Source: Psammoneis japonica (lineage: Eukaryota). Taken from it: a stretch of 64,000 nt of DNA. This document shows, piece after piece, positions 1-64,000 of this stretch. The notes under the pieces were generated by a model. It was given only the letters and a program-made list of their open reading frames with translations. It was not told the origin of the DNA and made no database searches. How positions within the stretch are numbered: position 1 is the first letter of the stretch; each line of letters starts with the position of its first letter. The position numbers and the translations under genes were made by a program. Location: positions 248,001-312,000 of the forward strand of contig QPGO01000044.1 of NCBI GenBank assembly GCA_008632985.1, written 5' to 3'.

Positions 1-3000
1 CACGAGTAAAAGCAAGCTGTAATGCAACGGCGCAATCCTTGTTTTTGTGAGTAGTGCAAATGTTCGAGTACGTACCCGTACTCAAATCAATCTTGAAGAA
101 CTCCTTGCTGCTGCCACCTTGGCCATTGGAGCTGCCATACAAAATACCGTCATAGATCGCCACATCTCCAAAACGATATCTTTTGTGCTCGGAACCTGTG
201 AACCTGTCCTTGACCCAAATGAAATCATCCACTTCGCCGTTTGGTTTGAAGGAAATAGCGCTGAGATTGTCTGTGTTTTCCGGAATATAAAAATACTTTC
301 CATCCATGAATGAGGCAGAAAACACTTTTCCTTTAATTCTACCCGCACGAACAATTTCATCCGCCTCAAAGTCGTAGAAGTAGAGAGCACTGGATTTACC
401 ATTTAGCTCGGCAGAAAAATAGAGGCGTTTAGAAGAAGCATCGTACGCCACGCCATTAGGCTCATTCTCAGCCTCGGGATGAAAACTCCCGGTGTCTTTG
501 ATGAGTGTTGCCGCAGGTGTTCCGGACAAGTCAATTTCGTAAATATTATCTTCCTTATTGTCATGTGTGAAACGAATTCCATAGATGGTGTCGGGCTTGC
601 ATTGAGTGGGAGAGGAAGTTGGAGAAGTAGTGGGTGCGACCGGGCACTCGCTGTCGCCACAGGTAGTGCCGAACCCCTGGAACGTGCCACCAAACTTGTT
701 TTGGCAACGGAATGTCTTGATGTCTTGGATGCATTGACCAGACTCCACGCAACAGGCGCCTTCAACTTTGCATTGATTGGCATGACAGGACTGAAAAACA
801 AACAGTGTGAGTCACATGATTAGAACCATTACTTCATTTCGACTCCACAGTGACTTTGCTCACCGTATCATCGCCTTTGTAAACACCATCGAATGTCCTA
901 CAAGACGCCTCTGAGATCCTGTAGCACTCCTTTTTGGTCTTTAAGCAACACGCTCCGACCTTTGGAGGGGTGACGAGACACGAGGCGCCCCTACAGGTTG
1001 TACCGAAACCCTGAAACGTTCCACTGAATTTGTTCCGGCATAGGAAACTCTTGGTGTCGGGGATGCAACTGCCCGATTCCAAGCAGCAGGCCCCTTCCAC
1101 AGGGCAGCGATCAGCATCACAGGACTGCAAGAATGTTGATCAGGGACGATTAGAAACAAAAGATTGTGTGGCAATGTCATCATACAGCGAAATATAGTCT
1201 TACAGTACCGTCTCCTTGATACACTCCATCGCAAGATGCCTTGGTGGTAATGTTGCATTCCTTTTTAAGCTTGGAACAGCACGCTCCTGTCTCTTCTTCC
1301 ACGGGCGTTGGACTTGGAGTGGGAGAGGAAGTAGCTACGACTGGGCACTCGCTATCGTCGCAGTTAGTACCAAAACCCTGGAATGTCCCATCTAACTTGT
1401 TTTTGCACATGAAAATTTTGCTGTCAGGAACACAGTCCCCCGACTTTAAGCAGCAGGCACCTACGATACTACAGGTGCCGCTATCACACGTCTTCAATAG
1501 GGGGATTCAAGGAGGACATCAGGTTAGAACTTAGAGTGAGTCAAATTTGGGTCAAAAGTACGAAAAAGACCACTAACCGTGTCGTCACCCTGATAAATCC
1601 CATCCTTCAAATTACACGACGCTTCTGATTCTTCCACTAAGCATTTTTTCCAGAACTTCAGACAGCAAGCCCCCTTTTTAGTCGGGACGGGACTTGGAGT
1701 GGGAGAGGAAGTAGCCACGACTGGGCACTCGCTATCGTCGCAATTAGTGCCAAAGCCTTGGAATGTCCCATCTAACTTGTTTTTGCACATAAAAATTTTG
1801 CTGTCAGGAACACAGTCCCCCGACTTTAGGCAGCAGGCACCTACGATACTACAGGTGTCGCTAGCACACGTCTTCAATAGGGGGATTCAAGGAGGACATC
1901 AGGTTAGAACTTAGAGTGAGTCAACTTTGGGTCAAAAGTACGAAAAAGACCACTAACCGTGTCGTCACCCTGATAAATCCCATCCTTCAAATTGCACGAC
2001 GCTTCTGATTCTTCCACTAAGCATTTTTTCCAGAACTTCAGGCAGCAAGCCCCTTTTTTCACACCTGTAGCCGTAGGACTCGGCGTTGTCGGGGAAGGAG
2101 TAGGGGAATGCGTTGGTGTCTCGGTTGGAGTCGGTGTAGGCACAACTGGACATACACTGTCTTCACACGTTGTTCCAAAACCCTGGAACACGCCATTGAG
2201 TTTTTTCCTGCACCTAATTCGACTTGCACCGGAGATGCACCTCCCTGAGCTCAAGCAGCAGGCACCTCTGACACTACAGAGTCCTGAAACGCAGCTCTAG
2301 AAACGAACAACAATTATGGGCAACGTTTAGCTAGAATGTTGAACACTGTTGCATGTCTTTTCGCCGCAACAGGTACTGCATTTTTTGCTCTTTCTTGCTT
2401 ACCGTGTCATCACCCTGGTAAACTCCATTTAAGATTCTGCACGAAATTTCCGAAATCGCAAAGCATTCTTTCCTGAATTTCAAACAGCACGCCCCTGTCG
2501 TCACATGTAAGGACGTTGGACGCGGTGTAATTGGAGCTGGCGTGGGATAGGGTGTCGTGTCAACAGAACAAGTTCCAAACTCGCATTTAGAACCAAAGCC
2601 CTTGAATGTTCCTGTCACATGTTGATGGATTTACAAACAAATAGAACTGATGAGAAATTCTTTGTCAGCCTCTAGCAGACCTATGTATTACAACTGATCG
2701 GCTGCTCACCCCCGTTTTGAAGACAGAATTTCTTCTTGATCACCGAGCACCTTTTCTGCCCATTGTAGGTAGCGCAGCAAGCACCACGAAGTGGGCATGT
2801 ATCTGAACCGCAACTAGTACCCTTGGGAGAATGAAAAGGGAAACAATAAGCGTAATAGGTTAAAAAACTTCAAATTGAGAATGAAAACCAAACTGAAACG
2901 AAAATCAAGACTCACCTCTCCCAGGAAGTTACCTGCTTGGCAATAGTCCTCACGGACGACTGAACAAGAACCACCTTCTAAATCGCAACAGGCACCGCGA

Positions 3001-3573
3001 GTGACGGCGGGGCATGTATAGATAGCCTTTTTTGGGTCAGCAGTTCAAGAGACAGTAGAAGATGAATGAGAATATATGGAGGACACCATTTGAAAAAGCT
3101 GCGCGAAAATTATTCACTCACACATAGGGTGTTGGGACCCTTGAAAACGCCATTACGGTTTGCACAGTTTCTTAACCTCATCACCTGACACCGTCCATTT
3201 TTTAAGCAGCAAGCCCCAATTGGAGAAAACTGAAAATGAAAATGAGAGGTGGGGCCTCCCCGAAGTATTAGACTAGTGACGATTTTCGAACGGGAAAGTA
3301 GTGAACCACGTTTCTTTTGCTTACCGTGAGGTCCCTCTGGTAGTCGGCTTCAGCAAAATTGATACCCTCCTTTGTCGAGTCATTTGCAAATTCATCGTGA
3401 TGCTCTTAGAGATAATATGGAGATGGAATGCAGCGCGAGTTTTAAAGTCAGATGATCGAAAACGCTTCATCATCAACACATGCTCATTCCAGGGATAACC
3501 GTTACGCACCTGTCGCCCCACAGAGAGCAAAAGCAAGAAAGACAACAGATACAACCTTAGAAACTGCCCTCAT
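1..3573 (-). CDS. Secreted multi-exon protein: tandem Cys-rich 'GACC...C...GxxQGxGT.C' repeats with Pro/Thr linkers, then a beta-propeller-like C-terminal domain; 3' end lies outside the window
   Basis: ATG at 3573 gives the signal-like MRAVSKVVSVVFLAFALCGAT, then a GT donor. Repeat exons (ORFs 834-1130, 1180-1497, 1524-1877, 1904-2254, 2331-2618) end in YQGDDT followed by GT. The last exon is open from about 790 to base 1 (EPNGVAYDASSKRLYFS...RFGDVAIYDGILYGSS). Confidence 0.8.
1310..2059. repeat. Near-perfect 380-bp tandem duplication (exon plus intron) inside the Cys-rich gene
   Basis: 1310-1679 matches 1690-2059, including the intron text aatagggggattcaaggaggacatcaggttagaacttagagtgagtcaa. 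Confidence 0.92.
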
Positions 3574-4084
3574 CGTCTAGCTCGCCACTTCAGTAGATGT
3601 TCTTTATTCTTCTTATTGCGAGCAAGAATTGTGAGACTGGCCGGAAAAAAATCGCGAATCGTAAGAAATCGAGGCGAAAGCAAAAAAGTTTGCATTCCAC
3701 ACTGTGCCTCTTTTTATTCGGTCATTATATAAATACATAAGTATATTCATATATATATATATATTATTTTAAACATAGAGTTATCACGTGCGTGCGTGCA
3801 TGTCGTGTGAAAAGTGAAAATACGTGTGTACGTACGTACAGTACGGTAGATAGAAGGGGGACATAATTATTATGCACCAACAAACAGTACTATACTCTGC
3901 TACAGTATGGTGCGTGTAGGTGGATGCTGTAGCTAAGACATCGCACAATTAAAATTGCAAATTCACAACAATTATTGACCCTAAATGTAAAATGTCCATG
4001 TTAGTTGTAATGCTTCGCTTGCCGCAAATGACACGTACGCGCGCATGATTCGGTCATACATGCAGCAAGTGTCGCTCACCTACT

Positions 4085-4311
4085 ACAGTGCTACAGCATT
4101 TCAATGGGAATCATTCGAAATTGTCGCGGGAGTCATAATTAGCATTTTACATAAGGAAAAATACCAAATCGTGTAGAAATGTACACAATGTCATACGAGA
4201 GGGTGATTAGAACTGCTAACTTTTCGGGAACTCAATTGAAATGTCATCTTATCAAAGGCATTTTGATTTACATGGTGAAGAGCAATGCCTTTGATCAGAC
4301 GACATTTCAAT
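4085..4311. repeat. Dispersed non-coding repeat, left part; interrupted by the ISL2EU-like element and continuing at 9270-9400; uninterrupted inverted copy at about 50960-51253
   Basis: 4101-4311 joined to 9270-9335 aligns colinearly with the reverse complement of about 50985-51253. Confidence 0.85.
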
Positions 4312-5519
4312 GGGTTTGCGGACTTTCAAAAAGCCGGTGCACCATCGGGTCATCTTTTTTCTTTTCACAAAAAAAAACATTTTTTGCATCCCGTCACTGC
4401 CGCTTCACTGCCGTTGCTTGTGTTGCCAACAGCAAGGCCTTTTCTGCTGATGCTGTCTGTCATCCACCACCCACATTTGTGCAGTTGTTGTCTGCAACAT
4501 GGGAGCGAAGGACAGGAGCAAAATGTCTTTCACAAACTTGCTTGATGGCACCCGCTTGCCACAGCTTGGAATGATTTTGCATGACATTGCACTCCAATCC
4601 TCCGCCGAAAACACGCCGAGTCGCAACCCATGTGATGTGCAACAAAGTGGGTGGCAGTCCTGCTCATCTTTTCCACTTTTTTGATTGCTTTTTTGGGGTT
4701 GATGTGGACTTTGCAATCGTGTTTGATGGAGACTCTTGTCATCACTCGAAGTGCACCACAGTCAAATGATCGGCAGATCAAAAAAAGGTCAGAGTCCAGG
4801 CAACCTAAACAAGAGCAACACACTCGCAGAGTTTGAGGAATGGCAGAACAGCAACAGAACTGGAAAAGGAAAAGGATGAGAGTCTCAACAAGAGCTTGAA
4901 ATTGAGGGAGACTCAAAGTGTTGGTGGAAGCAAGAGAACAACCGGTTTCATCCTCAGTTTGTTGCTGGTGTTTGTGACCTTGTGAAGAAATGGGAGGACT
5001 CTAGAATCAAAGCAATGGTTGCAGTCATGCAGGCTCACCAAGTGCTTGCCAAATTGGTTCTTGACAGATGTGCCAAAGTGATTGTTGGCAATCACAGTGA
5101 TTTCCCCGGCATGCATTGGTGGCAATGTTGTTTTGATCCCCGTTTTCACAAGTGTGAAGTTTGCAAGAAGCAAGTCAATCATGTCACACCATCAAGCAGA
5201 TTCTTTTCTGTTCTTGAATGAGCCATTGAAAGTGGTCCAATTTAAAAAGACAGCATTGCTCCAGCCAAGCATGCAATGCTTGACAGGCATTCACTGTGAC
5301 ATTGTTGCTCAATTGCTGTTTGTCTCAAAAACAACACTTGTGTGGGTGGCGTTCCCAATGTGGCTGCCACTGAGCTGAGTGCAGTCATTGAGGAACACAG
5401 CTGCAGTGGCAAGTGCAACAAGCTGCTTGGAGCTCTTTCTGACAAGGCAAAAAGAAAGTCAAAGAAGAATGAGGCTGAGGTGGGGGGTGTTGTCAAAATG
5501 CACTAGAAACTTTTGATGC

Positions 5520-6890
5520 CATGATGTGCAAGCCTGCAAACTTGGTTGGCCAAAATGGACCCCACAACTGCCTTTGTGGAAGGCCAGAGAAGAGTCTGCA
5601 TTGGCATTTGGAAGCATTTGTGGAAGATGACAATGATGTTGTTGATGGGCCTGCAGTGTTGGAATGTGCCAGTCATTCAGTTGGCAACGATGGAAAGCAT
5701 GTGTTCCTTGAAGTTGAGGGGTCCTTCAGTTGTTGCAGGGACAGTTGCTCAAAGGTCCTTTGTAAATTTTGTCACATGGAGTCAGACAAGAAGAAGTTTT
5801 GTTTTTGCTGCTTCCTTGAACACAATGTTGACTTGTCCTTTGATGGACCAATGATGTCACACTTGGAGCTCAAAGAGCACCACCTCTGTGCTGTGGGTGA
5901 GAAGAAGCTTTCCAAGGTGGAGGAGGCAATCAAAGGGAAGGTTGCGCATCCAACAAAACCAGCCAGTGCATTCACCAACAAGGAGCAGCTTAAGATGCAT
6001 TTGGCACTCAATTTTTCCAATGGAGGCCGTTTCTTGAGTGATCCATGTCTTTCTGATTAATCAGCAGTTGGAGTTGTAAAGATGAAAGATGCTTGGTGCC
6101 TTGGTGGACTGTTCAAAGGATCCAGAAGGAGCTCCGCGGGATGGTGCTGCAAAGAAGGAACATGCAGCACACAGTGCAGTTCTGACTTTGATTCAAAAGT
6201 TTGTTGAGGGGGACCACATGCTGACAATGGCATCCGAACATTGAAACAAACTGTGCGGCATGTGGTTGATCCAAAGACACCATCTTCACTGAGTGCCCAA
6301 GGACAAGTGTGTGAATGTGACAATGAGATTGCCTTGGCTCTTTCATCTGCAGTCCATGCCTCCATGAAAGGTGACAATCATGATGGAGCCATTGTCTTTG
6401 CAGAAAATGCATTGATTGCAGCTTCTTGCAAGTGTGACTCAGGGCCAGCAGAAGTGGATGACCAGCACATTTGTGTTCATGTTGCATCCAAACTGTGCAG
6501 TCCTGGTGTTCTCTTGCTTTTTGACAGTCTGGCCAAGCGCATTCTTTGCAAGTTGGTTTGCAGATGCAGCAAGCAAGTCAGACCCATCATTTGACAGTCC
6601 TGACAACTGTGTTGCATTCTTTGATCCCATCCAGTTGCTGGCACAAGCAAGTGGACAATTGGGTGCACCTGCCACACAATGTGCAACATTAAAGGAACAC
6701 TTGTCAGAGCTGAACGTGGGTGCCAAGAAGGACAAGATGGCACCTTGGCCATCATGCACAAAGGATCTCTGTCCATTGAAGGATTTAGTGTGTGTGTCTG
6801 CTGTGGCAAAGGCAAAGGGTGCCATTTGTAAATCTGTGATGGACTTGGGCATTGTGGCAGATGACAATGATGATTCAATGTTTTGAAGCT
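5520..6890 (+). pseudogene. Accessory ORF remnant of the ISL2EU-like element (SWIM zinc-finger type)
   Basis: VHASMK...LIAASCKCDSG...HICVHV resembles the CxC...CxH SWIM motif; the frame is broken by stops and frameshifts. Confidence 0.5.
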
Positions 6891-7449
6891 CCTTGTCCTT
6901 GGATGATTCAAGTCACTCATTGGATGACTCCAGCTTTGTTGACAAGAGCAACCTCTTCATTTGTCCCCAGCAACAACCAAGCTGCCTCTTGATTGACTGT
7001 GCTGATGAAGCAGTGTCACCTGCAATCAATGCTCATTTGCACACCAATGGACTTCCTGGTGACAAATGTCAAAGCGCACTTTGTTGAAGCCGGCTGGAAC
7101 AGCTTTGTCAGCAACAAGCTTCTGAAATGGCCAAGCACTTCTGCCAAGATAGATGGTGGTGCAGCAATGGCAAAGCCAGCACAATCATGCTCAAAAGAAT
7201 GGCATGAAGCACTCTCAGAATGTGAGCAAAGACAAGAGAAAAGAGGCAGCAACCAACATGGGAGCAGGCAATGCAAGACATCAGACAAAAAGGAGAATGA
7301 GCTTCTGGAATGAACCAACTCAAGCAATGCTGCAAACAACAAGTCTGCTGTCAAGCCACCAAATGAGAGCAAACCTTGAAAGAAAAGGCAGAGTGGCCAC
7401 TGACGCACTGTTGCAAACTGCCCATTCACTCAATGCACAAAGTTCAAGG

Positions 7450-9100
7450 TTGTGACGATGCATCCAAAGCCGCTTCCTGCAAATGCCAGTCAGGTGCAAA
7501 AAAAGAGGTTTACAAAAAAGACTTGGCATCACAAGAAGTTCCTTGACAGTTGTGGGGATGGGAACAGAAGGATGTCAAGAAGACTGAACCTGACAAGGAC
7601 CATCGCATTTGTTCTGAGCATGTCAAGGATTGCATCTTGATTCCAGTGAGTGTGTTGCACAAAAGATTCCAGCCACTTTGAGTGATGGATCCACTGTTTG
7701 CAAGAAGAAGTTGCCTTCCTTTGCCTTCACCAAGAAGTGTGCAAATGCAGTTGGCACAAAGTCCCATGCAATGACCCTTCTGCAAACTCACTCAGGATGT
7801 CCCTGGACTGCTGAGTGGCAAGTGAGTTGCTCAAAGAGAGCATCAACAACAGTGTGAAGGTGACTCCAAAGCAATCTTCTCACACAGTTTGCCCCCCCCC
7901 NCCCCCTGCTGACCCCCCCTGCTGAACAATGTGCAACAACCACCGACGGAATGCAAAGCTTGTTGTTTTCAAACATTCAACAAAATGCCACAGATGAATC
8001 TCCAAATGTGTGGGAAATCAATGCTGCAGTTTGCAAGGAAGCTGGTCATCCAGCTGCAGCTGCTCCAATTCCAACCAAGATTTTGCCTTGGCAACAAAAG
8101 AGGCAATGGGAGAATTGGGACAAACCAAGTCCCACCATGTGCAAAGCAGTGTGCAAGTCAAAGACTTGACAGCAGACAATGTCAAGCGTTGCACTGGATT
8201 CAGCAATGCATCTGCAAATGCTCTCCTGTTGCATGGTGGCTTGTGATGGTGACATTGAAACATTCAGCAAAACAGTTTCATGCTTGATGCTGATGGAGGA
8301 ATGGGTCCTTTGCTTTGAGTTTGTGTGCAGGCATGCAAGCCAAAGTGAGAAAGACAAGACCAAGGAGTGGGGTGTGTCTGGCAAGACTGTTAGAAAGATC
8401 CGCAACTTCAAAGTGAATCTTGTGTTGAGATCAAAAGAACAGTGGGCCAGCATGTGCAACATTTGAGGAAGTCAGGGAGCTCCATGATCTGAAATGGAAT
8501 GAGCAATGCAGTGATGAGAGAGTCATCTTTTGGGACAACACTGGCTGGAGTTGAAGTGTCCAAATCATCTGATCCTGAAATGCAACACCTCACATGGTCT
8601 TTGCATCACTGTGTCAATGTTGCAAAAGGTGGCATGTCAGAGCAGCTCTGTGGGTGGATGACTTCATTTGACCTTTGGTTGGGAGGAACAAGTGACAAAG
8701 AACACTTTGAAAAGAGTGAAATTTTGGAAGGGCCGAGGCTGTTCACTGTTGGTGACAAAGTGTTGAGAAAAATTGTTGCTTTTGCAAATGTGCTTGACCA
8801 AGGACAACAATGTGATCTCACAGCTTGGCAAAAAGGAAAGCAGCTGATCTTGCAACCAATCTTCAAGCCAAGCAGCCAAAAGTTCAACACACAAGAGGTG
8901 ATCCTGTCTGCAGGACTGGCCACAGATTGTTCAGGAAATGAACAAGGTGCAAAGGTTGTGAAACACTTGGCCTTTCTGAAGGTTGGCCTTCATCACTGGT
9001 CAGACGTCAGTTTTTTTTTGCAATGTGTGGCTTGCTTTTGGATTTCAGACAAACTTCATGTGTAAATCCGCAATGCTGTTGATGCATCAGAACCACTGAG
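7450..9100 (+). pseudogene. DDE transposase remnant (DDE_Tnp_4 / Harbinger-ISL2EU type)
   Basis: RVIFWDNT, NVAKGGMSEQLCGWM...LWLGGTSD, NVLDQG (cf. ILDKGY), ATDCSGNEQG (cf. DRSGNERA). Confidence 0.7.
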
Positions 9101-9457
9101 CACCAACATGTTCCATTTCTTGCACCGGCAGCCAGCAATTGGTGTTCTCATTTAGCTGGTTTTGATCAGAAGTGACACGGTGGAGGAGCAACTTGTGTCA
9201 AAGTGACAACATCAAAATGGATGGCAGGACAGACAGTGCACACATGCTTTTTACAAAGCCCGCAAACTCATTGATTTCCCGAAAAGTTGACATTCGAATG
9301 TGTGCAGGTGGACAGACTGATGACAATCATTTCTGGTCCTTTTCCACACATGTTCCATGCAATGTGACTCTGAGAGCCACAATGACTGTCATTGGAGAGA
9401 GCCACTGCAATGGGCACTGCTGTTTGTGACCTTGATTGCCTCAATCTTCCCACACAC

Positions 9458-10032
9458 AATTCTGCACATGGGCAAAATTGTCAATTGACAGTTTTTTCTG
9501 ATTGATCTGATTAAAAAATCCCGTGCACCTGAGCACCAGAGTTCTGTGTAGAATGCTTGCCTGCAAGCAGGCGCTGCACAGCAATGCTGGGCATCACTGA
9601 TTGTGGCAACCGGCATTCAACTGCAGCTCTCCATTTGAATCCATGCCAGTGTTCCATGATGACAAACAAACAAGTTCATCTCCTTCATTTTTTTGTGAAA
9701 CAGGTGACACTTCCTTCCCAAACAACCAGCTGCAACTTCTTCACCTGTTGGGGCAGAAAACATTGCCTGTTCACAAAAGTTGATGGAGACAAAGTTGGTT
9801 GCTTGTCATTGCAGAGCACTGGCATGAAGCAAGACAGAGAGCCATGCTCAAATGCCAGTTGCCGCCATCAACAATGCCTCAACACATTGCTTTGTGTTGC
9901 TCAGTGTTGTTGCATGGCACTGCCAGCAGGCCAGTCATTCTGTGCAGATTGCTGGTGCTCACCTGCATGAATTTTTTAATCAGACCAATCGGAAAAAACT
10001 GTCAACTGACAATTTTCCCCTTGTGCAAAATT
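9458..10032. mobile_element. MITE-like element with long (~160 bp) imperfect terminal inverted repeats
   Basis: 9458-9620 is the reverse complement of about 9850-10032 (ggcaaaattgtcaattgacagttttttctgattgatctgattaaaaaatc vs attttttaatcagaccaatcggaaaaaactgtcaactgacaatttt). Confidence 0.7.
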
Positions 10033-10329
10033 CTGTCAACAGTGAAGTCTTTTTCTCATTTTGCCCTGCACTGCAATTGCAGTTGACAGAAAAACTTGAC
10101 AGAGACTGGGATTGTTCCCAGTTGACTGACAAAAACAGAGAAAAAGAGAGCTGCAAGCAAGAGCAGTGAACTGGGTTGTGTCATGGCATCAGCAAAGGAG
10201 TGAGACCATGTGATTGCTGAGATCAAGATTTGGCAATCTAATGGCAACAATTAGAGACAAAAGCAGGAGAACCCTTAGAAAGGACCATTGGGTGATTGCA
10301 TTTTTGATCCTGGACAATGAGTGAAGCAT

Positions 10330-11812
10330 TGAAGGAGCCCTGCACCAGCCACAAGGCAAAATTTGAGCACTCTGACTTGGAGAGCATGTGAAATTGACTC
10401 AATCTCATGATGATGGTGCTGCTCATGCCAAGAAGTGTCCTTCTTTTGATGGCACTCATGGCATTGAAGCATTGCTGTTTGTCGAGCATTGTTTTCATGA
10501 GATTGCTGTGAAATTGGAGTTTGCAACTGGTGCAGAGTTGCTTGACAATTTTGAAGAAGTGCTGATGGACACTGCTGAGGACAAGTGGACCAACATGACT
10601 GATTCAATTCCAGACCCTCAGAAAATGGTGGCATGCTTTGACAAAGAGACGAGTTGTTTTAATTTGTCTTGTTGTGACAATGAGGCATGTGATGCAATGA
10701 TTGAACACTTGCCAACCTTGAAAAAGCCTTTTAAATCTGAAGTGCAGGTGCACACACATGGCATGGAGATGTTGACACATTGTTCCAACAAGCTCCCAGG
10801 AAACACACCTCAAGTCAATGACGCCCATGATTTTTGACAGTTCTCCTCAACCCTGGTGTGAGATGTGCACAGAGCTGGATGTTTGACAGCTGGTGATGCC
10901 CTGGTGGAGATCATCAGTTGCATGAACAACAAGAAGTTGTTTTCAGACAAGGGAAACACCAAGAAACAAGATGTGAAGAGGAAATGAACTTCTCCCCATC
11001 CAATCAAGCCTCAAGACACAGCTGTGGCAATGGCACTCATGTCAAATTGGAGTCCAGATGCCCGGCACATCCCAGTCATGATCAAAGTGGAAAGGTTGCA
11101 TCTTAAATCCTGAGAGTCAAAATTGTCAACCAAGGATGAATGACCAATGTGGTCATGGCAGTCATGGCCATGGGGAGGGGTGAATCCCAAGGCTGTGGTG
11201 ATCCGGCTGGACAAGCTCCTCCAGTTGGCTGGCAGATGGAATCACACCACTTTGATGGTGACAGAGGGCCTCACAAGATGCAAGGTAGAATGGGTGTGAC
11301 CAAGGCAGTCATCATCCCCAAGGCCAATGAAGTTGGCACAGTTGACAAGGGACAGAAGTGCCAAAGTCAGAGCATGTTGCTCAATGCATGTGATTCTTGA
11401 GCATGGTGAAGAAATGGACAGCACTTTAGAGCATGCTGTGCTGACCCCAAAAACAAGAATTCCCAAACCATTGAACATGGCACCAACAATGTTGATGGCA
11501 GCCAGAACCATGCAGAACCAAGAGAACAAGTGGGTGCTGCATGTTCTTTTAGATTCTGGTGGCACTCACTCTTTTGTGCATTTTCAAGTTTTGCCCAAAG
11601 GAGCAAGCTTGATGATGAACAATGAGGAGCAAATGAATTTTGAAACAGCCAGCAGGACAGTGTGAATCTTCTTGTTACATTCTCATGAAGGATTTGGCTC
11701 CACCAGAGTTTGACAAGTCCAAACAAGTTGATGGCATCACGGCTCAAATGTTCGATTCACCATTCAAGTGTGATGTGACATTGGGCCAAGATTTTCTTGC
11801 TCAAGCCAGAAT
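10330..11812 (+). mobile_element. Ty3/Gypsy fragment (gag and aspartic protease), truncated and degenerate
   Basis: Gag-like FDGTHGIEALLFVE...NFEEVLMDTAEDKW; protease VLLDSGGTHSFVH and CDVTLGQDFL (cf. YDIILGRDFL). Confidence 0.7.
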
Positions 11813-12989
11813 TGTGCTGTGGAAGCATTGGTGTGCTGTGTGCTTGTTGTGGTGTTGTGTCCCTCAGCGTTCCCACCTGTTTTTTTTTTTTTGCAGAAAA
11901 AAATGTTTGCACATGGACGTTGGTGTGTGTCATGTGCAGCAATCAATGCTCACACATTGTTCATTCACTGCATTTCAACATGTCAAAAATGCAAATGCTC
12001 TGTGTGCAATGACCCATGCAACATGCAGAGTCCATGTGTGATTGCACACCCGCAAACATGCATGTTTGATTTTTCCAATTTTCCATGACTTGTCAAGATG
12101 CAATGACAATGGTGACTGCAAACACAATGTGCTCCATCAATGACCATGGGCTCACCACAATGCCAACACATGTCATTGTCATGCAATTTCACATGTCTGT
12201 GGCTCACTGTGCTTTGAAGTTGATTGATCACAGTGAAAACAGCTGAAATGTTCAACATTTGCCCATCACTTTTCGACCACACAAGTCAACAATGATCCCG
12301 TTACACTCTCACATGCCAATTTTACTGTGCACAAGTTCATGAGATGCAACATGCTGCTGATTGTTGTGGCCCTTCAAGCCAACACCATCAAAAAACCAGC
12401 GATGGCAGAGTTGCCATGGTGATGTGGTTTCTGTGGTTTTTGGCTGTGTGGCACGCTGTTTGCAGGGCCCCACCTGCAGCAAATTTGCACTGAAACTGAG
12501 TTGTGCTTGTCAAGTTAGTGTGGCTTCCACTGCATGCATCATGTGCCAACCATTCTCAGTGGTGGGGCCAGCAGCAAAAAAAAATTGTGACCCAGCAGAA
12601 AAAATGGCTCAGCTCAGTTTGAATGTGTTGTCCTTCAGCATTTGTGTGTCTGTGGAAAAATGCTTCTTCTGACCGGCAGCAGCAAAAAGCAAATCACAGG
12701 CTCTCCACTGTTGCTGCAGCAGAGCCAGAGCAAGCCAGTGGCTGCTGTGCTCTGGAGAGAGCAGCTGCCACTGGTGGCCAGCTCTGTGGCAGAGAGTGCT
12801 CTGCTCTGGCATCAGCCAGCTCTCAGAGAGAGAGAGGTTAAAAAAAAAACAGATCCAATTTTTAAAGTGCTGTCACTCCTTTGCCAGCTGCGCCAGCACA
12901 CCAGCCAACACCCACACTTCCAGTGCACCACATCAGTGCAGCTGAAGGGGACAAGAACTGGCTGGAAGGGGCGTCACCAGATGGTGACA

Positions 12990-13760
12990 CCCTGCCAAAG
13001 TGACTGGGGATGGAATGAGTGACACAAAGCATGGAGTGCTTTTCCTCCTCTTTGATGCTGGCTTTGAGGCACAGCTTGTCATGGCAATCCAGTTCACAAT
13101 CTGCAAAGTGCCATGTGACATGTGGTCCTCCAATGAATCCATGAGATCAGCTCTGTCTTTTGCAGATGCAGATGGCAGCAAGTTCAGCCTCAGCGGTGCA
13201 CTGTTGTGAAGATTTCCGTGTGCCCGCATTGTGTCCATGGACGTGCTGTCATGTTTCTCCCAAAGTTCCTGCCACAAGTGCTAAATGTGTGATCCCATCT
13301 AAACAGCCCACACCAGAGGTGGGCATTGTTGTGCAGCATTGTTCCAACAGACCTGGCTGTTGCAAGTGAAACTCCTCAAAGGTGTTCCACAAGGATGAAT
13401 GTTGGCCATTGAAAACCTGACGCTGTCCCATGTCTGGCTGTGCCCACCACAAAGGACAGAGCATTGGGGTCACATTGGTCTCGTGCATCATTTCATCATG
13501 GAACCATGCTTCTGGTGAGGATGAAAGGAGAAGGTCTTGCAAGGGAGACATGGTGTCAATCTCATCACAGCACTTGCGCAATCCCCAAAGAAAGGTGCGT
13601 CTCCAGGCTTCATTGTCTGGGCAACCAAGGATGTGATCTCTGTCATCCATTGGACTTTTGCTTGAAAGACATTGATGAGGGCAGAAGGGATTGCATCTGG
13701 AACATCCCGGAAAGGACCTGAAACAGTCATTTCATGATGTGTCATGTGACCAAACCGTTT
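12990..13760 (-). mobile_element. Non-LTR retrotransposon 3' ORF fragment, degenerate
   Basis: DDRDHILGCP...QRQVFNGQ.SSLW...WQELWEKH resembles the zinc-knuckle/Trp-rich C-terminus of diatom non-LTR elements. Confidence 0.55.
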
Positions 13761-14209
13761 GACAAAAAGTCTTTTTGGCTGAATCTTTTGTCAAATGCAA
13801 GTGTCACAAAAGAGCACCCCGGTCATTCACAATTTGTCCCTTCTACAAGACAACTCGTTGTTTCAGAGTGGACAATTTCAGACAAAGATTTGTGAATCTT
13901 AAACCACACAGTTTAGAATTCAAACAAATCTTAAACCACATGGTTCAAGATTTTGACATTTTCTTCAAGATTTTGCAATTTTTGATGACAACATGGCACA
14001 AGATTTAGACAACATGGCACGATTTTTGATGACATGGTTTGAGATTTTGACAATTTGGTTTAAGATTGACAAAGCTTTTGAGACAACAAATGACAATGGG
14101 GTCTTCGCCATTTGCAACAGGTCCCTCTGACTGTGCAAAGGGCTGGCCCCATGCAACATGCACTGGTTGTTCCCAATCCATTCCATTGAAAGAGTCGTTG
14201 TGTGCAAAC

Positions 14210-17200
14210 AATTGTGCAATGTGTGCTGCACACATGAAAACAACACACACATGCACAATTGTGCATTGTTGCACATGTCAATTGTGCAACAGTCATGGAT
14301 GCCTGCGAAGGACAGATCAATCACACAGAATTGATCGGAAGTCAAAAATGGCAGTGTCAATTGCACTCAGATGATCTGACATCATGGCCACATTCTTTGA
14401 CAGGCCTTTAGTTCTACAGGACTGGCACAATCATTTCAAGCCACTGAGAACTTGTTTGGAGAATCCTTTGATCGCAGCACAAAATTCAGGTTTGTGATTT
14501 TCACTTTTTGTGATTTGTTTCTACTTAATTTGCACTCATTCTTCGAGCAAAGTGCATTGTGCATGCACACCACAGAAAGTGAACTCACGAAAAATGAAGC
14601 TTTCACCTCATGTGTCTGATGGCAAGTCTGCCATCAAGCAGGGAAAAATTGCACCAGCACCTCTGGAGTCAATCTCTGAGCCAAAGGCACTCAAAGAACC
14701 AAGTCAGCACATCATGATGGAGCAGTGTTTTCACCCAGGAGATGAGAAGAGTCAAACACACATGATCAATGTCAAGCACTGCAACAAGCAAGGTGTCCCC
14801 AAGTTTGTCAAATTTCTCAAAAATCACAACAAGGTCTTGGCAGGCCAAGGCATCATCACAAGGAACAAGCTGACAAGTTCTGACTTGTGTGCATGCCATT
14901 GCAGGGAGACACACTGTGTGTTTTTGAGATTGCAGCAATGAACATTGAAAACAGAAAGGCTGCAGGAGCCTTCAAAAAATGTCTCCAACATCTCTCCAGG
15001 CATGTCTTCCCAAGAACGCACTTTGAAATCAGAGACAACACCTCCTGTGACGTGATCTGAAGAAGCCGGAGGGCATGAAGATTCAAAAAATTGCCACTTG
15101 GGCACAGGAAGTCAATGCAGACTTCAAGTGCTGTCCTCCCTTTGCAAAAGAGCAAGGTTTGGACAATGACAAGATCTGTGACATCATCTGCAATCTTGCA
15201 CTGCATCATTGGCAATGTCAGTCAACCCTTCAAGGTTTTGAAATCTTGGGCCATGCCTTTGATGAGTTGGTGGAGTTTTTGAAACATCCAGAGTTGCAGA
15301 AGAGATTTTAGATGGTGCCCATGTCAAATCTGATGCTGCTGACAAGTCTGGGTCAAAATCCAAGGATGGAGCTGGTCATGGTTCCAAAAACAGTCACCTG
15401 TCTGGAACAAGCATTCGGAATCCAAGAAGCATTGCAATCATTGCAAAAAGTCCACTCACAACACAGACAAGTGCTGGGTCATTAAAAGACTTGCCAAAGA
15501 ATGCCAGGAGAATGGTGAACAAAACCCAAAATGGCAATGTTCATTCAGCAATTGCACGTGGTTGTGTTGGGATGCTAAAAATGCCTCTCCAAATGAAGAA
15601 CCAAATGCCATGAACACTCAGGCGGTCATGCAAACAATCAAGGCAAGTTCCTCATGGAAGGATTCAAAGTGCAAGAGCAAAGAATGTGACTCTGACACCC
15701 TCAGTGAGGAAAATTGTCAATTCAAAAAGTTGACTCACAGCAATTCCAAGGAATGACTGGCTCCTTTCAAGGAGTCTTGCATGTTTCTGGACATTGGGAA
15801 GCCTCAAAAAATGCCAAAGCAATTCACACCAGTCCAGCAGCCATTGCTCACATGAGTGCCTCTTTGGGAAAAGAGAAAAACAAGCCCTCACATGTTCTCC
15901 TTGATGGCGGAACATTGTCAACCATGATTTTGTGCAATTTGGTGCAGAAATTGAGAACAAAGAAATCCACCACCACAAAAACTTAAGAAACCAAGGGTGG
16001 ACTCTTTGTGACAGATGGTCAATGGGAAACGCAGTTCTCATCACCCAAATTTGATGAACACGAGTTAATTGAATCAACGGCGCATGTTGATGACCCAACT
16101 GCATCTTCAAGTTGCAATGACATGATCATGGGATGCAGCTTAATGAACAGTCTTGGAATTGTTTTAGACTTCTCAAATGAAGAAATTAAATGGGAAGATG
16201 CAACTGCACCAATGAAGAATGTTGATGCATTCTTTGATGCCAAAGTTTTTAAGTTGAGTGCTGATCATGTTGAAGATTCTTGTGCCATGAATGGTGGTCT
16301 CAATGACAGGATTCAACAAATCCTTTGCACTGATTGTCACACTGCTGACCTCAATGATGTGTTGGCCACAGCAACTCATCTAACCCCAGAGGATCAGAAG
16401 CAACTGAACTTCCTCCTAAAAAGATTTGAATCTCTTTTTGATGGTTCTCTGGGCAATGGACTGGAAAACTGGCAGATCTTGCAGTGAAACCTGGTGCAAA
16501 GCCATGTCATGCAAAAAACCATTTCCAGCTCTGCAAGCCTTGGAGGCAACTGCTCAAAAAGAAGTTGAAAGACTGTGCAAGTTAAAACTCTTAAGAAAAA
16601 CAAATCATTCTGAACAGACAGCTCCAACCTTTGTTCAAACCAAGCAAAATGGCAGAGTTTGGCTCCTCTCAGACTTCCAAGAGCTGAACAAGAGGTCAAC
16701 ACGCACCCCACATCCTGTCCCTGAGATGCAGGATGTGCTGCAGAAACCAGAAGGTTTTGTGTGTGCAATGTCACTTGATTTGAATGTGGCACACTGCCAC
16801 ATCAAGTTGATGCCATTTGCACAGTGATTGTGTTCTGTTGTCTTGCCATGGGGCAAGTGTGAATGCTGCAGACTGTCTGTGGGAATTTGTGGAGCTCCGG
16901 ATGTTTTTCAGGAGCACATGAGTGATCTCATGGCAGGTTTAGAGCATGTCAGGACTTGCACTGATGCCACACCATGCCAACCAAAGGTGACTTCAAAGAT
17001 CACCTCGCAAAGCTTGAGACAATGTTCACATGGCTCAAACAAGCCGGTCTCAAAGTCAATGCTGAAAAGTCATTTTTTGCCAAGCCTCAAGTTGCCCATC
17101 TGGGCTCACATGTTGTGAAAAATGGCATTGCACCAATTGCCAAGAAAGTGGGGGCAATTCAAGTGATCACAACTCCTGCTGCTTGCAAGGAACTGTGTCA

Positions 17201-19220
17201 TTTCATTGGAATGATCAATTGTTGCCATTGTGACATGTGGTCTCAATGGTCTCATGCACTTGCTCCACCAGCCAGGCTCACCTCATCTAAGGCAAAGTGG
17301 CAATGGACGAGCACGGAACAAAAAGCCTTCAAAAATGTGAAGTGAATTGCCTCAAAGGATGTGTTGTCATCCTGCCCAAATTTTGATGAACCCTTTGAGA
17401 CACATGCTGATGCAAGTGATGCTCAATTCAAATTGGGTGCAGTCACAACATGGAACACCAGACCCATTGCCTTTTGCAGTCACAAGCTAAATGCAGCACA
17501 GGTGTGCTGCACAACAATGGAAAAAGAACTTCTGTCCACAGTTGAGACACTTGTGAAATTCTAAAATGCCCTGTTTGGCCAACAGACAAAGATGTGTGCA
17601 GACCACAAGAATCTCACTCATGAGATTTTTGCAATGGACAGAGTCATGCATTGGCAACTTGCAACAGAAGAATGCAGCCCCAATCAATTTGCCTCAGGGG
17701 CAAGGCAAACTTTGTGGCAGATGCGTTCAGCCAACTTGCTGTGAAAGCAACAGAACCTGTGGAAAACCTCAGCACTGAAGAGCAGGCTGAGAGAAGGTTG
17801 CGCCTAAATCCTGTGACAATGTCTTTCCATTGACATGCAAAGTTCGTGATGCTGCACAAAAATGGGACAAAGACATTCTTTCCAAATTGCAGGATGCAAC
17901 ACATCACACAAAGACTTTCCATGGAGGTGAGCATGACCAGTTGCTCACATGTCACAAGGACAAAATCATTGTTCCAAGGACATCACAAAAAGTGGTGACA
18001 GATTGGCATCATGCATGCCTTCTGCATCCTGGCACAAATGGAGCTGAAGAGACAACATCCCAGCACTTGTGGTGGTCTGCCTCACATGAAGACATAAGAA
18101 ACTGCATGTCCAAGGGTGAGAGGATGTGCCAAAAATTTAAGAAAAAACACAAGAAATGCAGACATTTGCCCCCTGGGTGAGTGGAAACAGTGCCATGGGA
18201 AAAACAACATCAGGATCTCATTGGACCATCCAAAATGCGTCACAAGGGCAAGCAGAAACCCCTGGTCCTAAAATGCTTGACAATGACAGATCCGGCAACA
18301 GGATGGTTTGAAGCAGTGGAAATTCCAAATGAGGAATCCATGACCATTGCTGGGCCATTAGAACAAACCTGGCTGAGCAGATGTCCTTGGCCATCATTGA
18401 TCACTTGTGATTGTGGAAGTGAGTTCACTGGACACCAATTTAAAAATGTGGCTGAAAAGGACTGTGGCATCAAAGTCAAGCCTGCAACTGCACAAAATCT
18501 GCAAGCAAATGCCACAATTGAGCATGTGCATCAAGCACTGGGCAACATGCTGCATGCAGTTGATCCACAGAATGCATCCCTGGACACAGAAAATCCCTTC
18601 ATTGGAGTGTCATCAGCAGTGGCCTTTGCAGCACATTCTGCATGTTACACCACTGTGCAAGCCACACCAGGACAATTGGTCTTAAATGGAGACATGACAT
18701 TTGACACCCAGCGTGTGTCCAAAATTGTTCTCCCACACATTTCACAGCACAAATCATGCAAGGAAAAACCCTGATGTGGACACTTTTTGGACACTCCTGG
18801 ACACAAGGCCAACATGCAGTCAGGGAGGCAAATGCAACACATGCCGTGTGCATGAAAACAATGCGCATGTTTGCAACTGTGCACCGTTGCACATGTCAAT
18901 CAAGCAACAATCGTGGATGCATGCAAAGGACAGATGGATCACACAGAATTGATCGGAAGTCAAAAATGGCAAATCCGATCCCACGATGATGTTGACACAT
19001 GATGTGTCAACGACGTCAATTGCACTCAGACAATCTAATGTCATCATCATGCAGCATTCTCTGATGGGCCTTTGTTCCTGTGGGACCAGCGCAATTGTTT
19101 TGGGCCATTGAGAACTCATTTGGAGAATCCTTTGACTGCAGCATGAAATTTGGGTTCACAATTTCCACTTTTCTTGATTTGCTCCACTTTCATCTGCACT
19201 TGTTCTTTGAGCACAGTGCA
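14210..19220 (+). mobile_element. Ty3/Gypsy LTR retrotransposon, degenerate: LTR-gag-PR-RT-RH-IN-LTR (ends approximate)
   Basis: Direct repeats about 14210-14560 and 18830-19220 share tcacacagaattgatcggaagtcaaaaatggca. PR VLLDGG, RT SDFQELNK/SLDLN/LPWGK, RH HADASD/EKELLS, IN DLIGP/DPATGWFE/GSEF. Confidence 0.88.
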
Positions 19221-19789
19221 ATTGGCTGCATTGTCAATGCACAGATTATGAAAGTTTTTCAGGAAGTGCCACTGCAAAGTCTTTGGGGTGCGTGCAATGG
19301 GTCACGGGACTTTGAAAAAGTGGATGCATGGATTTCCAGCCCATCTGCCTAAAATGTGTTGCTGCCCCACTGTGCAGCATGCCTTCTGGTGCTTTTCCAA
19401 CAAGGAGCGTGCAAATTCAAAATCAACAGTGAAAATGGCACTTGTCTTGGCAGTGCTCATTTCAAAGATGATTGTCTTGATGCCACCAGCAACCCCTGTC
19501 CTGTGACTCATGTGCATGACTTGTGGTGCTGTGGTGAGAAAATTGTGTGTTTTGAGTTGCAGTTGTGTGTCTTGTGGTGCAGTGTTGTGTTTTGATGCTT
19601 TTTGGGTGTGTTGTTGCCTGACCTTGTCTCACTCATGGTTGTTCATTTTGTCTTGTGTTTGCCATTGATGTGCCACAAGTGAAATGGATCGAGCTGTGGA
19701 TTGTGGGGTCAACCCAGGTGACCAGTGCTGCTGATCAATCTGGGGTGCATGAGGAACCACTTCTTGTCATTGGCGCATGACAGCTGGAC

Positions 19790-20765
19790 TTGGAACTCAA
19801 CAAAAACACCTGGACTGGCTTACATGCAACAATGTTGGGCCATCATTGCGTGTTTGATTTGTTTGATCATCTGTCCTTGGAGTTGAGCATGATCAATCTT
19901 GTGCTCATCCTTGATGTTTGGTGTGTTTGTGCTGCTTTTACGTTGTTTGTTTGCAGTGGCTCTTCTTAGAACTAAAAAAAAAACACCTGGATTGGCTTTT
20001 GTGCAACAAGTTTGGACAACATTTGTGTGCTTGATCAATTTGGTCATGCACCCTTGGAGTTGAGCATGACAAATCTTGCACTCATCCTTGCTGTTGGGTG
20101 CATTGGCTCTGCTTTTGGGTTGTTTGTTTGCAATGGCTCTCATTCTTGGAACTGAAAAAAACACATGGTTTGGCTTTCATCTGATGAGTTTGGACAACAT
20201 CTCTTTGTGGTTTGTTCATTTGGTCATGCATCCTTGGAGTTGAGTGTGATCAATCTCACACTCATCCTTGCGGTTGGGTGCGTTGGTGCCACTTTTGCGT
20301 CATTTGCATGTGATGGCTCTTCTTGGAACACTCAACAAAAACACCTAGATTGGCTTTTGTTCAATGAGTTTGGATGGCATCTTTGTGGTTGATTCATTTG
20401 GGTGTGCATCCTTGGAGTTCAGCATGATCAATCTTGTGCTCGTCCTTGTTGTTGGGTGCACTGGGACCGCTTTGCATTGTTTTGCATTGTTTGCATGCAA
20501 TGGCTCTTCTTGGAACTCAACAAAAACACCTGGATTGGCTTCTGTGCAACAATTTTGGACTTTTGCAAGTTTGTTTGATCCATTTGGTTGTGCATCCTTG
20601 CAGTTGAGCGCAATTTATCTTGCCCTCATCCTCATTGTTGGGTGTGCTGGAAACACTTTTGTGTCCATTTTGTGGGGTGTTTCTCCCCAGAATGGCTTGT
20701 GTGCAACAATTTTGGACTCTCATTGTGTGTTTGGACCATTCAGTTGTGTGTCCTTAGAGTCGAGC
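19790..20765. repeat. Tandem array of about 5.5 units of ~178 bp
   Basis: The anchor ggaact...aaaacacctggattggctt recurs near 19793, 19968, 20148, 20325 and 20511; ccttggagttgagc...caatcttg..ctcatccttg occurs in each unit. Confidence 0.85.
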
Positions 20766-22479
20766 AAGAGTGCAAAACTTTGTTGGATGGTTTGAAAGCA
20801 GGACAAGACGTGGAGTTTTTCTGTGGCATGTGCCTTGCAATTGTGCTGCAGTCTGGTTTGTGTGCTTTTTAACATTGGCAAGGAATTGCTCAGCTCCACC
20901 ACATGGCAGCTCATTGCATGGTCAGGATGATGTTTCCACAAGCCACAATCTGGTGGAAATGACACAGTGGCTGCAACACAGTCCTTCTTGTCAGTTGTCA
21001 ATGGCATTCAATCTGGCTTGTTTCACAGCCTTTTTCCTCTGCACTGCCGACCGAGGACCAAAGTGCAAAAAAAAGTTGTGTTCTGGCTTCTTGCTGCACA
21101 CCACCAAGACCGCAAATTGCAGTGGCTCAAACACACATCTTGTCACAACAACCAAAAGCAACACTGGGGGCCCTGTTGCAGCTTTCTTTGTTGTTTTGCC
21201 CCTGTGATGTTGTCCCAGTGATGGTGTGTTCATGAATGGAGCCGTGATGCCATGGTGCACTTTCTTGCATTTTTTGTTGATTGCAAACAAGACAATTTCA
21301 AATCTTCTTGTTGACAAACAACAGATTCCACTCAATGTGTTGCACGTGTGTTTCCTGTTGGGTGTTCTGTCAGCCAACAATTGCCTTGTTTCAGATTTGG
21401 AGATAATTTCAGATTGTGACAAATCTTAAACCAACCAGTTTTTAAGATTTGCAAATCTTGAACTGTCCAGCATTGAGCATTCACAGTTTAAGAGTGGGAA
21501 ACGAGCACAATGTCCAAAAGACTGTTGTTTGGACATTGACTTGTTCTAGACTTAGGTGGCGCGCACATGCCCCTTTTCGCAGAAAAAATAATTTTTTAAT
21601 GCTTTATACAACACCGTACATATTTAATAAAATTGATCATACGAATGGCTTATAAGTAAAATAAACAGAATAAACTCGAACAAACAAACAGCCAAAACGG
21701 CCATGGCTTTCAGTGACCATGACGGCCCACTTTTTTCAGCCTTGTGGAAAATTGAATGCCATGACCAGGATCTCCGTATTTGATATAGTCTGTGTCATCA
21801 ACAACAATAGTGAAAATGCTTGTTGAAGGCTGCAGCGCGGCACAATAATGCTAAATCTGTCAGCAACAACAATTGAGCCTCTATTCACTCACAATTTGCC
21901 TCTAAGGACCATTTCTTTTCGATTACCATGTATATTTCCTCAATATATTCGACTGATTCAAGTGTATCAATCGTTTATGCCTTTTAAACCGTGAAAAATG
22001 GTCCGAAGTCGACGCCATTGCGTGGGCTGAGCTAGCCTACACTTCTTCTCACGTCGTCATAGACCTATTAATCAACGAATGCTTTATTCGATCCGTTGAG
22101 TGTAACTCGTATTCGCATATAAAAACAAAATATTAATTATGCTATGTTAAGGACTTAATTTATATATATTAATAATATTTTATATGTTTCTTGTTACATT
22201 AAGGCATATATAAATCGCTCATCGGAAAATTCGAGCTCTCAACTTACGGTACAATTTAGCGACTAATGATGAGTCCATCAACAGTTTCGAATACAGTACA
22301 TGGGTACACGCACAAGACAATTCTGTATGTACCCATAACAACACATTTGTAAATTGTTATGTTTTTACTGTCGAAAATGGTGCCGCAAGTGTGGACCGCG
22401 CGTTTCATGCAAAAAGGGTCATTTTTTCGCGCGTGAGTGCACCCAAGTCTGGAACAAGTCCATTTTTGAAGAAAGTTTC

Positions 22480-24620
22480 TCAAATGGCTTTGTCCATTGT
22501 TCAGTTCCGGTCATGCTCACAATTTTCAACGTGGCACAAATGTGTGAAATGACCAAATTCAGTCATTTTTGGCAATGTCCCTGTGGGCAATCTTGTTGGC
22601 AGGCAACAGTTCATGCATCAGTTTGACCACAGACACATGTTGTTTGGAAAAATGTTTGGCCAGGGTGGCATGGACGTTCCAGTCTGTCTGCAATGTGACA
22701 GTCTCATCCCACTCGTTTTGCTCCCACGTGCAGTTCACAAGAGCAAGGGCCATTGCTGCACATCACACAGAGGCTTCAAGGCCAGCAGCTGCCATTTCAT
22801 CTGAGAAAGAAAGGTGTGCTTGGCATTGCAACAAGGGCATGATGGCAGTTGCATCCTTGGAAATTTGCGCCTGGTAACAGCACGCCAATCTGTCAGCACA
22901 GATGTTGACTCTTGCACTTAGAGGCAGTGCTGCAACTGGGGATTGCTGGTCTTGATGTCCTTTGACCCACATTTTGTGGGAGGAACTTGGCCTTGTGAGG
23001 AGTCTTCCAACAGCTCTTGAATTTCCGTGGATGTGTCTGGAGCATCTCATTTGCCACACTCCAATCTGAAAAAGCACATTTCTTGCTCCATGGTGGCAAG
23101 TGCAGCAGTCTTTGTCCTGATTGTCTTGAACAATGGGGTCAATGGAAGGTCAAGAAGAGTGCAATCTCTAGAGAACTTTTGCCAAGGCCTTGTTGTCACA
23201 CCAGTTTTCCAGTCCGCGATGCTTGGAAATCCTGCAATGCTCAAAAACACAAAAAAGAAATCACAGAACCAACAGAACCACACATGCTTTTGCACAGCAT
23301 GAAGACGGTGACTGACCAAACACAGGACCTGCACAGTCCACTGACAGAGTGGCTGCCCTGTGATGCAATGGTCCACCCAAAGGCAGCTTGCCAATGAAGA
23401 ATGGATCTGTCACTGCCAGTGGTTGTGCTTCCTGCAATCAACAGGTCAATCAAGGAGTTGAGAGGCATGCAAAATGTCACATCCCAAAAGAGGGCTGATT
23501 CCCACTGAGGCAAAGCTTGCAAATGATCTTGGAGCAGGTCAGGAAAAGGCAACTGCCTTTCTGGAGCAAGGCCAGCATGGTGTGGAGTGAATTGCCACAA
23601 GCCAGTTTGAGCGGTGCACGGCAAGGCTTTTCTTCTTTGACATTGTTTGGCATGCTGACACTGCTGAGACAGGTGGGGTCACCACACATCTTGGATTGAT
23701 TGAGGTTCAAACAGCAGGCAAAAGTGATGTCAGACATGGTGGTGAGAACCTTGAGGGACATTTGGCAACAATTGATCTGTCAGATGTCTTGCACAGAGAG
23801 CTGATTGGCGTCCAGAGCAACATCCATCAAAAACTGGTTGTTGTTCCTCTGGAGGGAGAGAGCGCCATCATCTGACAAGTGAATCTTGCCATCCACATGA
23901 TTCAAGAACAACTGAATGGAGGCAAGCCACAAAGATTTGCAATGTGCATGAGGAGTGCTCATGTCTGACAGAAAGCCAGCACCTGCACCAAGTTAAAGCT
24001 GAATCCAGGAAATGGCAATGTGGACAGCTTTGCAGGGTTGATCATTGGTCAGAAGAGTTTGAGCACCTTCAGCATGCCGAAAAAGTTGTTGAATCTGTGT
24101 GACACCCTGCTCTGCATTGAACAACCTGAAGCCGCCGCCACCACCACCACCACCGAGTGATTGGGCCCAAAAATGCAAGTTGTTTTGTGTTGCGGTTGCA
24201 TCTGCACTTGTCAAAAATGGTGTGCATTGCACGTTGTTGGATCTTTGACAGCTGTTCCATCACAAAATGTGAGTTGGCTGGGACAAATGTGACAGACAGC
24301 AAGTGGTGTGCACGGCAATGCCGCCACAGTTTCACCCAATCTAGAGGAACTGACCAAATGAACAAGGCTTTCCCAAGGCTCTTAGCCTTCAGCACTTGGC
24401 ACTTGAAGCTGCTTTTCTTGAGAGCCAGCTGAGAAGATTTTGACACCCAAGTTGTCGTTGTGCGGGCACAAGCTGGGCTCTCCAAATTCCGAATGCTCCC
24501 ACTCAATGACGTGGACGAGCTCCAACTCGTGGCCACTGGCATGGAGCCCCTGGAGGCTGCAGAGACGCACGGAAGTCATTCACTTGTTTGGAGGTGTCAT
24601 CTTAGAGAGAGAGCACCGGT
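22480..24620 (-). mobile_element. Non-LTR retrotransposon fragment (RT thumb region and RNase H), degenerate
   Basis: GGGGFRLFNAEQGVTQIQ, QFLMDVAL, GSDRS...AAFGWTI, WVKGHQD...ARVNICADRLA (RNase H motifs). Confidence 0.75.
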
Positions 24621-25076
24621 GGATGGAGGGCCCCACCGTGTTGATCTTGCAACTGTCGTCACATTGTTTGTTTCAACGGCGGGGCAGCGGTGCGTCAGCC
24701 GTTGAAAATCGCTCTATGATATATTATTAAATATAAGAATGAATGAAATTTTATATTATTTTTTCTCCTTAATGTACTTCCACATGACTGTAGATGGAGG
24801 CGAATCCAGCGCACGCGCCATTTCAACGCTCACCAATTTCAACGCAGCCGCACTTTTCCCTCTCGAAAGCAATCCCACATCGGGACGCCACATTTTCTCC
24901 TTTTCTATGCCAACTGAGCCACCATGAACGCCAACAAGTCGATCAAAATAGAATTGCAAGTCTCTGGTTGCATGTCTAATTCTCTTGATGCCGGAAAAAT
25001 AGGAGCCTTAGTCTCAGACGCCCTCAATAGCCATCCTTCAGAGCAAATTCGGTGTCTTCAATTTCAAGTATGTGAC

Positions 25077-27203
25077 ATGGTACTCGTTTCCAAAAAGACA
25101 AAGTCAAAGCTTCATATCTTTTCCACGATGCTCTTCTTTTTCTTGGCACTTCAGGGGTGGGCTTGGTTCAAAATGTCTCGCAAGCTCGACTCCGGTGTCT
25201 ACGTGGATCAAGTGGTAGCGGCAGAAGAGAAGCAGCGGACGACAACAAAGATAGAAGGCCACGATCAAAGCCACAAGCCATCTCTTCATGTTGTTGTTCC
25301 GGGATTGGGAGCATCCTCTAGAATGAAAGGCTTGAAGAAATCCATAACCAATCTCGCGTTGTCTACGAAGCGTGGTGGCTACGGATTTTCTTGTGCGGTT
25401 TATGTTTGGAACGATAAGTTGATGCACGAAGCAATTGAGTCTCTCAAGCCATGCCAAGTGCTTTACAACGAAGGCTTGTGGACGAATCACATGCTTCAAG
25501 TTGATGAGGAAGCTCTTGGAGATACTACTCATGTAGCAGTGCTCATCGACGATGTAGATGTATCAAACATTGACGGGGCATCGTTTCTCCAAAACATGGC
25601 TCTTGCCAAGTACGATGCAGCGTCCGCAGCTGTTCCAGGATGGCATTATGACGTACTTCATCCCAGACCACAATGCAAGTTCCATCGAACAGATTTTGCT
25701 GATGTGCTCTTTAAAGTTTTCACTATGCAGGCATGGAAGTGTTGGAAGGAGCAAATCAACGTGGAGTTGAATGATAACGGTTGGGGTTACGATGCTCTGT
25801 TCTCTGAAAAGTGTGGTACTAACATTGGAGTCATCGACAATGCAATTGCCAGGCACGAGGGCGCCTGCGACAATGGTGGAGATTGCACGAGATCGTATGA
25901 TTCGTCAACTGCTATGCGTCAGCTGTGGGATTGGATAGTTCATGAAACTGGCGCTCGCGATCAGGATGAGGCAAAGGCATACCTCAAGCACGTTACGAGG
26001 GAACGACCGGAGCGATTTCCAACTTGTGATGATCCTGTATTAAGCATAGATTTGCAGAAATCCACCAAGTTTCTGCTCGCCGACGGTCGATATTTCAGCA
26101 CTGCTGAGCATCGAGGTGGTTGGAAATCCGTCATCCAATACCTCATGGAAGAAACAAAGACTGTAGAAATTCTACCTGGACTAGCTGATATAGCTGACGA
26201 CCACAAGAGACTTAAACTGCAACGAAGTGGAGCTTGGAACACTCTTACCAAGTCGAATAGGGGGGTTTCTGAAAAGCAGGAAAAGCTCTTGCTCCTTGAT
26301 ATAACGGAGAATTGGTTTTTGTCCAAAGGCGGCGCAGTGGATGTTCCGTGGATTGGCATTACACACTTGGCTTCAAAACCTCCTCGCTTTGCTTCTCTAG
26401 GAATTGAAAAGATTCTCAAGGATCCAGATTTCATTCAGAGCTTGCCGAACTGCCGTGGTATTGTAGTTTTGGCAAGTCACATGAAGGACGAAGTGAGAAA
26501 AGTATTGTCAAAGAAAATCGGTGACAACGTAAAGGATATGAATATATGTTCTGCTTACCATCCCATTGCTGTCGGTAAAGATGCAGTACAGTATAATCCC
26601 AAGATAGATCTCAATGCAACCTTCGAAGAAGGACACGGAGTTGTTCTCTTGGGACAGCAATATCGGCGATATGCTAACTTCCACAGACTCAAAATCAATG
26701 GTCGCCCGAAATTTTGGCTACCTGGCTCGGAACGCGGTGGTGAGCGTGCCGGGGCTAAACACAGAGCTGAGAAGGAGCTAACAGCTGAAGGTGTGGAAGA
26801 GGATAAATCAATTGAAATGATATACACAAAGACCTTCCAAGAATACGATCAGATGGTGAAGCAGAACATTGTCATTATTGACTTGCATTCTGCCACTGCT
26901 AACAATGCTGTCTTGGAAGCTATGGCATTGAATGCGCCATTTTTAGTACGATCTCTCCCTGGAACACGAGAATATCTCGGTGAAGACTACCCTTTGTTCT
27001 TTGATGGATTTGATAGCTTGCAAGCTATGTTGAAAGACGAGATAAAGCTGAAAAAGCTGTTACTGAAAGCGCACCTGTATTTGAAAGAAATGGACAAGAG
27101 CCGCTTTTCACTTGAGAACTTCTCGAAGACTCTGGATGAGTGTGTCAGCCGCCATCAGTCAACTTATCGCATCAACCCAAGCAGTGTTCTCAAATTGAAA
27201 TAA
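25077..27203 (+). CDS. Type II membrane two-domain glycosyltransferase-like protein (GT-A/DUF707-like N domain plus GT-B-like C domain)
   Basis: Single ORF 24924-27203. Probable start at 25077, before the TM segment LHIFSTMLFFFLALQGWAWF. Motifs LIDDVD, GWGYDALF, HRGGW, PWIGITH, SATANNAVLEAMALNAPFLV...EYLGEDYPLFF. Confidence 0.75.
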   Translation: MVLVSKKTKSKLHIFSTMLFFFLALQGWAWFKMSRKLDSGVYVDQVVAAEEKQRTTTKIEGHDQSHKPSLHVVVPGLGASSRMKGLKKSITNLALSTKRGGYGFSCAVYVWNDKLMHEAIESLKPCQVLYNEGLWTNHMLQVDEEALGDTTHVAVLIDDVDVSNIDGASFLQNMALAKYDAASAAVPGWHYDVLHPRPQCKFHRTDFADVLFKVFTMQAWKCWKEQINVELNDNGWGYDALFSEKCGTNIGVIDNAIARHEGACDNGGDCTRSYDSSTAMRQLWDWIVHETGARDQDEAKAYLKHVTRERPERFPTCDDPVLSIDLQKSTKFLLADGRYFSTAEHRGGWKSVIQYLMEETKTVEILPGLADIADDHKRLKLQRSGAWNTLTKSNRGVSEKQEKLLLLDITENWFLSKGGAVDVPWIGITHLASKPPRFASLGIEKILKDPDFIQSLPNCRGIVVLASHMKDEVRKVLSKKIGDNVKDMNICSAYHPIAVGKDAVQYNPKIDLNATFEEGHGVVLLGQQYRRYANFHRLKINGRPKFWLPGSERGGERAGAKHRAEKELTAEGVEEDKSIEMIYTKTFQEYDQMVKQNIVIIDLHSATANNAVLEAMALNAPFLVRSLPGTREYLGEDYPLFFDGFDSLQAMLKDEIKLKKLLLKAHLYLKEMDKSRFSLENFSKTLDECVSRHQSTYRINPSSVLKLK

Positions 27204-27420
27204 ATGTACTCGTAATTAGAGACCAATAGTTCTTGAGAGTAGTCCAGCGTCCACAATACTATGTAGATCCTACGCTTCCTTAAAAAAAGCTATGCAATCG
27301 TCTACACGACTTCCATGATACTATTCAGAAGGAATGGCTTTTGCACTTGCTATGATGAGAAATCACGCATCTTGATCAACCATGTTCGGTATCGAGAAAG
27401 TAAGGCGAAAATTTGCTTTC

Positions 27421-28487
27421 CAAGATAGATGGATGCCAGACCAATCGTCATGGCAATCACTCCAAATAAGACAAAACCGATTGCAACGAGAAAGTCGTGA
27501 GGTTTGGTTGCGAATCTTGCGGGTCGTCCTCCACCGACTCGTTGTCCTCTGCGTGCGCGTGATTCTTCATCAAGGTGTCCTTGACAGCAGTTTTCGAGAC
27601 CGATCCATACTCAACGACTTCTTCCACATGTAGTGCAGTCCTCGTCGGCGACTTTAGGGTCGCTCTTTATGCTGTTCAGACTAAGAGTAGTCGCCTCCTG
27701 TCGATCTCACTGTGGTGCTAGCACTTTCCTTGTCACCTTGGCTCGTGCCTTTGGAAGGTTGTGATGGACAATTCTTCCGAGACGACCGGGGTGTGGGCTC
27801 TTGAGGGCCTCCGTCTCAAAGTGTCTTCCCACACATGTCTGTGCATCAAGAATGCAAACCAAAACAACGTCCCGACGCAGTTTTTGAATGGATTACAAGT
27901 AGTTTCGGGTTGTGGCGATGGTTCGCTAGCCCTGGGATGAAGGATGAAGCACGGTTAATTCAACATCAGGAGTACTTCGAGAGTCAAGTCTTCTCCGTCA
28001 AGACGATTAACCCAAGTCCACCTTTTTGCTACAAAACCAAGAAACTCCTCGCCATGAATGGCCAGATAGGCGGTTCCGGGTCCGATATAACTGAGGAAGG
28101 ACCCTGCAATGGATCCGGTAATGGCCAACACAACGCCCAAGTCGCTCAGCAAGAGCGCCGGAATAAGTGTGATCAAAATCATGGCCACGATTAGTGCAAT
28201 GCGCCGGTCTCGTAGCACCGCGTGGTCGTCACCCTCGTGAGCACGCCGTCCTTGAAATAGCAACACGACACAAACGCGCCGCGACACAAAGGCGTCCATG
28301 GGGTAGACGAAAAACATGCAACAGCAAAGCATGACGCGAGACACATTATAGAGCTTCATGAGCAACGGGTCGTCACCAATGGTCTGGAAATTGTTCAAAA
28401 CGCTGCCTTCCGTCTCGCCAAGGAAACCCAGATATCCAAATACTCCACAGATCGTCGCAAGCGTACCAGAGAACAAGAGTGCCGTGA
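27421..28487 (-). pseudogene. Partial tandem duplicate of the 3' half of the neighbouring amino acid transporter
   Basis: TALLFSGTLATICGVFGYLGFLGETEG...AYLAIHGEEFL is near-identical to the 28939-30957 gene. It lacks the N-terminal half, has a 6-bp deletion (AVL-RDRR), and the frame breaks near 27955. Confidence 0.85.
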
Positions 28488-28938
28488 ATGCGAATACGAC
28501 CAACAAGGAAGTTGACATGCTGTCTCTCAAAGCGGAAGAACTGGTGCAGCAGTTCACAAGGTTTGACAGTCAATTGTACGAAGCAACCGTTGAAATCTGG
28601 GGCGTTCCCAAAACGACTTTTTCTGACTAGAAGCACTTTGCTGAAGGATCAGGCTTGAGGTGTTGGAACATCAAAGACAAGGAGTGAGTGGATGAACACA
28701 AAACTGATTTTCAAATCGCGCAAAATGTACAAGAAGCGTCCTTACATTGAAATATGGTAGTTTTTGATCACAATACCCGCCTTGTGCAAAGCTCGTATTA
28801 TTACAAACATTCTAGCTTCTCTGATGATTCTAACAAATGGTGCATTCAGAAACAACTCACACTTGTCATCATCCTACAAGCTACCATTGTGAAGGGATCG
28901 GTAGCATTCACGGCTTTCTTATTTCATACAGCTAACAC

Positions 28939-30957
28939 TTACTGTCCAAGATAAATGGATGCCAGACCGACCGTCATGGCAATCACACCAAACAAAATAA
29001 AACCGATTGCAACAAGAAAGTCATATAGCTTCGGTTGCGAATCTTGGGGGTCATCCTCCACCGATTCGTCGTCTTCCACTTCCGTGTGATGCTTTGTCAA
29101 GGCGTCCTTCACTGCCGATTTCTTCTGGTTTCCGGCTGAAGAGACCGATCCATACCCAGAGACCTTGTCCGCATGCAGCACGGTCCCACTGCTGACGGCC
29201 AAGTCATCGGATACCCTTTGAGCACCCTTCATTCCGTGCAAGCTACTGCTAGTCGCCTGCTGCCGATCTCGTTGCGGCGCCAACACTTTTCTAGTCACCT
29301 TGACACGTGCTTTTGGAAGATTGTGATGCACAATTTTCCCTAGACGGCCGGGGTGAGGGCTCTTGAGTGCTTCTGTTTCAAAGTGCTTTTCCAAACAAGC
29401 TTGTCCGATTTGTGCAATACGTACCCATAGGGGCATTAGGAGAGCATACCAAACCGCAGTTCCAACGCAGGTTTTGAGTGGATTCTTCCCACTCCTAGAA
29501 GGTTCCTGTTGTAGTGATGAAGGTTCACTGCTAGAAATGGGATGAAGCACGGTTGCTTCAACATCAGGAGCATCATCTCTAGTCAACTCATCCTCCTCGA
29601 GACGATTTCCCCATGTCCACCCTTGTACCACAAGATGAAGAAATTCCTCTCCGTGAATCGCCAGATAGGCGGTTCCAGGTCCGATATAGCTGAGAAAGGA
29701 CCCCGCAATGGATCCGGTAATGGCCAACACAACGCCCAAATCCCTCAACAAGAGCGCCGGTATCAGCGTGATTAAGATCATTCCCACTGTGAGTGCAATA
29801 CGCCGGTCTCGTCGTGCCAGCACCGCGTGGTCGTCACCCTCGTGAGCACGCCGTCCTTGAAATAGCAACACGACACAAACGTGCCGCGACACAAAGGCGT
29901 CCATGGGGTAGACAAAAAACATGCAACAGCAAAGCATGACGCGAGATGCATTACAGAGCTTCATGAGCAACGGATCGTCGCCAATGGTCTGGAAATTGTT
30001 CAAAACGTTGCCTTCCGTCTCGCCAAGGAAACCCAGATATCCAAATACTCCACAAATCGTCGCAAGCGTACCAGAGAACAAGAGTGCCGTGCGAGTCACT
30101 TGAGACCACCGTTGCTTGGTGGGGTGCTTTAATGAGCCTGCAATAATGAAAGCCGAGTGCTGACAAACATAGGCAAAGCTCAATACCCCAAGTCCGGTAA
30201 AAAAGGTTTCGGGTCGAATTATGTCTTCGGAGACTGTCTCTTTCCAACCTCCATTGGCTTGCACCGTCTGGGGGATTGGACTATTGAAAACCACAAACAC
30301 GACAATGAGCAAGTAAAACGCGACTGAAACCTTGGATGTTTTCGCCAAGTCGGCCATGTCGCGTTGGGCACTGAGTGGAAACAAAATAATTATCGTGGTG
30401 GCCACCAGCACGGCACGACGAGTGTAGTAATCGTCCTCATCAATCAACAAAAGATTGCTTATCGTGTCCTTCATAATCATCATGTACGACACCATGGCAC
30501 CATAACTCATGGACCACATGAAGAGACTCATGGCAACAAAGCCACCACGGCCAAAGGATGCTTCGTATAAAACCTCATAGGACGGAACATCAATGTGTTT
30601 GGCCGTTTCAATCAAGAGCCGGAGCGATTTTTCTGTAATGAGCGCACAAAACACAACCATGACAATGCCGGCTATGAGTCCTGACTCTTTAATCGCAAAG
30701 GGAATTCCAACAATTCCCGCGCCGACAATGGATACTATAAGATTGGCGCTCGCACCCAAGATTGTAGATTTGTGCTCAGCCTCATCCTCGACTTTTCGCA
30801 TGTGCACCGTCCCACCCGGTGTCGACATGCGTTTTAACGCCCGCGGATCGGAGGGTCGAAAAAAGGGACTTTTGGCGACCTTCACGCTTCTCTTGCGGCC
30901 GTCCTCCGTCGTGGCGACGGCCGTGTAAGAGCCACGCTGAGCTCCTCCAAGAACCAT
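28939..30957 (-). CDS. Amino acid transporter, Aa_trans/SLC38A11-like
   Basis: NLIVSIVGAGIVGIPFAIKESG, LSFAYVCQHSAF, FFVYPMDAFVSR; many TM segments; ATG at 30957. Confidence 0.92.
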   Translation of the reverse strand: MVLGGAQRGSYTAVATTEDGRKRSVKVAKSPFFRPSDPRALKRMSTPGGTVHMRKVEDEAEHKSTILGASANLIVSIVGAGIVGIPFAIKESGLIAGIVMVVFCALITEKSLRLLIETAKHIDVPSYEVLYEASFGRGGFVAMSLFMWSMSYGAMVSYMMIMKDTISNLLLIDEDDYYTRRAVLVATTIIILFPLSAQRDMADLAKTSKVSVAFYLLIVVFVVFNSPIPQTVQANGGWKETVSEDIIRPETFFTGLGVLSFAYVCQHSAFIIAGSLKHPTKQRWSQVTRTALLFSGTLATICGVFGYLGFLGETEGNVLNNFQTIGDDPLLMKLCNASRVMLCCCMFFVYPMDAFVSRHVCVVLLFQGRRAHEGDDHAVLARRDRRIALTVGMILITLIPALLLRDLGVVLAITGSIAGSFLSYIGPGTAYLAIHGEEFLHLVVQGWTWGNRLEEDELTRDDAPDVEATVLHPISSSEPSSLQQEPSRSGKNPLKTCVGTAVWYALLMPLWVRIAQIGQACLEKHFETEALKSPHPGRLGKIVHHNLPKARVKVTRKVLAPQRDRQQATSSSLHGMKGAQRVSDDLAVSSGTVLHADKVSGYGSVSSAGNQKKSAVKDALTKHHTEVEDDESVEDDPQDSQPKLYDFLVAIGFILFGVIAMTVGLASIYLGQ

Positions 30958-31334
30958 GATTTCAGGAATCAACAATATAGTGGAAATCAACAAGCGGCGA
31001 TACTGTTAGCTTCTTCCTTCCACTGTATTTGATACGTTTTAAAAAGGAGAGGAAGAGATGAGTGATTATAGAAAGGCGAGTTGCGTCTCGAACGTCAATG
31101 TGTGGTGTCAACAGCAACAGAGCAAATCAAAAAAATGAAAATGAGAAACGAGAATAATGAGAATGCACCATGATGCGATGCGATGGAGCGATGGATGATG
31201 GATGATGCGATGTTGCGTGATAGATGCGCGTTACCGGTATGAGACCCGACCCGTGCTTCGCTTCCACGTGTAATTAAATCGTCTGTCAATCGGGCGTCTA
31301 CTCTAGCTAGAGGTAGAGTAGTAGACGGGAGATT

Positions 31335-31336
<2 letters not shown>

Positions 31337-31367
<31 letters not shown>
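31337..31367. repeat. (TC)n microsatellite flanked by ctactctagcta motifs
   Basis: Directly visible. Confidence 0.95.
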
Positions 31368-31368
<1 letters not shown>

Positions 31369-31908
31369 GGCCCTACTCTACTCTAGCTAAGTTAGGTAGC
31401 TAGTAGCGCTTGCACGGATTTGCATTGTGCTCCACCTCATCTTGCGTGGTTTGACAGGTTCTCTCTGCCACCCAGGATTTGACTGGACTTTTTTTCACTT
31501 CAAGACGCATGTCATGCTTCGTGTTGAATGGACATCACTGGGGATGAAGCTTTGAGCGTTTCTCAAAGTGGTGGCATGATGAAACTCAAAAATCGGCTTT
31601 TGTCACGCCACACTTGCGCTCGACACTTTGACTATAAAGAACAAAGAGCCTGGTAAGAAAGCGTTATGAGAATCATCGGATTGAACGTGTTGGTTTCCTT
31701 ATGATTGCGGATGGTGTAACGATCTGTCGGAAGAATAGTGTTAGTGGACGTGACATGCAGTGGAAATTATCACTGGTTTTGCTACGTTACTAGCTAGAAG
31801 ACCAAAAAATATCCAGACTGGCTATAACTAGCTTTGCTAGGTTGCTGGTTACAAGACAAAAATCCAGACTGGCTTACAAGTACGAGGAGCAGATCCAACA
31901 CATGTGGT

Positions 31909-34696
31909 TTACATGTAAACTATACCCGCGTACTCATCATCAAAGGAGCGACCATCCGTTCGCCACACCTGGTAAAGTATCCCTGGGCTTTGTACGGCAA
32001 ATAACATAAACTTTTTGTCGGGACTGAATGCGATTCCAGAGGTTTCGCCACCACCGGAAGACTGTTCTACAACTGTAAACCACCGTCCCTCAATGGTGCG
32101 ACCGTGAATGCCGTTGCGACTCGCTTCTTCGGTGAAATATAGAATCGGGTATATCGGGTTGCCAAATGAATCGTATTGAAAACGTAGCTGGTCTGGCGTT
32201 CCCTGAAAGTTCCCACGTCGTGTGGTAGTCTTTGTCCATCGTTCTCGATCAAGATCAAGAATAAACAACTCTTTTTGCCTCTTGCTGACGAAATAAAGTT
32301 TGCCATCATGGTGCTCAATACCTTCCACAAACTTGAATCTACTTCGAGCGGACGACTCGCCGTCTCTCTTTCTACTAGACCACCGGAATGAGCCATCACC
32401 GTTGAGTACTAGCCATCGTCGTTCACCATTTCGATCATTTAACATATCCCACTGCTCACTAGGTTCAGTGGTGATTGTAGATGCTGTCGGAATAAATCTT
32501 CCAAGCGGCCCATTTTCTCTATCGTTAGTGAAGAAAAACTTTGGTCTCGAGGGATCTCGCACGTCATAAGCAAAACTTTCATACGCATCTGGACCATCGC
32601 CAACAGATGTCAACTCAGCAGTGCGATCCTCCCAAGGATCAACCTGCCAGATTCCTCGGCCTCTCCCTGATTCTTCCATACTCATGAAAGAACCCCATGG
32701 AGTACCGGCAGCACCTGTTTTCGATTTCGAGACAAATCAACGAACTTGTGACCTAAAGCGATAAAAGGTATGAAGGAAGTCAAAAGTATCTGGGCAATCC
32801 TTACCACAGTTCCTTCTTGTACCAGAAAGGAGCTGCTTGTGCCCAATTATTTTCGCATCGCTGTCAAAGTAGATGCCTTGAACACCACCGTTTCCATCGT
32901 TCTCAGAATTGGTCAGATATGCAAAGCGGTTAGATCCGTCCGGATGACGAAAACATTCTCCACCGTCTGGCAGCGAGTGGAAGTTCCGGCTCGACAAACT
33001 CCCATCTCCGAATCTTATTCTATTTCCTGTTCGTGCAATCATCCGAATTTCTAGTCCTCGAGAAAGTCGAAACCCCAGAGCCTGTTTTGACAAGTCCCCA
33101 GGTCTGTACGTAATTGGCAATGTATTCGGGCACATTGTGTCTTCACACTTCGTACTAAAGCCCTGAAAAACGCCATCGAGTTTGTTTCTGCACTGAAAGC
33201 TCTTGGTAGTGACGCAGCTTCCCGACTTCAGACAACAAGCTCCTTCGACACCACAGCGATTGGCATGACAAACCTTTTTAGCAAGATTCGTAAAATTTTT
33301 GTTGTTAGATTCCAAACCTTATCAGCAAACGAAAAAAAAAACAATTTGCTGACTCATACCGTGTCATCACCCTGGTAAACGCCATCTACGAGTTTGCAAG
33401 AAGCCTTAGAAATCTTGTTGCAAATTCTTTCAGTCTTTGAGCAGCATGCCCCCTTCCTTTGTGGAGTGACAAGACACGAGGCATCCTCACAGGTTGTGCC
33501 GAAACCCTGGAATATTCCACTCAGCTTGTTTTGGCATTGGTAGGTCTTGCTGTTTGGGATGCAACTTCCCGACTCCAAGCAGCACGCGCCTTCTACTTTG
33601 CACTGGTTATCGTGGCAAAACTAAAATAAGAAGCGAAGAAAATTCTGTTAGATGCTACACCACCTCCTTTCTTGGAATACGGCTGCGACGGATTCTTACC
33701 GTGCCATCACCTTTGTAAACTCCATTGGAAATTTGACAAGTAGACTCAGAGATTCTGTTGCACTTCTTCTCCACCTTTGAACAACACGCTCCAATCGCAT
33801 TAGGGGTAACAGGACATGATCCGTTCTCACACGCAGTGCCGTAACCCTGGAATGTACCACCAAGATTGATCATGCAATCAAATAGCTTTGTTTCGGGGAT
33901 ACAACTGCCCGACTGCAAGCAGCAAGCCCCTCCCACAGGGCAGGTACCAGTATCACAGGCCTATACACAACCAGAAGATTAAAGGCTTTTAGTGTCTCAG
34001 GCACATTTTGTCCTCAGTAATAAGACAACAAATTGCACAAACCGTGTCATCGCCTTGGTAAACCCCGTCGGAACTGTCGCAAGAGTCCTCCGTAAGTATG
34101 TTGCATTGTTGTCTAAATTTTGAGCAACATGCTCCTCCTTTGGGACATGTTTCTTCTAAACATGTCGTGCTGTACCCTTGGAACGTACCACCAAGTTTGT
34201 TTTGGCATCGAAAAATCCGGCTGTCGTTGACGCATGTACCCGATGGCAAGCAGCAGGCTCCTTCGATGCTACAACGAGCAGAATGACATTTCTGAAAAAG
34301 AAGGTTTGTCGAAGAAGCGCAATTTTAGCCTCGCATTGTGCAATCAATTATTTGTCAACGAGTCGTCGTACTTACTGTGTCGTCACCCTGATACACACCA
34401 TCAGAGCTTTCGCACGCCGCCTCTGAGATCACGTTGCATTCTTTGACGAACTTTGAACAACACGCTCCTGTCTTTTCATCCATTAGACTGACATTAGGAA
34501 CTAATATCAAAGGATGCCCACCACTTGTCGTTAGATCACGCTCGAGTGGTCTGTCACTTTTCTTCAGGCCCATTGCATTTTGGTTACTGCTTGTTCGGAA
34601 CTGGCTAGCAATCGCCACCAGAAACGCGACAACCGAGGCAGTTCCAACAAGGGACGCTAGCCATGGTAAAGCCTTCATTGTTCCCGAATGCTTCAT
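31909..34696 (-). CDS. Membrane-anchored protein: GACC Cys-rich repeats plus PhoX/DUF839-type alkaline phosphatase domain, multi-exon (5' end uncertain)
   Basis: N-terminal TM (WLASLVGTASVVAFLVAIA). Repeat exons end in QGDDT|GT. Splicing out 32804-32715 gives RRNCGAAGTPWGSFMSMEE (cf. PhoX NCAGGxTPWGTxLxCEE). Also LPDGG, LTNSE, TPDQL, ETSGIAFSPD. Confidence 0.85.
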
Positions 34697-34799
34697 TTGT
34701 TCCAAATGAATGGCTTGAGCAGCGAGGCTTTATGATATGACCCGCAACAAAAAATCAGAAATGGACACTGAACCTGTGGGGGGGGGGACTCATCGCGGC

Positions 34800-36510
34800 A
34801 AAAATTTAAAAAAAAGAAACACGACTGAGGTGAGAGACACAACATACACATGACCGAACATCTTTATCTTTCTCGTGGATTTTGAAAAATCAGCTCGTCG
34901 ACCGTTGAAAGTTTGGTGCGTGCGTTGAGATGATTCACGGTTTTTGCTGGGGAAATGCGGATTGCGAGCAGCAGACTGCTGAGTGCACACTGCATGCCAG
35001 TGTGCGCCAGCAGGAGGTGGTTTTTGAAGCGTTGAGAAAGAAGACAAAATGGTTTGTTCGTGTCACATGGCTCACTGCACACCAGGGGCAGCTTCCAGGA
35101 AAGCACACGTGCTGCAGCGCAACATCACACAACTGTTTGTCTTTCATTCCACATGGTGTGTGTCATCACCAAAAAGGTTGCAAATGACAGAACATTGATT
35201 GTTCTTGAGCAGCGTGATGCTCTGCACAGCATTTGCTTCTCACCAGTCATCCTGAACAAATGCGGCGCACATCAAAACCTGACAACAACACAGTGGAGTT
35301 GTGAGGAGAGACTGGGGCAACAAGGTCACAGCCAGCAAAGCCCATTGCATCAGCTCTCCAACATCTAACACACTTCTTGATGCCACTGCTGTGCATTGAA
35401 AAAAGCAAGCATGAGATGCCTCGCTCTTCTTTTTTGCAGCATGAGAGGCAGAGCTTGTTTCACACTAGTGCTGCTGCACCCAATGTCATTTTTATTGTCA
35501 TGCAAAAGCAGATTCAAGCATGTTTAATTGTGAGTTTCCATTGTTGCACAGTGCATGTGCATGGTTGGCATGCATCTGGAATGTGGCCATTGCAGTGGCA
35601 AGTTTCAGTCCAGTCGCACACCTTTCAGCCCTGGGAATGGCCCAAAAAAAGTCTTGTCTGCATCTGAGAGGGTTTTGGAATGGAGAGCATTGGGTGTCCT
35701 CATGTCAAGGCTGTGTGCCAAAGCCCACCTGACAAAATGCCATTGTGTCAATCCCGCTGCCATTCAATCGGGTGTCATCTCAAGGCCCAGCAGCTGACAA
35801 TGCCATGTTGTGCCAGCCACCCCGCTGCCATGTAAACTGCACATTTGAGCACCTCACTTGCCTTGTGGGACAACACCTTTGCTTGCCTTCATTTGTGAAC
35901 ACACCAAATCATGGATGTGTGTTGACCCACGCGCGGCTCTTCCTCAAGACTTGGGCCAACAGAGCTCTGCACACAAGCTCGGCTCAGTTCACACATGCTC
36001 AGCAATGAAACACAACATTTGTCTTCAACATCCGAACAAATGACCAAGTTTGCAGCACAGTTTTGCACACCTCTTGGCTCTCAAGGTTTTTGAAAAATAA
36101 AAAAATGCTGCCAGCAACCAAAGCTTGTTGAGTGGACAGAGCCTGACAACAACTGCAGGCCACCACAAAACAGTGCAAAATGCCACCAAAGTCATGAAGA
36201 AATGCACATGCACAGCAAGTGGTGCACGACAAAAAAGTCAACATCACAGCCCAGCAGCATGAGAGGCCCCACCCGCACACAGAGCAGCAGCACATCAGAG
36301 CATGTGTTGTCAGCTGCCACCACCTTGGTTGACTGCACTCTTGCTTTGAGGCTTCAGATGTTGGATGCAAGCATGCACAATTGAGCTCACAATGATCGCT
36401 GCAAAAGAGACAAAAGTAAAAAAAATGGTGTCAACAGTTCTGTTGCAGCGCATCACATTTTGGACAAAGAGTGTGATTTGGGACGGACCACTCGAAAAGT
36501 TTTGAAAAAA
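34800..36510 (-). mobile_element. Degenerate repeat block, possibly a hAT transposase remnant
   Basis: TpA-depleted block. The minus strand near 35510-35550 reads ..NSQLNMLESAF, resembling the hAT TRWNSxxxML motif. No TIRs established. Confidence 0.35.
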
Positions 36511-36635
36511 TGAAAGCTACACAATGATGTATTTTGCACATCTTTACGGCAAGTGCTAAATAGGCTTCACTCCTCCCATGCAACCCTAGCACTAGGTAGA
36601 CAAGAACATTCCCCTATGCATTCCCTTTGTTTCGA

Positions 36636-37625
36636 TCAAACTGTTGTCAGAGGAATGCCACCAGCAACATCTGCGGCAGGATCAAGGTCAAAATCGCACT
36701 CACTGGCATCCGTGTTATACCCCAAACTCTTGGTTGCAACAACATCCGACTCGTCTGCCGGTTCCTCTTGATTTCCCATCGTCTCCACACATGTGAAGAA
36801 AAGAATCCGTTTCAGATGCTTGTTTACAAAAAAGTAATTGAAGCTCCACAGCGTTGCGCTTGTCGTCGCATCTTCTCCCACCAGAGTCTGCGCAAGGAAG
36901 CTCAACGCATCATCATCCTGATCTCTAGCCGGCGGGACGTATGAGTACACGTGACACTCTGCAAGGGTGATTACATTATCAATAGCACCCCATAAGTCGC
37001 CCAACAAGGATTCTCGTTGCGAGGCAAGCTCTGATAGCCTTTCGTTTATACGGCGAACTGCGGACGAAACCGCCACTTTAACAAAGTGGGACGGCCGGAT
37101 GTTTCCAAAGTCATAGTCAGGAAACGATGCATTAAGCGTAAGAATCAGATCCGTCATCAGACGGCGAGTCCCCATTTCATGAAAGTCTCCCAGAGGCGAA
37201 TGAGAAAAGTACCCCGGAGAGCTCACCGAGCGCTTCATGCGTGTTGTTGTTACAGGTGCTAGAGCGGTGACAGTGGTGGCATCAAAACTTATGGCACGAC
37301 TTCTTCGCTTTGGTAGTGGAGGCTTAGTCTCTGGTTGTGACCCGACACTTGAGCTACGTTTCCGCCCTTCTCGAGTTGGCGAATCTGTCAGCTTGGGGTG
37401 CTTCGATAGGAACTGCTGATAAGTCTCCAACTGTGTCTCCACATCTTCTATCTCTGCTGCATATCGTTCACCTAGAGCATGTGCATATTTCTTGTCTGTC
37501 CCAGCCCGCTTCATAATGAAGGCCTCTATTCTTCCGTTCACGACGCGGCTTTTTGTTCCACCGAGCAACGCACCAGAAAGTTCTGATGTCAGTTGCATCA
37601 ACTTTTTGTCCTCAAGATACTTCAT
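36636..37625 (-). CDS. MAF1: Repressor of RNA polymerase III transcription MAF1
   Basis: MKYLE, GRIEAF..KRAGTDKK, LILTLNASFPDYDF, LWSFNYFFVNKHLKRILFF. Confidence 0.95.
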   Translation of the reverse strand: MKYLEDKKLMQLTSELSGALLGGTKSRVVNGRIEAFIMKRAGTDKKYAHALGERYAAEIEDVETQLETYQQFLSKHPKLTDSPTREGRKRSSSVGSQPETKPPLPKRRSRAISFDATTVTALAPVTTTRMKRSVSSPGYFSHSPLGDFHEMGTRRLMTDLILTLNASFPDYDFGNIRPSHFVKVAVSSAVRRINERLSELASQRESLLGDLWGAIDNVITLAECHVYSYVPPARDQDDDALSFLAQTLVGEDATTSATLWSFNYFFVNKHLKRILFFTCVETMGNQEEPADESDVVATKSLGYNTDASECDFDLDPAADVAGGIPLTTV

Positions 37626-38198
37626 TCTCCTTGATTTCCTTGGATAATACTATCAACACAGAACGCTGTCCTCACCGCCGCCTTGAGCCTTCTTCATTCA
37701 CAACGCAAGTTGTTATCGTTGGTATTTCTCTTTTTCTGTGACGTTCAAAACGAACCCTGCAATCAAAACACACTACCGTAACACAGCCAGGGTGGGTGAG
37801 GCGGGTGCGGAGTGATGATTAATTCGGGCAAAATGTCGGACAGGCGTACATCCAACTAATGTTATTTGCAGTATTTGAATAGAAGATTTTAAGTTATTTA
37901 TTTTGGTATTTTGCATAATTAAAATTCTATTTAGATACGGCAATTTCTATTACCGTAGCAGGCCCAACCCCGTGCGCCTTGCCACTTGCTTTTGCTGATG
38001 GTGGACAGACTCTAAAAAATGCATCATACTGTACCGTACATAGGGCCCTACCAGTACATACCGTACCGTAGGTACAGCCGGCCAGTCCATTGATTCCAAA
38101 ATCTCCACATATCCAGCGCCATCATCGCAAGGACCTCCGCTGTCGTTGTTGTCACTGCGTTATTGCTCTTGTCGGTACTACCATATCCATCCATAGCC

Positions 38199-38706
38199 AT
38201 GAGCGCCTCCGAAGTTGCCCAAGCGTTTGTAAATCACTATTACCCCACGCGTGATCAGAATCCTGATGGGGTTGCTGGTCTATACGTAAGTCGTTGTTGT
38301 TGTGCGTTGCCGCATTGGCAACGCCCTATGTATCCACGTAGATTTCACGTGGATTTGAAAAAAAATCATCGGCGATATGCCTTACCCTGCATGCTGTTGT
38401 TCTCTGCTTTTCTCACAGAACCAGACTTCCATGTTGACAGTCGAAGGCGCTCAAGTTCAGGGCTCAGCCGCTATTGTGGAAAAACTCAAAAGTTTGGGTC
38501 AGGTCAAACACACGGTCAAATCGATGGACGTGCAGCCGTCCACGTCGGATTCTGCCATGCTTGTCGCTGTGACGGGCGCCATTCAAATGGGCGAAGGTAA
38601 TCCCAATCCCTTGCACTTTTCCGAGACCTTTCAATTGGTCAGTACCGGTGCCGCGGGAAGCTTTTATGTCCATAATCAGTTGTTTCGACTGCATTATGGA
38701 TTGTAA
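38199..38706 (+). CDS. NTF2: Nuclear transport factor 2; intron 38286-38418
   Basis: MSASEVAQAFVNHYY...LY|NQTSMLTVEG...DVQPS...FSETFQL...FYVHNQLFRL; GTAAG...CAG intron in phase 0. Confidence 0.93.
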
Positions 38707-39370
38707 GAACGCGTTTTGTTGAGCAGAGATTACATGATGTGGAGTGTAAAAAGCACACAGTGTTATTGTCGTTGTTTTGTTTCGACAATCATTGATGTTG
38801 GGCGTTAGAGAAATGTGATATTTGTCGACTACTTCTGGAAGATTCGACCTAACACTATAGAAACTAGGGAAATCGTCGCAGTCGGTTGTGCACACTTCTC
38901 ACTTTTTAGTTTCGAATAAGCGGATTCTCGGGCTCCTATACTACGACAACAGTCTGAGCGTGGCATAGTCTTGCTTCACAAGAAGCGGTCACGGAGCTTA
39001 TCTTTATGTCGCTACTTGTGAATGAATTTTGGAACCTTTGCTGCCCCAGTCTATGCCGCGCCTCCAAATGACATCAAAATATGCTGGCTAACAGAATATG
39101 ATTTCGGCATAAGTACCGTACCACTTGTTGGGCTTGTATAGTTCCTTCCCAAAGGGAGTCTGGATGTGTATTTGCGGTTGTTCCTCTTGTCAAAGATGCT
39201 TCTCGACGGTCTACTAAAATTTGTTTTACAATCTTACCCAAACCTAAGTGATTTGAACAACAGCAACAGGACTGCAAAACCTCGGGCGTTGACATAGTAG
39301 CACTGAATTAACTGAAGCCTCCCTCCAAGAGAGGTCGTGTTGCACTCTACCCATGTCGCTGCTACGGCTC

Positions 39371-41065
39371 TTACGCGTCGAGTTTCAGCAAAGAACTTCT
39401 TTTTGGAGTTTGAAAGATAGCATGATATTCCAACATGAGTCTGTATGTGTAGCACTGTAGATCCTCTTGTCGAAGGTGCTTTTCGACGGTCCATCTAGCG
39501 TGCTTTACAATCTCGGCTGCAATCTTTGGATGAGCATGCGCCCACTCTACCTTTTCGACTAGATCACTCTGATCGTACTTGACAGGAATGTAATCCACCC
39601 AGGGAACCACCCGCTCGGAAAACCATTCTTGAAAGGCGGTCGATTTGAAAACGAGACATCCCGAATACAAGAGTTTAGGAAAGCGTTCGGTGAAAGCTAG
39701 GAAAAGCAAGACGTGAGATTGGACACATGAGAGAATGCGAGATCATTGCGACATGTAAAATGAAAAAGCTAGCACAAGGTGTAACGAACCAACGCCATCA
39801 ATGTCCAAAACATACTTGTGCTTTTCAATATCGTCGTACGTAATCCGGTCTGCGACTCGATATTTCGGTTCCAGGATACGGGGGTTGTTTGTAACAAAAG
39901 CGAAATCAGCAATGACAGAAGAGTTTGGAGCAATAGGATGAGCACCCTTCCCGGCATATGTTTCAATCATTTGAAACCTGGGGCCACTGCCCCACTTGGA
40001 TGTTGGCGAACCTCTCCATATGATAACGTCGTCGCGGTTGTGCCAATCTGGTCCTTTTGGCCGTTGATCCGCAATGCTCGTGCCTTCAGTGTAAATACTC
40101 CCAATGTATGGTAGCAAAAGGTCTCGAGCGACAGTGTCATGGACTGGTTGCAATGCCTGTGTCCAGTTGATTGGATTGTCAAAGGTGCCATAACCTTGAT
40201 TGGGATTCTTTAACTGGTGATCCCAAGAAAAGATGGGATATTTACCGTTGCTCGGTACTTTTCCTTTGTCGTGGAGGTTGATGACAAATTTGGTTCGAAT
40301 GGGTGGTTTATGTTCCACCACATGACGAAACAAATAGCCTAAACGCTTCTCCACCTTTGGCCTAGCACCTTTGAACTCGTTGTTCTTCCCGGCAGAAAAT
40401 TTCTCCACAGACATTGTGTTATTCTCGATAGAAAAAACAATGTGGAAATGTGTATAATTGCCGGCTCCGGAAATGGCATCCTGCAGTGAAAGCGACGAAT
40501 TGCGAAATGGTGCGAGATGCTGATCGATTGTATCGTAGAACCTAGTTGTTTCGCATTTCTTCTCGAACGCAAACGCTAACCATTGTTTCAGAGTGTTCGG
40601 AGGCTGACGTTGATATCGCCTCCAGTAATCTTTTTGAAATAGATGCCAGCGACGTTGCTCAGGAGATAAGTTATCGTATGAACTCTTGGTCGCGCTGACA
40701 TTTATCTTGTGGGTTTCTTGCAAGGATGATTCCTCGGAGAAAGTATCGCTCTTGACTGTCTTGTTGGTGACCTGCTCATTGATAGCGTTTACTCCTTTCG
40801 CGCTGACGTTCATCTTGTGGGTTTCGTGCAAAGATGATTCCTCGGAGAAAGTGTCGTTCTTGACGGAGCTGTCGGTGACCGCGCTGACGTTCATCTTGTG
40901 GATTTCGTGCAAAGATGATTCCTCGGAGAAAGTGTCGTTCTTGAAGGAGCCGTCGGTGACCTGTTCGTTGATATTATAGATTCCCTTCCTCGCTCCAAAA
41001 AGCGTAAAGACCCTGAAAATTAATAGGCTTGTGGTTAAATAAATACTCAGATAAACCCACTTCAT
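39371..41065 (-). CDS. Glycosyltransferase family 90 (CAP10/POGLUT-like); intron 39789-39697
   Basis: N-terminal TM; IWRGSPT, KYVLDIDGV|AFTERF..LL.SGCLVFKS, EWF..RVVPWVDYIPV; stem has three ~27-aa repeats (NDTFSEESSLHE.HKMNVSA). Confidence 0.9.
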
Positions 41066-42049
41066 ACTCAACTGTGTTGTGCGGCGGTAACAAAAAGAGA
41101 CAATTATGCCTTCTCTATGTTGTGAGTGATGGTGGTTCGAGCGAAAAAATGGAGCGGCGCATCTGTGGATATAATTGTTGATCAGTAACGAATGTCTTAT
41201 TTACAGTAACTTTCCCTTATAAATATATCCAAATATGAATACATATGTTGATGCCTGTATCATGACCACAGAACATTCTAATTCGTGCGTTGCGTTGAAG
41301 GTGGCGTTGGGTCGCGTTTCGCGTTGGCATGGCGCGCTCGCTACACCGTGCGGGCATGTTGCTCAAAACGCGCGAATTTCCGCGACAACATTTTCTGTGT
41401 TAGACCGACTCAGAGGGACAGTACACCCAATTCCTGAGGGACACGACACGCATACAAGTGCCATACACAGACACATAATCAATCGCACACAACACGCACA
41501 ATTTCCAAGGGACACGAAACCCTCACAAAGTTTCACCAAGTCAATTTGCACGCAGCAAACTGCAGCAGCACAATGATGCGAGCCGCCGGTGTCCCACTTT
41601 ACGGCGTGATATCTCAATGATACTTTCACCGATTTTCCCGTTGCTTATTTCATTCTTAACATAAATTGCACAATACATCCAATGACTTTGATTCCATTGT
41701 GTGTCATTGTGAATTGTGGATTTCTGTTTTGTTTGAAACCATGCAGCAATTTCAAATTTGGAGAAGCGCGCACTAGGGAAAGCGTGTACGAAGGATGCAG
41801 GTTGTGCAGCATTTCGATTCCCAATGGTCGATCCGAAACTATTGGCAGTGTCACACCATCGTATGTCGTGTGACATGTGATAGAGCATGTGATGTAGTGG
41901 TTAAAATTAAGACTCCTACAATGAATGCCAGTGGTGCAAACAGCAAGCTAATCTGCCGTCGATCCGAAACTGCCAGTGGTGTCGCATGATAGAGCATGTT
42001 AGGTTGTTAAATTTGAGACTCTTACAATGAACACTGGTGATGCAAATAG

Positions 42050-43450
42050 CATGCTAATCTGCTGTCAATGTGACTGGAGTTTTTAAGCCGCCGCCCTCTT
42101 GCCCTCTTTCTCAATCTTGTTCATCATCGTTTGCAGTTTTTTCCAATGCCGAAACAACAGCTCCCACTTTGTTTTCCAATTTGGATTTTCCATCAATAAC
42201 CTTCCTCTCCTCACTTGTGCTAGCTTTGAAGCTGCGAGTTGATGCTGCCTTCTTTTCATCAACCAGCTTGTTGCACAAGGGCACGGCTTTGTTGTGCTGC
42301 TCAACCAAATTAAAAACATGCTTGAGAGACACGGATTTCAATGTCTTGCAAGCCCTGTCCCACCAAGCCATGTAGTTGTCATCATCCTTTGCTTGAGGAC
42401 GATTGCTGCCATTGAGACACTCCTTCTCCTCACTTGTAAACAGCGCACGCGGGCCCTTGCTTTTAGAGATTTGTTGAGTTCGTCATGCTCGGATTTTTTG
42501 TAAAGTGCTCCATGCCCCAACTTCTTCTTGAGCACCATGTGCACACCAGAATCATGTTGTGCCTGCGACTTGGGCTTCCAATGAGTCCCCTTGCGAGCAC
42601 CTTCGCGTTCAATCTTGTGCTCCATTGAGAAAGCACAGAATTGCCTCATCAATTTGCTGCAGTTCGGCACAGTGAGAGTTTCTCCACGCAGATGCTTTCG
42701 TTCCAACTGATGGACCAGTGGATGTCCTTTTTTTTGGCAAAAACGTCAAATGCTGCGACCGCCGTCTTGTAGCCATCTTCGGTTCGGTCTGCTTTGTCTT
42801 GCATTTCTGCGCATGCTTGGAGCATCATGGACTCGTCTTCGCACTCTTCTGCCTCATCCTCATTTGAATCTTCCAAAAGGAGGCCTCAAGCTCAGTGGCA
42901 AGTCGATTGACGCGGTCCACCTCACTCGCTTTTGCCTCGTCGCTCGGCTCGTCGCTGGACTTGTCCTTCTTGCATGGATTGTTGTGATGCGAGCAGAAGA
43001 TTGTGCCTGCTGCAGTGGTTGCTGGTGGTTCCAACTTCCAACCTGTCCTGGGCCTGTGCAGCTGGAGCATCTTTTTCATTGATGAGAGATGGCATTGTGG
43101 ACAAATGATGCCGACAGCGTATGCCATGCAAGTCCAATCGCAACGAATCGCAACAATCGCAATGAAAATGGTAGACTTTAGCTGGCTGGAGGCCATGGTG
43201 CAACAGCAGCAACGAGCGAGCGGCGGCAGTGCGGTGGTCGGACCATCTGTCGTCCGTCGCAGGGTGACCGGTCTGGTCGGCGGCTCAACCCGTCGATTTC
43301 CGGCCGATTTGCGAGGGACCCGAGGGACACCCTGTCCCTCGGGGGCGCGCTTCGCGCGTCCCTCCCGCTCCGCGGGACAAATGTCCCTCCAGGGACACTC
43401 CGCGTCCCTCCAAAAAAAATTTTCGCAAAAAACATGTGTTGCCATCATGG
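42050..43450 (-). mobile_element. Degenerate coding remnant in a repeat block, family uncertain (possibly Crypton-like tyrosine recombinase N-terminus)
   Basis: Frameshifted pieces TEDGYKTAVAAFDVFAK, LMRQFCAF...SQAQHDSG..LKKK; GC-rich gggaca/tgtccc palindromes at 43315-43410. Confidence 0.25.
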
Positions 43451-44094
43451 CCATTATGAGTTAGCCAGGGTGGGGCTAGTTGGTCACGCACGTTTGGGTT
43501 CGATGTGACTGTGCAACTAGCCATGCCCTGGAGGAAAAGCTGTTGGTGGATTGGGTGGCGCGCGAGTGCCGGCAGCAACGCAACAAAGCAAAAAAACACG
43601 GCGTGGGTCAAAAAACATTGTAAAATGACATGACAACAAGCGATGAGAAGAAACCCAACTTGACCCAGGAATGAAGCACACAAATGTTGTCCAGCGGCTT
43701 TGATCTTGTCTGGAAATGCACTCTCGTAGATCCGCGAACGGCACTCACGTTGCTTGCCATGGTGTTGTCATGTGTTGTCGTGTGCTGTTGTTGTGCGAGA
43801 AGGACGGGGCACCAGGGCCAACTAATTGCAAAGTTTTCTGCGGCAATCAGATTGCAGTCAGTCGATTGCATCGCTGTGGAACAGCAACCATCCAACTGCG
43901 GTCGCGCAGCGATTGCACGGTCTGACAAACAGACTGCAATCGGGCTGCAATCACCCTGCCGGCCAGGCGTGCCCCCTGCACAGGGGCGCTCTCTGCACAA
44001 GAGCACACTCCGCGCAGGAGAAAAGCCCACCGCAGGCAAAGAAATCAAGCTGTTTTGCTTGTTTTGGCGACGCGCTCCAGGTCCAGGTGGGACC

Positions 44095-44366
44095 TGACAG
44101 AAATTGAAGGCAAATGGCAAGAATTCAAACAATGACTCCTTGCTGCTGTCTAAACAGCAGATGAGTCTCCGCTCAGAGACCGTTGCAGGAGCCGAAAGAC
44201 GTGCAAGTCGGTGCAATCGGGCTGCTGTTGTCATTCTTGTGAGCCTTGTGGCTCGAAAGCAAACTGCATCGCGCGCGAACGCGCGGAACTAAAGCACACA
44301 AAACTGTGCACGGCAAACTAAACAGCGCGATTTCGCGCGCACCTGAATCCTGTTCAAATCCTGTCA
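44095..44366 (-). repeat. 3' LTR of the Copia element (272 bp)
   Basis: Matches 48781-49056 apart from four substitution sites and one 4-bp length difference. Confidence 0.96.
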
Positions 44367-44419
44367 CTCCCCAGTTTGCTTGAGGAGCCACAGAAACAGG
44401 TTCGACTTTGGATGGAATG

Positions 44420-47400
44420 AAGTTCCAGAACATGAGGGGGCGGAGAAGGTCCCAGACTTGGGAGTGACCCCAATGCTTGCTGAGAAAGTCAGCAGGGTTG
44501 CGGGAGCCTTCGATGAAGTGGAGCTCAAGGTGACCAGAGGCAATTGCCTCACGCACACGGTGGAACGACAGTGCGGTGTGTCACTTGTGTGACTTGGAGT
44601 GCGGGATGGTGGCACTGTCTACAACCGACTTGTTGTCACCGAACATGCAACTGACATTGCGGATCGGGATGCCAAGGTGGCGCAGGGTGATGCACAGGTC
44701 GACAATCTGCTCGACACAAGTCCTTGCGGCAACAAATTCAGACCCGCAGGTCGCAGTCTCCACGGTGGCTTGCTTCTTGGAGAACCAATCAGCCGGGAAT
44801 TTGTTGAGGAAGTGGAGCATTCCCATGATGGAGCATCCGGTGAGCATGCAATGGCACAAGTTTGCATCGACGCAGTGGGTGGCAGTGACGAACTTGCCAA
44901 GGGGCGGTGGAGCATCCTTCGGGATCATCTCCTCTGCTTCGCTGTGCATGGAATGCATCCATTCACAGGCCGGAGCAGGGAGATCCGAGTGGTCGGGCTC
45001 TTCCGTGCGAACGCAGAGAGCGCCATGTCGCATCTTGGAGAGGTGCCCACAGATGCGTTTGGCACGATCCAAGTGGCCTTGACGGGGCGCAGCTCGGAAG
45101 CTAGAGAGTGACATGACGGCCGTGGTGATGTCAATTCGACCAAGGGACACTGCCCATTGGAGTGAACCAACAAGAGACTGGAACTTGTGAATGCCATCGG
45201 GCCCCAGCAGTTCGGAAGTGTCCAGTTCGGGGTGGTCACCCTTCTCCAGAGGTGACAGGGCGTTGGTGGCAGGTTTCTCCCCAAACAGTCGGGTGCAGCT
45301 GTCGACCATGCGCTCGATGCACTTGCGCGGAGACAGGCACAAGGTGCCATCGGGATCCCGGGAAAAGTCGCAGCCCAGATGGAACTCAATGGGTCCCGCA
45401 CCCTTGAGCTTGAACTTGCACTTTTCCGCGAGAGTGTCGACGAAAGATTGAGGGTCCTTCACAGCAATGGCGAGGTCATCCACGCCGTTCCTGCGCATCC
45501 AAATGTCAGGTTCGGTGCGGCAGGGGAAGAAGCCTTCAGCTCGTGGGCAGTCGGCAAAGCGCTCGTGCCAGCGGAGACCGGAGCTGCGCAGTCCATGCAG
45601 GGCCTTGTGGATGACAAGGATGTGTCCTTCGAGTTTGCCAAATTCGGGTCCGGCTACAATGTAGAGCTTCTCCTTGGTGGTGGCTTCAAGGTGGGCATTG
45701 CCAATGTTGGTGGCCCATGTCTCCAACTCGTTGAGTTCGGCCAGGAAAATCATCAGCCGAAGGCCACGGAGGGAGACTGCTCCGGAGTAGACACCATCGA
45801 TGGGTACGTCCGTGAGGTGCCCATCGGCTGCGAGTCGTGCCTTGTGGCGACCGTCGTGTTTCATGTCGCACACCAGGTGCACTTGGATCTTCTTGTGTCC
45901 TGCAGGAGGAGTGGAAGACTCGAAGGGCCCGCAGTCATGGAAGACTTCGTATTCTTCGAGTTGGTCCATCTCGAGATTAGTTGCGTCTCCCCATTTGCAG
46001 TTGCCCTTGCGTTCGTCTAGTGACATGGCATGTTTGCAGTTCCGGGGAACTTTGCATCCGCACTTGCAGCGAGGTGCAGTGCAGAAGGAGCGAAGCTTGG
46101 CTTGGTTGGCCATGCGGAACAGCTTCTTCTGGTGCCTTGCGATGGTGCGGAACTGCTTCCAGCCATCAGTGTCGAGAAGTCCGTTCTCTCGTGCATAGAT
46201 GGCACAGGTGGCGGGGTCGTCCTTGGCGATGATGGCAAGAGGCTCGGACGTGATCTCCCCACTTTCCCATTCAAGCATGATGTTGTAGCTTGAGCTTTTC
46301 CAGGTTGGGTCATGAGGCTTCAGAGGTCCTTCGTGTGACACAATGCGTCGAAATTTCCAAACAGCAGTGTCTTCGTCTTCTTGCTCAATGTGATTCATGA
46401 TGTCGTTGCAGGCAAGGACTTCCTTGCATTGACCATTGTTGACAGAGCAGACGAACTCAGTGAGCTCGGGATTGCCGTTCACTTTCCATTCATGGTCTTC
46501 GACGGCCTTGACGATGCGAGCTCTGTGGCGTTGTCCATCCTCTTGTGGCTGCATGAGGAAGGTGCGTCCGATGATGTCTTGCGGATCGAAAACTGGCATC
46601 TTGGGTGTCCTGATCTCCCCATCAGGAGAATCGACGGGGTTGTCATCATGGTGAGATTTGATGATGGGTTCAGGTGGCTCCCCATCAGGAGGATCAAGAC
46701 GCAGGTTTTGAACGGCAGGATCGGTGGTGGCGGATCATACGTTGGACCAGCAGAGGATCTTCTGAGTCTCGTCAGAGAGAATCTTGAAGGTCATCTGGTG
46801 GCCGACGTGCTCAGCAATGCCAACAAAGCGTCCACGCAACTCACGGGATTTGGACAGCCAATCGGAGTCATCGAGGTGGAAGTGCACGGGTTCCCACCAG
46901 TGAAAGCGAAGCAATGGGCTGATGTCCGGGGTGGAGCCAGTGAGAGTCTCGAGGGGTGTGCGCCAGTGGAGACGTGGGGACGCTGCATGGTTGAGCATGA
47001 AGCACACGCACATGAGCGCCAGCAGCCATGTGTGGGCAGGCGAACCGAAATGATCCATGACAGTGTTCGCCATGCACTTCACGGTCTGGTGTCGACGCTC
47101 GGCAAAGTTTTGGTGTTGCTGGTGAGGCTCACTTTGCCAGCTGGAGATGAAGAGGGCTCGCAGGATCCCGAGCACCTTGTTGCTGATCTCAACTTGAGCA
47201 CGGTCGCTGATGAGTTTGGATGGGGCACCACACTCACGGATCTGATCCTCGAGTGTGTTGACAAACTCTTTGTCCGTTTTGGTGCCGCAGACGTCAGTGA
47301 CGGCAGACTCGGTGCCAACAAACAGTTGGGCGCTGGTGCAACCAGAGTCGACGGCCGGGGTGTCGGCACAAACGGTGTCAGTGGCGATGGGCTCGTTGCG

Positions 47401-48780
47401 GCGGTGCACATTAAGGGCGGGGTTGGGCGATTTGCAGGCCTTCCTGAGGTGTGCACCGGTGGGCATGCGGGCGCACTGCGTGGTGCAGTCAAAAGTACGA
47501 TGGACCGCATCGGCAGGGAGGAAGCCAAAGCAAGGCCAAAGAGACTCGAAGGGGGGGTCCTTGGGCTGCACAGTGTGCTCCGGGGGCGGAACGTCGTCGT
47601 CCTTGGGGTCAATCGCGTGTAGATGACACTCGTAGAACACATCGTCGTTCGGAATGAGGTGATCATCGAGGGCGGACGCGTGATCGGCAGACAAGGAAGC
47701 GGACATGATGGTCTTGTTGACAACGACACGATGACAGCAGTTGCCGCATTCGTCAAATGGGTTGGCAGTGGGATCGTCCTGCAGGTCAGAGATCGCGTCG
47801 CACCACTGGTCGTCGTCAGTGACAGAGTGATCAAGGACGGAAGGATCCCATGTGTCATCACCGGTGAGGATGACATGGGGCAGGGTGTCCCATTCGGCGT
47901 CAGTGCAAGGTCGCATGGCAACATGAGGCAGGCCGCCCTTGATGTCAATGGGGATGACACAGCCATCAGGGGTGGCAATGCGTTGCAAGCCGTTGGGCAC
48001 CTTGACAGAGCGATCGTTGACATCCTGTTTGCACCATTCGAGCTGGCCGCAGGAATGAATGGTCTTGCCCTTTCCCGCATGTGTGCACTGATGGAGGATG
48101 GCGATGACGGGACCACGCTGGGTCTCAATGATGGCACCAGTGGTGACAATGGGGATGTCCACCAATTGATGGTCGTCAATGCCCTGAACGTCGACTTGGC
48201 AAGAGGTGCGTGCAATGACGCGAACGTCATCGCCAGCAATGCCGCCGTTGGCCCCACGATCGACTGGAGCACCAGCGCGTGTGGAGCGATGAGCAGAGGC
48301 AGAGTGAATGACATTGTGGTTGTCAACGCGGCGGTGAGTGCGGCCGTCAAGTTCTGTGTCATCGGCAGGAGCTGGCGAGGTAGAGGGAGCGGCGGATGGC
48401 CCTGGTCGACTGGCGTTGGGGGCTTGGTTAGGAGACAACAGACGTTGCAGATCACCGGGTGGCAGTGGCTTGCGCTTGGTGAGGTGCTCCAGGATGGGAT
48501 TGTCCAAAGTGGCATCCACATTTGGAGCGGGGTCACCAGAGTCAGCAGGAGTCTTGTTGGACAAGTTGACATCACCGTCACTCCCAAGGCGTTGGTCGTG
48601 AAGGTTGGCCGCAACGGACTCATGGCAGTTGCTGGCTCGCGGGTTGCGGGGAGGCGGACGAGAATGCTCGAGGATGATCGCCTTGGAGGAATGGGGCAAC
48701 GAATCCCAAATCCGTTGGTGGTCGGGAGGGAGACGTTTCCATTGGTCACCAGTGAGGCTGGGACCACGGGTGCAGGCATC
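44420..48780 (-). pseudogene. Copia gag-end/pol polyprotein, inactivated
   Basis: ORFs 46735-48699 and 44581-46599 plus the RNase H tail. TGA stops lie at positions normally Arg (SNV*SA, HK*HTALS). The segment before the RT YVDD motif is missing (WMRRNG-VDDLAI). Confidence 0.92.
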
Positions 48781-49056
48781 TGACAGAAATTGAAGGCAAA
48801 TGGCAAGAATTCAAACAACAACTCCTTGCTGCTGTCTAAACAGCAGATGAGTCTCCGCTCAGAGACCGTTGCAGGAGCCGAAAGACGTGCAAGTCGGTGC
48901 AATCGGGCTGCTGTTGTCATTCTTGTGAGCCTTGTGGCTCGAAAGCAAACCACATCGCGCGCGAACGCGCGGAACTGAAGCACACAAAACTGTGCACGGT
49001 AAACTAAACAGCGCGCGACATTTCGCGCGCACCTGAATCCTGTTCAAATCCTGTCA
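48781..49056 (-). repeat. 5' LTR of the Copia element (276 bp)
   Basis: Direct repeat of 44095-44366. Confidence 0.96.
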
Positions 49057-50066
49057 GGACCTTGCACTGCTGAACTGTGACATCGACAGTTTTTTGAATT
49101 GAGTTGTGTGTCGCGCACGCACATTTCTACGTGATTTTGGCAAAATTTTGCATCATTTTACAGTGCAATTGTCGGGCGATCCACTCAACAACTTTTAATG
49201 TTTTTTTCTTCTGCGCCATTCTCGAGTGTCTCAAGAATGGCACAGGGCAGGCACGTTGTCCAAAACTTTGAGTGCAAACAGAGACACATGTGCCACAAAC
49301 TTGGCCATGTGTTTTGTGTTGAAGACAAATGTGTCCATTGACCAGAGTGCGAACTGCAGAGCTCGCACGTGGAATTCCACGGGGCAAATGTCACAAAAAG
49401 TCCCACCTGGGGCTGGAACCCGTCTGGCCACAAAAAGAGCTCGAATTTCAATTGCGACGTGTTCCAGCCGCACGTGAACCAAATCGTGCACTAAAACGAC
49501 ATTTGCGCGATTTTTGCGCGGTCCCTAACTTACGATCGAACTTTCACCACCAAAAGTATAGATTTATACAAATATAAATGTTCTGCAACACTAACAAGAC
49601 TCGTGTGAGTATTGCAATATCATTGTTATTGTGCTGTCTATGTTTTTCATTGCGTTAAAAGATTCGTAACACACGGATGATTTTCGGCGAAAATATTGCC
49701 GTTATTTGGATGTTAACTAAATATATCTTTCTACGATGCTACTTGGTAGGTTTTCTACCTACAAAAAAATCTCAGTATAAATCTACTGACGTACAATCAG
49801 TATTGAGTCTACTGAGGAAGTTTATGATACATATCCCATGAGGATTTGAATACCCCTCAAAAAACTATATAAATGTCCATACTCTAGAAGCTTATAAAAG
49901 TCAATCCGTCTAAGTATTTTTATTTTAAAATGCTATATACACTAAAATATACATAAATTACATTCAAAATCCGATTGTCGTTTTGTGCGTCACCTGGGAC
50001 TGGAACACGTCTTGCAATCAATTGCAACAGTTGATTGTGATTGCGACCTTGGCTCTTTCCCGACAA

Positions 50067-52375
50067 TCAGGTCATGACGGGTTCCAGTCCTGGGCGGGAC
50101 TTTTTGTGACATTGGGCTCGTAGAATTCTGCGTGTGAGCTCCGCAGCAAAATTGTCAAGCAATGGACATGTGGATGATCGCCAACAGAAAAAGAGGCAAT
50201 TTTGCGAACGCATCTCCTCCTCCACACTTGAAGCACACATCAAAGAATGCAGCCAGTGCATTTTTGTTGTCATGAGTGCAGACAACAGAAAGCCTTTGGC
50301 TTCGCAAAACAGGCAGTGTGGAACAAATTTTTGTGACAGAACACACAGAAATGTGTGCCAAAACATGCGACAGATGACAAAAAATGATTGTGTCACAGTT
50401 CAGTGGTGCAAGGTCCCACCCAGAGCTGGAACGCGTCTCATTGCAATCAAGTTTGCAACAGCGATTGCAGTCAAAGTGAGGCTGATTGCAGCCGATCCCA
50501 GCAATTGGCCAACACTGCGGGGCGCTGTTTTGCCAACAGCCACTCTGTTTTGGCAATGGTGGATGTTCAGCTGTGTGCAATCTGGGAACAATTTGAGAAG
50601 CGCTTCGCGACAACCCTGTTCAGACCGTCAAACAGAAATTTTTTTGTTCAGATTCTAAAATGTGTTTCGGGGTGTTTCTCACTTTTTTGAATTTGGGTGT
50701 GTGTCTTTGCAAGACCTTGGAAATGTCAATGACATGCAAAACCCTGAGAGACCAACATGAATTCATCTTTCATGTGGACCACATGCATTGTGCACCGGCA
50801 GAAAATCCACCGCATGTCAGCTCACTCAGCAGCAATTCCATGTGTGTTTTACTTGCATCTCACACACGCACACACGCCTGCACAGTCCAATGACCACGCA
50901 CACGTGCATGAGATGATGTGTCAATGGGAATCATCCGGGTCCTGAGAGTCATCACGTAGAAATTGTGTGGGAGAGCACTAAAAATGATTGTTGTCAGTCT
51001 GTCCATCTGTCCATGTGCGAATGTCAACTTGTCGGGAAATCAACTGAAATGCTGTCTGATTGACAGCATTTTGATTCACACAGTGAAGGCCAATGCTGTC
51101 AGTCAGACGGCATTTCAATTCAGTTCCCGAAAAGTTGTTAGCTCCAATCACTCTCTCGCATGACATTGTGTGCATTTCCACACGATTTTGTGTTTTTCCT
51201 TGTGCAAAAGATCAATTGTGACCCACGCGACATTTTCAAATGATTCCCATTGACTCGAATCACATTTTGTTGAAACGCCACCTTTGCTCAAACACGTCAT
51301 GTTTGAGAAAACGGGCTCAATGTTTGAGGAATTGCTCGAACTTTGCGCAACTTTGAGCACTTGCTCAAACTTGCTGCTCAAACTTGGCAAGTTTGAGCAA
51401 ACACTCAAACTTGCACAAAGCTTGAGCAAATGCTCAAACATGTGAAATTGATGCCACCGGTGCTGCACCAGTGTGAAACCGCTGTGCAGCACTGGCCTGC
51501 CACACCGCACATGCTGTGCGCACTGCGACTGCTGCTTTCACTGCATGCAGGTGTCAGCACAAATCAAGTGCAATGGAAATGAGGTGTCAGCCGTCAGTGA
51601 CAAACAACAAAATCACAACCATCACACCATGGTGACACAAAAGATGATTTTTCTCTACGACAACACCTTCAAGAAACCCAACATTCCATTGAAAGACATG
51701 TGATGCAAACTCATGCACGAAAATGTTGAAAGTTCCAGCAGAACAGGCTTGTTGAGGGGGCTGCGGGGACCAACAAGGAACAGTGTCACGCAACAACATT
51801 TTGTCTTTTGTTTCAATCAAAAACATTTTTCAAAGCATGCCTTGGCATTGACATGTGCTAAAATGTCAACATTCACTGCAAATTGCCAAAGCGCCTTCGA
51901 TCGCTCCAAAGAGGAAATTTTCCATTCATTGCCAGTTTGTGCCAGGCTGCATGGAAAAGTGCAGCCGACATGCTCCAGCTCCAGGTGGGACCTTGCACCA
52001 CTGAGCTGTGACACAATTGCTTTTTGTCATCCGTTGCATGTTTCGCGTGCACATTTCTGCTTGTTTTGTTGTGAAAAATTGTTCCACACTGCCTGCTTTT
52101 GTGAAGCCAAAGGCTTTCTGTCATCTGCGTTCTGCATTTGTGACAACAAAAATGCACTGGGTGTGTTCTTCAACGACTGAAAAGAACATGCCCGGACATG
52201 CTGTGAAGAATGTGCTTCAAGTGTGGAGGAGGAGATGCATTCGCAAAATTGCCTCTTTTTCTGTTGGTGATCATTGATGTGTTCATTGCTTTGTGATTTT
52301 ACTGCGGAGCTCGCTCGCAGAATTCTGCGGGCCCAATGTCACAAAAAGTCCCGCCTGGGACCACAACCTGTCAGC
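50067..52375. mobile_element. Non-autonomous element with ~400-bp inverted terminal repeats; a third copy of the same repeat (44065-44094 + 49057-49430) is the Copia target
   Basis: 50067-50450 is the reverse complement of about 51960-52375 (gggcgggactttttgtgacattgggc vs gcccaatgtcacaaaaagtcccgcc). Confidence 0.75.
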
Positions 52376-52399
52376 CATCACATTTTCTCCCTCCAACAA

Positions 52400-55300
52400 T
52401 CAACTGCATGCACAAACAAACAAGGAGCAAAGTGCAATGACAGGCAATGGCAATGCAACGATGTCATCATGATGCAAGCAGGGAGGAGACGCAAGCGTCC
52501 AGTGGCAAGAACAGCGGTGCGAGCAACCCAACATCCAACATTTGGGCAAGGCCATGCTTGCGGCCATGGCTTTTGCATTGCGGCCGTGGCCGCCATGGAC
52601 TCGGGGCAGAATCAGCCCTTGTCATTTGGTGGCCACAGCAAAGGTGAGAGCATCCAAGCAATGGGACAATTTTTGGTTGAATGCATCAACGACGAGAGCT
52701 TGGCCATCTTCGTTGATTCGAACGACAAGGAAATTGTCGTGCAAAAGTGCTCTGAGGGTGTGATGATGCGTTCATGCTCACGCTCTGTTGCCGCTGTTTC
52801 CAATTTTCTGTTGGAGTGGAGTGCACAAGAAACCAAAGTCAGTTTTTTTTCTGCTCTAGATCTCTGTCAGTGCTGCACTCTCTGCCAGCAGCAGCAATTG
52901 TGGTCAAGCAATTCAGCCCACTTGTCAGTTTGTTCTGCTCCAGATGTGTCAGCACTGCACTCTCTGTCAGCAATTGCAGTCAAGCAACCACACTTTGAGC
53001 CACAGCACTCAGTGTCTCTAAAGCAATGTGATCCACCCCCTTGCAGATCATGCCCAGAAACAGTTCACTCAACAACAGACCCATCCGAAGTTGCACCAGG
53101 ATTCATCCGCAGAGCACTGGAAATCAGGATCTCAGATTTTACCGGGTCGTCAAGAAGCACAGATGGATGATGCCCGGCTCTCACTTCATTGGCTTCACTG
53201 ACATCGGCAAATGGGTGAGCATTGGTGTCAACCACTCCAAGCATTTCTCCAGCTCCAATCACCCAGAGACCTGTCAATGAGGCACTCATGCATTTTCATC
53301 TCTGGGCTTCTGTGAGGGCGAGAAGGGGTGACCAGATCCAGCGGGTCTTGGCTTGAACCACCAGCAGGAGGACAATGGAGAAAGCTGCCCTCATGAGGAC
53401 ATGGATGAATGGCCTGCCACAGTTCCTCAGATTTGGATGGTCCACGGGCTGCAGCAGGAAATGATGCACCAGCTGTGGCACCTCTGTGATCAGTTGCAAC
53501 CTGCTGGACGGTGGGCGGAACAGCGTTGGCAGCCCCACCACCCCGTTGTGGTGCAGCCACCCCATCAAAGGGGTTCACCACATTGCTGGGTCCAATCTCA
53601 AATGACGCTTGAGGCAATCCAAACTTGTCCTGCTTGTGACACCCAAACTGGGATTCGCGCCATTGATGGCATTCATGTGACCAAGCATGCGTGCCATCTT
53701 GGTCGCCAGCACAGAGAATGGCTTTCAACAAGACACAACAAAAGACATGAGTTAAGAGAAGCAGAAAAGAGCACTGCAAAAGCACAACACTGCGTGTGAT
53801 TGCTTGCTTTTGTTGCTGCATCGCATCCACAGTGGCAAACTGGACAGAGGCAGTCTCCATTCTCGTCCAAGCCGTGACGTTCTCCAGTGGCATCATCAAT
53901 GCATTTGAGCAGGCATTCTGCAACAGGAACTTCTCCAGTGATCAATGGCCATTTCCATTTGGCTCATCAACAGTGGAATGGCCACAGTGGTGACAATTGC
54001 GGTTCACCTCGTCCTCCGGTGTCGATCCTTCAAACAGAAGCTCTTTGGCCATCAGAGACACCACCTTGGCCTGTTCTTCATGCAATGCTGTGTGGTGAGC
54101 TGCAGTTTTCTTTGATGACACAAGATCCTTCACTTCAGCAGTGGCCTTTGTCACTGGGTGTGCATGCCCGGGCATGAGTGGTGCGCAGCTCTTTCTTCCA
54201 CACGCAATCAAGTTGGCACACCATTCAATTCCAGCAACATGCTGTTGCAGTGGGAACAGCTCCAAAGATGGTCTTGTTTAGAGATGCAACAAACAAAGGA
54301 GTGCATTTCCAGTGTGCTTCAATGATGGGAGCATTCTCCATGCCAATCCTCTTCTCGACTTCCGCTTTGTTTGCAATGAAAATCACGGTGAGCTTCTTCT
54401 TTTCTGCCACCATGCCACAGCTCGGTTTCCTCAGCTCGTCAAGCATTTTGTTCTTGGAAGGTCCTTCCACATCACAATGCTTGACATCACATCATGTTTC
54501 GGTGTTTGACTCGCATGCATGGACGCAGTTGTGCATGGCGTTTGTGGCCATGGTCGATCTGCTGTTGCGGCATGTTTTGTTTTGCCCAAGTTTTGCCAGT
54601 CAAGCAGCGCGCAGGAAGATTGTGTGTCTTTCTACGTGGCCTGGTGCAAACAAGCTGATGAAAGGAAATTTTCCTCTTCAGGGCAATCAAAGACACTTTG
54701 CGCACGAAAAGTGACAAGTGTTTGGCAATTTGCAGTGTTGTTCCAAGTCAAAAACATGTCAAATGGATCATCAGCAAGTGCCGGCATTAGACCATCTTCA
54801 TGTTGTCGTCACAGCCCCGTGCGTCATCGTGCCAACATGGATTTTTTGTTTTTTGCACATGTTTGAGCAATTGCTCAAACTTTCATGACCGTTGAATGTT
54901 GCTCAGTGTGGCATCCATTGTGATTGCGCGCACGTGCGTTTGAGCAGTTTTCCCACATGGTGCTGGTGGGTTCTTGTGTCGACCATCAACGCACGCATGA
55001 GCATGAATCATCATCTGCTCTGCCGCTCTTGTTTGACCAGCTGGTTGGTTGTTGACCCCAACCACCACCAGTGGAACAAGATGAGACCAATGTCAGAGAT
55101 CTTCATTTCAAGAACAGCACATCACATTGTTCAAAAACTTTCATTGTGCAAATGCCACATTTTGGGCATGTCCAAGGAACAAAACCAGCACAAACTCGAG
55201 CATGCTTCTTGCATGTGTGCGCTCAACACACCCTGCCCAGAAAATGTCAGGGAGTCGTCTCTCCCATCTGTTGTGCCACTCATCACATCAATTGTGGAAA

Positions 55301-56425
55301 CCCAGTGTGCTGCCACTCCCTCCAAAAGTTTGCACCTTGTGTCTTGTGCTGCTCTGATTTTTTTCAAACAACTGCTGTTGACACCATTTTGAGATTGTTT
55401 GAGTCATGCTTTGTCAGACCCACATGATGTGCTGCAAGCAACCTCAGCTCTCTGCTCAACTGCCACAAAACTTCTGTGCACAGCCAATGATGTGTTCAAT
55501 CTTGCAGACCAGGATCTGCTTGAGGTGGGATTGTCAAGTGCCAGCCGTCATGCAAGTGCCAGCTCTCTCATGCTGTCAAGCTGGCTCATGACCACACCAC
55601 TTCCTTCTGCTTGTCAAACAAGATTGTTTTCCACTGTGGCTGACTGAACTTGACCTTGTTGCTGTCTTCATCACAAGTGTCTCTTGACAAAAATGCCAGC
55701 CATGATGTGCTCCTTTGTCATGCTCACAAAAGAGTGCCACCCTGTGCAACAGAAGCTTTTGCAAGGCTGTCAAAAGTTGCACACAACAATCTTGACACCA
55801 CATGGCACAACTCTGCTGCAAGATCTTGTGGCATTGCAGCAGCAGCAGTTTTGCAATGAACTGCTTCATCCAACTGAGTGTTGCTCCTGCTTCACTCTCA
55901 AGCTGTTTTCACTTTCAAGAAGAAATCAGTGGAGCAGCCAACATCTTTTCTGTGCAGTCATTTCTCTTCTGGCATTTGAACATGCAAGTGCACTTGCACT
56001 TTTGTGCAATTCAGGGCTGCTGTGGAACCTGCTCAGCAGCAAAAGAAAAAAAAGGCGTGCGGCCGTGGGGGCTTCTTTTGTTGAGACACAAATGGGTTTT
56101 GCATCAGCAGCAGGGGGGCTGTGTGGGATGTGAGCACAGTGCTGTGCAATGCATGGTCATGGGTGGGCCCAGTTGTTGTTGTGAGAAATAATCCCATCAC
56201 CATGACATGGAAGCACGCTGAAATTTGAGAGACATTTGCAACAGAAAAAAGACACTGGAAACAAAAAGGACGGAGCGTTCTTGGATCTGGTGGAAGATCA
56301 ACACAAGTGACAAAAGAAAAAACTTGGAAGACTGCTCAAAATGCAAAAGGATGCTAGAGACAAAAAAGAAGAACATCCAGCAGTTAAATGAAGCCACAAA
56401 GGAATCAACAATTTTCTGCTGTGCA
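52400..56425. other. Unidentified TpA-depleted block, probably decayed mobile or viral-like coding DNA
   Basis: Same dinucleotide signature as the identified TEs; protein-like fragments but no motif I can assign. Confidence 0.4.
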
Positions 56426-56461
56426 AGTAGAGCCCTCGCATTATTATTGTTGTTGTTTTTA

Positions 56462-57293
56462 CTACAACGTTTCTGCTGCTGTTTGTTGATTCATTGGATT
56501 TTCGGGACTCTTTTTCCACATTTGAAAAATCTTCTCCTTGTATTGTGTCAATCTCAATCCGGGATATTGTTCCTTGACGATTGGCATCATTTTTTCCTCA
56601 TATTGCCGATGCAAGGCCTTGACTCGTTTTTCCGGGTGAGCATCCGCAGAAGATGATGATATAGTCAAGGAATCGAGTGCCGCATCAATTCCACCACCCA
56701 TTCCCAATTCAGCCGCAGCCTTGTTGGCGTCTCGACCTACAGTAGTAGAGTTTCCAATCATGCTGTCGGTATTGGCCAAGAGGGGGTCTTGTGGTTGTTG
56801 TTCTTGAGTCTTACTTTTGGAAGCTTGTTGTTGTTTGAGTCGTTCCTTTTTTGCCTTACTTTTCTTATCGGCAGCCGATACCAAGGCATCTTCGAGCAGG
56901 GATAAATCATTTTGTTTCTTCTTTTTCTTGGTTACCTTGGAAGCTTTCGGTTTACTGGTTCCACCCGTCTCGGCTTCTTCGGCGGCAAGCAGTGCGGCCT
57001 TTTCTTGTCGTTTTCGAGCAGCCTCATCTGCCTTGGAAGCTGTAAACAACAACAACAAAACAAATTCTGTCAGAACACAAGAAAAGTTGTGCATGCTTGC
57101 CGATAACACGTCTTTTTTTTCCCTCACCCTTTTCTTGTGCTCGTGCGGCACCCCGTGTGTTGGAACCCTTTTGCCATTCCTTGGCTTCCAATTCTTCACG
57201 TTGACGATCTTGTTCGGCTTGTTTTTTTGCCTTTTGTTCTGCCTTGCGTTCACGGCCTGCTTGTGCCTTGGAATTCGTTGTTCGTGGTGGCAT
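56462..57293 (-). CDS. CCDC124: CCDC124/Lso2-Oxs1-like coiled-coil protein; intron 57127-57040
   Basis: MPP...NSKAQAGRERKAE...EWQKG; HPEKRVKA...YPGLRLTQYKEKIFQMWKKSPENPMNQ. Confidence 0.9.
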
Positions 57294-57605
57294 GATGGTG
57301 TAATTGTTATTGTTGTTTGTTGTATTGTACTGTTACTGCTGTTGTCGTTGTAGTTGTTTACTGTAATGTTGAATGTGATTGGAGTTGTTTTTCAAGTCGA
57401 TAAGGCTGTGTCATCGTCGCTTCGTTTTGCTCATCGGCTCGTGTTTTTCTTTGCGCGGAAAACCCGACAATGGACAGACTATGGCGTCACCGTACCACGT
57501 TTTCTACACAGAATAGTAGTACGTACAATATCTACTGCATTCTACACGAGATCCACAAACATCATGCGAGCTCCATCCAATCATTTTTTTTCTCGAGCAT
57601 TAACC

Positions 57606-58801
57606 ATGAGCGGTCGTTTTGGTGGTGGCCGTTCTCCAGGCCGTGGCCGAGGTCGTGGTTCACCGGGTGGTAGAGGATTTGGTGGTGGTGGTGGTGGACG
57701 AGGTGGTGGTGGTCGTGGTGGAAGGTGTGTACTGATGTAATTGTGAATGATTTGTTGTAGTTGACGTACAGACGACTAAACAACGTGAATTTGCAATTAA
57801 TTCTTTTGTTGGTTTCTGTAATAACAGAGGAGGAAGAGGAGGCCGCGGTGGCGGTGGTCGAGGTGGTGGAAGAGGCCGTGGTGGTGGTGGTGGTCGAGGT
57901 GGAAGAGGAGGAAGAGGTGGTGGCATGAAGGGCGGTTCCAAAGTCGTGGTGGAACCTCATCGTCATGAGGGAATCTTTGTCGCTCGAGGCAAGGAGGATG
58001 CACTCGTGACGCTCAATTCGACACCGGGCGTAGCCGTCTATGGTGAAAAACGAATCAGTGTCGATGGACCACCTGCCGCAGATGGAACTACCAACAAGGT
58101 AGAATATCGTGTATGGAATCCCTTTCGATCCAAGCGTAAGTTTTGCGAGAGAAACAGAAAAGAGTTTTTTGAAGTTCAGTATGTGATCTCACCCTCTCAA
58201 TTCCTATATTCACAACACACAGTCGCCGCCGCCGTCTTGGGCGGCGTCGATCACATTTGGATCGAACCCGGTCCAAGTTTTGTACATTGGCGCCGCGGCC
58301 GGCACGTCCGTTTCACACGTGTCGGACATTGTCGGTCCCAAGGGTGCCGTTTATGCCGTGGAATTTTCGCACCGCCCCGGTCGTGATTTGATCAATGTTG
58401 CCAAATCCCGTACCAATGTCATTCCCATTATCGAAGACGCCCGTCATCCACTCAAATACCGCATGCTATTGGGTATGGTGGATGTCGTCTTTGCCGATGT
58501 CGCCCAGCCCGATCAAGCGCGGATTGTTGCATTGAATAGTCATTACTTTTTGAAGAATGGTGGACACGCTGTGATTGCCATCAAGGCGAGCTGTATTGAT
58601 TCCACGGCGGCACCCGAAGCCGTCTTTCGACGAGAAGTGACCAAGTTGCAATCGGAAAATTTCAAACCACTGGAACAATTGACATTGGAACCGTACGAAC
58701 GAGATCATGCTGTTGTTATTGCCGAATACAGACCATCGAAAAGAAAAAGAAGAGTCAGTAATAGTGTAGTGAGGGGTTATTGGTATGAGTATAATATATG
58801 A
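57606..58801 (+). CDS. FBL: Fibrillarin (rRNA 2'-O-methyltransferase); two introns; apparent frameshift near 58270
   Basis: RGG domain, [75 protein letters not shown]. Introns about 57725-57826 and 58136-58222. Confidence 0.95.
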
Positions 58802-60492
58802 TGAGTCGTGTGCAGCTTGAGCTTCAATGATAATGAGAAAATTAATGCATGCTTTTTGAAAATTGCGAGAGTTGTTCTTGTTTGTAAGACCTCTCGTTTG
58901 GCCGACAGGTTGCGCTAGATTCTGCGTTGGATTATATCTGTAACGACCATTGTCCCTCCCTGACAAGAGTAATCAGAGAGAGTGGTTGTGTAAAGCTCAA
59001 CATCAAGACGAGAGGAGCCGCCTGTGAAACGTGCTACCTTTTATACTTTATACAGTAGGGCCCTACTCTTGGAAAGCATTCCGACATAACAAAATGATTC
59101 AACTAGTAGGAGTGCCGTCCGGAACCAAAACCATCACTTTCTAGGGCTCTTTACCATGTACTCTAGTATCTTGCAGCAATCTCCTCAAGACGCCTGCTCG
59201 CAACAACACGAGCAGTATTCTTTTAAAGAAGCAGTTGGAGAATCCAATTGACGTTGTTGCAAAGCCCACACGTGGCTCGCTCTGTCCCATGCCCATCACC
59301 GAGCACGTCAGCAGAATAACGTTTTTAATTTGTTTGATTGATAGCGAGATGAAAACGTCAAGAGCCAAGTTGCTTTTCGCTCCACTGGCTATGGTGATCA
59401 GAGCTATTCGTCGCATAACCTGATATTTTGACAACTTGGATCAATCAATAGAGAGGCGGTTGTTGCGGCAAGTTTGAAATGGTTTTCGTTCATCCATTGA
59501 CCTGCCTTGGTCGTGTCTTGTTGCCGTGCTGATTCCACAACGTGATTAGTCACGTTTTGTTCATGTACCATTGATCAGTCTCGCAAATCTCAACGTTGTG
59601 GCATATCGACAACGCTTTCTTCATGATATCCACATTATTGTTTTTTAATGATCATGATCATGGTCACCCTCCGGTTGCCCCGTCATGTGTTTCGTTCAAA
59701 TCAATCGCCAAACCAACCCACGCAATCAAAACGACCAACAGAGCCTTGACGGAGCTCCCCGTTGATTCTAGTAGTGATGACCAATACCAAAGCGATAGGG
59801 GAAGCACCAAGGCTGTTGCCAGTACAGCACGGCGAGAGACAATGGATGATGCTGACGCCATGGTTGTGATGGTCGGTGTGAAAAAAAAGTGAAGCGAGCA
59901 AACTGAAAACGTTCCCGCCACAGACGGAATCCGGAATCGTGGCAAAGTCCCATAAATGACGCGTACGTGTTCGGGAATTTCTACTAGCCAGTACGTAGCA
60001 GAAAAGGAACTTGCCCTTAAAGATACAGTGCAACTAATCATACTATTCCTACATGATTCTAACGTAACACCACATCAAAGTGTCAACTACAAGATTCCGT
60101 AACCATCATTATTCAGTTATACAAGTATGAGTACAAATCGAATGTAACGGTTTTGATCGGCACGATACTGTTCACAAAACACGTGTAAGGTAAATGACCA
60201 TGACGACGACAGCGGGAGAGAGTCCTGTCCGTTTTGTTTCGTTGAACGATTGCACCAGAGCAGACAAGGGCTTTGGAGTCGAAGCTGGCTTGCTGCCTGT
60301 TGGTATTCGTTTGCCTATAAAACATGCATGACCGAAACTGTGTTGTAGTAGCCGTTGTTCCCTCTAATGACGACATGATGGAATGCTTTTTTTGAGTTTT
60401 CTGGTGCTGTTGACTCTCACGTTTTTGTTTGCGCTATTGTCTCTTGATTTGATGTACAGCCATCGTTCATTTTACAGGAAAATAATTGAAAA

Positions 60493-61056
60493 ATGGCCCG
60501 CACACCCCGACTTCGATGCGCCATGCTATTGGCAATGCTACTATTGACTTGTACCGTAATGCCTTCCATTGCCCAAGATGGCGGAGAAGAAGCACAAAAA
60601 GCAGCAGCAGCAACAGCCGATACTGTGAAAGCGGCAGTGGACGATGCGGTGGATGCGGGTACCAAAGCTGCCGATGAAGCCGCCGCGGCTGCGGCTGCCG
60701 CAAAGGAAGCCGCAGCCAAGAAGGCTGCCGAAGCAGAAGCTGCAGCCAAGGCAGAAGCCAATCGGTTGGCGGAAGAGGCGGCTGCCGCCGCGGAAGCTGC
60801 AGCAAAGGCTGCCACAGAGGCAAAGGAATCGGCGGAAGGCTTGATTAGCAACGTCAAAGAGCAGATCTCGGACATTATGGACAAGGTTGCCTCACAGTCA
60901 AACTCTGCCTTGGATAGGATTAAGAGCATTGATAAGAAAGATGCGAAAAAGATCGCTGCGGTCGGCCTTGGTCTTTTTGGTATCAAGGTTGGTGTTGGCT
61001 GGTTGCAAGGTACCGGAGCGCCCGAACCTGAGCCGGTGAAGAAGGGATGGAAATAG
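60493..61056 (+). CDS. Ala/Glu/Lys-rich helical protein with signal peptide and C-terminal hydrophobic segment, function unknown
   Basis: 187-aa ORF; MLLAMLLLTCTVMPSIAQ; KIAAVGLGLFGIKVGVGWL. Confidence 0.75.
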   Translation: MARTPRLRCAMLLAMLLLTCTVMPSIAQDGGEEAQKAAAATADTVKAAVDDAVDAGTKAADEAAAAAAAAKEAAAKKAAEAEAAAKAEANRLAEEAAAAAEAAAKAATEAKESAEGLISNVKEQISDIMDKVASQSNSALDRIKSIDKKDAKKIAAVGLGLFGIKVGVGWLQGTGAPEPEPVKKGWK

Positions 61057-62310
61057 AAACCGCAGCTGCGGGGAATATACTCTGGAGAGTTGACTATTAA
61101 TCTTCTCTACGATTTAAATGTCAAATACAACAGTTCATGATGCCAAGCATGGTGGTCTCGTCTCTAGTGGGGATACGTTACTGGTGATCTTATGGTAGGG
61201 TTTTTATGCTCGTTGTGCGCGTGAATGTTGGCTGATCATCGTGCGCTGCAAGATTTGCGGTGGTTTGTTCACAGTGAAAAAGTGCCAAGCTTGAAGGGCT
61301 ATGTCTTACTTGTCTTGCTCTACTACCATCTCCAGCAAGTCCTCTAGGATGGAATTTGTTTCCACACGGGTCCCACATTGGTCAAAGCATATCCGAACTT
61401 ACACATTACGTCCCGACCCGATGTTTGTTCACAGTGAAAAGTGGCTCTCCTGTCTTTTACAGTAGCCACCATCTCCAGCGGGTTCCCAATTGGATTCGTT
61501 TCTACACGGGTCCTGCACTGGAAAAAGCATCTGTGCTTCGAGCTTTATGCACCTAGTCCTCAAACGATCCCGGCCATGTTCAAAATGACTGTGCTTTAGA
61601 GCGTGTTGACCGTGTTTTCAAGCGATACGCGCTTTCTTCTTTTCATGCAGCGCTTTCCAAATAGCGTCTCCAATATCACTGAGCCTTTGAATGGCTACTC
61701 GAGACGCTGTCTGCCAAAAACCAAAGAATAAGTAGTCAGCTCTGGAGAGAAGAAAGCTCGTCGTCTGGGAGCAAGCGAGGCAATTAAAATACAGTATGAT
61801 AATGAAAGTACAATGCACGTACATTGCGCCAAGTAGAATACAACTAGTGATTTCTATTGGTTGATTGGAGGCGCGCAATGTTAACTAGTGCAGTGCCACC
61901 ATCCTAAGTGCTATCTCTTCGTTTTGTTGCGTTTTGTCAACCATTTTGTGGCGTTTCATGTGCATCGAAAATTTGGCTCTCTAAGGATATAGAAAGCTGA
62001 ATAAAAATTTTTATTAAAATATTGGCTTATGTGAAATAAATTACCACGGATATTCGACACTACTTACGCCTAGTAGTTATTAAAATATCATATAGGCATG
62101 TATATGATGATTATCCGTTATGCGTTGGGAACCTGATGCTCACAAAATCGCATGCGCCTCTTTCGTTTTAAATTGTGTGCTTGTCCTTCAATTCGATCAA
62201 TCTTATTACATCAATCTTCGACCGAGCTTGTGACAGTGTTGGAAAAGCTGGAGCGAAGAACATCTACAAATCACTTGCTTGTCGCTAGCCTTCACAGTAG
62301 AATACAAAGA

Positions 62311-63705
62311 ATGGCAACAGCTCCTTTCATAAAACTTCTTGGAATTGCGGTTGCCGTACTGTTGTTCTTGCAGTTATCCTCCTTCTCTACCCTACAGCGA
62401 TTCCACGTGTTTGAAAGTAATCTCGTCCTAGATTCTCCGTCAGCATTGTCGTCGACGCCATCGTGGTATGCGGACGCAACGACGGTCCAGGAACAAACTA
62501 CCGGAACCATTACGCTGCACAATGTGTGTGTTCAACGGCAACAACAAGCAGTGAAAATATTTTCCCATGGTCCGATATCGGGTCATAACGGAACGAACGC
62601 TGGGCTTCCTGACAATGTTGAGAAACTAATGAAGAATCTCAACTTGGAACAATGGAAACTCCTTCATCAAAAACACAAGAATGGTTCATCATTGTCTACC
62701 GTTACATATGTTCCTCAGGATACGATATGGATTGATCTGTGTCGCTACTGTACGAACGTTGGACATTGTCTTAATGATTTGACCTTTTCCATCTCGATGG
62801 GCATGTTGAGCAAAAGCAACAGCAACATTGGCGAGACAGGTGCGACAATTACGAAGGCCCCATTCTATCCGCGATACATCTACGCAAACTCAACGTACAT
62901 ACACTCAAATTGCTCTGGCAGCTGTTGTGCCATGTTGGACGAAAGATTTGGAATCATCGACAGGAATTCCATTGTCACCACCTCCCATGACGACGACATT
63001 ATTTGTTTTCGAAGTCTTGTCTTCCCCTATATGGAAAAGCTACGGCATCCTCCACCGACGATCGAAACCAACTTGGCTCTTCAGCAATTGCAAAATCGTG
63101 CCTTTGACCTGCTGCATCTAGAGTATCGACCCTGGACGTCGCCGTCAAATAATGAGGAAGCGCAACAACAAAGAAAAGGGCAACAGCAACTATTGCCAAC
63201 TTCAACAAAGAGACCAACCGTGCTTCTCTTTGATCGCTCGGATGCAACTTCAAGAGTTTTAGTCAACGCATCTGTCATCAAGCAGCAACTCGAGTTGCTG
63301 TATGATGTGCAAGTCGATTTATGGGGAAAAGACGAATGGAAACATCACGAAAAGAATGCAACTCGACAAGCTCAAATATTCAACTCGTACCAATATATTT
63401 TGAGTCCTCATGGTGCTCAGCTGGTCAACTTGATGCATTCACGTCCCGGCACCAAAGTGGTGGAAATTCAGTGTTCCACTGGCGGAAATCGTCGTTGGAT
63501 GTGGCACCAGCAATGGTTTGCGGACTGGGTAAAGCCTGAAAGCGTCGGAATTCATCTTCGAGTTTATCTCGAGATTGAGGGTTGCAAGGACGAGTATGGT
63601 AGAATTAGTCCTACCTATTCCCCCCCTCAGGTTTCAATCACCAACATTTCTGACCTAGTGGCAATAGCCGCAGAGCATTTTGAACTCCAAAGGAAGGAGT
63701 CGTAA
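62311..63705 (+). CDS. Glycosyltransferase family 61-like (DUF563) type II membrane protein
   Basis: TM LLGIAVAVLLFLQL; NVGHCLND, RVLVN, ILSPHGAQLVNLMHSRPGTKVVEI. Confidence 0.85.
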   Translation: MATAPFIKLLGIAVAVLLFLQLSSFSTLQRFHVFESNLVLDSPSALSSTPSWYADATTVQEQTTGTITLHNVCVQRQQQAVKIFSHGPISGHNGTNAGLPDNVEKLMKNLNLEQWKLLHQKHKNGSSLSTVTYVPQDTIWIDLCRYCTNVGHCLNDLTFSISMGMLSKSNSNIGETGATITKAPFYPRYIYANSTYIHSNCSGSCCAMLDERFGIIDRNSIVTTSHDDDIICFRSLVFPYMEKLRHPPPTIETNLALQQLQNRAFDLLHLEYRPWTSPSNNEEAQQQRKGQQQLLPTSTKRPTVLLFDRSDATSRVLVNASVIKQQLELLYDVQVDLWGKDEWKHHEKNATRQAQIFNSYQYILSPHGAQLVNLMHSRPGTKVVEIQCSTGGNRRWMWHQQWFADWVKPESVGIHLRVYLEIEGCKDEYGRISPTYSPPQVSITNISDLVAIAAEHFELQRKES

Positions 63706-64000
63706 ACTTGAACTTGGGACAGACGGACTAAGAATCGGTCATGGATCTTCGCGTCAGGGTGGCATAGGAAAAATCCACAGATTAGAGGATGTTGTGGGAG
63801 CGTTACAATGCTCGACTACCTGCTCGCGCTAATGAGATCAGAATGCGGAATGGCGTAATCGCAGCTTCCGGGGAATTGTCTTGGCGCATTGAGGGTGAAA
63901 ATTAGCTTGCCGTGATGCATCAACGTCTCCACCATCATAACAAGCATTACAGTTGGGTTCGTAGCACTTTAATCTACCTTGATCCACATTAGTATGCATT

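Follow-up and report, generated by a model that had tools for sequence, protein, structure and literature searches.

Probable in situ TpA hypermutation, from A:T to G:C, in transposon and satellite blocks of the diatom Psammoneis japonica

Organisation of the locus

The window, the whole 64,000-nucleotide stretch of Psammoneis japonica DNA that was analysed (GCA_008632985.1, QPGO01000044.1:248001-312000), contains ordinary genes and five blocks almost free of the dinucleotide TA. At 200-bp resolution, the block edges lie at 4270-21404, 22367-24600, 34866-36417, ~42400-49492 and 50010-56189. Block 1 (4270-21404; 83 TA and 144 CG in 17,135 bp) consists of nested, decayed transposable elements, and TG and CA together make up 94.6% of its pyrimidine-purine (YR) steps. 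At its left edge stands a plus-strand repeat copy (4101-4323) that keeps its TA up to 4269; since this repeat resumes at 9271-9364, the intervening ~4.95 kb (4324-9270) represents a later insertion. Further along the block lie an old Gypsy-type LTR retrotransposon (14233-19220, plus strand), with LTR remnants of 68% identity at ~14233-14556 and 18851-19220 and pol fragments at 16965-18771 holding 0-1 Tyr, and 4.8 copies of a 177-bp satellite (19789-20644).

Block 2 (22367-24600; 6 TA, 39 CG) is an unclassified TA-free repeat remnant, and block 3 (34866-36417; 6 TA, 30 CG) is an unclassified TA-free remnant between two genes. A partly converted repeat with 3-9 TA per 200 bp (41400-42499) precedes block 4a (42500-44094), a TA-poor repeat which was the insertion target of a young Copia element and ends with the left target-site duplication (TSD). 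The Copia itself (44095-49056, minus strand, TG...CA) has both LTRs, its TSD and an open pol ORF. Its TA-poor right flank (49057-49492) includes the right TSD (49057-61) and is followed by an unconverted, TA-rich and AT-rich island (49490-49985) between 22-bp direct repeats. Block 5 (50010-56189) has 16 TA in 6180 bp and contains an element with long terminal inverted repeats (TIRs; 50075-50437 / 51967-52373).

Pfam domains within the blocks support Copia (RVT_2) and Gypsy (RVT_1, Integrase_H2C2, rve). The original prediction had named a broader range of affected classes, of which Copia, Gypsy and satellite stand and a long-TIR element is seen, whereas Pfam revealed neither a transposase nor a non-LTR retrotransposon domain in any of the 83 block ORFs.

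Dinucleotide composition

The composition of the window was determined in 1-kb steps. The observed/expected ratio (o/e) of TA was 0.00-0.13 at 5-21, 23-24, 35-36, 44-49 and 50-56 kb, against 0.5-0.8 in the gene regions, with TG and CA rising to 1.5-2.4 inside the blocks. The five blocks pooled (33,658 bp) hold 147 TA where 1349 would be expected at the rate of the control gene regions, confirming that they are almost TA-free and flooded with TG and CA, as had been claimed. In the same comparison, TG o/e was 1.73 in blocks and 1.21 in controls, CA 1.79 and 1.18, and CG 0.40 and 0.95. The remaining 12 (non-YR) dinucleotides shifted by no more than 0.17; AA/TT were 1.23/1.22 in blocks and 1.19/1.13 in controls, and AG/CT 0.95/0.92 and 0.93/0.93. 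The density of YR steps was maintained (242-263 per kb in the blocks and 239-248 in the controls), which is what a plain conversion of TA and CG to TG or CA would give.

The loss of CG, with o/e falling to 0.06-0.28 in the old blocks, forms a second signature of CpG to TpG/CpA decay. Decay of this kind, of the 5mC deamination type, is present in the same DNA and cannot account for the loss of TpA.

Stretches of more than 250 bp without any TA number 55 and all fall within blocks, the longest being 1401 bp. The change is restricted to these blocks, with edges sharp to ~200 bp at 200-bp resolution: the TA count per 200 bp drops from 16 to none at the 22.4 kb edge, and from 25 to a single TA at 50.0 kb. 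Along the blocks TG and CA follow each other in random order (runs-test z -0.3 to +3.5), and the runs test revealed no same-strand TG or CA tracts such as a processive single-strand deaminase would leave. With respect to site context, RTAY was converted best and YTAR worst. A mild shortage of TA (o/e ~0.6) is present throughout the window.

Timing and direction of the change

The young Copia (TA o/e ~0.1, CG o/e ~0.8, GC 55-59%) was used to examine when the change occurred. Its LTRs (44095-44366 and 48781-49056) are enclosed by a perfect 5-bp TSD, GGACC, on both sides (left copy 44090-44094). At two sites the pair shows a double difference, TG in one LTR and CA in the other; at one site TA stands opposite TG and at another opposite CA. 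A 4-bp indel is also present, and the 277 columns hold no further substitution. All four substitution sites (6 mismatched positions) are inferred TA sites, and none of the differences is at CpG. Some 10 changes fall on ~16 TA site-copies and none on ~520 others, an estimated ratio of at least ~150-fold for this one element rather than a measured rate. The perfect TSD and the LTRs differing solely at inferred TA sites demonstrate that the TA change took place in situ, after insertion.

The pol ORF of this Copia remains open, but Tyr is replaced by Cys or His. Set against 60 homologues, the window's pol has Y in 4 of the 23 conserved Tyr columns, C in 10, H in 6, F in 2 and W in 1, while conserved W is kept in 10/10, P in 26/26 and G in 37/39; the 51 Tyr positions of the entire polyprotein include 5 with Y, 18 with C and 15 with H. 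Among the 76 amino-acid differences at 434 conserved columns, a single TG/CA to TA reversal undoes 26 and a CpG reversal 17, compared with 2-6 for control reversals in other contexts. The YVDD region has been deleted from the window's Copia pol.

Comparisons of repeat copies give the same direction, from TA to TG or CA. The homologue of 4101-4323 on the reverse strand of block 5 (51031-51253) has TG or CA at 12 of the former's TA sites. Double differences of TG against CA number 16 between the Gypsy LTRs, 11 between the TIRs of the long-TIR element and 60 among 265 scored differences between satellite monomers.

Three sequencing runs were available, all from one sample and one study, the sample being that of the assembly and no platform being recorded, so that the reads do not lend the assembly independent support. 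Run X1 is one of accurate reads, and run X2 looks like RNA. Other genomic copies of 41400-42499, including those in X2, read TA at the window's TG or CA, and of 20 differences listed for 41.5-48.1 kb, 10 have TA in other genomic copies against TG/CA in the window, and another two are TG-CA doubles. For the mostly genic 36.2-41.1 kb, 1 of the 20 listed differences from X1 contigs is of the TA type. Taken together, the LTR pair, the Tyr columns, the copy comparisons and the runs test uphold the proposal of a DNA-level process confined to repeat blocks and acting equally on both strands.

Related elements in other assemblies

Members of the same Copia lineage were found at 80 metagenome loci, 79 of which have normal TA (o/e 0.43-1.00). 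The one converted locus, contig L069, has 3 TA in 2766 bp; its 45 Tyr positions read Y 1, C 9 and H 17, and YVDD reads CVDD. Two public proteins, P0065 and P0113, are partly converted. In the protein library, 8 of 150 representatives carry Cys or His at 38-87% of Tyr positions against a median of 6%, in a search where a converted query favours converted matches.

Spared and targeted sequences

Duplication as the trigger is not supported, since duplicated genes outside the blocks lack the signature and the TA-rich, high-depth island is spared. Among the 172 differences between Aa_trans paralogues, which align over 1165 bp and reach 97% across 273 bp, 4 are TG-CA doubles, and a 380-bp tandem repeat (96.5%) keeps its TA. 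The island at 49490-49985, with up to 25 TA per 200 bp and a GC content of 31-34%, lies unconverted amid TA-free DNA and shows high summed depth at two places within it; the repeat copy at 4101-4268 is likewise untouched and keeps its TA. These unconverted sequences speak against the description 'RIP-like' in the sense of a duplication-triggered process. The island and the untouched repeat copy also count against the process proposed below, as regards its targeting.

The sequences that are affected are of foreign or selfish type, as seen from Copia and Gypsy domains, LTRs, a TSD, a satellite and a TIR element, with blocks 2 and 3 unclassified. The target appears to be silenced, methylated chromatin and not duplicated sequence as such, the sole pointer to methylation being the slower CpG to TpG/CpA decay located in the same DNA.

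Proposed process and alternatives

We consider it probable that these transposon and satellite blocks were hypermutated in place after insertion, by conversion of A:T to G:C at TpA. Transposon and satellite DNA would land and then be altered where it lies, its A:T pairs at TpA becoming G:C, with TpA to TpG on one strand and TpA to CpA as read on the other. Such a process would run far faster than background substitution, strike either strand of a TpA site at random, favour RTAY over YTAR and stop within ~200 bp of the block edges. The evidence is a fossil record. An enzyme is the presumed agent, and a role of the process in genome defence is likewise inferred. As the most likely chemistry, we tentatively put forward that adenine in TpA steps of the DNA is deaminated to hypoxanthine, which is read as G at the next replication.

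As TpA reads the same on both strands, the sequence does not distinguish A>G from T>C chemistry, and every observation fits equally well with the same in-place process attacking thymine. A TET/JBP-type oxygenase or other T-modifying enzyme would mark T, and the modified base (such as 5-formyluracil) would at times pair with G and give T>C. The random choice of strand at each site suits an enzyme reading a symmetric duplex site, and modification of T at TpA has precedents in dinoflagellate 5hmU and in base J of telomere repeats. However, nothing in this analysis points to modified thymine, and high mutagenicity would be required, with ~60-90% of sites converted and no other LTR substitutions. 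The authors of the precedent in Bigelowiella natans prefer, in the text of their preprint, adenine deamination (bioRxiv 10.64898/2026.01.13.699255). An attack on thymine is thus unlikely, although it retains more weight than the alternatives that follow.

Error-prone repair synthesis in heterochromatin, in which a Pol-eta-like polymerase misinserts opposite T at WA to give A>G, was the second candidate of the original prediction, and Pol eta does cause A>G at WA in immunoglobulin hypermutation. WA includes AA, yet AA/TT and AG/CT are unchanged and only TA is lost; moreover, there is no excess of transversions or indels between the Copia LTRs. This candidate is therefore disfavoured and we regard it as very unlikely.

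It is slightly less probable still that modified bases or polishing errors led to TG or CA being called for TA in these regions, a concern raised by the runs sharing the assembly's sample and having no platform on record. X1 contigs at single-copy depth match TA-free block 5 at 52332-53137, 53822-54372 and 54787-56000, and differ from the single-copy parts of this block by 2-10 letters (word depth ~57-64); such long exact agreement at a depth of ~57 is not expected from noisy long reads, and the match speaks against an assembler quirk. Contigs of the RNA-like run carry repeat copies of the same kind. The signature is also found in the unrelated metagenome contig, in public proteins from other assemblies and, according to the preprint, in Illumina mutation-accumulation data of another alga, B. 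natans. Furthermore, a miscall on both strands would yield a mixture including TA and CG and not clean TG or CA.

ADAR-type enzymes favour U before the edited A. This preference, also noted in the discussion of the preprint (bioRxiv 10.64898/2026.01.13.699255), would suit editing before integration, whereby A-to-I changes in retrotransposon RNA, or deamination of cDNA, were fixed by reverse transcription and integration. Against this, the two LTRs of the single Copia insertion disagree at TA sites, with opposite strand senses; conversion also extends to the satellite, the TIR element and the repeats on either side of the Copia; and the converted zones are contiguous blocks and not single elements. 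Furthermore, with the YVDD region deleted and Tyr lost, pol would be dead and converted copies could not seed new ones. RNA-level A-to-I hyperediting before integration is thus largely refuted by the LTR and satellite data, and editing at this stage is highly improbable. That these elements simply avoid TA through intrinsic composition or selection has next to no likelihood and is refuted by the Tyr and LTR tests, since, despite the mild under-representation of TA across the window (o/e ~0.6), TA is normal in all but one of the 80 related elements, Tyr cannot be encoded in a frame devoid of TA and the window's pol has Cys or His at conserved Tyr positions, and non-coding LTRs and satellite are affected with random TG/CA outcomes.

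Comparison with known systems

The literature searches found no report of TpA hypermutation in diatoms, and the original prediction knew of none; outside the diatoms, a 2026 preprint has measured exactly this signature in the chlorarachniophyte B. natans. Mutation-accumulation lines of this alga undergo A:T>G:C hypermutation of integrated viral DNA at TpA only (Mettrop et al., bioRxiv 10.64898/2026.01.13.699255). Of the 231 new mutations that two viral regions acquired there, 230 are A>G or T>C, the GC-biased mutations are stated to be all at TpA, and the viral-region rate of ~6e-7 is roughly 1000 times background. The B. natans type of hypermutation is characterised by new mutations arising in clonal growth, in some lines only, and TpA-depleted, CpA- and TpG-enriched clusters with reverse-transcriptase and DDE domains were reported as well (bioRxiv 10.64898/2026.01.13.699255).

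By comparison with this account, the diatom blocks carry the same signature as B. natans viral DNA. In both, A>G or T>C at TpA gives TpG or CpA, seen here at the LTR sites, in Tyr to Cys or His at 16 of 23 columns and in a shift of YR steps only, and in both, discrete regions of foreign origin are affected beside ordinary neighbours, here with sharp edges. As far as the preprint describes B. natans, the host differs (a diatom, hence a stramenopile, as opposed to a rhizarian), as do the targets (LTR retrotransposons, satellite and TIR repeats as opposed to a giant virus together with a virophage). Here conversion has gone nearly to saturation (TA o/e 0.02-0.1, against 0.45 in the B. natans NCLDV region), and CpG decay coincides with TpA loss, unlike in that account. 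The preference for RTAY over YTAR has no mention that we found in the main text of the preprint, and the evidence here is a fossil record only, whereas new mutations were measured live in B. natans.

[quoted passage not shown] RIP, however, converts C:G to T:A, mostly at CpA, making TpA and lowering GC, whereas the diatom process runs the other way and increases GC; duplication is what triggers RIP, whereas here duplicated genes and a TA-rich, high-depth piece are spared. RIP is premeiotic and its enzymes are RID and DIM-2. Diatom DNMT4 has been described as related to RID (PMC9998398). The process also resembles 5mC deamination in producing TpG and CpA from a palindromic YR step, and CpG decay co-occurs in the blocks, but such decay uses up CpG and not TpA, and is much slower (CG o/e ~0.8 in the young Copia). 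The prediction that the process runs opposite to RIP and is distinct from CpG decay was thus borne out, TA being lost, CA and TG gained and CpG decay coming second.

Enzymes that edit adenine in RNA or single strands likewise have A read as G and require T or U directly before the edited A, and the better conversion of TAY than TAR would be compatible with the U-A-C loop preference of a TadA-like enzyme. They act on RNA or single strands, whereas the change here is heritable, chromosomal, limited to certain domains and without same-strand runs. APOBEC3 is similar as a host-driven deamination that inactivates retroelements in a dinucleotide context; it differs in acting as C>U on minus-strand cDNA before integration, with strand-coordinated G>A, while here A:T>G:C occurs after integration, on both strands and in non-retroelement repeats too.

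To our knowledge, a cellular mechanism that turns A:T into G:C at one set dinucleotide, and does so in selected genome regions, had not been described before 2026. With the present data, a further lineage, one of ecological dominance, and a further class of targets are added, and the shared signature in unrelated algae suggests a widespread DNA-editing defence. It is possible, though doubtful at present, that stramenopiles and rhizarians share a chromatin-guided enzyme editing adenine (or thymine) at the duplex TpA palindrome in silenced regions. If so, the shared editor would be the mirror image of RIP, inactivating transposons and integrated viruses through removal of Tyr codons, raising GC and abolishing TAA and TAG stops, and the RTAY preference with random strand choice would be the trace left by a natural A:T>G:C editor of double-strand DNA. 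The responsible gene should be findable by comparing genomes with and without TA-free repeats, and a natural enzyme with such activity would be of interest to the base-editing field.

The signature also affects annotation. TA-free DNA has neither TAA nor TAG and therefore gives rise to long false ORFs on both strands. The 83 block ORFs gave 6 Pfam matches, one of them spurious, and only RVT_2 passed Pfam's own cut-off; with false ORFs and lost Pfam matches combined, transposons become under-annotated and false genes over-called.

Dinucleotide composition of the TA-free blocks

The dinucleotide content of the window was determined in 1-kb steps. TA observed/expected (o/e) ratios of 0.00–0.13 were obtained at 5–21, 23–24, 35–36, 44–49 and 50–56 kb, with TG and CA reaching up to 1.5–2.4 in the same blocks, and the gene regions that served as controls gave TA ratios of 0.5–0.8. 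TA-free gaps exceeding 250 bp number 55 (maximum 1401 bp), every one of them inside the blocks. The borders are abrupt at 200-bp resolution, the TA count per 200 bp passing from 16 to 0 at 22.4 kb, while at 50.0 kb a count of 25 is followed by one of 1. With 147 TA found in the pooled blocks (33,658 bp) against 1349 expected from the control rate, the TA-poor, TG/CA-rich blocks noted originally are confirmed. Pooled o/e ratios, blocks versus controls, were 0.40 and 0.95 for CG, 1.73 and 1.21 for TG, and 1.79 and 1.18 for CA, the remaining 12 dinucleotides differing by no more than 0.17. Moreover, pyrimidine–purine steps are as dense in the blocks (242–263 per kb) as in the controls (239–248 per kb), as predicted by a simple conversion of TA and CG to TG/CA. 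A single N is present at position 7901, within block 1.

Sequencing support

Three public runs contain this DNA, all from one sample and one study, with the platform unrecorded. Contigs of the run X1 have a word depth of ∼57 in unique DNA. Over 3.6 kb of unique gene DNA (36001–39600), 13 letters distinguish them from the window; these are mostly transversions and CpG transitions, consistent with a second allele in a heterozygous diploid. Over single-copy parts of the TA-free block 5 (52332–53137, 53822–54372 and 54787–56000) depth is 56–64 with 2–10 differing letters, and from so few differences at such depth we infer that noisy long reads are an unlikely source of these contigs; X1 may have fed the assembly. 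A base-calling artefact, raised beforehand as a way in which the signature could fail, is thus opposed by the agreement of X1 with TA-free block 5, X1 being from the same sample as the assembly. A contig of a further run, X2, skips a 133-nt GT..AG stretch (38286–38418), which marks an intron and is the sole basis for taking X2 as a probable RNA library, though it is labelled ‘DNA?’. X2 cover over the Copia element is next to nil and is not readable as silence.

Content of the blocks

Pfam searches located a Copia reverse transcriptase at 44.6–46.6 kb and, enclosed by an older LTR pair, Gypsy reverse transcriptase and integrase fragments at 17.0–18.8 kb. The young Copia element, on the minus strand, is a clean insertion with TG...CA ends and LTRs at 44095–44366 and 48781–49056, flanked on each side by GGACC, a target duplication of 5 bp. 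A 177-bp satellite (19.8–20.6 kb) and an element with inverted ends of ∼360 bp (50.08–52.37 kb) were also found. Among the 83 block ORFs of at least 110 aa, five gave a TE-related Pfam match and none a non-LTR or transposase domain, so that the list of affected TE classes is confirmed only in part. No convincing TIR or TSD was found at the borders of blocks 2 (22367–24600) and 3 (34866–36417), and neither Rfam nor tRNA scanning of the whole window, its TA-rich island included, gave a match. The Maf1 gene has its nearest named relatives in diatoms (Seminavis robusta, 51%, then Chaetoceros, Helicotheca and Attheya), with best matches lacking an organism name at 57–58%; the host is a diatom.

Overlapping ORFs of 386–672 aa without family match run along both strands of the Copia element (44095–49056) because TAA and TAG are gone, and annotation pipelines are likely to call these false ORFs genes. 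An insert of ∼4.95 kb (4324–9270), for which Pfam gave no match, splits a repeat whose halves (4101–4323 and 9271–9364) are contiguous in a copy at 50950–51253; the ∼13-bp overlap at its junction may be a target duplication.

Direction and timing of the conversion

The two LTRs of one insertion are identical when inserted. Those of the young Copia differ, over 277 columns, at six positions and by one 4-bp indel. The substitutions comprise two doubles with TG in one copy and CA in the other, one TA-versus-TG and one CA-versus-TA difference, with no others. As they now differ only at TA-type sites, each LTR lost TA independently after insertion. The same doubles recur in older repeats: the Gypsy LTRs differ from each other by 16 of them and the TIRs by 11, and they make up 60 of the 265 differences between satellite monomers.

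Protein comparisons point the same way. Tyrosine is not encodable in a TA-free reading frame. When the window pol was compared with 60 homologues (identity ≤63%), the 23 columns with conserved Tyr held Y 4, C 10, H 6, F 2 and W 1 in the window, and the conserved residue was retained at 10/10 columns for Trp, 26/26 for Pro and 37/39 for Gly; across the whole Copia polyprotein, 51 Tyr positions hold Y 5, C 18 and H 15. At 434 conserved columns with 76 amino-acid differences, a single TG/CA>TA reversal undoes 26 of the 76 and a CpG reversal 17, with 2–6 for other transition contexts.

Unconverted copies were available as well. The repeat copy at 4101–4323, just outside block 1, retains TA, and at 12 of these TA sites its block-5 homologue has TG or CA. 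Furthermore, X1 contigs contain additional copies of the 41.5–48.1 kb repeats, and among the 20 differences listed there the other copies have TA for TG/CA of the window in 10, four more forming two TG/CA doubles, three being CpG-type and three other changes. The 20 differences listed for 36.2–41.1 kb, mostly genes, comprise 1 TA-type, 5 CpG-type, 11 transversions and 3 other transitions; 349 further rows lie outside both counts. The predicted DNA-level change of TpA to TpG/CpA in repeats is upheld by the LTR pair, the Tyr columns, the codon test and the unconverted copy, and an in-place, TpA-specific A:T>G:C process acting on transposon DNA is the right reading.

Alternative explanations

An intrinsically low TA content of the elements was rejected on the basis of related metagenome elements, 79 of 80 of which have TA o/e ratios of 0.43–1.00. 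Editing before integration was likewise rejected, since the LTR pair differs after insertion and the satellite and TIR element are converted too. A duplication trigger is contradicted by two paralogous amino-acid-transporter genes, which over 1165 aligned bp show 4 TG/CA doubles among 172 differences, and by a 380-bp tandem repeat that is 96.5% identical and retains TA. The proposed likeness to RIP fails: the fungal process and that of the window differ in trigger, duplicated genes being spared here, and in direction. Mutagenesis at WA was rejected because AA, TT, AG and CT are unchanged in the blocks, which also disfavours the suggested Pol-eta candidate.

Rate, strand and sequence context

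In the young LTRs, ∼8 ancestral TA sites were inferred, with ∼60% of site copies converted and no substitution at ∼520 other site copies, giving an estimated rate ratio of at least ∼150-fold for this one element. CpG-rich as they are, these LTRs show no CpG difference, and the CG o/e ratio is ∼0.8 in the young Copia and 0.06–0.28 in old blocks. CpG decay is thus a process separate from, and slower than, TpA conversion.

TG and CA are equally frequent in the blocks and alternate as by chance (runs test, z −0.3 to +3.5), no same-strand tracts of either being detected by this test. Similarly, Tyr>Cys and Tyr>His changes number 18 and 15 in the window element. The 147 surviving TA, in shares relative to controls, are enriched in TTAA (4.6×) and CTAA/TTAG (4.1×) and depleted in ATAG, ATAC and GTAC (0.12–0.18×), with none in ATAT against 92 in controls. 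From these contexts, and presuming that the ancestral contexts of the blocks were those of the controls, RTAY converts best and YTAR worst. As TpA is self-complementary, the preference is not assignable to the base before T or that after A. In the pol ORF, each of the six Tyr codons with a G before it has been converted, and C precedes three of the four survivors.

Borders and the unconverted island

The block borders are sharp but follow no one simple rule. That at ∼4269 falls within a repeat copy, ∼55 bp ahead of the 4.95-kb insertion. A TA-rich island of ∼500 bp (49490–49985; GC 31–34%, up to 25 TA per 200 bp) is unconverted between flanks of TA-free DNA. It lies between 22-bp direct repeats (49405–49426 and 49991–50012), and X1 contigs bridge it with joins 49395>49991 and 49449>50013. 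Summed X1 depth, which is not a copy number, is as high as 6514 at 49672 and 2118 at 49923, suggesting that the island is itself repeated; no second copy of it or of the TA-rich gap at 21.4–22.4 kb was found within the window. The target would be methylated, silenced chromatin, given that CpG decay is co-located with the conversion.

The signature in other public data

An almost TA-free Copia fragment (L069; 2766 bases, 3 TA) was found on a metagenome contig of an unrelated assembly. It belongs to a Copia family other than that of the window (65% nucleotide identity), reads Tyr 1, Cys 9 and His 17 across 45 Tyr positions, and carries CVDD in place of YVDD. Its closest relative among 80 loci (L077; 73% identical) retains TA, with a CG o/e ratio of 0.23, and at the TA sites of this relative L069 reads CA 18 times and TG 8 times. 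Partial conversion is seen in two public proteins, P0065 with Y 12, C 6 and H 4 at 28 Tyr positions and P0113 with Y 17, C 1 and H 6; 34 other homologues have 0–1 Cys/His at such positions. Among the best 150 library representatives, eight have 38–87% Cys/His at Tyr positions (median 6%), bearing in mind that a converted query favours such matches. L069 and the public proteins provide independent support for the signature.

Precedent and candidate enzymes

A bioRxiv preprint on mutation-accumulation lines of Bigelowiella natans places 231 of 302 new single-nucleotide mutations in an integrated giant-virus region and a virophage region, 230 of these 231 being A>G or T>C and all stated to be at TpA, at a rate of ∼6e-7 per site per generation, ∼1000× that of the rest of the genome, and confined to some lines (10.64898/2026.01.13.699255). 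The same preprint describes 124 TpA-depleted, CpA+TpG-enriched clusters, with reverse-transcriptase and DDE domains enriched in low-TpA CDS, and its authors propose an ADAT2-like adenine deaminase (10.64898/2026.01.13.699255). The window has the same TpA signature and is a further case of the kind of process described in 2026 in this other alga, but it differs in lineage, in having retrotransposons, a satellite and TIR repeats as targets, and in being near saturation. New relative to B. natans are the diatom host and TE targets, the RTAY preference and the clear rate separation from CpG decay. No diatom report of the signature was found in the literature searched, mostly outside subscription journals. 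Enzyme leads include stramenopile-restricted deaminases fused to SAM and 1–22 Tudor domains and LmjF36.5940-like deaminases (both PMC3239186), and the diatom DNMT4, kin of fungal RID and described as of function not known (PMC9998398). Additional ADAT2/3 paralogues and TET/JBP would be further candidates.

Features outside the blocks

The Aa_trans transporter gene (684 aa) and its fragmentary upstream paralogue between them occupy 27400–28640 and 28939–30993 on the minus strand. A 273-bp stretch is 97% identical amid ∼77% overall, and has the appearance of gene conversion. Arrays of ∼340-bp repeats, 62–73% identical and of normal TA content, lie 32 kb apart at 633–2495 and 33355–34482, with one 380-bp unit duplicated at 96–97% (1310–2059), and probably encode a repeat protein. 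A 442-aa ORF without family match (39743–41071, minus strand) contains an 81-bp tandem repeat at 40799–40961, and a Gly/Arg-rich (GGT/CGA) repeat tract is present at 57640–57925, downstream of a Ccdc124-like gene.

Follow-up and report, generated by a model that had tools for sequence, protein, structure and literature searches.

The 64-kb window analysed here, a stretch of 64,000 nucleotides from the diatom Psammoneis japonica, raises the question of why two copies of one repeat differ at every TpA dinucleotide of the first copy. The initial annotation had noticed that the TpA of a copy at 4.1 kb read TG or CA in a copy at 51 kb while CpG was mostly kept, and had attributed this to strand-symmetric A>G change at TpA. 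An alignment of 4101-4243 with the opposite strand of 51111-51253 needs no gaps and gives 143 columns with 23 differences (84% identity); homology at lower identity reaches about 4323 / 51031 (223 nt, 76%). The 4.1-kb copy contains exactly ten TpA, at 4136, 4140, 4148, 4152, 4162, 4174, 4182, 4194, 4208 and 4217, and all ten are altered in the 51-kb copy, where they read, in this order, CA, TG, TG, CA, CA, TG, CA, TG, TG and CA, an even split of five T>C and five A>G. Five of the six CpG are retained in the partner, the lost one, at 4116, being TG there. A single site runs in the opposite direction: position 4215, a G in the 4.1-kb copy, corresponds to an A in the 51-kb copy, and this A creates the sole TpA of that copy within the aligned 143 nt. 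The pattern was therefore borne out as annotated.

Read from the 4.1-kb to the 51-kb copy, the 23 differences comprise seven A>G, five T>C, three G>A, two C>T and six transversions; 11 of them are ordinary changes, of kinds other than A>G or T>C, in what is an old repeat pair. The 20 positions that belong to TpA, out of 143, account for ten of the differences (hypergeometric P = 1.1e-4). When the 23 differences were placed at random in 200,000 permutations, none matched all ten TpA, the maximum being nine, reached in eight placements.

The window holds the following copies of this repeat:

4101..4323, plus strand: TA-retaining copy, 3'-truncated, about 223 of 334 bp, its 5' end being the terminal repeat TCAATGGGAATCAT
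9271..9394, plus strand: third, partial copy, the 3' third of the element, in the TA-void domain 4270-21403
50920..51253, minus strand: full-length copy of 334 bp with 15-nt terminal inverted repeats, in the TA-void domain 49960-56354

The family resembles a MITE in being short, non-coding, bounded by terminal inverted repeats and present in high copy number (215 contig pieces). The 15-nt inverted ends of the 334-bp copy consist of TCAATGGGAATCATC and its complement. No matching target-site duplication flanks this copy and the other two are truncated, and flanks lying in void DNA may be mutated. Sensitive blastn within the window found the 5' half of the repeat in two copies only, besides which there is the one partial 3' copy at 9271-9394; a 28-letter degenerate pattern modelled on the 5' end of the element had 0 matches in metagenomes. 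Only three TpA are left in the 334-bp copy (observed/expected 0.11), from which the partial copy differs by CA/TG double differences as well as TA/TG and TA/CA differences. The 4101..4323 copy lies in TA-normal DNA and borders a TA-void domain, its last TpA standing at 4269 and the next one at 4806. Contigs of the family part from the window before 4101 and resemble the 51-kb copy past about 4311, and contig depth rises from 50 in the flank of the 4.1-kb copy to 1,300-10,300 within the repeat (26-200x the flank). The 4.1-kb copy has only two private places, and 17 contig pieces are at least 99% alike to it.

The direction of change was examined in the 215 contig pieces from run X1, selected at a likeness of at least 80% to the TA-bearing copy, a cut-off that favours TA-bearing copies. 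Runs X2 and X3 contributed no such pieces, which says nothing against the presence of the family in them. Among the 32 rows of alternate letters listed within 4101-4243, 17 concern TA positions, and each of these is a T>C change of the T or an A>G change of the A. Both changes occur, in different contigs, at no fewer than seven of the ten TA sites among the rows listed, as given below; the percentages are pooled contig depths, not haplotypes, and the contig counts are not independent events, the copies having shared ancestry.

4148/9: T>C in 4 contigs, A>G in 6; summed alternate depth 35%
4162/3: T>C in 9 contigs, A>G in 7; 78%
4174/5: T>C in 5 contigs, A>G in 12; 29%
4182/3: T>C in 11 contigs, A>G in 9; 30%
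4194/5: T>C in 6 contigs, A>G in 11; 20%
4208/9: T>C in 6 contigs, A>G in 13; 63%
4217/8: T>C in 8 contigs, A>G in 11; 63%

TA itself holds at least 22-80% of the depth at these seven sites; non-TA states make up most of it at 4162/3, and A>G alone reaches 54% at 4208/9. The sites truly private to the 4.1-kb copy behave unlike the TA sites, the alternate letter taking 100% (4212) and 99.6% (4250) of the depth. Over the 71 variable places of the family, 19 A>G and 20 T>C (39) stand against nine G>A and six C>T (15). The 51-kb copy carries the majority alternate at 4174 and 4194. Since both changes strike the same TA sites and TA is common to many copies, and in view of the LTR pair and the tyrosine losses described below, TA is ancestral and TG/CA derived, which is not the direction of RIP and agrees with the annotated reading. 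The strand symmetry claimed in the initial annotation also stood, with 5:5 in the pair and CA and TG counts differing by at most 10% in every domain. Because TpA is its own complement, damage to A and damage to T are indistinguishable here.

The two copies lie in DNA of very different composition. A two-state segmentation by TA, which establishes the domain pattern within this window, delimited five TA-void domains (values are observed/expected ratios; the domains carry no strand):

4270..21403: 17.1 kb, 83 TpA, TA 0.07, CG 0.16, CA/TG 1.86
22367..24714: TA 0.05, CG 0.34, CA/TG 1.76
34866..36517: TA 0.06, CG 0.35, CA/TG 1.89, ending ~120 bp from the Maf1 ORF
42085..49491: TA 0.12, CG 0.82, containing a Copia LTR retrotransposon
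49960..56354: 6.4 kb, 17 TpA, TA 0.04, CG 0.45, CA/TG 1.81

Together they cover 34.9 kb of the 64 kb, with TA at 0.04-0.12 and CA/TG at 1.5-1.9, while genic DNA, including its non-coding parts, has TA at 0.5-0.7; the window as a whole has 1,501 TpA in 64,000 nucleotides. Pooled void and normal DNA differ in TA (0.07 vs 0.60), CA/TG (1.75 vs 1.21) and CG only, all other non-CpG, non-TpA dinucleotides agreeing within 0.16, and the GC content of void domains is like that of the rest of the window. Each border is sharp, spanning no more than a few hundred bases, and normal domains keep TA at 0.69 in the 11.6 kb that lie beyond long ORFs. The process does not act as an even bias across the genome but is focused on domains with sharp limits. 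Four of the five void domains are also poor in CpG (0.16-0.45). A CA/TG double difference in void domains that lose CpG can also stem from an ancestral CpG. Two AT-rich, TA-normal islands lie within void domains.

The contents of the void domains are a Copia element, MITE copies and a weak integrase remnant, with 0 host genes; all host genes lie in TA-normal DNA. The first domain has no recognisable genes, only one weak, sub-threshold integrase-core match at 18181-18771, and the fifth contains the 51-kb repeat copy together with a large inverted repeat (50075-50437 / 51967-52373). A Pfam scan of the 46 open frames of the void domains returned only RVT_2 of the Copia element and the sub-threshold integrase core; no viral hallmark was seen among these 46 frames, and a viral origin as in Bigelowiella natans is unsupported. 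Named homologues of the Maf1 ORF come from Seminavis, Chaetoceros, Helicotheca and Attheya, all diatoms, with a best identity of 57-58%, and they place the organism among the diatoms. No tRNA was found in a scan of the window, and no deaminase gene among the window ORFs scanned.

The Copia element provides two further tests of the direction of change and of its timing. It is composed of the following parts:

44095..44366, minus strand: 3' LTR, with TG...CA termini
44584..46734, minus strand: reverse transcriptase-containing open frame, 717 aa, RVT_2, only 5 Tyr
46738..48810, minus strand: upstream open frame, 691 aa, 1 Tyr, no Pfam match
48781..49056, minus strand: 5' LTR, pairing with the 3' LTR

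In this LTR comparison, which comprises four sites, all six substituted positions are former TpA (TG/CA twice, TA/TG once and CA/TA once), with 0 other substitutions in about 272 nt and one 4-bp indel. By estimate, six or more events struck the ancestral TpA, of which each LTR had about 6-8, and 0 struck the remaining positions, about 260 per LTR. The two LTRs were identical at integration and yet now differ at former TpA, indicating that the process acts on DNA in place. The two frames together hold six Tyr in 1,408 aa, and Tyr makes up 0.7% of the Copia query as against 2.3-5.6% in 120 homologues. At 20 columns of conserved Tyr, defined against 80 homologues, the Copia protein now has Tyr at four, Cys at eight, His at five, Trp at one and Phe at two. 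Most other conserved residues are kept at 79-100% (Pro 27/27, Leu 38/41, Arg 27/34); retention is lower for Val (14/23), Thr (13/19) and Ile (14/20). At 80 environmental loci with related Copia elements, TA observed/expected is 0.33-1.14 and only 1.0 kb of 407 kb is void by the same model, indicating that the Copia family is not intrinsically TA-free and, since these metagenomic relatives lack such erosion, that the process is not general in diatoms.

The TpA that survive are not a random sample. Uniform loss fits poorly (chi2 257, 9 df) and an additive half-site model fits (chi2 8.6, 6 df), the flank preference per half-site being TAT > TAC >> TAG > TAA. Applied to the repeat pair, the half-site model predicts whether CA or TG results at seven of the nine informative sites, 4174 and 4194 being contrary.

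Several other explanations can be set against these results. If TG/CA were ancestral, the 4.1-kb copy would have gained its TpA through C>T at CpA/TpG, as in RIP; two copies alone cannot polarise the changes, and ten TpA in the 143 nt of this copy compare with about 3.4 expected at window density. We consider this direction very improbable, given the many copies that share TA, the coexistence of CA and TG at the same site in seven of ten cases, which needs two changes from either ancestor, and the private sites of the 4.1-kb copy, whose alternate depth of about 100% sets them apart from the TA sites. The LTR and Tyr tests also run the opposite way, and the window is TA-poor, not TA-rich. A CpG ancestor is hardly more credible. 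Here 5-methylcytosine deamination would have produced TG/CA and a second hit TA at the ten sites, an idea that draws on the CpG depletion of four of the five void domains and on the fact that CA/TG doubles mark CpG decay too. However, the double-hit state TA has at least the depth of either single-hit state at five of the seven sites listing both, the real CpGs of the element are kept (5/6), the Copia domain combines TA at 0.12 with CpG at 0.82, and Tyr codons, which contain no CpG, changed to Cys/His at 13 of the 20 conserved positions.

Untargeted decay deserves more attention, although we judge it unlikely. TpA would then be hypermutable genome-wide, selection would keep TA in genes and the DNA flanking them, and the 4.1-kb copy and the two islands would merely be younger. 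The 4.1-kb copy does look young, normal DNA is already at TA 0.60, and gene duplicates in normal DNA (D5, D8) show TA/TG, TA/CA or CA/TG at six of 19 differing positions. Those duplicates nevertheless change mostly outside TpA at similar divergence, the normal DNA outside long ORFs still keeps its TA behind sharp borders, and the Copia element is young, judged by its lack of non-TpA LTR substitutions and its CpG at 0.82, yet its TA is already 0.09-0.12. It is also conceivable that no special mutation is at work and that selection or constraint removes TpA (a TA-cutting nuclease, UpA-sensitive RNA decay, DNA bendability), or that the copies stem from old subfamilies of different composition. 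TpA under-representation is indeed common in genomes, and the majority alternates of the 51-kb copy at 4174 and 4194 perhaps reflect subfamily structure. This is quite unlikely in view of a loss that strikes DNA without recognisable function and conserved transposon Tyr while genes keep TA, of post-integration LTR differences that are all at TpA, and of related Copia elements that are not TA-poor. Base modifications can give systematic miscalls on some platforms, and a modified base miscalled throughout the void domains could in principle mimic the pattern. X1 contigs, which may be the window's own assembly data, repeat the void sequence 4264-4500 with 0 other letters, and 93% of the words sampled from 3001-6000 recur in them at a depth of about 50-65x; we regard an artefact of sequencing or assembly as most implausible. 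Biased gene conversion was rejected: void domains show no shift in AT, AA/TT, the remaining A/T-containing dinucleotides or GC content. Editing of the ADAR type on an RNA intermediate was rejected too, since the changes occur on both strands of a single copy, in a non-coding DNA-type element and in unique flanks, and the LTRs diverged after integration.

We favour, with a probability of about 75%, a regional TpA to TpG/CpA process as the explanation of the pair, TA being ancestral, the 51-kb copy lying inside a void domain and the 4.1-kb copy outside. The common ancestor of both copies, a high-copy, non-coding MITE-like diatom transposon, would have carried the ten TpA, and a DNA-level, strand-symmetric process in void domains would have caused A:T>G:C transitions at either base of the TpA palindrome to near saturation. 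The contrast between the two copies is probably one of location, and probably also of age. The 4.1-kb copy is best explained as a young one, near the family consensus, that escaped in gene-flanking TA-normal DNA, and it may have been spared by youth rather than by location. We infer that the process is enzymatic, a targeted genome defence against mobile DNA. As the likeliest chemistry we tentatively propose an adenine-deaminase step, to which we give somewhat less than an even chance: adenine in 5'-TA-3' would be converted to hypoxanthine on either strand and read as G at the next replication, with silenced or repeated DNA as the target. The chief rival chemistry would be a mutagenic modification that strikes the T of TpA.

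The closest known system is the hypermutation of giant viruses and virophages integrated in Bigelowiella natans, the only precedent that we found, a 2026 preprint on an unrelated alga. There, two integrated viral regions gave 231 de novo mutations, of which 230 were A>G or T>C and every one hit TpA (bioRxiv 10.64898/2026.01.13.699255); an ADAT2-like adenine deaminase is proposed there, as yet unproven, and reverse transcriptase and DDE domains are over-represented in TpA-poor coding sequences of B. natans (Mettrop et al., same preprint). Both systems share nearly exclusive A>G/T>C change at TpA only, giving TpG or CpA by strand, discrete non-host regions, and long-term TpA depletion with gain of CpA and TpG. 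In our window the same combination appears as A>G/T>C bias, restriction to TpA and confinement to discrete transposon-derived regions. By the same account, the B. natans mutations were measured in mutation-accumulation lines, whereas ours are deduced from paralogues, LTRs and homologues; the host there is a chlorarachniophyte (Rhizaria) and here a diatom; and the targets there are mainly single-copy viral insertions with a Rho of 0.45, as opposed to transposon-derived domains at 0.04-0.12 with very sharp borders. The flank preference TAT > TAC >> TAG > TAA described here receives no mention in the Results or Discussion of that preprint.

RIP of ascomycete fungi is similar in its DNA-level, dinucleotide-specific transitions, its ruin of transposons after integration and its sharp compositional domains. 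RIP, however, acts by C>T mainly at CpA and makes TpA and AT-rich DNA, whereas here TpA is destroyed, CA/TG is made and GC stays about the same; instead of the C>T at CpA/TpG that creates TpA in fungi, we found the opposite polarity, with void TA at 0.07. CpG decay by 5-methylcytosine deamination shares the TG/CA sink and co-occurs in four of the five void domains, but its source dinucleotide and its direction of change differ, and the two are separable, since the Copia element lost TpA and kept CpG and the repeat pair keeps five of six CpG. ADAR and APOBEC, which edit nucleic acids of retroelements and viruses, likewise hypermutate parasitic sequences in the manner of deaminases. A 3' G is favoured by ADAR, whereas TAG is a poor context here. 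ADAR also prefers a 5' U before the edited A (cited in bioRxiv 10.64898/2026.01.13.699255).

Very few cases of programmed or targeted A:T>G:C mutation in genomic DNA are known from nature, and our literature searches, conducted in openly available papers, returned no diatom report of TpA hypermutation; PMC9258296, which came up for diatoms and hypermutation, appeared irrelevant. The same signature is now seen in a diatom, a member of another major lineage and of a group that dominates ecologically, near-saturated on transposons and with clean borders to genes. The system also offers a tractable mechanism, with a TAY half-site motif, an LTR-pair clock that shows only TpA changes, and target beside non-target DNA. 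For annotation, TAA and TAG are about fivefold rarer in void DNA and the Copia element retains two long open frames; hypermutated transposons can be mistaken for genes and missed when homology is searched for. Should the enzyme prove to be a natural DNA adenine deaminase, it would also have interest for base editing. It is possible, though we put it forward with reserve, that diatoms, or at least this lineage, possess a RIP-like but chemically opposite defence, in which a TpA-specific mutator (a DNA adenine deaminase or equivalent) would act on newly integrated mobile DNA, prefer TAY half-sites and erase about 80-95% of the TpA before ordinary substitutions had built up, turning Tyr codons into Cys/His. 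If true, and taken together with Bigelowiella, this would make TpA-editing defence either an ancient trait spread widely through the SAR supergroup or one that evolved repeatedly.

The initial annotation had claimed that every TpA of a repeat copy beginning at 4101 (the 4.1-kb copy) reads TG or CA, in an even split, in a paralogue near 51 kb (the 51-kb copy), with CpG mostly kept and a single site differing in the opposite direction. Formal alignment of 4101-4243 with the reverse complement of 51111-51253, ungapped over 143 columns with 23 differences, bore this out. The 4.1-kb copy contains exactly 10 TpA in this stretch (4136, 4140, 4148, 4152, 4162, 4174, 4182, 4194, 4208 and 4217), read as 5 CA and 5 TG in the partner, and five of its six CpG are retained, the exception being 4116, which is TG in the partner. 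The opposite site is 4215, G versus A, the sole TpA of the partner within the aligned stretch. The 20 TpA positions carry 10 of the 23 differences (hypergeometric P 1.1e-4), and when as many differences were placed at random 200,000 times, all 10 TpA were never hit together, the maximum being 9 (8 placements). The pair observation stands.

Copies of the repeat in the window
50920-51253, minus strand: 51-kb copy, full element of 334 bp with 15-nt terminal inverted repeats
from 4101: 4.1-kb copy, first ~223 bp of the element
9271-9394: third copy, partial, 3' end of the element

No additional copy of the element's 5' half was found in the window, and no target-site duplication of the repeat was established. 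We aligned contigs of X1, the one sequencing run containing the locus (93% of sampled words), to 3901-4500 at 80% likeness, and 215 contig pieces matched. Their summed depth was 50 in the left flank, 1,300-10,300 within 4101-4320 and 66 past the repeat. The contigs break ahead of 4101, and several continue beyond ~4311 with sequence like that of the 51-kb copy, confirming that the 4.1-kb copy is truncated. The repeat is a high-copy, non-coding, MITE-like element.

Among the 32 alternate letters listed for 4101-4243 in these contigs, 17 fall on TA positions, and all 17 are T>C at T or A>G at A. Both alternates were present, in different contigs, at at least 7 of the 10 TA sites; each of the other three has one alternate among those listed.

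Alternate letters at TA sites of the 4.1-kb copy (contigs with T>C; contigs with A>G; summed alternate depth)
4148/9: 4; 6; 35%
4162/3: 9; 7; 78%
4174/5: 5; 12; 29%
4182/3: 11; 9; 30%
4194/5: 6; 11; 20%
4208/9: 6; 13; 63%
4217/8: 8; 11; 63%

With alternates at 20-78% of depth, TA retains at least 22-80% at these seven sites, these values being pooled contig depths rather than haplotypes, from copies related by descent, with the TA-bearing 4.1-kb copy as alignment reference biasing recovery toward TA-bearing relatives. Letters private to the 4.1-kb copy behave unlike the TA sites, the alternate reaching 100% of depth at 4212 and 99.6% at 4250. The presence of both CA and TG at one site requires a single step each from TA, and two steps from a CA or TG ancestor. 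The ten sites could instead descend from CpG, TG and CA being single-hit and TA double-hit products, but this is unlikely, since neither single-hit state exceeds TA in depth at five of the seven sites and the real CpGs of the element are retained.

What the repeat pair shows reflects a regional pattern. Window-wide obs/exp values, 0.34 for TA and 1.50 for CA and TG, are averages that mask two states, which we separated by two-state segmentation of TpA density alongside 500-bp counts.

TA-void and TA-normal domains (obs/exp)
4270-21403: void, V1, TA 0.07, CG 0.16
22367-24714: void, V2, TA 0.05, CG 0.34
34866-36517: void, V3, TA 0.06, CG 0.35
42085-49491: void, V4, TA 0.12, CG 0.82
49960-56354: void, V5, TA 0.04, CG 0.45
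1-4269, 24715-34865, 36518-42084, 56355-64000: normal, TA 0.56-0.67, CG 0.86-1.0
21404-22366: AT-rich TA-normal island in void DNA, sharp edges, GC 0.36, TA 0.80
49492-49959: AT-rich TA-normal island in void DNA, sharp edges, GC 0.32, TA 1.02
Pooled, strand-symmetrised, void versus normal: TA 0.07 versus 0.60; CA/TG 1.75 versus 1.21; CG 0.41 versus 0.95

The remaining dinucleotides differ between void and normal DNA by at most 0.16 each. In GC content, four of the void domains are similar and V4, which contains a Copia element, is higher (0.55). In no domain do CA and TG counts differ by more than 10%, and the change, TA to TG or CA, is strand-symmetric and, within the 64-kb window, regionally confined. 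The 51-kb copy lies deep inside V5 and the 4.1-kb copy in normal DNA, its final TpA at 4269 being followed by the next of the window at 4806. A further polarity comparison comes from the two copies resident in void DNA, the 51-kb copy and the partial one at 9271-9394, whose differences are CA/TG doubles, TA/TG and TA/CA.

Normal domains carry host genes (amino-acid transporter, PhoX-like, GT90, Maf1, Ccdc124, fibrillarin and GT61). In void DNA the recognisable content is limited to the Copia element, the repeat copies and a sub-threshold integrase remnant. Outside long ORFs, the 11.6 kb of normal-domain DNA has a TA of 0.69, so the void state is not simply the non-coding state. The islands may represent sequence exempt from the erosion or insertions that postdate it.

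Several further features were observed. In V1, a sub-threshold integrase-core (rve) match at 18181-18771 (E 1.4e-5, 25.8 bits) is the sole recognisable protein remnant in 17 kb. A tandem array in void DNA (19789-20659) has about five units of 177-186 nt, 62-90% alike; position 7901 is the window's single N. The island at 49492-49959 is flanked by a ~22-nt direct repeat (49403-49424 / 49991-50012). A large imperfect inverted repeat (50075-50437 / 51967-52373) encloses the 51-kb copy and resembles a foldback-like or TIR element of ~2.3 kb; in several blocks the arms are 82-87% complementary, and several CA/TG doubles are among their differences. In normal DNA, minus-strand clusters of ~334-380-nt units at 633-2495 and 33138-34482, 60-82% alike between clusters, resemble coding modules repeated within two paralogous genes, with a weak DUF6923 match only; within the former, 1310-1609 and 1690-1989 are 97% alike. 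The transporter gene (Aa_trans, 684 aa) and an adjacent partial duplicate between them occupy 27958-28569 and 28942-31005 and share 273-nt blocks 97% identical (28214-28486 / 29819-30091). The fibrillarin gene (57354-58798) has a Gly/Arg-rich N-terminal repeat region (57618-57918), and its Pfam match is split across two frames, indicating an intron or frameshift near 58187-58383. Named homologues of Maf1, at best identities of 57-58%, come from the diatoms Seminavis, Chaetoceros, Helicotheca and Attheya, which places the organism among the diatoms.

The Copia element gives a second view of polarity. LTRs of a retrotransposon are identical when integrated. Those of this element (44095-44366 and 48781-49056, TG...CA ends) differ by TG/CA doubles at 44133-4 and 44265-6, TA/TG at 44291 and CA/TA at 44314, with no further substitution in ~272 nt and one 4-bp indel. 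On this small sample of sites, the process thus acts on integrated DNA, on both strands and much faster than ordinary substitution. The two TpA surviving in both LTRs are within CTAAA. In contrast, the TpA type accounts for 6 of 19 differing positions in two gene-duplicate pairs (97% identical) from normal DNA.

The open frames of the element contain 5 Tyr in 717 aa (with RT) and 1 in 691 aa, and four host proteins contain 2.5-3.0%; none of 120 Copia homologues falls below 2.3%. Alignment of the RT frame to 80 of these homologues, 54-66% identical, gave 20 columns in which 70% or more of them carry Tyr; there the frame has Y 4, C 8, H 5, W 1 and F 2, TAY>TGY giving Cys and TAY>CAY His. Most other conserved residues are 79-100% retained (P 27/27, F 15/15, W 10/10, L 38/41, G 37/39, R 27/34), with lower values for Val (14/23), Thr (13/19) and Ile (14/20). 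The changes, which the initial annotation had left to be polarised, are thereby oriented: family contigs, LTR pair and Copia tyrosines establish TA as the ancestral state.

An intrinsically TA-poor Copia family was rejected, as TA obs/exp ranges from 0.33 to 1.14 across 80 metagenome loci (407 kb) that carry related elements. The same segmentation returned one void piece of 1.0 kb among them, so the diatom-like sources sampled do not in general show the erosion. That piece, at 947-1975 of its locus, the sole TA-poor stretch in the 80, has 9 TpA in 1,029 nt (obs/exp 0.18) yet a CA/TG of just 1.31, and may be either chance or a mild form of this erosion in a different organism.

CpG decay likewise ends in TG/CA and accompanies TpA loss in four void domains, but is separable from it because the Copia domain retains CpG: this youngest element has lost TpA and not CpG. 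CpG loss varies across void domains (0.16-0.82), whereas TpA loss is extreme in all (0.04-0.12), indicating separate decays with TpA loss the faster.

TpA loss depends on the flanking base. The 159 TpA remaining in void DNA are non-random, with CTAA/TTAG (54) and TTAA (33) predominating and ATAT at 0. A half-site model, in which each strand contributes independently according to the base following A, fits (chi2 8.6, 6 df), whereas uniform loss fails (chi2 257, 9 df); loss exponents are 3.08 for TAT, 1.70 for TAC, 0.76 for TAG and 0.35 for TAA. As TpA is palindromic, the same preference can be read as a purine preceding T. Applied to the repeat pair, the model gave the right CA-or-TG outcome at 7 of 9 informative sites and the wrong one at 4174 and 4194.

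Among classical processes fungal RIP comes closest, but its direction is opposite, C>T making TpA. A search of the open-access literature found no diatom report of a TpA-type process, and one precedent, in Bigelowiella natans (Mettrop et al., bioRxiv 10.64898/2026.01.13.699255). In that work, two integrated viral regions received 231 of the 302 nuclear mutations of mutation-accumulation lines; 230 of these were A>G or T>C, every one of the 230 at TpA, and the rate was ~1000-fold above background; reverse transcriptase and DDE domains were enriched in TpA-poor coding sequences, and an ADAT2-like adenine deaminase was proposed, as yet unproven (10.64898/2026.01.13.699255).

In P. japonica, the process would represent an enzymatic defence aimed at mobile or silenced DNA, its simplest chemistry being adenine deamination in 5'-TA. 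TadA/ADAT enzymes act naturally on tRNA, where the wobble A that they edit always follows a U, and a TpA preference would fit with this. Alternatively, the chemistry may be a mutagenic thymine modification. Under an enzymatic defence, target choice by repetition, chromatin or small RNAs are all possible, and the TA-normal islands within void DNA suggest that the targeting unit is the element or the episode, not the whole neighbourhood.

Follow-up and report, generated by a model that had tools for sequence, protein, structure and literature searches.

In the nuclear genome of a diatom, one degenerate member of a highly abundant family of Ty1/Copia-type LTR retrotransposons has probably, at a likelihood that we put at roughly three in four, undergone locally targeted, strand-symmetric mutation of TpA to TpG or CpA, in part after integration and on chromosomal DNA. 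The process would consist of T·A-to-C·G transitions only at TpA, and it would also have affected other repeat-derived zones of the window, the whole 64,000-nucleotide stretch that was analysed.

The element lies on the minus strand between two LTRs flanked by copies of the target-site duplication GGACC (44090–44094 on the left, 49057–49061 on the right). The LTR at 44095–44366, which is the 3′ LTR in element orientation, is 272 bp long, starts with TGACAG, ends with CTGTCA and contains 3 TA and 20 CG dinucleotides; its 5′ counterpart at 48781–49056 is 276 bp long, contains 3 TA and 21 CG, and carries an extra CGAC at 49016–49019. The internal region (44367–48780, minus strand) holds one 1,471-codon reading frame with two TGA stops. 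Residues 959–1159 of this frame (45304–45906, minus strand) match RVT_2, the Copia-type reverse transcriptase (RT; E = 2e-14; 54 bits against a Pfam cut-off of 31.6), a domain found at about 1338–1554 of homologue P0002. A family-wide profile has weak similarity to retroviral integrase cores at positions 912–1012 (E = 8e-4 to 3e-3), upstream of the RT; Pfam rve gave no match in the element. Together with RVT_2, this domain order, the direct TG..CA LTRs and the 5-bp target-site duplication place the element in Ty1/Copia. Its relatives have a polyprotein of ~1,900 residues, of which the first ~400 are missing here, as is a primer-binding site (PBS). Because the alignment to homologues begins at about their residue 400, directly past the LTR, and 18 contigs of other copies diverge from the window sequence at 48778, the PBS and the gag N-terminus have been deleted here; the element is a defective copy rather than a member of a different family. 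The frame also has an in-frame deletion of ~9 residues immediately ahead of the VDD of the RT motif, and the only candidate for a polypurine tract beside the 3′ LTR is the short purine run GGGGAG.

To compare the LTRs, 44095–44366 and 48781–49056 were aligned globally. The alignment reproduced exactly the four substitution sites and the 4-bp length difference of the original prediction: six transitions at four sites, all interconversions of TA, TG and CA, plus the CGAC indel, with zero further differences. At 44133–44134 the left LTR reads TG and its partner (48819–48820) CA, and the same pairing recurs at 44265–44266 and 48951–48952; at 44290–44291 TA is paired with TG (48976–48977), and at 44314–44315 CA is paired with TA (49000–49001). 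Both directions of change, to TG and to CA, are present in each LTR. Of 272 possible single transitions, just 53 exchange TA with TG or CA, and under a transitions-only null that scattered six transitions at random over the two LTR copies, all six fell into this class in 14 of 300,000 simulations. In terminal-repeat pairs from five related metagenomic elements, used as a control, the class accounted for 10 of 90 difference events, as opposed to 4 of 4 in the present pair (Fisher p = 3e-4). About 6 of 12 TA site-copies have been lost from the pair, against 0 of ~520 other site-copies changed, which, with a single LTR pair and its four informative sites to go on, suggests that TpA mutates roughly a hundred times as fast as other sites in the same LTRs, or faster still.

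The four sites would all have been TpA at insertion and would have decayed independently in each LTR afterwards, two of them mutating oppositely in both LTRs and two in one LTR only. RNA editing or reverse-transcription error before integration yields identical LTRs, so the TA-class differences point to change once the LTRs were separate DNA, and independent decay would place at least part of the process after integration, on chromosomal DNA. The earlier claim that such pre-integration events are not the sole cause is supported by these differences, and also by the both-strand changes and depleted flanks described below.

The direction of change was assessed at 691 columns conserved across 25 homologues. 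Tyrosine is retained in 5 of 32 conserved columns, whereas the remaining residues are retained in 574 of 659 (Fisher p = 3e-18), and the 27 lost tyrosines have become Cys (TGY; 13), His (CAY; 10), Phe (3) or Trp (1). The composition of the frame exhibits the same shift, with Tyr at 0.41%, Cys at 3.74% and His at 5.37%, where the homologue medians are 3.79, 1.01 and 3.71%. Judged from these alignments, the direction of change is TA to TG/CA. Both strands are affected about equally, as seen in the 13 Cys and 10 His outcomes and in the two directions within each LTR. The internal region contains 18 TA in 4,414 bp, an observed/expected ratio (o/e) of 0.09, with a CG o/e of 0.80 and a GC content of 0.575 (median in relatives, 0.484). 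Among 79 related metagenomic elements the median TpA o/e is 0.69 and median Tyr retention 0.89; two of them, L077 (13 of 24 columns) and L076 (8 of 21), also exhibit the change of Tyr to Cys or His. In the body, 23 of 28 Tyr/Cys/His outcomes are losses of a Tyr codon, a higher share than the 6 of 12 TAs visibly lost from the LTRs (p = 0.056). The two TAs retained by both LTRs lie in the context CTAA, in which surviving TAs are threefold over-represented, and this context may explain the gap.

CpG dinucleotides follow a different course. The CpGs had been described as intact, and this holds for both LTRs, where none of the 20 and 21 differs between the copies. It does not hold for the coding part, in which 12 conserved Arg codons carry CpG transitions, both in-frame stops among them: the TGA at 46735–46737 (minus strand) stands where homologues have a conserved Arg (CGA to TGA), and the one at 44581–44583 (minus strand) also falls in a conserved Arg column.

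The TpA deficit extends over the repeat zones of the window, in which TpA o/e is 0.02–0.2 and CA/TG 1.5–2.0; the host-gene zones (amino-acid transporter, Maf1, Ccdc124, fibrillarin and GT61) have a TpA o/e of 0.55–0.7. Set against 26.2 kb of host zones, 32.6 kb of depleted zones falls short by ~1,169 TA and ~861 CG, 2,030 in all, which is close to its excess of TG plus CA (~2,158). The left flank (42200–44094), itself a repeat with a contig depth of 800–2,000 against ~60 in single-copy bins, has a TpA o/e of 0.17 and no Pfam match, and the right flank (49057–49480) has a TpA o/e of 0.10. A large zone at 4500–23500 is low in both TpA (o/e 0.05–0.3) and CpG (0.1–0.4) and includes a remnant of the Ty3/gypsy order. 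Within it, an old LTR-like direct repeat pair on the plus strand (14233–19235; repeats at about 14233–14560 and 18851–19235) encloses weak matches to RVT_1 (16965–17342) and rve (18181–18771) and differs by 16 TG|CA doubles; repeat pairs in depleted zones have 11 and 16 such double differences, those in host zones 1 and 4. The zone at 50000–56300, partly single-copy by contig depth, has a TpA o/e of 0.00–0.14 and a CpG o/e of 0.0–0.7 in 400-bp windows and no Pfam match; in all, Pfam matches were obtained for only 2 of the 144 open frames of the depleted zones. A TA-rich insert at 49481–49990 is high-copy yet untouched by TpA loss, so copy number alone is no trigger.

CpG decay of the methylation type was found in the old zones (CG o/e 0.1–0.4) and in the 12 Arg codons, and not in the LTR pair; it is a second process, separate from TpA loss. 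The slower decay of CpG to TpG or CpA, presumably methylation-driven, would come next in the same zones, and the window could then be read as a series from an unmutated young insert, through a Copia element with TpA gone and CpG kept, to old zones with neither. The most likely chemistry would be that a TadA/ADAT2-like enzyme deaminates adenines lying 3′ of T in DNA, and this putative deaminase may be directed at silenced or foreign DNA.

Contigs from sequencing runs provided a view of other copies. The summed contig depth of the family is 66,000–147,000, compared with 57–97 in five host-gene bins (38.0–41.3 kb). At position 44213 both LTRs have TG, whereas other copies have TA in 32,863 of 55,191 depth units; some TpA loss may thus predate this insertion or have occurred in parallel. 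The other-copy state could be read at one of the four LTR difference sites: a contig of run X3, with a loose end at 44263, has TA at 44265–44266, where the window LTRs have TG and CA. Among the 40 of 450 contig differences listed, left-flank contigs of other copies have 16 transitions and 0 transversions, with 10 of 14 events in the TA class, and the host zone has 8 transitions and 11 transversions.

An alternative is that the TpA changes arose before integration, by RNA or cDNA editing, and that the LTR differences stem from later ectopic gene conversion or from mixing, by the assembler or polisher, of reads from the family's thousands of near-identical copies. In so abundant a family either route could bring TA-class polymorphisms into a single LTR with no mutation in situ, and the polymorphism of other copies at 44213 and at the loose end near 44263 shows that sites of the same type do vary among copies. 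The excess of transitions over transversions between the window and the contigs overall (370 to 61) and the greater loss of Tyr codons in the body than of TA in the LTRs also fit this account. However, sense-RNA editing can turn TA only into TG, and minus-strand cDNA editing can turn it only into CA, so neither alone explains the strand-symmetric outcomes. Moreover, TpA is as scarce as in the element, or scarcer, in the non-Copia flanks, in zones that lack any retroelement signature and in zones whose depth is single-copy; the second LTR-like pair has its own 16 TG|CA doubles, and the same signature is reported to arise de novo in single-copy integrated DNA of Bigelowiella natans (bioRxiv 10.64898/2026.01.13.699255). 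We therefore consider this account unlikely. ADAR- or APOBEC-like editing fixed by retrotransposition does not fit: neither strand bias, nor identical LTRs, nor confinement to the element was found.

The sites with TG in one LTR and CA in the other might instead derive from a CG ancestor by deamination of methyl-cytosine on opposite strands. Changes of CG to TG and to CA do occur in the element, and most CpG is gone from the older zones. Yet no one-sided change is present at any of the 20–21 CpGs per LTR, which makes two sites changed in both LTRs very unlikely as CpG decay; the element is short of TpA and not of CpG, another copy has TA at 44265–44266, and the TA|TG and CA|TA sites are left unexplained. 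Ordinary CpG decay is accordingly a highly improbable source of the four sites. Modified bases can give systematic miscalls, and the pattern might be an artefact of this type if heterochromatic TpA carried a modified base that was called wrongly. Such a miscall would be expected alike in both LTRs, however, and L077 and L076, which are separate metagenomic records, have the same Tyr changes. Logan contigs of run X1, perhaps the window's own source sample, also reproduce the depleted zones with 0.25–1.3% differences. An artefact is as improbable as CpG decay. RIP of the fungal type, or some other process that turns C into T at CpA, deserves almost no credence. RIP is premeiotic and triggered by homology. 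As known from Neurospora and other fungi, it resembles the process proposed here in acting after integration on both strands of repeated or foreign DNA, in producing transitions in a fixed dinucleotide context that involves the same three dinucleotides, in inactivating transposons and in distorting LTR dating. But RIP converts C to T at CpA, creating TpA and lowering GC, whereas here TpA is removed, Tyr codons have become Cys and His codons, GC is raised and the host is a diatom; the opposite direction of change refutes it.

The proposed TpA mutation of chromosomal DNA has its closest parallel in B. natans, a chlorarachniophyte (Rhizaria), for which Mettrop et al. describe hypermutation, specific to TpA, in the integrated DNA of NCLDVs and virophages (bioRxiv 10.64898/2026.01.13.699255). 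According to that preprint, of the 231 mutations that arose in integrated viral regions of mutation-accumulation lines, 230 were A to G or T to C, all on TpA and at ~1,000 times the background rate; reverse transcriptase and DDE domains were over-represented among genes low in TpA, and the DNA activity of ADAT2/3 is cited. The host of the present element is a diatom as judged from two host proteins: apart from one plant entry at 56% identity, every named best match of these proteins comes from a diatom, and chlorarachniophytes are absent from the matches. In both organisms T/A changes to C/G only at TpA, giving TpG or CpA by strand, and foreign or mobile DNA exhibits clustered TpA depletion with a gain of CpA and TpG while host genes are normal. 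The rate was measured directly in B. natans, whereas here it is deduced from sequence, and the repeat zones of the window have lost far more of their TpA (o/e 0.02–0.2) than the reported B. natans NCLDV region (0.45). The main text of the preprint does not mention LTRs, retrotransposons, Copia or CpG. The CoDi and Copia-like diatom elements of Maumus et al. (2009; PMC2806351) are likewise abundant and of Copia type, and the text of that study does not mention hypermutation, dinucleotides or point mutation. As far as these texts go, the same signature has been published (2026) only for viral inserts of B. natans, and its occurrence in a diatom retrotransposon would be new. APOBEC editing of vertebrate LTR retrotransposons and endogenous retroviruses (PMC4866542) also leaves elements with deaminase-driven hypermutation fixed in the genome, but it is a C-to-U change on minus-strand cDNA before integration, with strand-biased G to A, whereas the changes here are A·T to G·C, strand-symmetric, present in the flanks and different between the two LTRs. 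ADAR and TadA/ADAT2 (the latter on U33-A34 of tRNA) likewise target an A that follows T/U and change A to G; in their known roles their substrates are RNA, rather than the DNA proposed here.

LTR-divergence dating would be wrong in such genomes, as had been anticipated, because all six substitutions here belong to the hypermutable class. Old transposons would be invisible to domain searches, as the 2 of 144 open frames with a Pfam match illustrate, and the loss of TA, with fewer TAA and TAG stop codons, would generate long spurious open frames on both strands. The occurrence of one signature in two distant hosts means that the responsible enzyme could be found by comparative genomics; such an enzyme, for example a DNA-acting adenine deaminase, would be of interest for base editors. 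The presence of the scar in 2 of 79 environmental relatives means that the process can be surveyed in metagenomes. We suggest, tentatively and at rather less than even odds, that TpA adenine deamination in transposon and viral DNA is an old RIP-like defence common to diatoms and chlorarachniophytes and widespread in SAR lineages. If so, TA would be erased first and CpG decay would come next, most old transposons would be hidden from protein-domain searches, and LTR clocks would be invalid. If the reading of this element is correct, a targeted A·T-to-G·C mutator of mobile DNA is not peculiar to one chlorarachniophyte and works in diatoms too, where it would act on the most abundant transposons of these dominant marine primary producers.

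The Copia element at 44095–49056 lies on the minus strand, and its internal region (44367–48780) is bounded by direct repeats (LTRs) of 272 bp (44095–44366) and 276 bp (48781–49056). The LTRs start with TGACAG and end with CTGTCA, and the pentamer GGACC is found on either side of the element, at 44090–44094 and 49057–49061. Global alignment of the LTRs reproduced exactly the differences listed in the original prediction: TG at 44133–44134 versus CA at 48819–48820, TG at 44265–44266 versus CA at 48951–48952, TA at 44290–44291 versus TG at 48976–48977, CA at 44314–44315 versus TA at 49000–49001 and a 4-bp indel at 49016–49019. No further differences were present in this alignment. All six substitutions are transitions, and each site belongs to the class that interconverts TA, TG and CA (TA-class); the first two carry TG in one copy and CA in the other (TG/CA doubles). 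As also predicted, the CpGs are intact, with none of the 20 or 21 per LTR differing between the copies.

TA-class changes make up 53 of the 272 possible LTR transitions. Under a deliberately generous null of six randomly placed transitions, all differences were TA-class in 14 of 300,000 simulations. Terminal-repeat pairs from five related metagenomic elements served as a control, in which 10 of 90 events were TA-class, compared with 4 of 4 in the LTR pair (p = 3 × 10⁻⁴). This control count left out the identical contig-end pairs of ~125 bp (L011, L019, L028, L041 and L052) and 147 bp (L050), which look like assembler overlaps; the L015 pairs, which are paralogues of 65–72% identity; and the exact 3,334-bp end repeat of L026, which has no mismatches and so yields no events.

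The minus-strand frame of the element spans 1,471 codons, with two stops, and matches the Pfam family RVT_2. A profile built from 25 relatives and the Copia copy shows weak similarity, upstream of the RT, to retroviral integrase cores, which, together with the RVT_2 match, identifies the element as Copia-type. More than 1,500 relatives of the frame were found, mostly polyproteins of ~1,900 residues with 50–68% identity. The copy is defective. Its frame aligns from about residue 400 of these relatives, immediately after the LTR, and at the LTR/body junction other copies carry a different sequence in their contigs (loose ends at 48778), indicating that the PBS and the N-terminal part of gag are deleted. 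About nine residues are absent directly ahead of the RT motif VDD, and both stops are TGA codons at columns with a conserved Arg in the relatives. The family is plainly very abundant: in Logan contigs from one sample its summed depth, which is not a copy number, reaches 66,000–147,000, compared with 57–97 over host genes in five bins at 38.0–41.3 kb. The nearest metagenomic nucleotide relative is 67.7% identical; a 40-nt pattern from the LTR had no exact match in metagenome contigs, and the metagenomic relatives yielded no outgroup copy of the family. Rfam had no match anywhere in the window.

The direction of change was read from the protein frame. Across 691 columns conserved in 25 homologues, the Copia copy retains Tyr at 5 of 32 positions and other residues at 574 of 659 (p = 3 × 10⁻¹⁸). 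The lost Tyr residues are now Cys (TGY) in 13 cases, His (CAY) in 10, Phe in three and Trp in one. Tyr accounts for 0.41% of the frame, compared with a median of 3.79% in the relatives, with matching gains in Cys and His; GC stands at 0.575, compared with a median of 0.484. The loss of Tyr to Cys and His, with the raised GC, indicates a change from TA to TG or CA, and the similar numbers of Cys and His indicate that both strands were mutated. Among 79 metagenomic loci related to the element, the median TpA o/e is 0.69 and the median Tyr retention 0.89. A partial version of the scar is present in two of them, in separate records: L077 keeps Tyr at 11 of 24 positions, with 13 changed to Cys or His (TpA o/e 0.31, CpG o/e ~0.75), and L076 at 11 of 21, with eight so changed (TpA o/e 0.33, CpG o/e ~0.75). 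The process is thus visible beyond the P. japonica genome.

The LTR pair shows only a few instances of a far larger pattern. TpA o/e is 0.55–0.7 over the host genes (transporter, Maf1, Ccdc124, fibrillarin and GT61). It is 0.05–0.3 at ~4.5–23.5 kb (CpG 0.1–0.4), 0.09 in the Copia body (18 TA in 4,414 bp), 0.10–0.17 in the Copia flanks and 0.00–0.14 in 400-bp windows at 50.0–56.3 kb (CpG 0.0–0.7). CA/TG is raised to 1.5–2.0 in every depleted zone and, measured against host-zone densities, the deficits of ~1,169 TA and ~861 CG balance the excess of ~2,158 TG+CA. The TAs that survive at 4.5–23.5, 42.2–49.5 and 50.0–56.3 kb are non-random: relative to host-zone TAs, TTAA is 4.1-fold and CTAA/TTAG 3.0-fold commoner, whereas ATAG/CTAT (0.29), ATAC/GTAT (0.38) and GTAC (0.42) are rarer, which hints that the preferred context extends beyond the dinucleotide. 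Because TA loss removes TAA and TAG stops, long open frames crowd both strands of the depleted zones. A Pfam scan of the 144 stop-to-stop frames of at least 90 aa in 4000–24500, 33900–36300, 41400–44094 and 49057–56400 returned matches for only two, and gene finders would go wrong in these TA-poor zones. The large depleted zone also contains a tandem array with a period of ~176–180 bp (19757–20670; units 72–77% identical) and, at position 7901, one N, either an assembly gap or a masked base.

LTRs are copied from a single template and are identical at integration; differences between them therefore arise later, in DNA. Given the direction of change, the simplest history would have all four differing sites as TA at insertion, two of them having decayed in both copies in opposite directions (TG versus CA) and two in one LTR alone. 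Both LTRs also retain two further TAs. Under a three-class likelihood the per-copy TA loss is ~0.59 and, because none of ~520 other LTR site-copies changed, TpA in the LTRs would appear to mutate at least ~100 times faster than other sites. Four observations support this history. One contig of another copy reads TA at 44265–44266; for the LTRs, the states of other copies come from this contig and from 44213. TG/CA doubles abound in repeat pairs of the depleted zones (11 and 16, compared with 1 and 4 in host zones; the pair tand19789, whose two intervals overlap, was left out). Among the 40 of 450 contig-versus-window differences listed, those in the left flank of the element comprise 16 transitions and no transversions, with 10 of 14 events TA-class, whereas those in the host zone comprise 8 transitions and 11 transversions (p = 2 × 10⁻⁴). 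Lastly, the depleted-zone pair with 16 doubles belongs to an old remnant of the Ty3/gypsy order at 14233–19235, in which a weak RVT_1 match (16965–17342) is followed by a weak rve match (18181–18771) on the plus strand. Its LTR-like repeats (~14233–14560 and 18851–19235; 69% identical) differ by 16 TG/CA doubles, 7 CG-class, 2 TA-class and 16 other transitions, and 13 transversions.

The direction of change, the TG/CA doubles and the strand symmetry support, with caveats, the original claim that mutation acts on DNA after insertion. Strand symmetry argues against editing of packaged sense RNA alone or of minus-strand cDNA alone; a CpG origin of the TG/CA sites and a base-calling artefact were each rejected. 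TA-class polymorphisms could have entered one LTR by ectopic conversion or through an assembler or polisher that mixed copies, and the very high abundance of the family gives scope for either. The sample is small, with four differing sites in one LTR pair. Moreover, both LTRs have TG at 44213, where TA accounts for ~60% of other-copy depth, so part of the TA loss may be inherited. The post-insertion reading is also weakened because Tyr codons of the body were lost more often (23 of 28) than visible LTR TAs (6 of 12; p = 0.056); however, both TAs that survive in the two LTRs lie in CTAA, an enriched survivor context. Overall, we consider TpA-targeted mutation of mobile DNA, acting at least partly after integration, to be the probable explanation, at roughly three chances in four.

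CpG loss is a second process, slower than TpA loss. CpGs are intact in the LTRs, mildly lowered in the Copia element (o/e 0.80) and nearly absent in the older zones; in the element, the CpG changes affect 12 Arg codons. A 510-bp insert at 49481–49990 (GC 0.33, 56 TA, TpA o/e 0.97) is unmutated, with TpA-free zones on both sides. Copies of CACCTGGGRCTGGAACNCGTC flank it in direct and inverted orientation, with hairpin-forming repeats beside it at 49404–49476 and 49991–50100. The insert is absent from other copies of the repeat around it (joints 49395 to 49991 and 49449 to 50013), and contigs of its own other copies are ~97.5–99% identical. It looks like a mobile element of unassigned type that is young and unmutated. 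Insert, Copia element and old zones together make the window a time series, from fresh insert through TA loss to CpG loss. The insert is abundant in contigs (bins at 23,000–27,000 depth) and untouched, which indicates that a high copy number is not in itself enough to set the process off.

All named best matches of the amino-acid transporter gene are diatoms, including Attheya, Dactyliosolen, Stephanocyclus, Thalassiosira, Seminavis, Fragilaria, Cylindrotheca, Nitzschia, Pseudo-nitzschia and others, with at most ~50% identity; the best unnamed match reaches 59%. Fibrillarin is 89–91% identical to that of the diatoms Nitzschia, Phaeodactylum, Mayamaea, Fragilariopsis and others, and its matches include one plant sequence at 56%. 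An ESM Atlas search with Maf1 added no taxonomy of use. The transporter and fibrillarin matches indicate that the host is a diatom remote from sequenced models, and not Bigelowiella. Two adjoining Aa_trans genes or gene pieces lie on the minus strand (27955–28569 and 28939–31005); they are 77% identical over ~1.1 kb, with an ordinary spectrum of 70 transversions and 106 transitions among 176 mismatches. A 370-bp tandem duplication in a host-type zone (1310–1679 and 1690–2059; 96.5% identical) has 13 differences, comprising 4 TA-class, 7 other transitions and 2 transversions. In single-copy parts of 38001–41400 and 52300–58000, the contigs of sequencing run X1 differ from the window by ~0.25–1.3%, which suggests that X1 represents another haplotype or strain, or that the window was polished differently.

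No earlier description of TpA hypermutation in diatoms emerged from our literature search, and in the accessible text of the founding diatom Copia paper (PMC2806351) the terms 'hypermut', 'dinucleotide' and 'point mutation' are all absent. The sole relevant paper is a 2026 preprint on Bigelowiella natans. According to its accessible text, 231 of 302 nuclear mutations in mutation-accumulation lines fell in two integrated viral regions; 230 of these 231 were A>G or T>C, all on TpA according to the authors, at ~1,000 times background (10.64898/2026.01.13.699255). Reverse transcriptase and DDE domains are enriched in low-TpA genes, and a DNA-acting ADAT2-like adenine deaminase is proposed; LTR, retrotransposon, Copia and CpG are not mentioned in the accessible main text (10.64898/2026.01.13.699255). 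The signature of the Copia copy and the depleted zones is identical in kind to that of B. natans. However, in comparison with what that text describes, the lineage here is a diatom, the targets are LTR retrotransposons, TpA is far more thoroughly exhausted and CpG decay comes on top. Fungal RIP is similar in outline, but its chemistry runs the opposite way, and the opposite direction of change rules it out. The mechanism that we propose is adenine deamination at TpA, which would act in the integrated DNA of silenced elements. On this reading, a genome-defence-like mutator described only recently would also operate in diatoms, and a second host offers a further place to find the responsible enzyme.

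Follow-up and report, generated by a model that had tools for sequence, protein, structure and literature searches.

The region under study, positions 44367–48780 of the window (the whole analyzed stretch of 64,000 nucleotides from Psammoneis japonica), is the interior of a Copia element and raises the question of which process has removed nearly all of its TpA dinucleotides while most CpG was left in place. The preliminary description had proposed two separate processes, of which TpA loss is the faster and therefore probably enzymatic. The features of the window used below are as follows (o/e values of TA and CG are given for blocks).

4201–21500, no strand: old repeat block (4.4–21.5 kb), TA 0.069, CG 0.157
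16965–18771, plus strand: decayed Gypsy-type pol remnant with weak RVT_1, Integrase_H2C2, and rve matches, all under the Pfam cut-off
22401–24700, no strand: TA-poor block, TA 0.05, CG 0.30
24900–34500, no strand: host gene region, control, TA 0.56, CG 0.93
34701–36500, no strand: TA-poor block, TA 0.10, CG 0.38
44090–44094, plus strand: left copy of the target-site duplication GGACC (right copy, 49057–49061)
44095–44366, minus strand: left (3') LTR of the Copia element, with 6 substitutions and a 4-base indel relative to the other LTR
44367–48780, minus strand: Copia interior, the exact interior between the LTRs, with an RVT_2 match
48781–49056, minus strand: right (5') LTR of the Copia element
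49062–49424, no strand: the bulk of a ~410-bp repeat, non-coding and with inverted ends, probably MITE-like; 3 TA are left in 49058–49430
50001–56400, no strand: intermediate repeat block, TA 0.04, CG 0.44

The element shows the hallmarks of the Ty1/Copia group, namely, LTRs of the TG..CA type, a 5-bp target duplication, the RVT_2 match, and an integrase that we take to precede the reverse transcriptase, judging by motifs in the translation and not by a Pfam match. The copy is not intact, being ~2.15 kb shorter than its sister copies (LTR spacing of 4686 versus 6772–6861 in 15 of 17 sister pairs). Its insertion point is the left end (44069–44094) of the ~410-bp repeat, and contig joints that skip either the Copia element alone or the whole insertion exist at this site. 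The interior contains 18 TA, whereas 1000 base shuffles gave 199.5 on average and never fewer than 158, which rules out chance. With o/e values of 0.09 for TA and 0.78 for CG, it is indeed CG-dense and largely devoid of TA, as initially described. CGA>TGA events were also rightly called few: the pol-homologous frame (44410–48765) has two in-frame TGA stops (44581–44583 and 46735–46737), and nine TCG>TCA changes were counted in any frame. Among TA-class sites of the interior, 84 of 101 (83%) are changed, and all six substitutions between the two LTRs fall at four TA-class sites. CG-class sites have become TG or CA in 74 of 354 cases (21%), so CpG decay is not negligible.

The old repeat block is low in both dinucleotides, in agreement with the preliminary description. 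A DNA search with window positions 6500–8000 returned the self-match only, so only the Gypsy part of this block was polarized, through a protein search; compared with younger relatives, the remnant has lost 125 of 128 TA sites and 94 of 101 CG sites. Within the intermediate block, the ~410-bp repeat occurs as two inverted copies (50075–50437 and 51967–52373). Of 58 ORFs in the TA-poor blocks of the window, 3 have a Pfam match. No viral insertion was identified; TA-poor DNA-methylase repeats had no viral match in Pfam. Three gene regions show o/e values of 0.56–0.65 for TA and 0.93–1.03 for CG. A duplicated gene segment in the control region (27405–28486 and 28931–30091, 77% identical) retains TA; at this identity it may sit under any pairing threshold for homology-triggered mutation. 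In a composition sample drawn from large contigs only (of 20 fixed-position stretches, one did not exist), 58 of 190 1-kb windows (~30%) were TA-poor.

The direction and timing of the change were assessed using related copies. Twenty long stretches were available; L045 (LTRs opposite in orientation) and L050 (single LTR) were excluded from the full alignment, and L043 (three LTR hits), L045, and L050 from the set of LTR pairs. Multi-copy sites (n = 799) fall into 229 with TA/CA/TG and 568 with CG/CA/TG, and two sites contain both parents. Of 28 positions with a tyrosine conserved in 120 homologs, 4 still encode Tyr, while 12 now encode Cys and 9 His; in the same comparison, Arg survives at 34 of 43 positions, and the remaining residues are unchanged at 461 of 512. 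In 18 LTR pairs, each of them flanked by a target duplication, at least 189 of 370 TA sites and at least 75 of 734 CG sites are changed, versus 25 differences across 3338 other columns. These differences date the TA change after insertion. The starting TA o/e was ~0.64, so the low TA was not inherited. The same change is seen in a Gypsy family and in the non-coding ~410-bp repeat, and the presence of both TpG and CpA products means that both strands are hit. An assembly artefact is implausible since the products differ between the two LTRs of a single copy. In contigs from DNA run X1, 59 of the 64 listed places are transitions, but this run is possibly the source sample itself and thus gives no independent support. 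No RNA run was listed among those containing the sequence.

According to the alignment of 19 Copia copies, TA has become TG or CA at 3098 of 4208 sites, and 1809 of 10,456 CG sites are changed. The resulting TA/CG hazard ratio is 7.0 (95% bootstrap 6.1–8.1), or 11.1 (9.8–12.6) without subfamily-shared CG alleles; in young Gypsy copies it is ~13. As a time-averaged ratio, TpA change is ~130–190 times faster than other base changes. In the ~410-bp repeat the ratio is weaker, with TA lost at 333 of 445 sites (635 of 747 including CA/TG-only sites) versus CG at 294 of 718, and several of these CG-class sites are doubtful, having only 1–3 CG copies each. These data bear out the claim of two separate processes with faster TpA loss per site, and progress of both at one rate was not seen: none of the 190 sampled windows combined CG < 0.6 with TA ≥ 0.45. 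In addition, at least four environmental Copia contigs have low CG (0.22–0.43) and TA of ~0.5, which indicates that the two processes can occur apart; 2 of 79 environmental Copia contigs carry the TpA signature.

The contrast of young and old elements in the preliminary description proved too simple, because at equal or higher CG loss the copies show an almost twofold spread of TA loss. L041 has lost 52% of TA and 23% of CG, L036 83% and 18%, and the copies as a whole span 44–85% TA loss at 12–23% CG loss. TA loss is therefore no clean age clock. The correlation of TA loss with other divergence in Copia is negative (rho −0.66 and −0.45) and is not taken as an age trend, since the "other" branch lengths contain subfamily structure. 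The spread among copies could also reflect locus rather than time.

As for site context, the TA hazard by 3' base is 1.16/1.22 for C/T versus 0.53/0.61 for A/G in Copia, and 0.61/0.54 versus 0.32/0.27 in Gypsy. TAY is thus preferred and YTAR spared, which is independently confirmed in the old block, where 75% of the TA still present are YTAR and 0% RTAY. No specific preference for G at +2 was found (TACG 1.39 versus TACT 1.41; Gypsy, 0.52 versus 0.72). A>G changes outside TA are rare (2–4 per 1000 copy-sites), and no strand-coordinated runs of TA changes were detected (z −0.6 to 1.5). In the aligned pol regions of the 19 copies, 36 of 40 in-frame stops are TGA; the loss of TAA and TAG leaves long spurious open frames.

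These observations leave hardly any doubt that transposon copies, once inserted, undergo A:T to G:C transitions in their DNA, and only at TpA. Its targeting to silenced repeat chromatin is probable, because genes are spared, as is the 5' end in some copies. On the strand with the changed adenine, TA becomes TG, preferably with a pyrimidine next; either strand is affected, at single sites. TA loss approaches a floor of resistant YTAR sites with most CpG left, and CpG decay then goes on, giving an L-shaped path. The least certain step is the enzyme: a host TadA/ADAT2-family deaminase may convert adenine to hypoxanthine on transiently single-stranded DNA, and hypoxanthine would be fixed as G upon replication. 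Tyrosine codons would be destroyed, and the outcome would resemble a RIP-like defence.

We infer that the process is enzymatic. The speed of TpA loss, from which this had initially been concluded, does not establish it, since speed alone fits a deaminase, a miscoding TpA-specific modified base, or an error-prone polymerase. The TAY context favors a deaminase, since base editors derived from TadA work best on TAY (PMC10879117). Engineered TadA is reported to edit CAT, GAC, and GAT well too (PMC10879117), so that the requirement for T is far stricter here, given the rarity of A>G outside TA. The genome contains an ADAT2-like and a TadA-like gene as candidates, and two A_deamin paralogs may be considered as well. 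ADAT2 is a housekeeping tRNA enzyme of nearly all eukaryotes, and its presence therefore predicts nothing. The presence of Endonuclease V counts against deamination, as do the lack of a specific G preference at +2 and the absence of strand-coordinated runs, which would be expected from a processive deaminase acting on single strands. In its favor, an MPG/AAG glycosylase gave no match in a single search of a single assembly, with the control positive in 4 of 14 genomes. Taken together, the whole chain, in which a TadA/ADAT2-type enzyme deaminates A to I in silenced DNA, has roughly an even chance of being correct.

The strongest competitor, which we consider possible but rather unlikely, is a writer enzyme that marks repeat TpA symmetrically, with oxidized thymine such as 5hmU or 5fU or with a modified adenine, the mark then miscoding or decaying as a faster twin of 5mCpG decay. 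It would account for the near-absolute dinucleotide specificity and mirrors CpG decay in its palindromic dinucleotide and independent events on either strand without runs. Seen from the pyrimidine strand, the preferred context becomes RTA, and a 5' purine is also partly favored in CpG decay (ACG 0.10–0.15 versus CCG 0.04–0.07). Against this, we know of no natural mark that decays ~10 times faster than 5mC. Transposons of dinoflagellates are reported to carry 5hmU (PMC11572971), which speaks for such a mark, but 6mA is described as little mutagenic and Phaeodactylum tricornutum as carrying only 5mC (10.1101/2024.10.28.620566). Searches of the genome for TET/JBP and MT-A70 gave no match and are uninformative, since their controls matched nowhere. 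Already weakened, and improbable in our estimation, is the refilling of repair patches in methylated repeats, for example at 5mC-derived T:G mismatches, by an error-prone polymerase of the Pol eta/iota type placing G opposite T at TpA. TA and CG loss are indeed weakly coupled along copies (rho 0.18, p = 0.015, 185 segments; CG loss of 11–12% in TA-hit versus 8–9% in TA-spared segments), and outside TpA there is a slight T>C excess in Copia (T>C 71/20,980 versus C>T 79/36,442, p = 0.008) that is not repeated in Gypsy (p = 0.82). However, distance to the nearest CG site has no effect on TA loss, clusters on one strand are absent, and ~50% of TA is lost while CG loss is 5%. The motif of Pol eta is WA, which predicts ApA loss, whereas AA o/e is 1.22 in TA-poor and 1.13 in normal windows.

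Strict dinucleotide specificity and single events on both strands would also follow if a biased mismatch glycosylase or endonuclease of the very-short-patch type resolved T:G at TpA to C:G in repeats, fixing ordinary replication errors; E. coli Vsr, which depletes CTAG, is a precedent in outline. Capped by the supply of replication errors, such a system is hard to reconcile with rates >100 times background and 7–13 times CpG decay, and CTAG (0.37 kept) ranks among the contexts that are retained better in these copies, so we hold it to be very unlikely. Least of all do we expect that retroelement RNA or cDNA is edited from A to I and then copied into new insertions, or that the low TA stems from a TA-poor master element. 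At symmetric RTAY sites, Copia has a slight sense-strand excess (0.57, CI 0.51–0.63), as editing might leave, but Gypsy has no bias (0.52, CI 0.46–0.60) and in the non-coding ~410-bp repeat the two products are about equally frequent (163 CA, 170 TG). Both products occur at the same sites and, in 54 CA-versus-TG pairs, between the two LTRs of one copy. RNA-level editing as the main cause is refuted by the LTR-pair data, and an inherited TA-poor master is ruled out by the same pairs together with the starting TA o/e.

The process was compared with known systems. RIP is homology-triggered, premeiotic, and RID-dependent and converts CpA to TpA in strand-coordinated runs. The diatom process has the opposite direction, erasing TpA so that TA is depleted, not enriched, and it lacks such runs. 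CA>TA singletons are at background level (40/15,796), which together with the fate of tyrosines rules out the RIP direction. Ascomycete RIP (RID/DNMT4-related; PMC9998398) is alike in causing post-insertion, repeat-confined, dinucleotide-specific transitions that ruin coding capacity. CG methylation of diatom transposons is reported to depend on DNMT5a (PMC9998398); deamination of 5mCpG shares the target compartment, the TG/CA products, and independent events on both strands, and co-occurs in these copies, but differs in the parent dinucleotide and is 7–13 times slower. TadA-derived editors (PMC10879117) likewise make A>G changes in DNA with TAY as the best motif, but they are engineered, Cas9-targeted, and much looser in 5' specificity, whereas the diatom enzyme is conjectural.

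The closest counterpart is the rhizarian alga Bigelowiella natans, in which integrated NCLDV and virophage DNA is reported to undergo TpA>TpG/CpA hypermutation, with transposon domains among TpA-poor genes and an ADAT2-type deaminase proposed (bioRxiv 10.64898/2026.01.13.699255). In the literature searched, the signature was described solely in this preprint; no earlier report for diatoms was found, most subscription papers lying outside the reach of the search. The main text of the preprint contains neither "diatom" nor "CpG". The two cases share the substitution, the dinucleotide, both strands, and restriction to foreign or mobile DNA: in P. japonica, too, A:T>G:C is confined to TpA, both products occur, and host genes are spared. 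The 44–85% range of TA loss may correspond to the uneven activity among B. natans lineages or may reflect locus rather than time. The present case differs in the stramenopile host, ordinary transposons, near saturation in 58 of 190 kb, the comparison with CpG, and the TAY/YTAR context. The B. natans rate (~6e-7 per site per generation, ~1000-fold raised) was measured directly, whereas the diatom figures are time-averaged ratios only.

The rewriting of T-A steps in transposons to T-G or C-A ~10 times faster than C-G decay points to a targeted, B. natans-like DNA-mutating process. TpA hypermutation is the first mutational blow to a new transposon copy, about an order of magnitude ahead of CpG decay, which serves as an internal clock for timing it. 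It affects ~30% of the sampled kilobases. Transposon ages, LTR dating, and dN/dS will be wrong in such genomes unless TA and CG sites are both masked. Knockout experiments and in vitro assays could read out the process directly from its strict context and from the 5' ends that are spared. Should the cause be a deaminase, it would represent a naturally occurring A-to-G editor of DNA, an activity that base editing had to obtain by engineering. A broader reading, which we put forward tentatively and think somewhat more apt to fail than to hold, is that this diatom lineage has a dedicated DNA adenine-editing defence, in which a host deaminase at silenced transposons turns TAY into TGY genome-wide and insertions are killed by tyrosine loss well before CpG decay matters; the pathway would be common to Rhizaria and patchily kept across microbial eukaryotes. 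If true, adenine base editors would have a counterpart in nature, and RIP would have a second form directed at A.

The window lies in a eukaryotic assembly of 91 Mb (597 contigs), in which the named best matches of the host gene Maf1 were the diatoms Seminavis, Helicotheca and Chaetoceros. The element under study is a Copia retrotransposon:

44367-48780, minus strand: Copia interior
44095-44366 and 48781-49056, minus strand: Copia LTRs, with the target duplication GGACC

The LTR at 44095-44366 begins with TGACAG (44095-44100) and ends with CTGTCA (44361-44366). The element is approximately 2.15 kb shorter than its sister copies, contains two in-frame TGA stops and lies within a non-coding repeat of ~410 bp with inverted ends.

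The Copia interior contained 18 TA dinucleotides versus a mean of 199.5 and a minimum of 158 in 1000 shuffles. The observed/expected ratios (o/e) of TA and CG were 0.09 and 0.78 in the interior, 0.069 and 0.157 in the block at 4.4-21.5 kb, 0.04 and about 0.45 in the block at 50-56 kb, and 0.56-0.65 and 0.93-1.03 in three gene regions; CA/TG was raised correspondingly. These values confirm the preliminary description of a TA-poor, CG-rich Copia and an old block low in both. The old block is identified only in part, as Gypsy pol (16965-18771), where all Pfam matches from the TA-poor blocks were located (3 of 58 ORFs, all weak). It also contains a tandem array of ~180-bp repeats (19766-20692; 69-75% identity among units). 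Related internal repeats of ~340 bp (58-77% identity) at 600-2550 and 33128-34482 largely keep TA and CG (TA o/e 0.42-0.69), and these regions are probably repeat-containing host genes.

In 190 1-kb windows taken at fixed positions on 19 large contigs, TA was below 0.15 in 58, whose CG ranged from 0.02 to 0.84, and in all 28 windows with CG below 0.2; none of the 190 combined CG below 0.6 with TA of 0.45 or more. Together with the Copia and Gypsy copies, they trace the L-shaped path of TA against CG that had been predicted.

The direction of change was analyzed in 30 partial Copia copies (448 candidates, of which 40 were scored and the top 30 used) and in 18 near-full sister copies with the window copy. 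The sites separated cleanly into two classes: there were 229 TA/CA/TG sites, 568 CG/CA/TG sites and two with both parents. Compared with 120 database homologs, conserved Tyr was retained at only 4 of 28 positions (replaced by 12 Cys, 9 His, 2 Phe and 1 Trp), while Arg was kept at 34 of 43 and the remaining residues at 461 of 512; therefore, TA is the ancestral state. The initial TA o/e of the family was ~0.64. The 18 LTR pairs analyzed were each flanked by target duplications; post-insertion events in them numbered at minimum 189 in 370 TA-class LTR-sites and 75 in 734 that were CG-class, and the remaining 3338 columns showed 25 differences. All six substitutions between the LTRs of the window copy fell at TA-class sites, and the 20 shared CG were unaltered. 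Uniform-clock LTR dating would overstate age, since a number of positions in the LTRs belong to the TA class in sister copies.

In the pooled Copia copies, 1110 of 4208 TA and 8647 of 10,456 CG were kept, and other bases were altered at 0.85% per copy. The TA:CG hazard ratio was 7.0 (6.1-8.1), or 11.1 (9.8-12.6) after dropping CG alleles common to more than four copies, for copies chosen by similarity and with saturation at resistant sites depressing the ratio. Methylated CpG is expected to decay about 10 times faster than background per base; CpG decay here was ~10 times background, so the ratio is not a product of idle CpG. For Gypsy, the 17 best of 150 scored relatives were used, with the five TA-richest copies defining the sites. 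A further six young copies had lost 517/1037 TA, 40/797 CG and 37/9987 other sites (summed rows; ratio ~13), and four more diverged copies 84-87% of TA and 11-39% of CG; another diverged copy, L212, had lost only 48/169 TA. The old Gypsy remnant in the window, of another subfamily, had lost 125/128 TA and 94/101 CG. A smaller ratio was obtained for the 410-bp repeat. The proposal of two separate processes, with TpA loss the quicker, is thus borne out by measurement.

Among Copia copies, TA loss was 44-85% and CG loss 12-23% (rho 0.48 and 0.36); the two losses are not one clock. Six copies (L037, L038, L040, L041, L043 and L049) kept most TA in stretches, mostly near the 5' LTR end, and were hit elsewhere, which suggests that promoter chromatin protects these stretches. 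CG loss was 8-9% in them versus 11-12% elsewhere. TA loss in Copia copies showed no dependence on distance to a CG site.

An enzymatic origin of the TpA process is plausible. TA changed on both strands with little bias (sense share 0.57 in Copia, 0.52 in Gypsy), and editing at the RNA level is highly improbable as its source. Strand-coordinated runs were not seen in Copia copies (z -0.6 to 1.5). The hazard was doubled by a pyrimidine 3' of the A in Copia and Gypsy alike, and TA surviving in the old block was 75% YTAR and 0% RTAY versus 15-20% and 28-30% in genes. A>G outside TpA stayed close to the background, where this NAY bias was faintly indicated too (p 0.054 and 0.015), and the composition comparison of TA-poor DNA revealed no AA depletion. 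For TadA-derived editors, TAY is the motif that performs best (PMC10879117). Deaminase chemistry has about an even chance of underlying the change; a marked base at TpA that miscodes or decays is a distinctly less probable source, an error-prone polymerase an unlikely one and biased repair a very unlikely one.

According to the genome search, an ADAT2-like gene, Endonuclease V, several C5 methylases and a gene that is TadA-like by its motifs are present, and MPG was not found; the TET/JBP and MT-A70 searches gave no match, but neither did their positive controls, so these two absences carry no information. Gene presence makes no link from any enzyme to the TpA process. One ADAT1 per genome is usual; two genes with an ADAT1/ADAR-type editase domain (A_deamin) were detected, and the scanned frames contained no further Pfam domain:

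G000:C40:112674-113392: A_deamin gene
G000:C79:344558-345390: A_deamin gene

On G000:C79 (L067:313-1785, minus strand), a guanine-deaminase-like part and a 2OG-Fe(II) dioxygenase share a single open frame. Fungal thymine dioxygenase (E 1e-20) is among the solved structures most closely related to the dioxygenase, and the product probably serves base salvage. C5 DNA-methylase gene copies on G000:C297 and C301 (L056-L058, L062, L098-L105) lie in TA-poor repeat DNA (TA 0.07-0.11, CG 0.66-0.74; adjoining ORFs almost without Pfam match) and therefore seem to be carried by a mobile element. Methylase exons at G000:C34:43451-44164 (L059) are preceded, on their own strand, by a weak chromodomain match that narrowly misses the cut-off (E 2e-5), and they resemble the chromodomain forms of RID-related DNMT4, which many diatoms carry with unknown function (PMC9998398); the product is a possible targeting factor. 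Diatom transposons are described as CG-methylated islands dependent on DNMT5a (PMC9998398).

The same TpA>TpG/CpA change has been described in Bigelowiella natans, where it affects integrated viral sequences at a rate of ~6e-7 per site per generation; the authors proposed ADAT2 (10.64898/2026.01.13.699255), and the main text of this 2026 preprint makes no mention of diatoms or CpG. The diatom process is like that of B. natans in every feature decisively testable and is not RIP. A diatom report of TpA hypermutation was not found in the literature covered, with subscription journals largely outside it; this type of process is barely described so far.

In environmental Copia contigs, a sample biased to intact elements, Tyr>Cys/His replacement was seen in 2 of 79, and low CG with TA of about 0.5 in at least 4 of the 16 listed. 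The two metagenome contigs were L202 (TA 0.02, CG 0.44, Tyr kept 1/22; surviving TA 67% YTAR, 0% RTAY) and L192 (TA 0.31, Tyr kept 9/21). With identity of only ~64-65%, they are not copies of the window Copia family; since they carry the signature, the TpA process is wider than that family and probably extends beyond P. japonica.

Follow-up and report, generated by a model that had tools for sequence, protein, structure and literature searches.

Within the 64,000-nt stretch of Psammoneis japonica DNA analyzed here (the window), the region at 44-49 kb encodes long retrotransposon-like proteins that have almost no tyrosine, which raises the questions of what removed this residue, in which direction the change ran, and how much of the window it touched. 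The initial annotation counted 1 Tyr in a 654-aa ORF and 5 in a 672-aa ORF, and it proposed that conserved Tyr codons had become Cys or His codons through the loss of TA dinucleotides. A recount bore out both numbers, with ORF1 measuring 691 aa from stop to stop (654 aa from Leu38) and ORF2 measuring 717 aa (672 aa when started at its first Met). Gene homology identifies the host as a diatom, and the region represents a recent insertion of a Ty1/Copia LTR retrotransposon into its nuclear genome, on the minus strand. The parts of the element are as follows.

48781..49056, minus strand: 5' LTR, 276 nt, termini TG...CA
44095..44366, minus strand: 3' LTR, 272 nt, set apart from the 5' LTR by substitutions at four sites and a 4-nt indel
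49057..49061, minus strand: target-site duplication GGTCC (5 bp), upstream copy
44090..44094, minus strand: target-site duplication GGTCC (5 bp), downstream copy
46735..48810, minus strand: ORF1, gag-protease-integrase portion of the polyprotein, 691 aa, 1 Tyr
44581..46734, minus strand: ORF2, reverse transcriptase (RT) and RNase H, 717 aa, 5 Tyr
44173..44580, minus strand: remaining C-terminal stretch of the polyprotein (KHWGHSQVW), still in the ORF2 frame and entering the 3' LTR

The element has an RVT_2-type RT, an integrase upstream of it, and direct LTRs (272 and 276 nt) that both run TGACAG...CTGTCA and are flanked by a short duplication, as expected of Ty1/Copia. More specifically, ORF2 matches Pfam RVT_2 (PF07727; E = 6e-15; score 55.9 bits, cutoff 31.6) and has 1,179 homologs, with PF07727 present in all 120 of those listed. 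ORF1 gave no Pfam match at E <= 0.01, and therefore its integrase was recognized solely through a read-through alignment with 43 long homologs, in which an integrase-core-like region (KLISDRAQVEIS...HQQHQN.AERR) sits upstream of the RT. These traits (RVT_2 RT, upstream integrase, TG..CA LTRs, and a 5-bp duplication) recall the diatom CoDi Copia elements, a likeness that implies no clade placement; the closest relatives, at 55-65% identity, come from aquatic metagenomes. Unlike the CoDi elements, this copy has its Tyr erased, a 9-aa deletion directly before VDD in ORF2, and two TGA stops, which end ORF1 and ORF2 where homologs carry Arg (CGA>TGA; read-through codons 692 and 1410). Judged by these lesions, the copy is dead.

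Tyrosine makes up 0.7% of ORF2 against a mean of 4.3% and a minimum of 2.3% in 120 homologs, and cysteine 4.2% against a mean of 1.2% and a maximum of 2.5%. In the same alignment, 17 columns with at least 80% Tyr face a residue of the query, namely 3 Tyr, 7 Cys, 5 His, 1 Trp, and 1 Phe, and six further such columns are query gaps, three of them inside the 9-aa deletion. The 43 long homologs, which span the integrase as well as the RT, yielded 19 such columns (3 Tyr, 6 Cys, 7 His, 2 Phe, and 1 Trp), so that Tyr was retained at 3 of 19 columns and other residues at 410 of 457 (Fisher p = 1e-12). The 135-aa tail downstream of ORF2 has no Tyr at all. Since every Tyr codon is TAY, loss of TA turns Tyr into Cys or His; the same loss converted Leu to Ser or Pro, Val to Ala, and Ile to Thr or Met at NTA codons, and Ile to Val, Ser to Gly, and Lys to Glu where TA spans a codon boundary. 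Seven motifs had been read as altered in this way, and the homolog consensus agrees for six of them (KALYGL, TATYGSEF, LRYLG, SYMFGDN, WGY, and LHK, the last with TCA in place of a Leu codon). The exception is VHLVCD, for which the consensus has Phe (VFD) rather than Tyr. Along the element, the order of Cys and His is unclustered (8 runs vs 7.5 expected).

The direction is that of TA loss, as the initial annotation had it: at the sites of its Cys and His residues relatives have Tyr, TA stands in place of its TG/CA in other copies from a sequencing run of this organism, and the LTRs differ at TA-derived sites only. Among 120 proteins and 80 loci, we found no intact relative with Cys or His at those columns; the exceptions are two partly erased copies, metagenome contig L067 and database protein P0071.

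Altogether, 63 of 476 conserved columns have changed in the Copia element, by TA>TG/CA (21), CG>TG/CA (21), other transitions (3), transversions (12), or multiple steps (6). TA- and CG-type changes thus account for 42 of the 45 single-step transitions (binomial p = 5e-27), against a null in which these types form 19.1% of the possible non-synonymous transitions in 19 intact relatives. Both strands are affected, with 10 TA>TG and 11 TA>CA on the coding strand. Substitutions separate the LTRs at four sites, all of them TA-derived dinucleotides and two of them CA-versus-TG doublets, and there is no difference at 20-21 CpGs or at any other site (~250 non-TA positions including the CpGs). Such differences and doublets therefore place the mutation in DNA, after insertion. 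Only 24 TA remain in the 4,962 bp of the element, vs ~43 per kb in genic DNA. In addition, contigs from sequencing run X1 carry TA at sites where the window copy has TG or CA: of the 40 best-supported among 746 read differences, 16 pair TG/CA in the window with TA in another copy, and 6 make up three TG<>CA doublets. The read evidence is that of X1; run X2 has no cover over the Copia interior and run X3 covers the repeat only, and both were left out. Collectively, TpA transitions have acted on the integrated Copia DNA to near saturation, giving TpG and CpA about equally on either strand, and a slower CpG>TpG/CpA decay has also acted on it.

These changes had been predicted to kill by missense while leaving frames open, on the logic that TA>TG/CA cannot make a stop from a sense codon. 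That logic is correct, and since the change also removes TAA and TAG (together ~8 per kb here vs 36-41 per kb in genic DNA), long ORFs run in all six frames. The prediction holds for the TA change but not for the element as a whole, because CpG decay produced both in-frame TGA stops. The older repeat blocks are likewise rich in TGA.

The TA loss extends beyond the Copia element to all repeat blocks of the window, which are listed below.

42100..49491, no strand assigned: TA-depleted block, the Copia element and the older repeat hosting its insertion (TA O/E 0.04-0.3, CG O/E ~0.8)
4270..21400, no strand assigned: TA- and CG-depleted block (TA O/E 0.00-0.16, CG O/E 0.04-0.45)
16965-18771, plus strand: degenerate Ty3/Gypsy-like RT-integrase remnant inside the 4270..21400 block
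22367..24602, no strand assigned: TA- and CG-depleted block
34866..36517, no strand assigned: TA- and CG-depleted block
49960..56354, no strand assigned: TA-depleted block, CG-depleted in part; X1 has its right side (52.7-56 kb) in single copy at 85% likeness

These five blocks hold 155 TA in 33,305 bp, vs 1,168 in 27,203 bp of genic DNA. Within them, TpA O/E falls to 0.03-0.1, and CG O/E in the older blocks goes down to 0.04-0.3. TG+CA O/E is 1.3-1.7 for the Copia block and ~1.9 for blocks with CG loss as well, and it reaches ~2.0 overall. The blocks coincide with repeated or TE-derived sequence, and the genes between them are spared TA loss. Most borders resolve within ~100-500 bp, an exception being the gradual left side of the 42.1-49.5 kb block. 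A Pfam search of 136 six-frame ORFs from the other blocks gave sub-threshold but collinear RVT_1, Integrase_H2C2, and rve matches at 16965-18771 only, and it found no Pfam class for blocks other than the Copia and Gypsy-like stretches. Changes affect 10 of the 41 conserved columns covered by the Gypsy-like integrase fragment (5 TA-type, 3 CG-type, 1 other transition, and 1 transversion).

The flanking bases also matter. TA loss amounts to ~99% at RTAY, ~93% at YTAY and RTAR, and ~63% at YTAR, and the surviving TA are mostly YTAR. As to which TA base pair changes relative to the favorable flank, a hand tally gave 8 proximal and 7 distal direct cases. The bulk tetranucleotide gains (YTGY +24.6/kb vs YCAY +11.8/kb) are confounded by CpG decay, and they favor the flank-proximal pair only if that decay is flank-neutral.

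We consider it likely that the post-insertion TpA>TpG/CpA change over the window's repeat blocks, which a slower CpG decay accompanies, reflects a host process aimed at silenced or repeated DNA. We infer a directed defense, that is, a process that the host directs at such DNA. It would be functionally similar to fungal RIP with the opposite chemistry (A:T>G:C), and it is probably of the same kind as the TpA hypermutation of integrated viral DNA in Bigelowiella natans. In terms of chemistry, a putative enzyme would most likely deaminate the adenine of 5'-TA in either strand of the DNA, leaving inosine that is read as G (A>I). A broader proposal, which we hold tentatively and at somewhat less than even confidence, is that diatoms, or at least this lineage, have a RIP-like nuclear DNA mutator of opposite polarity that recognizes silenced or repeated DNA and turns TpA into TpG or CpA on both strands, acting best on RTAY and largely sparing YTAR, much faster than 5mC decay, and killing transposons by missense without stops.

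Passive decay is the first alternative to weigh, and we regard it as unlikely. It holds that TpA is modified in silent chromatin (5hmU or 5fU made by a TET/JBP-type enzyme, or N6-methyladenine) and that no dedicated mutator exists: a marked TpA would mispair or deaminate faster, as 5mC erodes CpG, and TA loss would be a by-product of silencing marks. The shared blocks and sharp borders of the TA and CpG losses fit this account, as do the equal involvement of the strands and the palindromic nature of TpA, which like CpG could carry a maintained symmetric mark. In dinoflagellates, T is preferentially replaced by 5hmU at TpA, and 5-formyluracil is mutagenic (T>C). However, TA loss in the young Copia element stands at ~85-90%, whereas its LTRs have no substitution at 20-21 CpGs or at other non-TA positions. 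This places the rate far beyond that of 5mC-type decay and suggests enzymatic or burst-like action. Deamination of 5mC itself resembles the CG>TG/CA changes of the same blocks (21 conserved-column changes in the Copia element, both stops included), but it is much slower here and cannot account for the TA loss. To our knowledge, no TpA modification of this type is known from diatoms.

It is very improbable that the depletion is an artefact in which modified repeat DNA (6mA or 5hmU at TpA, 5mC at CpG) was miscalled as transitions in a long-read assembly. Modified bases do cause transition-type consensus errors in nanopore assemblies, and indels are scattered between the window and the X1 contigs, as in long-read assemblies. 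Nevertheless, X1 contigs of unique k-mer depth ~50-68 reproduce depleted single-copy stretches with 2 differing letters in 809 nt (~35 TA missing), 7 in 550 nt (~24 missing), and 13 in 1,543 nt (~66 missing), a check that is not fully independent because X1, X2, and X3 come from one sample and one study, perhaps the assembly's own source, with the library type unrecorded. The longest of these contigs (depth ~60, unique) matches 54787-56325, where 2 TA stand against ~66 expected. Other X1 copies have TA at the same sites, showing that TA is readable in that context. Moreover, the Copia block loses TA and keeps CG (O/E 0.8), and partial Tyr>Cys/His erasure recurs in the independent metagenome contig L067 and in P0071.

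We give hardly any credence to ADAR-like A-to-I editing of the retrotransposon transcript or dsRNA, fixed through reverse transcription. Such editing would affect the transcribed strand only and precede integration, whereas the coding strand shows both changes (10 TG vs 11 CA) and the LTRs diverged from each other after insertion, with doublets that contradict an RNA origin. The signature also lies on flanking older repeats and on blocks without a recognizable retroelement, its sharp borders are unrelated to transcripts, and the best-surviving context, TA followed by G or A, is the opposite of the ADAR 3' preference. In its favor, ADAR-type enzymes prefer a 5' U, as cited in the discussion of the B. 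natans preprint (bioRxiv 10.64898/2026.01.13.699255), and this would yield UA>UG.

Equally negligible is a compositional or codon-usage trait of the Copia lineage, or GC-biased gene conversion, which the GC-rich element (57% vs 46% for the window) might suggest, since the substituted residues are conserved in at least 80% of homologs, the change is dinucleotide-specific (3 other transitions vs 42), and 80 related Copia RT regions from metagenome contigs keep their Tyr and have a TA O/E of 0.32-1.17 vs 0.11 in this copy, so that TA depletion is not a family trait. At least 3 Cys/His at conserved Tyr positions occurred in 1 of these 80 regions (L067), in a set biased against erased copies by the Tyr in one of the two patterns with which it was retrieved. 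On the LTR pair, the conserved-column spectrum, and the 80 related loci, we rejected both the lineage-trait and the ADAR readings.

The proposed host process has relatives among known systems. Fungal RIP (ascomycetes) likewise hypermutates repeats alone, by transitions at a particular dinucleotide, killing transposons and producing compositional blocks with sharp edges. RIP changes C>T mainly at CpA, so that TpA goes up, GC goes down, and many stop codons arise, whereas here TpA is destroyed, GC rises, and the TA change makes no stops from sense codons. The initial annotation had drawn this contrast, and the blocks indeed show the opposite dinucleotide shifts (TpA O/E 0.03-0.1 and TG+CA O/E ~1.4-2.0, rather than TpA gain with CpA/TpG loss), so fungal RIP itself was rejected. 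APOBEC3 (G>A) and ADAR (A>G) also inactivate retroelements by clustered transitions with a neighbor-base preference, but they act on cDNA or RNA during replication and on one strand, in contrast to the post-integration change on both strands seen here.

The nearest precedent is B. natans, in which TpA-only A>G/T>C hypermutation of integrated NCLDV/virophage DNA runs ~1000-fold above background and was observed in mutation-accumulation lines (Mettrop et al., April 2026, bioRxiv 10.64898/2026.01.13.699255). As described in that preprint, the change is exclusively TpA>TpG/CpA, on both strands, limited to foreign DNA with local borders, and at rates orders of magnitude above background; the preprint also reports clusters poor in TpA and rich in CpA+TpG, among whose CDS reverse transcriptase and DDE domains are overrepresented. 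Our window shows TpA>TpG and TpA>CpA on both strands, confined to repeats with neighboring genes spared, two TA-normal islands excepted. The two cases differ in host (a diatom, Stramenopila, vs a chlorarachniophyte, Rhizaria), in target (LTR retrotransposons and unclassified repeats vs giant-virus inserts), in depletion (TA O/E 0.03-0.1 vs 0.45 in the B. natans NCLDV region), and in type of evidence (sequence comparison here vs de novo events there). CpG decay accompanies TpA loss here, unlike in the B. natans account, and the sparing of YTAR is visible here, whereas term searches of the preprint text gave no mention of flanking context, nor of diatoms. Our searches of the openly accessible literature found no diatom report of TpA/TA hypermutation and this preprint as the sole precedent. 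A term search of Maumus et al. 2009 (PMC2806351) found hypermutation, RIP, dinucleotides, and deamination unmentioned.

As far as these searches show, repeat-directed A:T>G:C hypermutation has thus been reported once before, in a 2026 preprint on integrated giant-virus DNA in a chlorarachniophyte. The same signature now appears in a diatom, near saturation and on retrotransposons, with its direction and timing set by LTR doublets and conserved Tyr codons, and this spread suggests that the process is more than the peculiarity of a single alga. It points to a putative enzyme that edits A:T pairs of duplex DNA in a defined context. If our reading is true, TpA hypermutation, taken together with Bigelowiella, would be a widespread SAR-clade defense and a natural source of a context-specific DNA adenine (or thymine) editing enzyme. 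It can be diagnosed from sequence by TA O/E <0.1, TG+CA O/E of 1.3 to ~2 (~1.9 with CG loss), Tyr>Cys/His, and six-frame openness. For annotators, such blocks are a warning, as they yield long spurious ORFs and mutated "proteins" in metagenome catalogs (e.g., P0071 and L067).

Two AT-rich, TA-normal islands lie inside depleted blocks, at 21547-22366 and 49492-49959. The bin with the latter island and its flanks has a high summed depth in X1, and therefore either not every repeat is affected or the islands are younger or too short. Scans of the window for tRNA and Rfam families found nothing; tRNA-like motifs flank the 49.5-kb island.

The region in which the initial annotation noticed tyrosine loss (44420..48780) is the interior of a minus-strand Ty1/Copia LTR retrotransposon located at window positions 44095-49056, the parts of which are listed below.

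48781-49056, minus strand: 5' LTR, 276 nt, with TGACAG...CTGTCA ends
44095-44366, minus strand: 3' LTR, 272 nt, with TGACAG...CTGTCA ends
48810..46735, minus strand: ORF1, 691 aa stop to stop, aligning with the integrase part of long homologs
46734..44581, minus strand: ORF2, 717 aa, matching Pfam RVT_2 (E = 6e-15)
In frame with ORF2, minus strand: polyprotein tail, 135 aa
Both sides of the element: intact 5-bp target duplication, GGTCC

At E <= 0.001, 1,179 proteins matched in a database search; the top 120 share 53-65% identity, all contain PF07727 (120/120), and almost all are of metagenomic origin. Relative to these homologs, ORF2 has a 9-aa deletion directly before VDD, and the read-through is interrupted by in-frame TGA at codons 692 and 1410, both Arg columns in homologs. 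In contigs of public sequencing runs, the summed word depth over the Copia interior is 67,000-148,000 versus ~50-68 for unique DNA, indicating a high-copy family, and a contig joint that skips the element (44064>49427) shows its absence from other copies of the repeat around it.

The Tyr counts given previously were reproduced (1 in ORF1 and 5 in ORF2), and the tail has none. Among the best 120 of the 1,179 homologs, Tyr averages 4.3% (minimum, 2.3%) and Cys 1.2% (maximum, 2.5%), compared with 0.7% and 4.2% in ORF2. The same 120 define 23 columns with at least 80% Tyr, 6 of which are gapped in the query (3 within the 9-aa deletion); the other 17 now read 3 Tyr, 7 Cys, 5 His, 1 Trp, and 1 Phe. 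A second set, the 43 homologs with lengths of 1,000 aa or more, extends over the integrase as well and gave 476 columns conserved in at least 80% of sequences, and 413 of them are kept: 410/457 for other residues versus only 3/19 for Tyr (Fisher p = 1e-12). The proposed erasure of conserved Tyr codons is borne out. Six of the seven motifs cited as examples fit the consensus (KALYGL, TATYGSEF, LRYLG, SYMFGDN, WGY, and LHK), and only VHLVCD does not, Phe being the consensus residue at this position.

Each of the 63 changed columns was examined for a single nucleotide step leading from the consensus residue to the codon present in the query, with the neighbouring bases taken into account. This analysis yielded 10 TA>TG, 11 TA>CA, 8 CG>TG, 13 CG>CA, 3 other transitions, 12 transversions, and 6 multi-step changes. 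The null expectation came from the 19 RT regions without an in-frame stop out of 24 related ones, in which 19.1% of the possible non-synonymous transitions are of the TA or CG type; the observed share was 42 of 45 (binomial p = 5e-27), and TA-type changes alone accounted for 21 of 45 versus 9.7% expected (p = 2e-10). Besides Tyr changes, the TA class holds Val>Ala (GTA>GCA), Leu>Pro, Leu>Ser, Ile>Met, Ile>Val, and Ser>Gly. Cys and His outcomes alternate randomly along the element (8 runs versus 7.5 expected), and both strands are struck equally.

LTRs of a pair are identical at the moment of insertion. Those of this element are now separated by one 4-nt indel and by four sites of substitution, all four TA-derived (CA versus TG twice, TA versus CA once, and TG versus TA once), with no difference at 20-21 CpGs or at any remaining position. 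The CA-versus-TG doublets are what would be produced by independent hits on one ancestral TA. Thus, the process acted on integrated DNA, on each LTR separately, and at a pace far exceeding that of CpG decay or background substitution. Other copies were sampled from the three public runs that contain the stretch, all of one sample and one study, possibly the assembly's own source and of unrecorded library type, with contigs placed on window 40001-60000 at 85% likeness. Transitions predominate among the differences: run X1 departs from the window at 151 A>G, 160 T>C, 170 G>A, and 130 C>T places and at 114 transversion places. Among the best-supported 40 of 746 differences, 16 have TG or CA in the window where other copies read TA, three TG<>CA doublets account for 6 rows, and 7 have CG opposite the window's TG or CA. 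The direction argued originally, namely that TA was lost, is therefore upheld by the LTR differences, by TA in other copies, and by Tyr in homologs.

The depletion extends to five blocks of the window, within which two AT-rich islands of 33-38% GC keep a normal TA density.

about 4270-21400: depleted block
21547-22366: AT-rich island 1, with inverted-repeat ends (about 21530-21565 and 22425-22470)
22367-24602: depleted block
34866-36517: depleted block
about 42100-49491: depleted block holding the Copia element
49492-49959: AT-rich island 2
49960-56354: depleted block

Most 500-bp bins of the blocks contain 0-4 TA, versus 12-49 in genic DNA; the TA observed/expected ratio (O/E) is mostly 0.00-0.16 (few bins up to about 0.3) versus 0.4-1.0, and the totals are 155 TA in 33,305 bp of blocks versus 1,168 in 27,203 bp of genic DNA. 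Most borders are sharp, within about 100-500 bp, although the transition at the left of the 42.1-49.5 kb block is gradual. The TG+CA O/E is about 1.9 in blocks that have also lost CG and 1.3-1.7 in the Copia block. The CG O/E is mostly 0.04-0.3 in three of the older blocks, 0.04-0.8 in the 49.96-56.35 kb block, and about 0.8 in the block that carries the young Copia element, which implies that TA loss comes before CG loss.

In the first block, matches to RVT_1, Integrase_H2C2, and rve that stay below threshold yet are collinear mark a degenerate Gypsy-like remnant. Its integrase-core fragment (18181-18771), compared with the 136 of 150 representative homologs whose BLASTP match covers at least 100 query residues, is changed at 10 of 41 conserved columns (5 TA-type, 3 CG-type, 1 other transition, and 1 transversion). 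A 177-186-nt tandem array (19789-20644; 4.8 copies, 74-76% identity) and a single N (7901, mid-block) also lie in this block.

TA survival depends on context and is not random. Tallied on both strands, RTAY persists at 0.3 per kb in blocks versus 24.7 in genic DNA, YTAY/RTAR at 1.6 versus 22.5, and YTAR at 5.9 versus 16.1. The lowest survival ratios belong to ATAT (0), ATAG (0.01), ATAC and GTAC (0.02 each), and ATAA (0.03), and higher ones to CTAC (0.11), GTAA (0.12), CTAG (0.14), CTAA (0.42), and TTAA (0.50); the TAs remaining in the LTRs are TTAG (5/6) and TTAC (1/6). As to which base pair is struck relative to the favourable flank, direct cases divide 8 versus 7, and bulk counts are confounded by CpG decay.

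Since TAA and TAG fall to 4-9 per kb in blocks versus 36-41 in genic DNA, long ORFs occur in all six frames around the Copia element, and spurious ones, both out of frame and on the other strand, span 42700-49100.

47079-49043, minus strand: spurious out-of-frame ORF, 654 aa
46339-47622, plus strand: spurious ORF, 427 aa
47623-48783, plus strand: spurious ORF, 386 aa

Gene callers would annotate such ORFs as proteins. The suggestion that elements decay with open frames thus holds insofar as TAA/TAG depletion accounts for the long ORFs, but not for the two in-frame TGA stops, which are both CGA>TGA products of the CpG process rather than of the TA process.

Both islands are surrounded by depleted blocks. 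Compared with the left inverted-repeat arm of island 1, the right arm carries TA>CA/TG changes, and some X1 contigs skip island 2 (joint 49395>49991, 595 nt), so this island is an insertion absent from some copies of the surrounding repeat. The islands may be insertions later than the mutational episode or may be too short for targeting; on either reading, the process does not simply spread across a neighbourhood. A ~20-nt motif, (G)TCCCACCTGG.(C)TGGAAC or its complement, recurs at 49400-49430, 49990-50015, 50078-50100, and 44075-44094, flanking island 2 and the Copia insertion site. It resembles a tRNA T-arm/acceptor end; ARAGORN and Rfam scans of the window found no tRNA and no RNA family.

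Low TA and Tyr are very unlikely to be a trait of the Copia family. The TA O/E is 0.32-1.17 in 80 related metagenome RT regions versus 0.11 in the query, and many of the 80 have CpG decay without TA loss. The only relative among them with three or more Cys/His at conserved Tyr sites is a partly erased metagenome contig, L067 (match 762-2759; TA O/E, 0.32; Cys/His at 8 of the 18 sites covered), in a sample that under-represents erased copies because a Tyr was part of one of the two search patterns. A database protein, P0071, likewise has Cys/His at 9 of 21 conserved Tyr positions, and together these relatives place the process in at least one other environmental genome. A sequencing or assembly artefact is countered by X1 contigs at unique depth, which reproduce depleted single-copy stretches.

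52332-53137: X1 match, 2 other letters; 2 TA, about 35 expected
53822-54372: X1 match, 7 other letters; 1 TA, about 24 expected
54787-56325: X1 match, 13 other letters; 2 TA, about 66 expected

The two-strand symmetry and the LTR doublets exclude RNA editing, as does the signature's presence over non-retroelement repeats.

Our literature search returned a single precedent for such hypermutation, the preprint of Mettrop et al. (bioRxiv 10.64898/2026.01.13.699255). It reports that, in Bigelowiella natans mutation-accumulation lines, 231 of 302 nuclear single-nucleotide mutations lie within integrated NCLDV and virophage DNA; that nearly all of these are A>G or T>C, those all at TpA, at about 6e-7 per site per generation; that TpA-poor, CpA+TpG-rich clusters are enriched in reverse transcriptase and DDE domains; and that an ADAT2-like enzyme deaminating DNA adenine is proposed. 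A term search of this preprint found no reference to diatoms or flanking context, and one of the founding paper on CoDi, the diatom Copia groups (PMC2806351), gave no hit for hypermutation, RIP, dinucleotides, or deamination. The window extends this very recently described kind of TpA>TpG/CpA hypermutation, directed at repeats or foreign DNA, to a diatom and to retrotransposons, and it adds evidence for the post-integration timing, the speed relative to CpG decay, and the tetranucleotide rule. Adenine deamination or modification-driven decay could underlie it. Fungal RIP is a functional analogue, but of opposite polarity.

The window is eukaryotic and gene-dense, with long, mostly intron-free ORFs. 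An amino-acid transporter ORF (28942-30957, minus strand, 672 aa; best database match, 59% identity) has only diatoms as named relatives (Attheya, Dactyliosolen, Stephanocyclus, Thalassiosira, Nitzschia, Seminavis, and others), which makes the host a diatom that has no closely related sequenced species in that database. The transporter gene is partly duplicated in tandem (27405-28486 versus 28931-30091, 77% identity over 1.16 kb), the upstream copy being a 204-aa fragment ORF (27955-28569, minus strand). In a fibrillarin-like gene (57751-58801, plus strand), contigs of run X2 skip 107 nt (57718-57826) and 87 nt (58135-58223) with GT..AG ends, so X2 is probably RNA and the skipped stretches are probably introns. 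Genic DNA at 1310-2059 carries two repeats of a 380-nt unit that are 96% identical.
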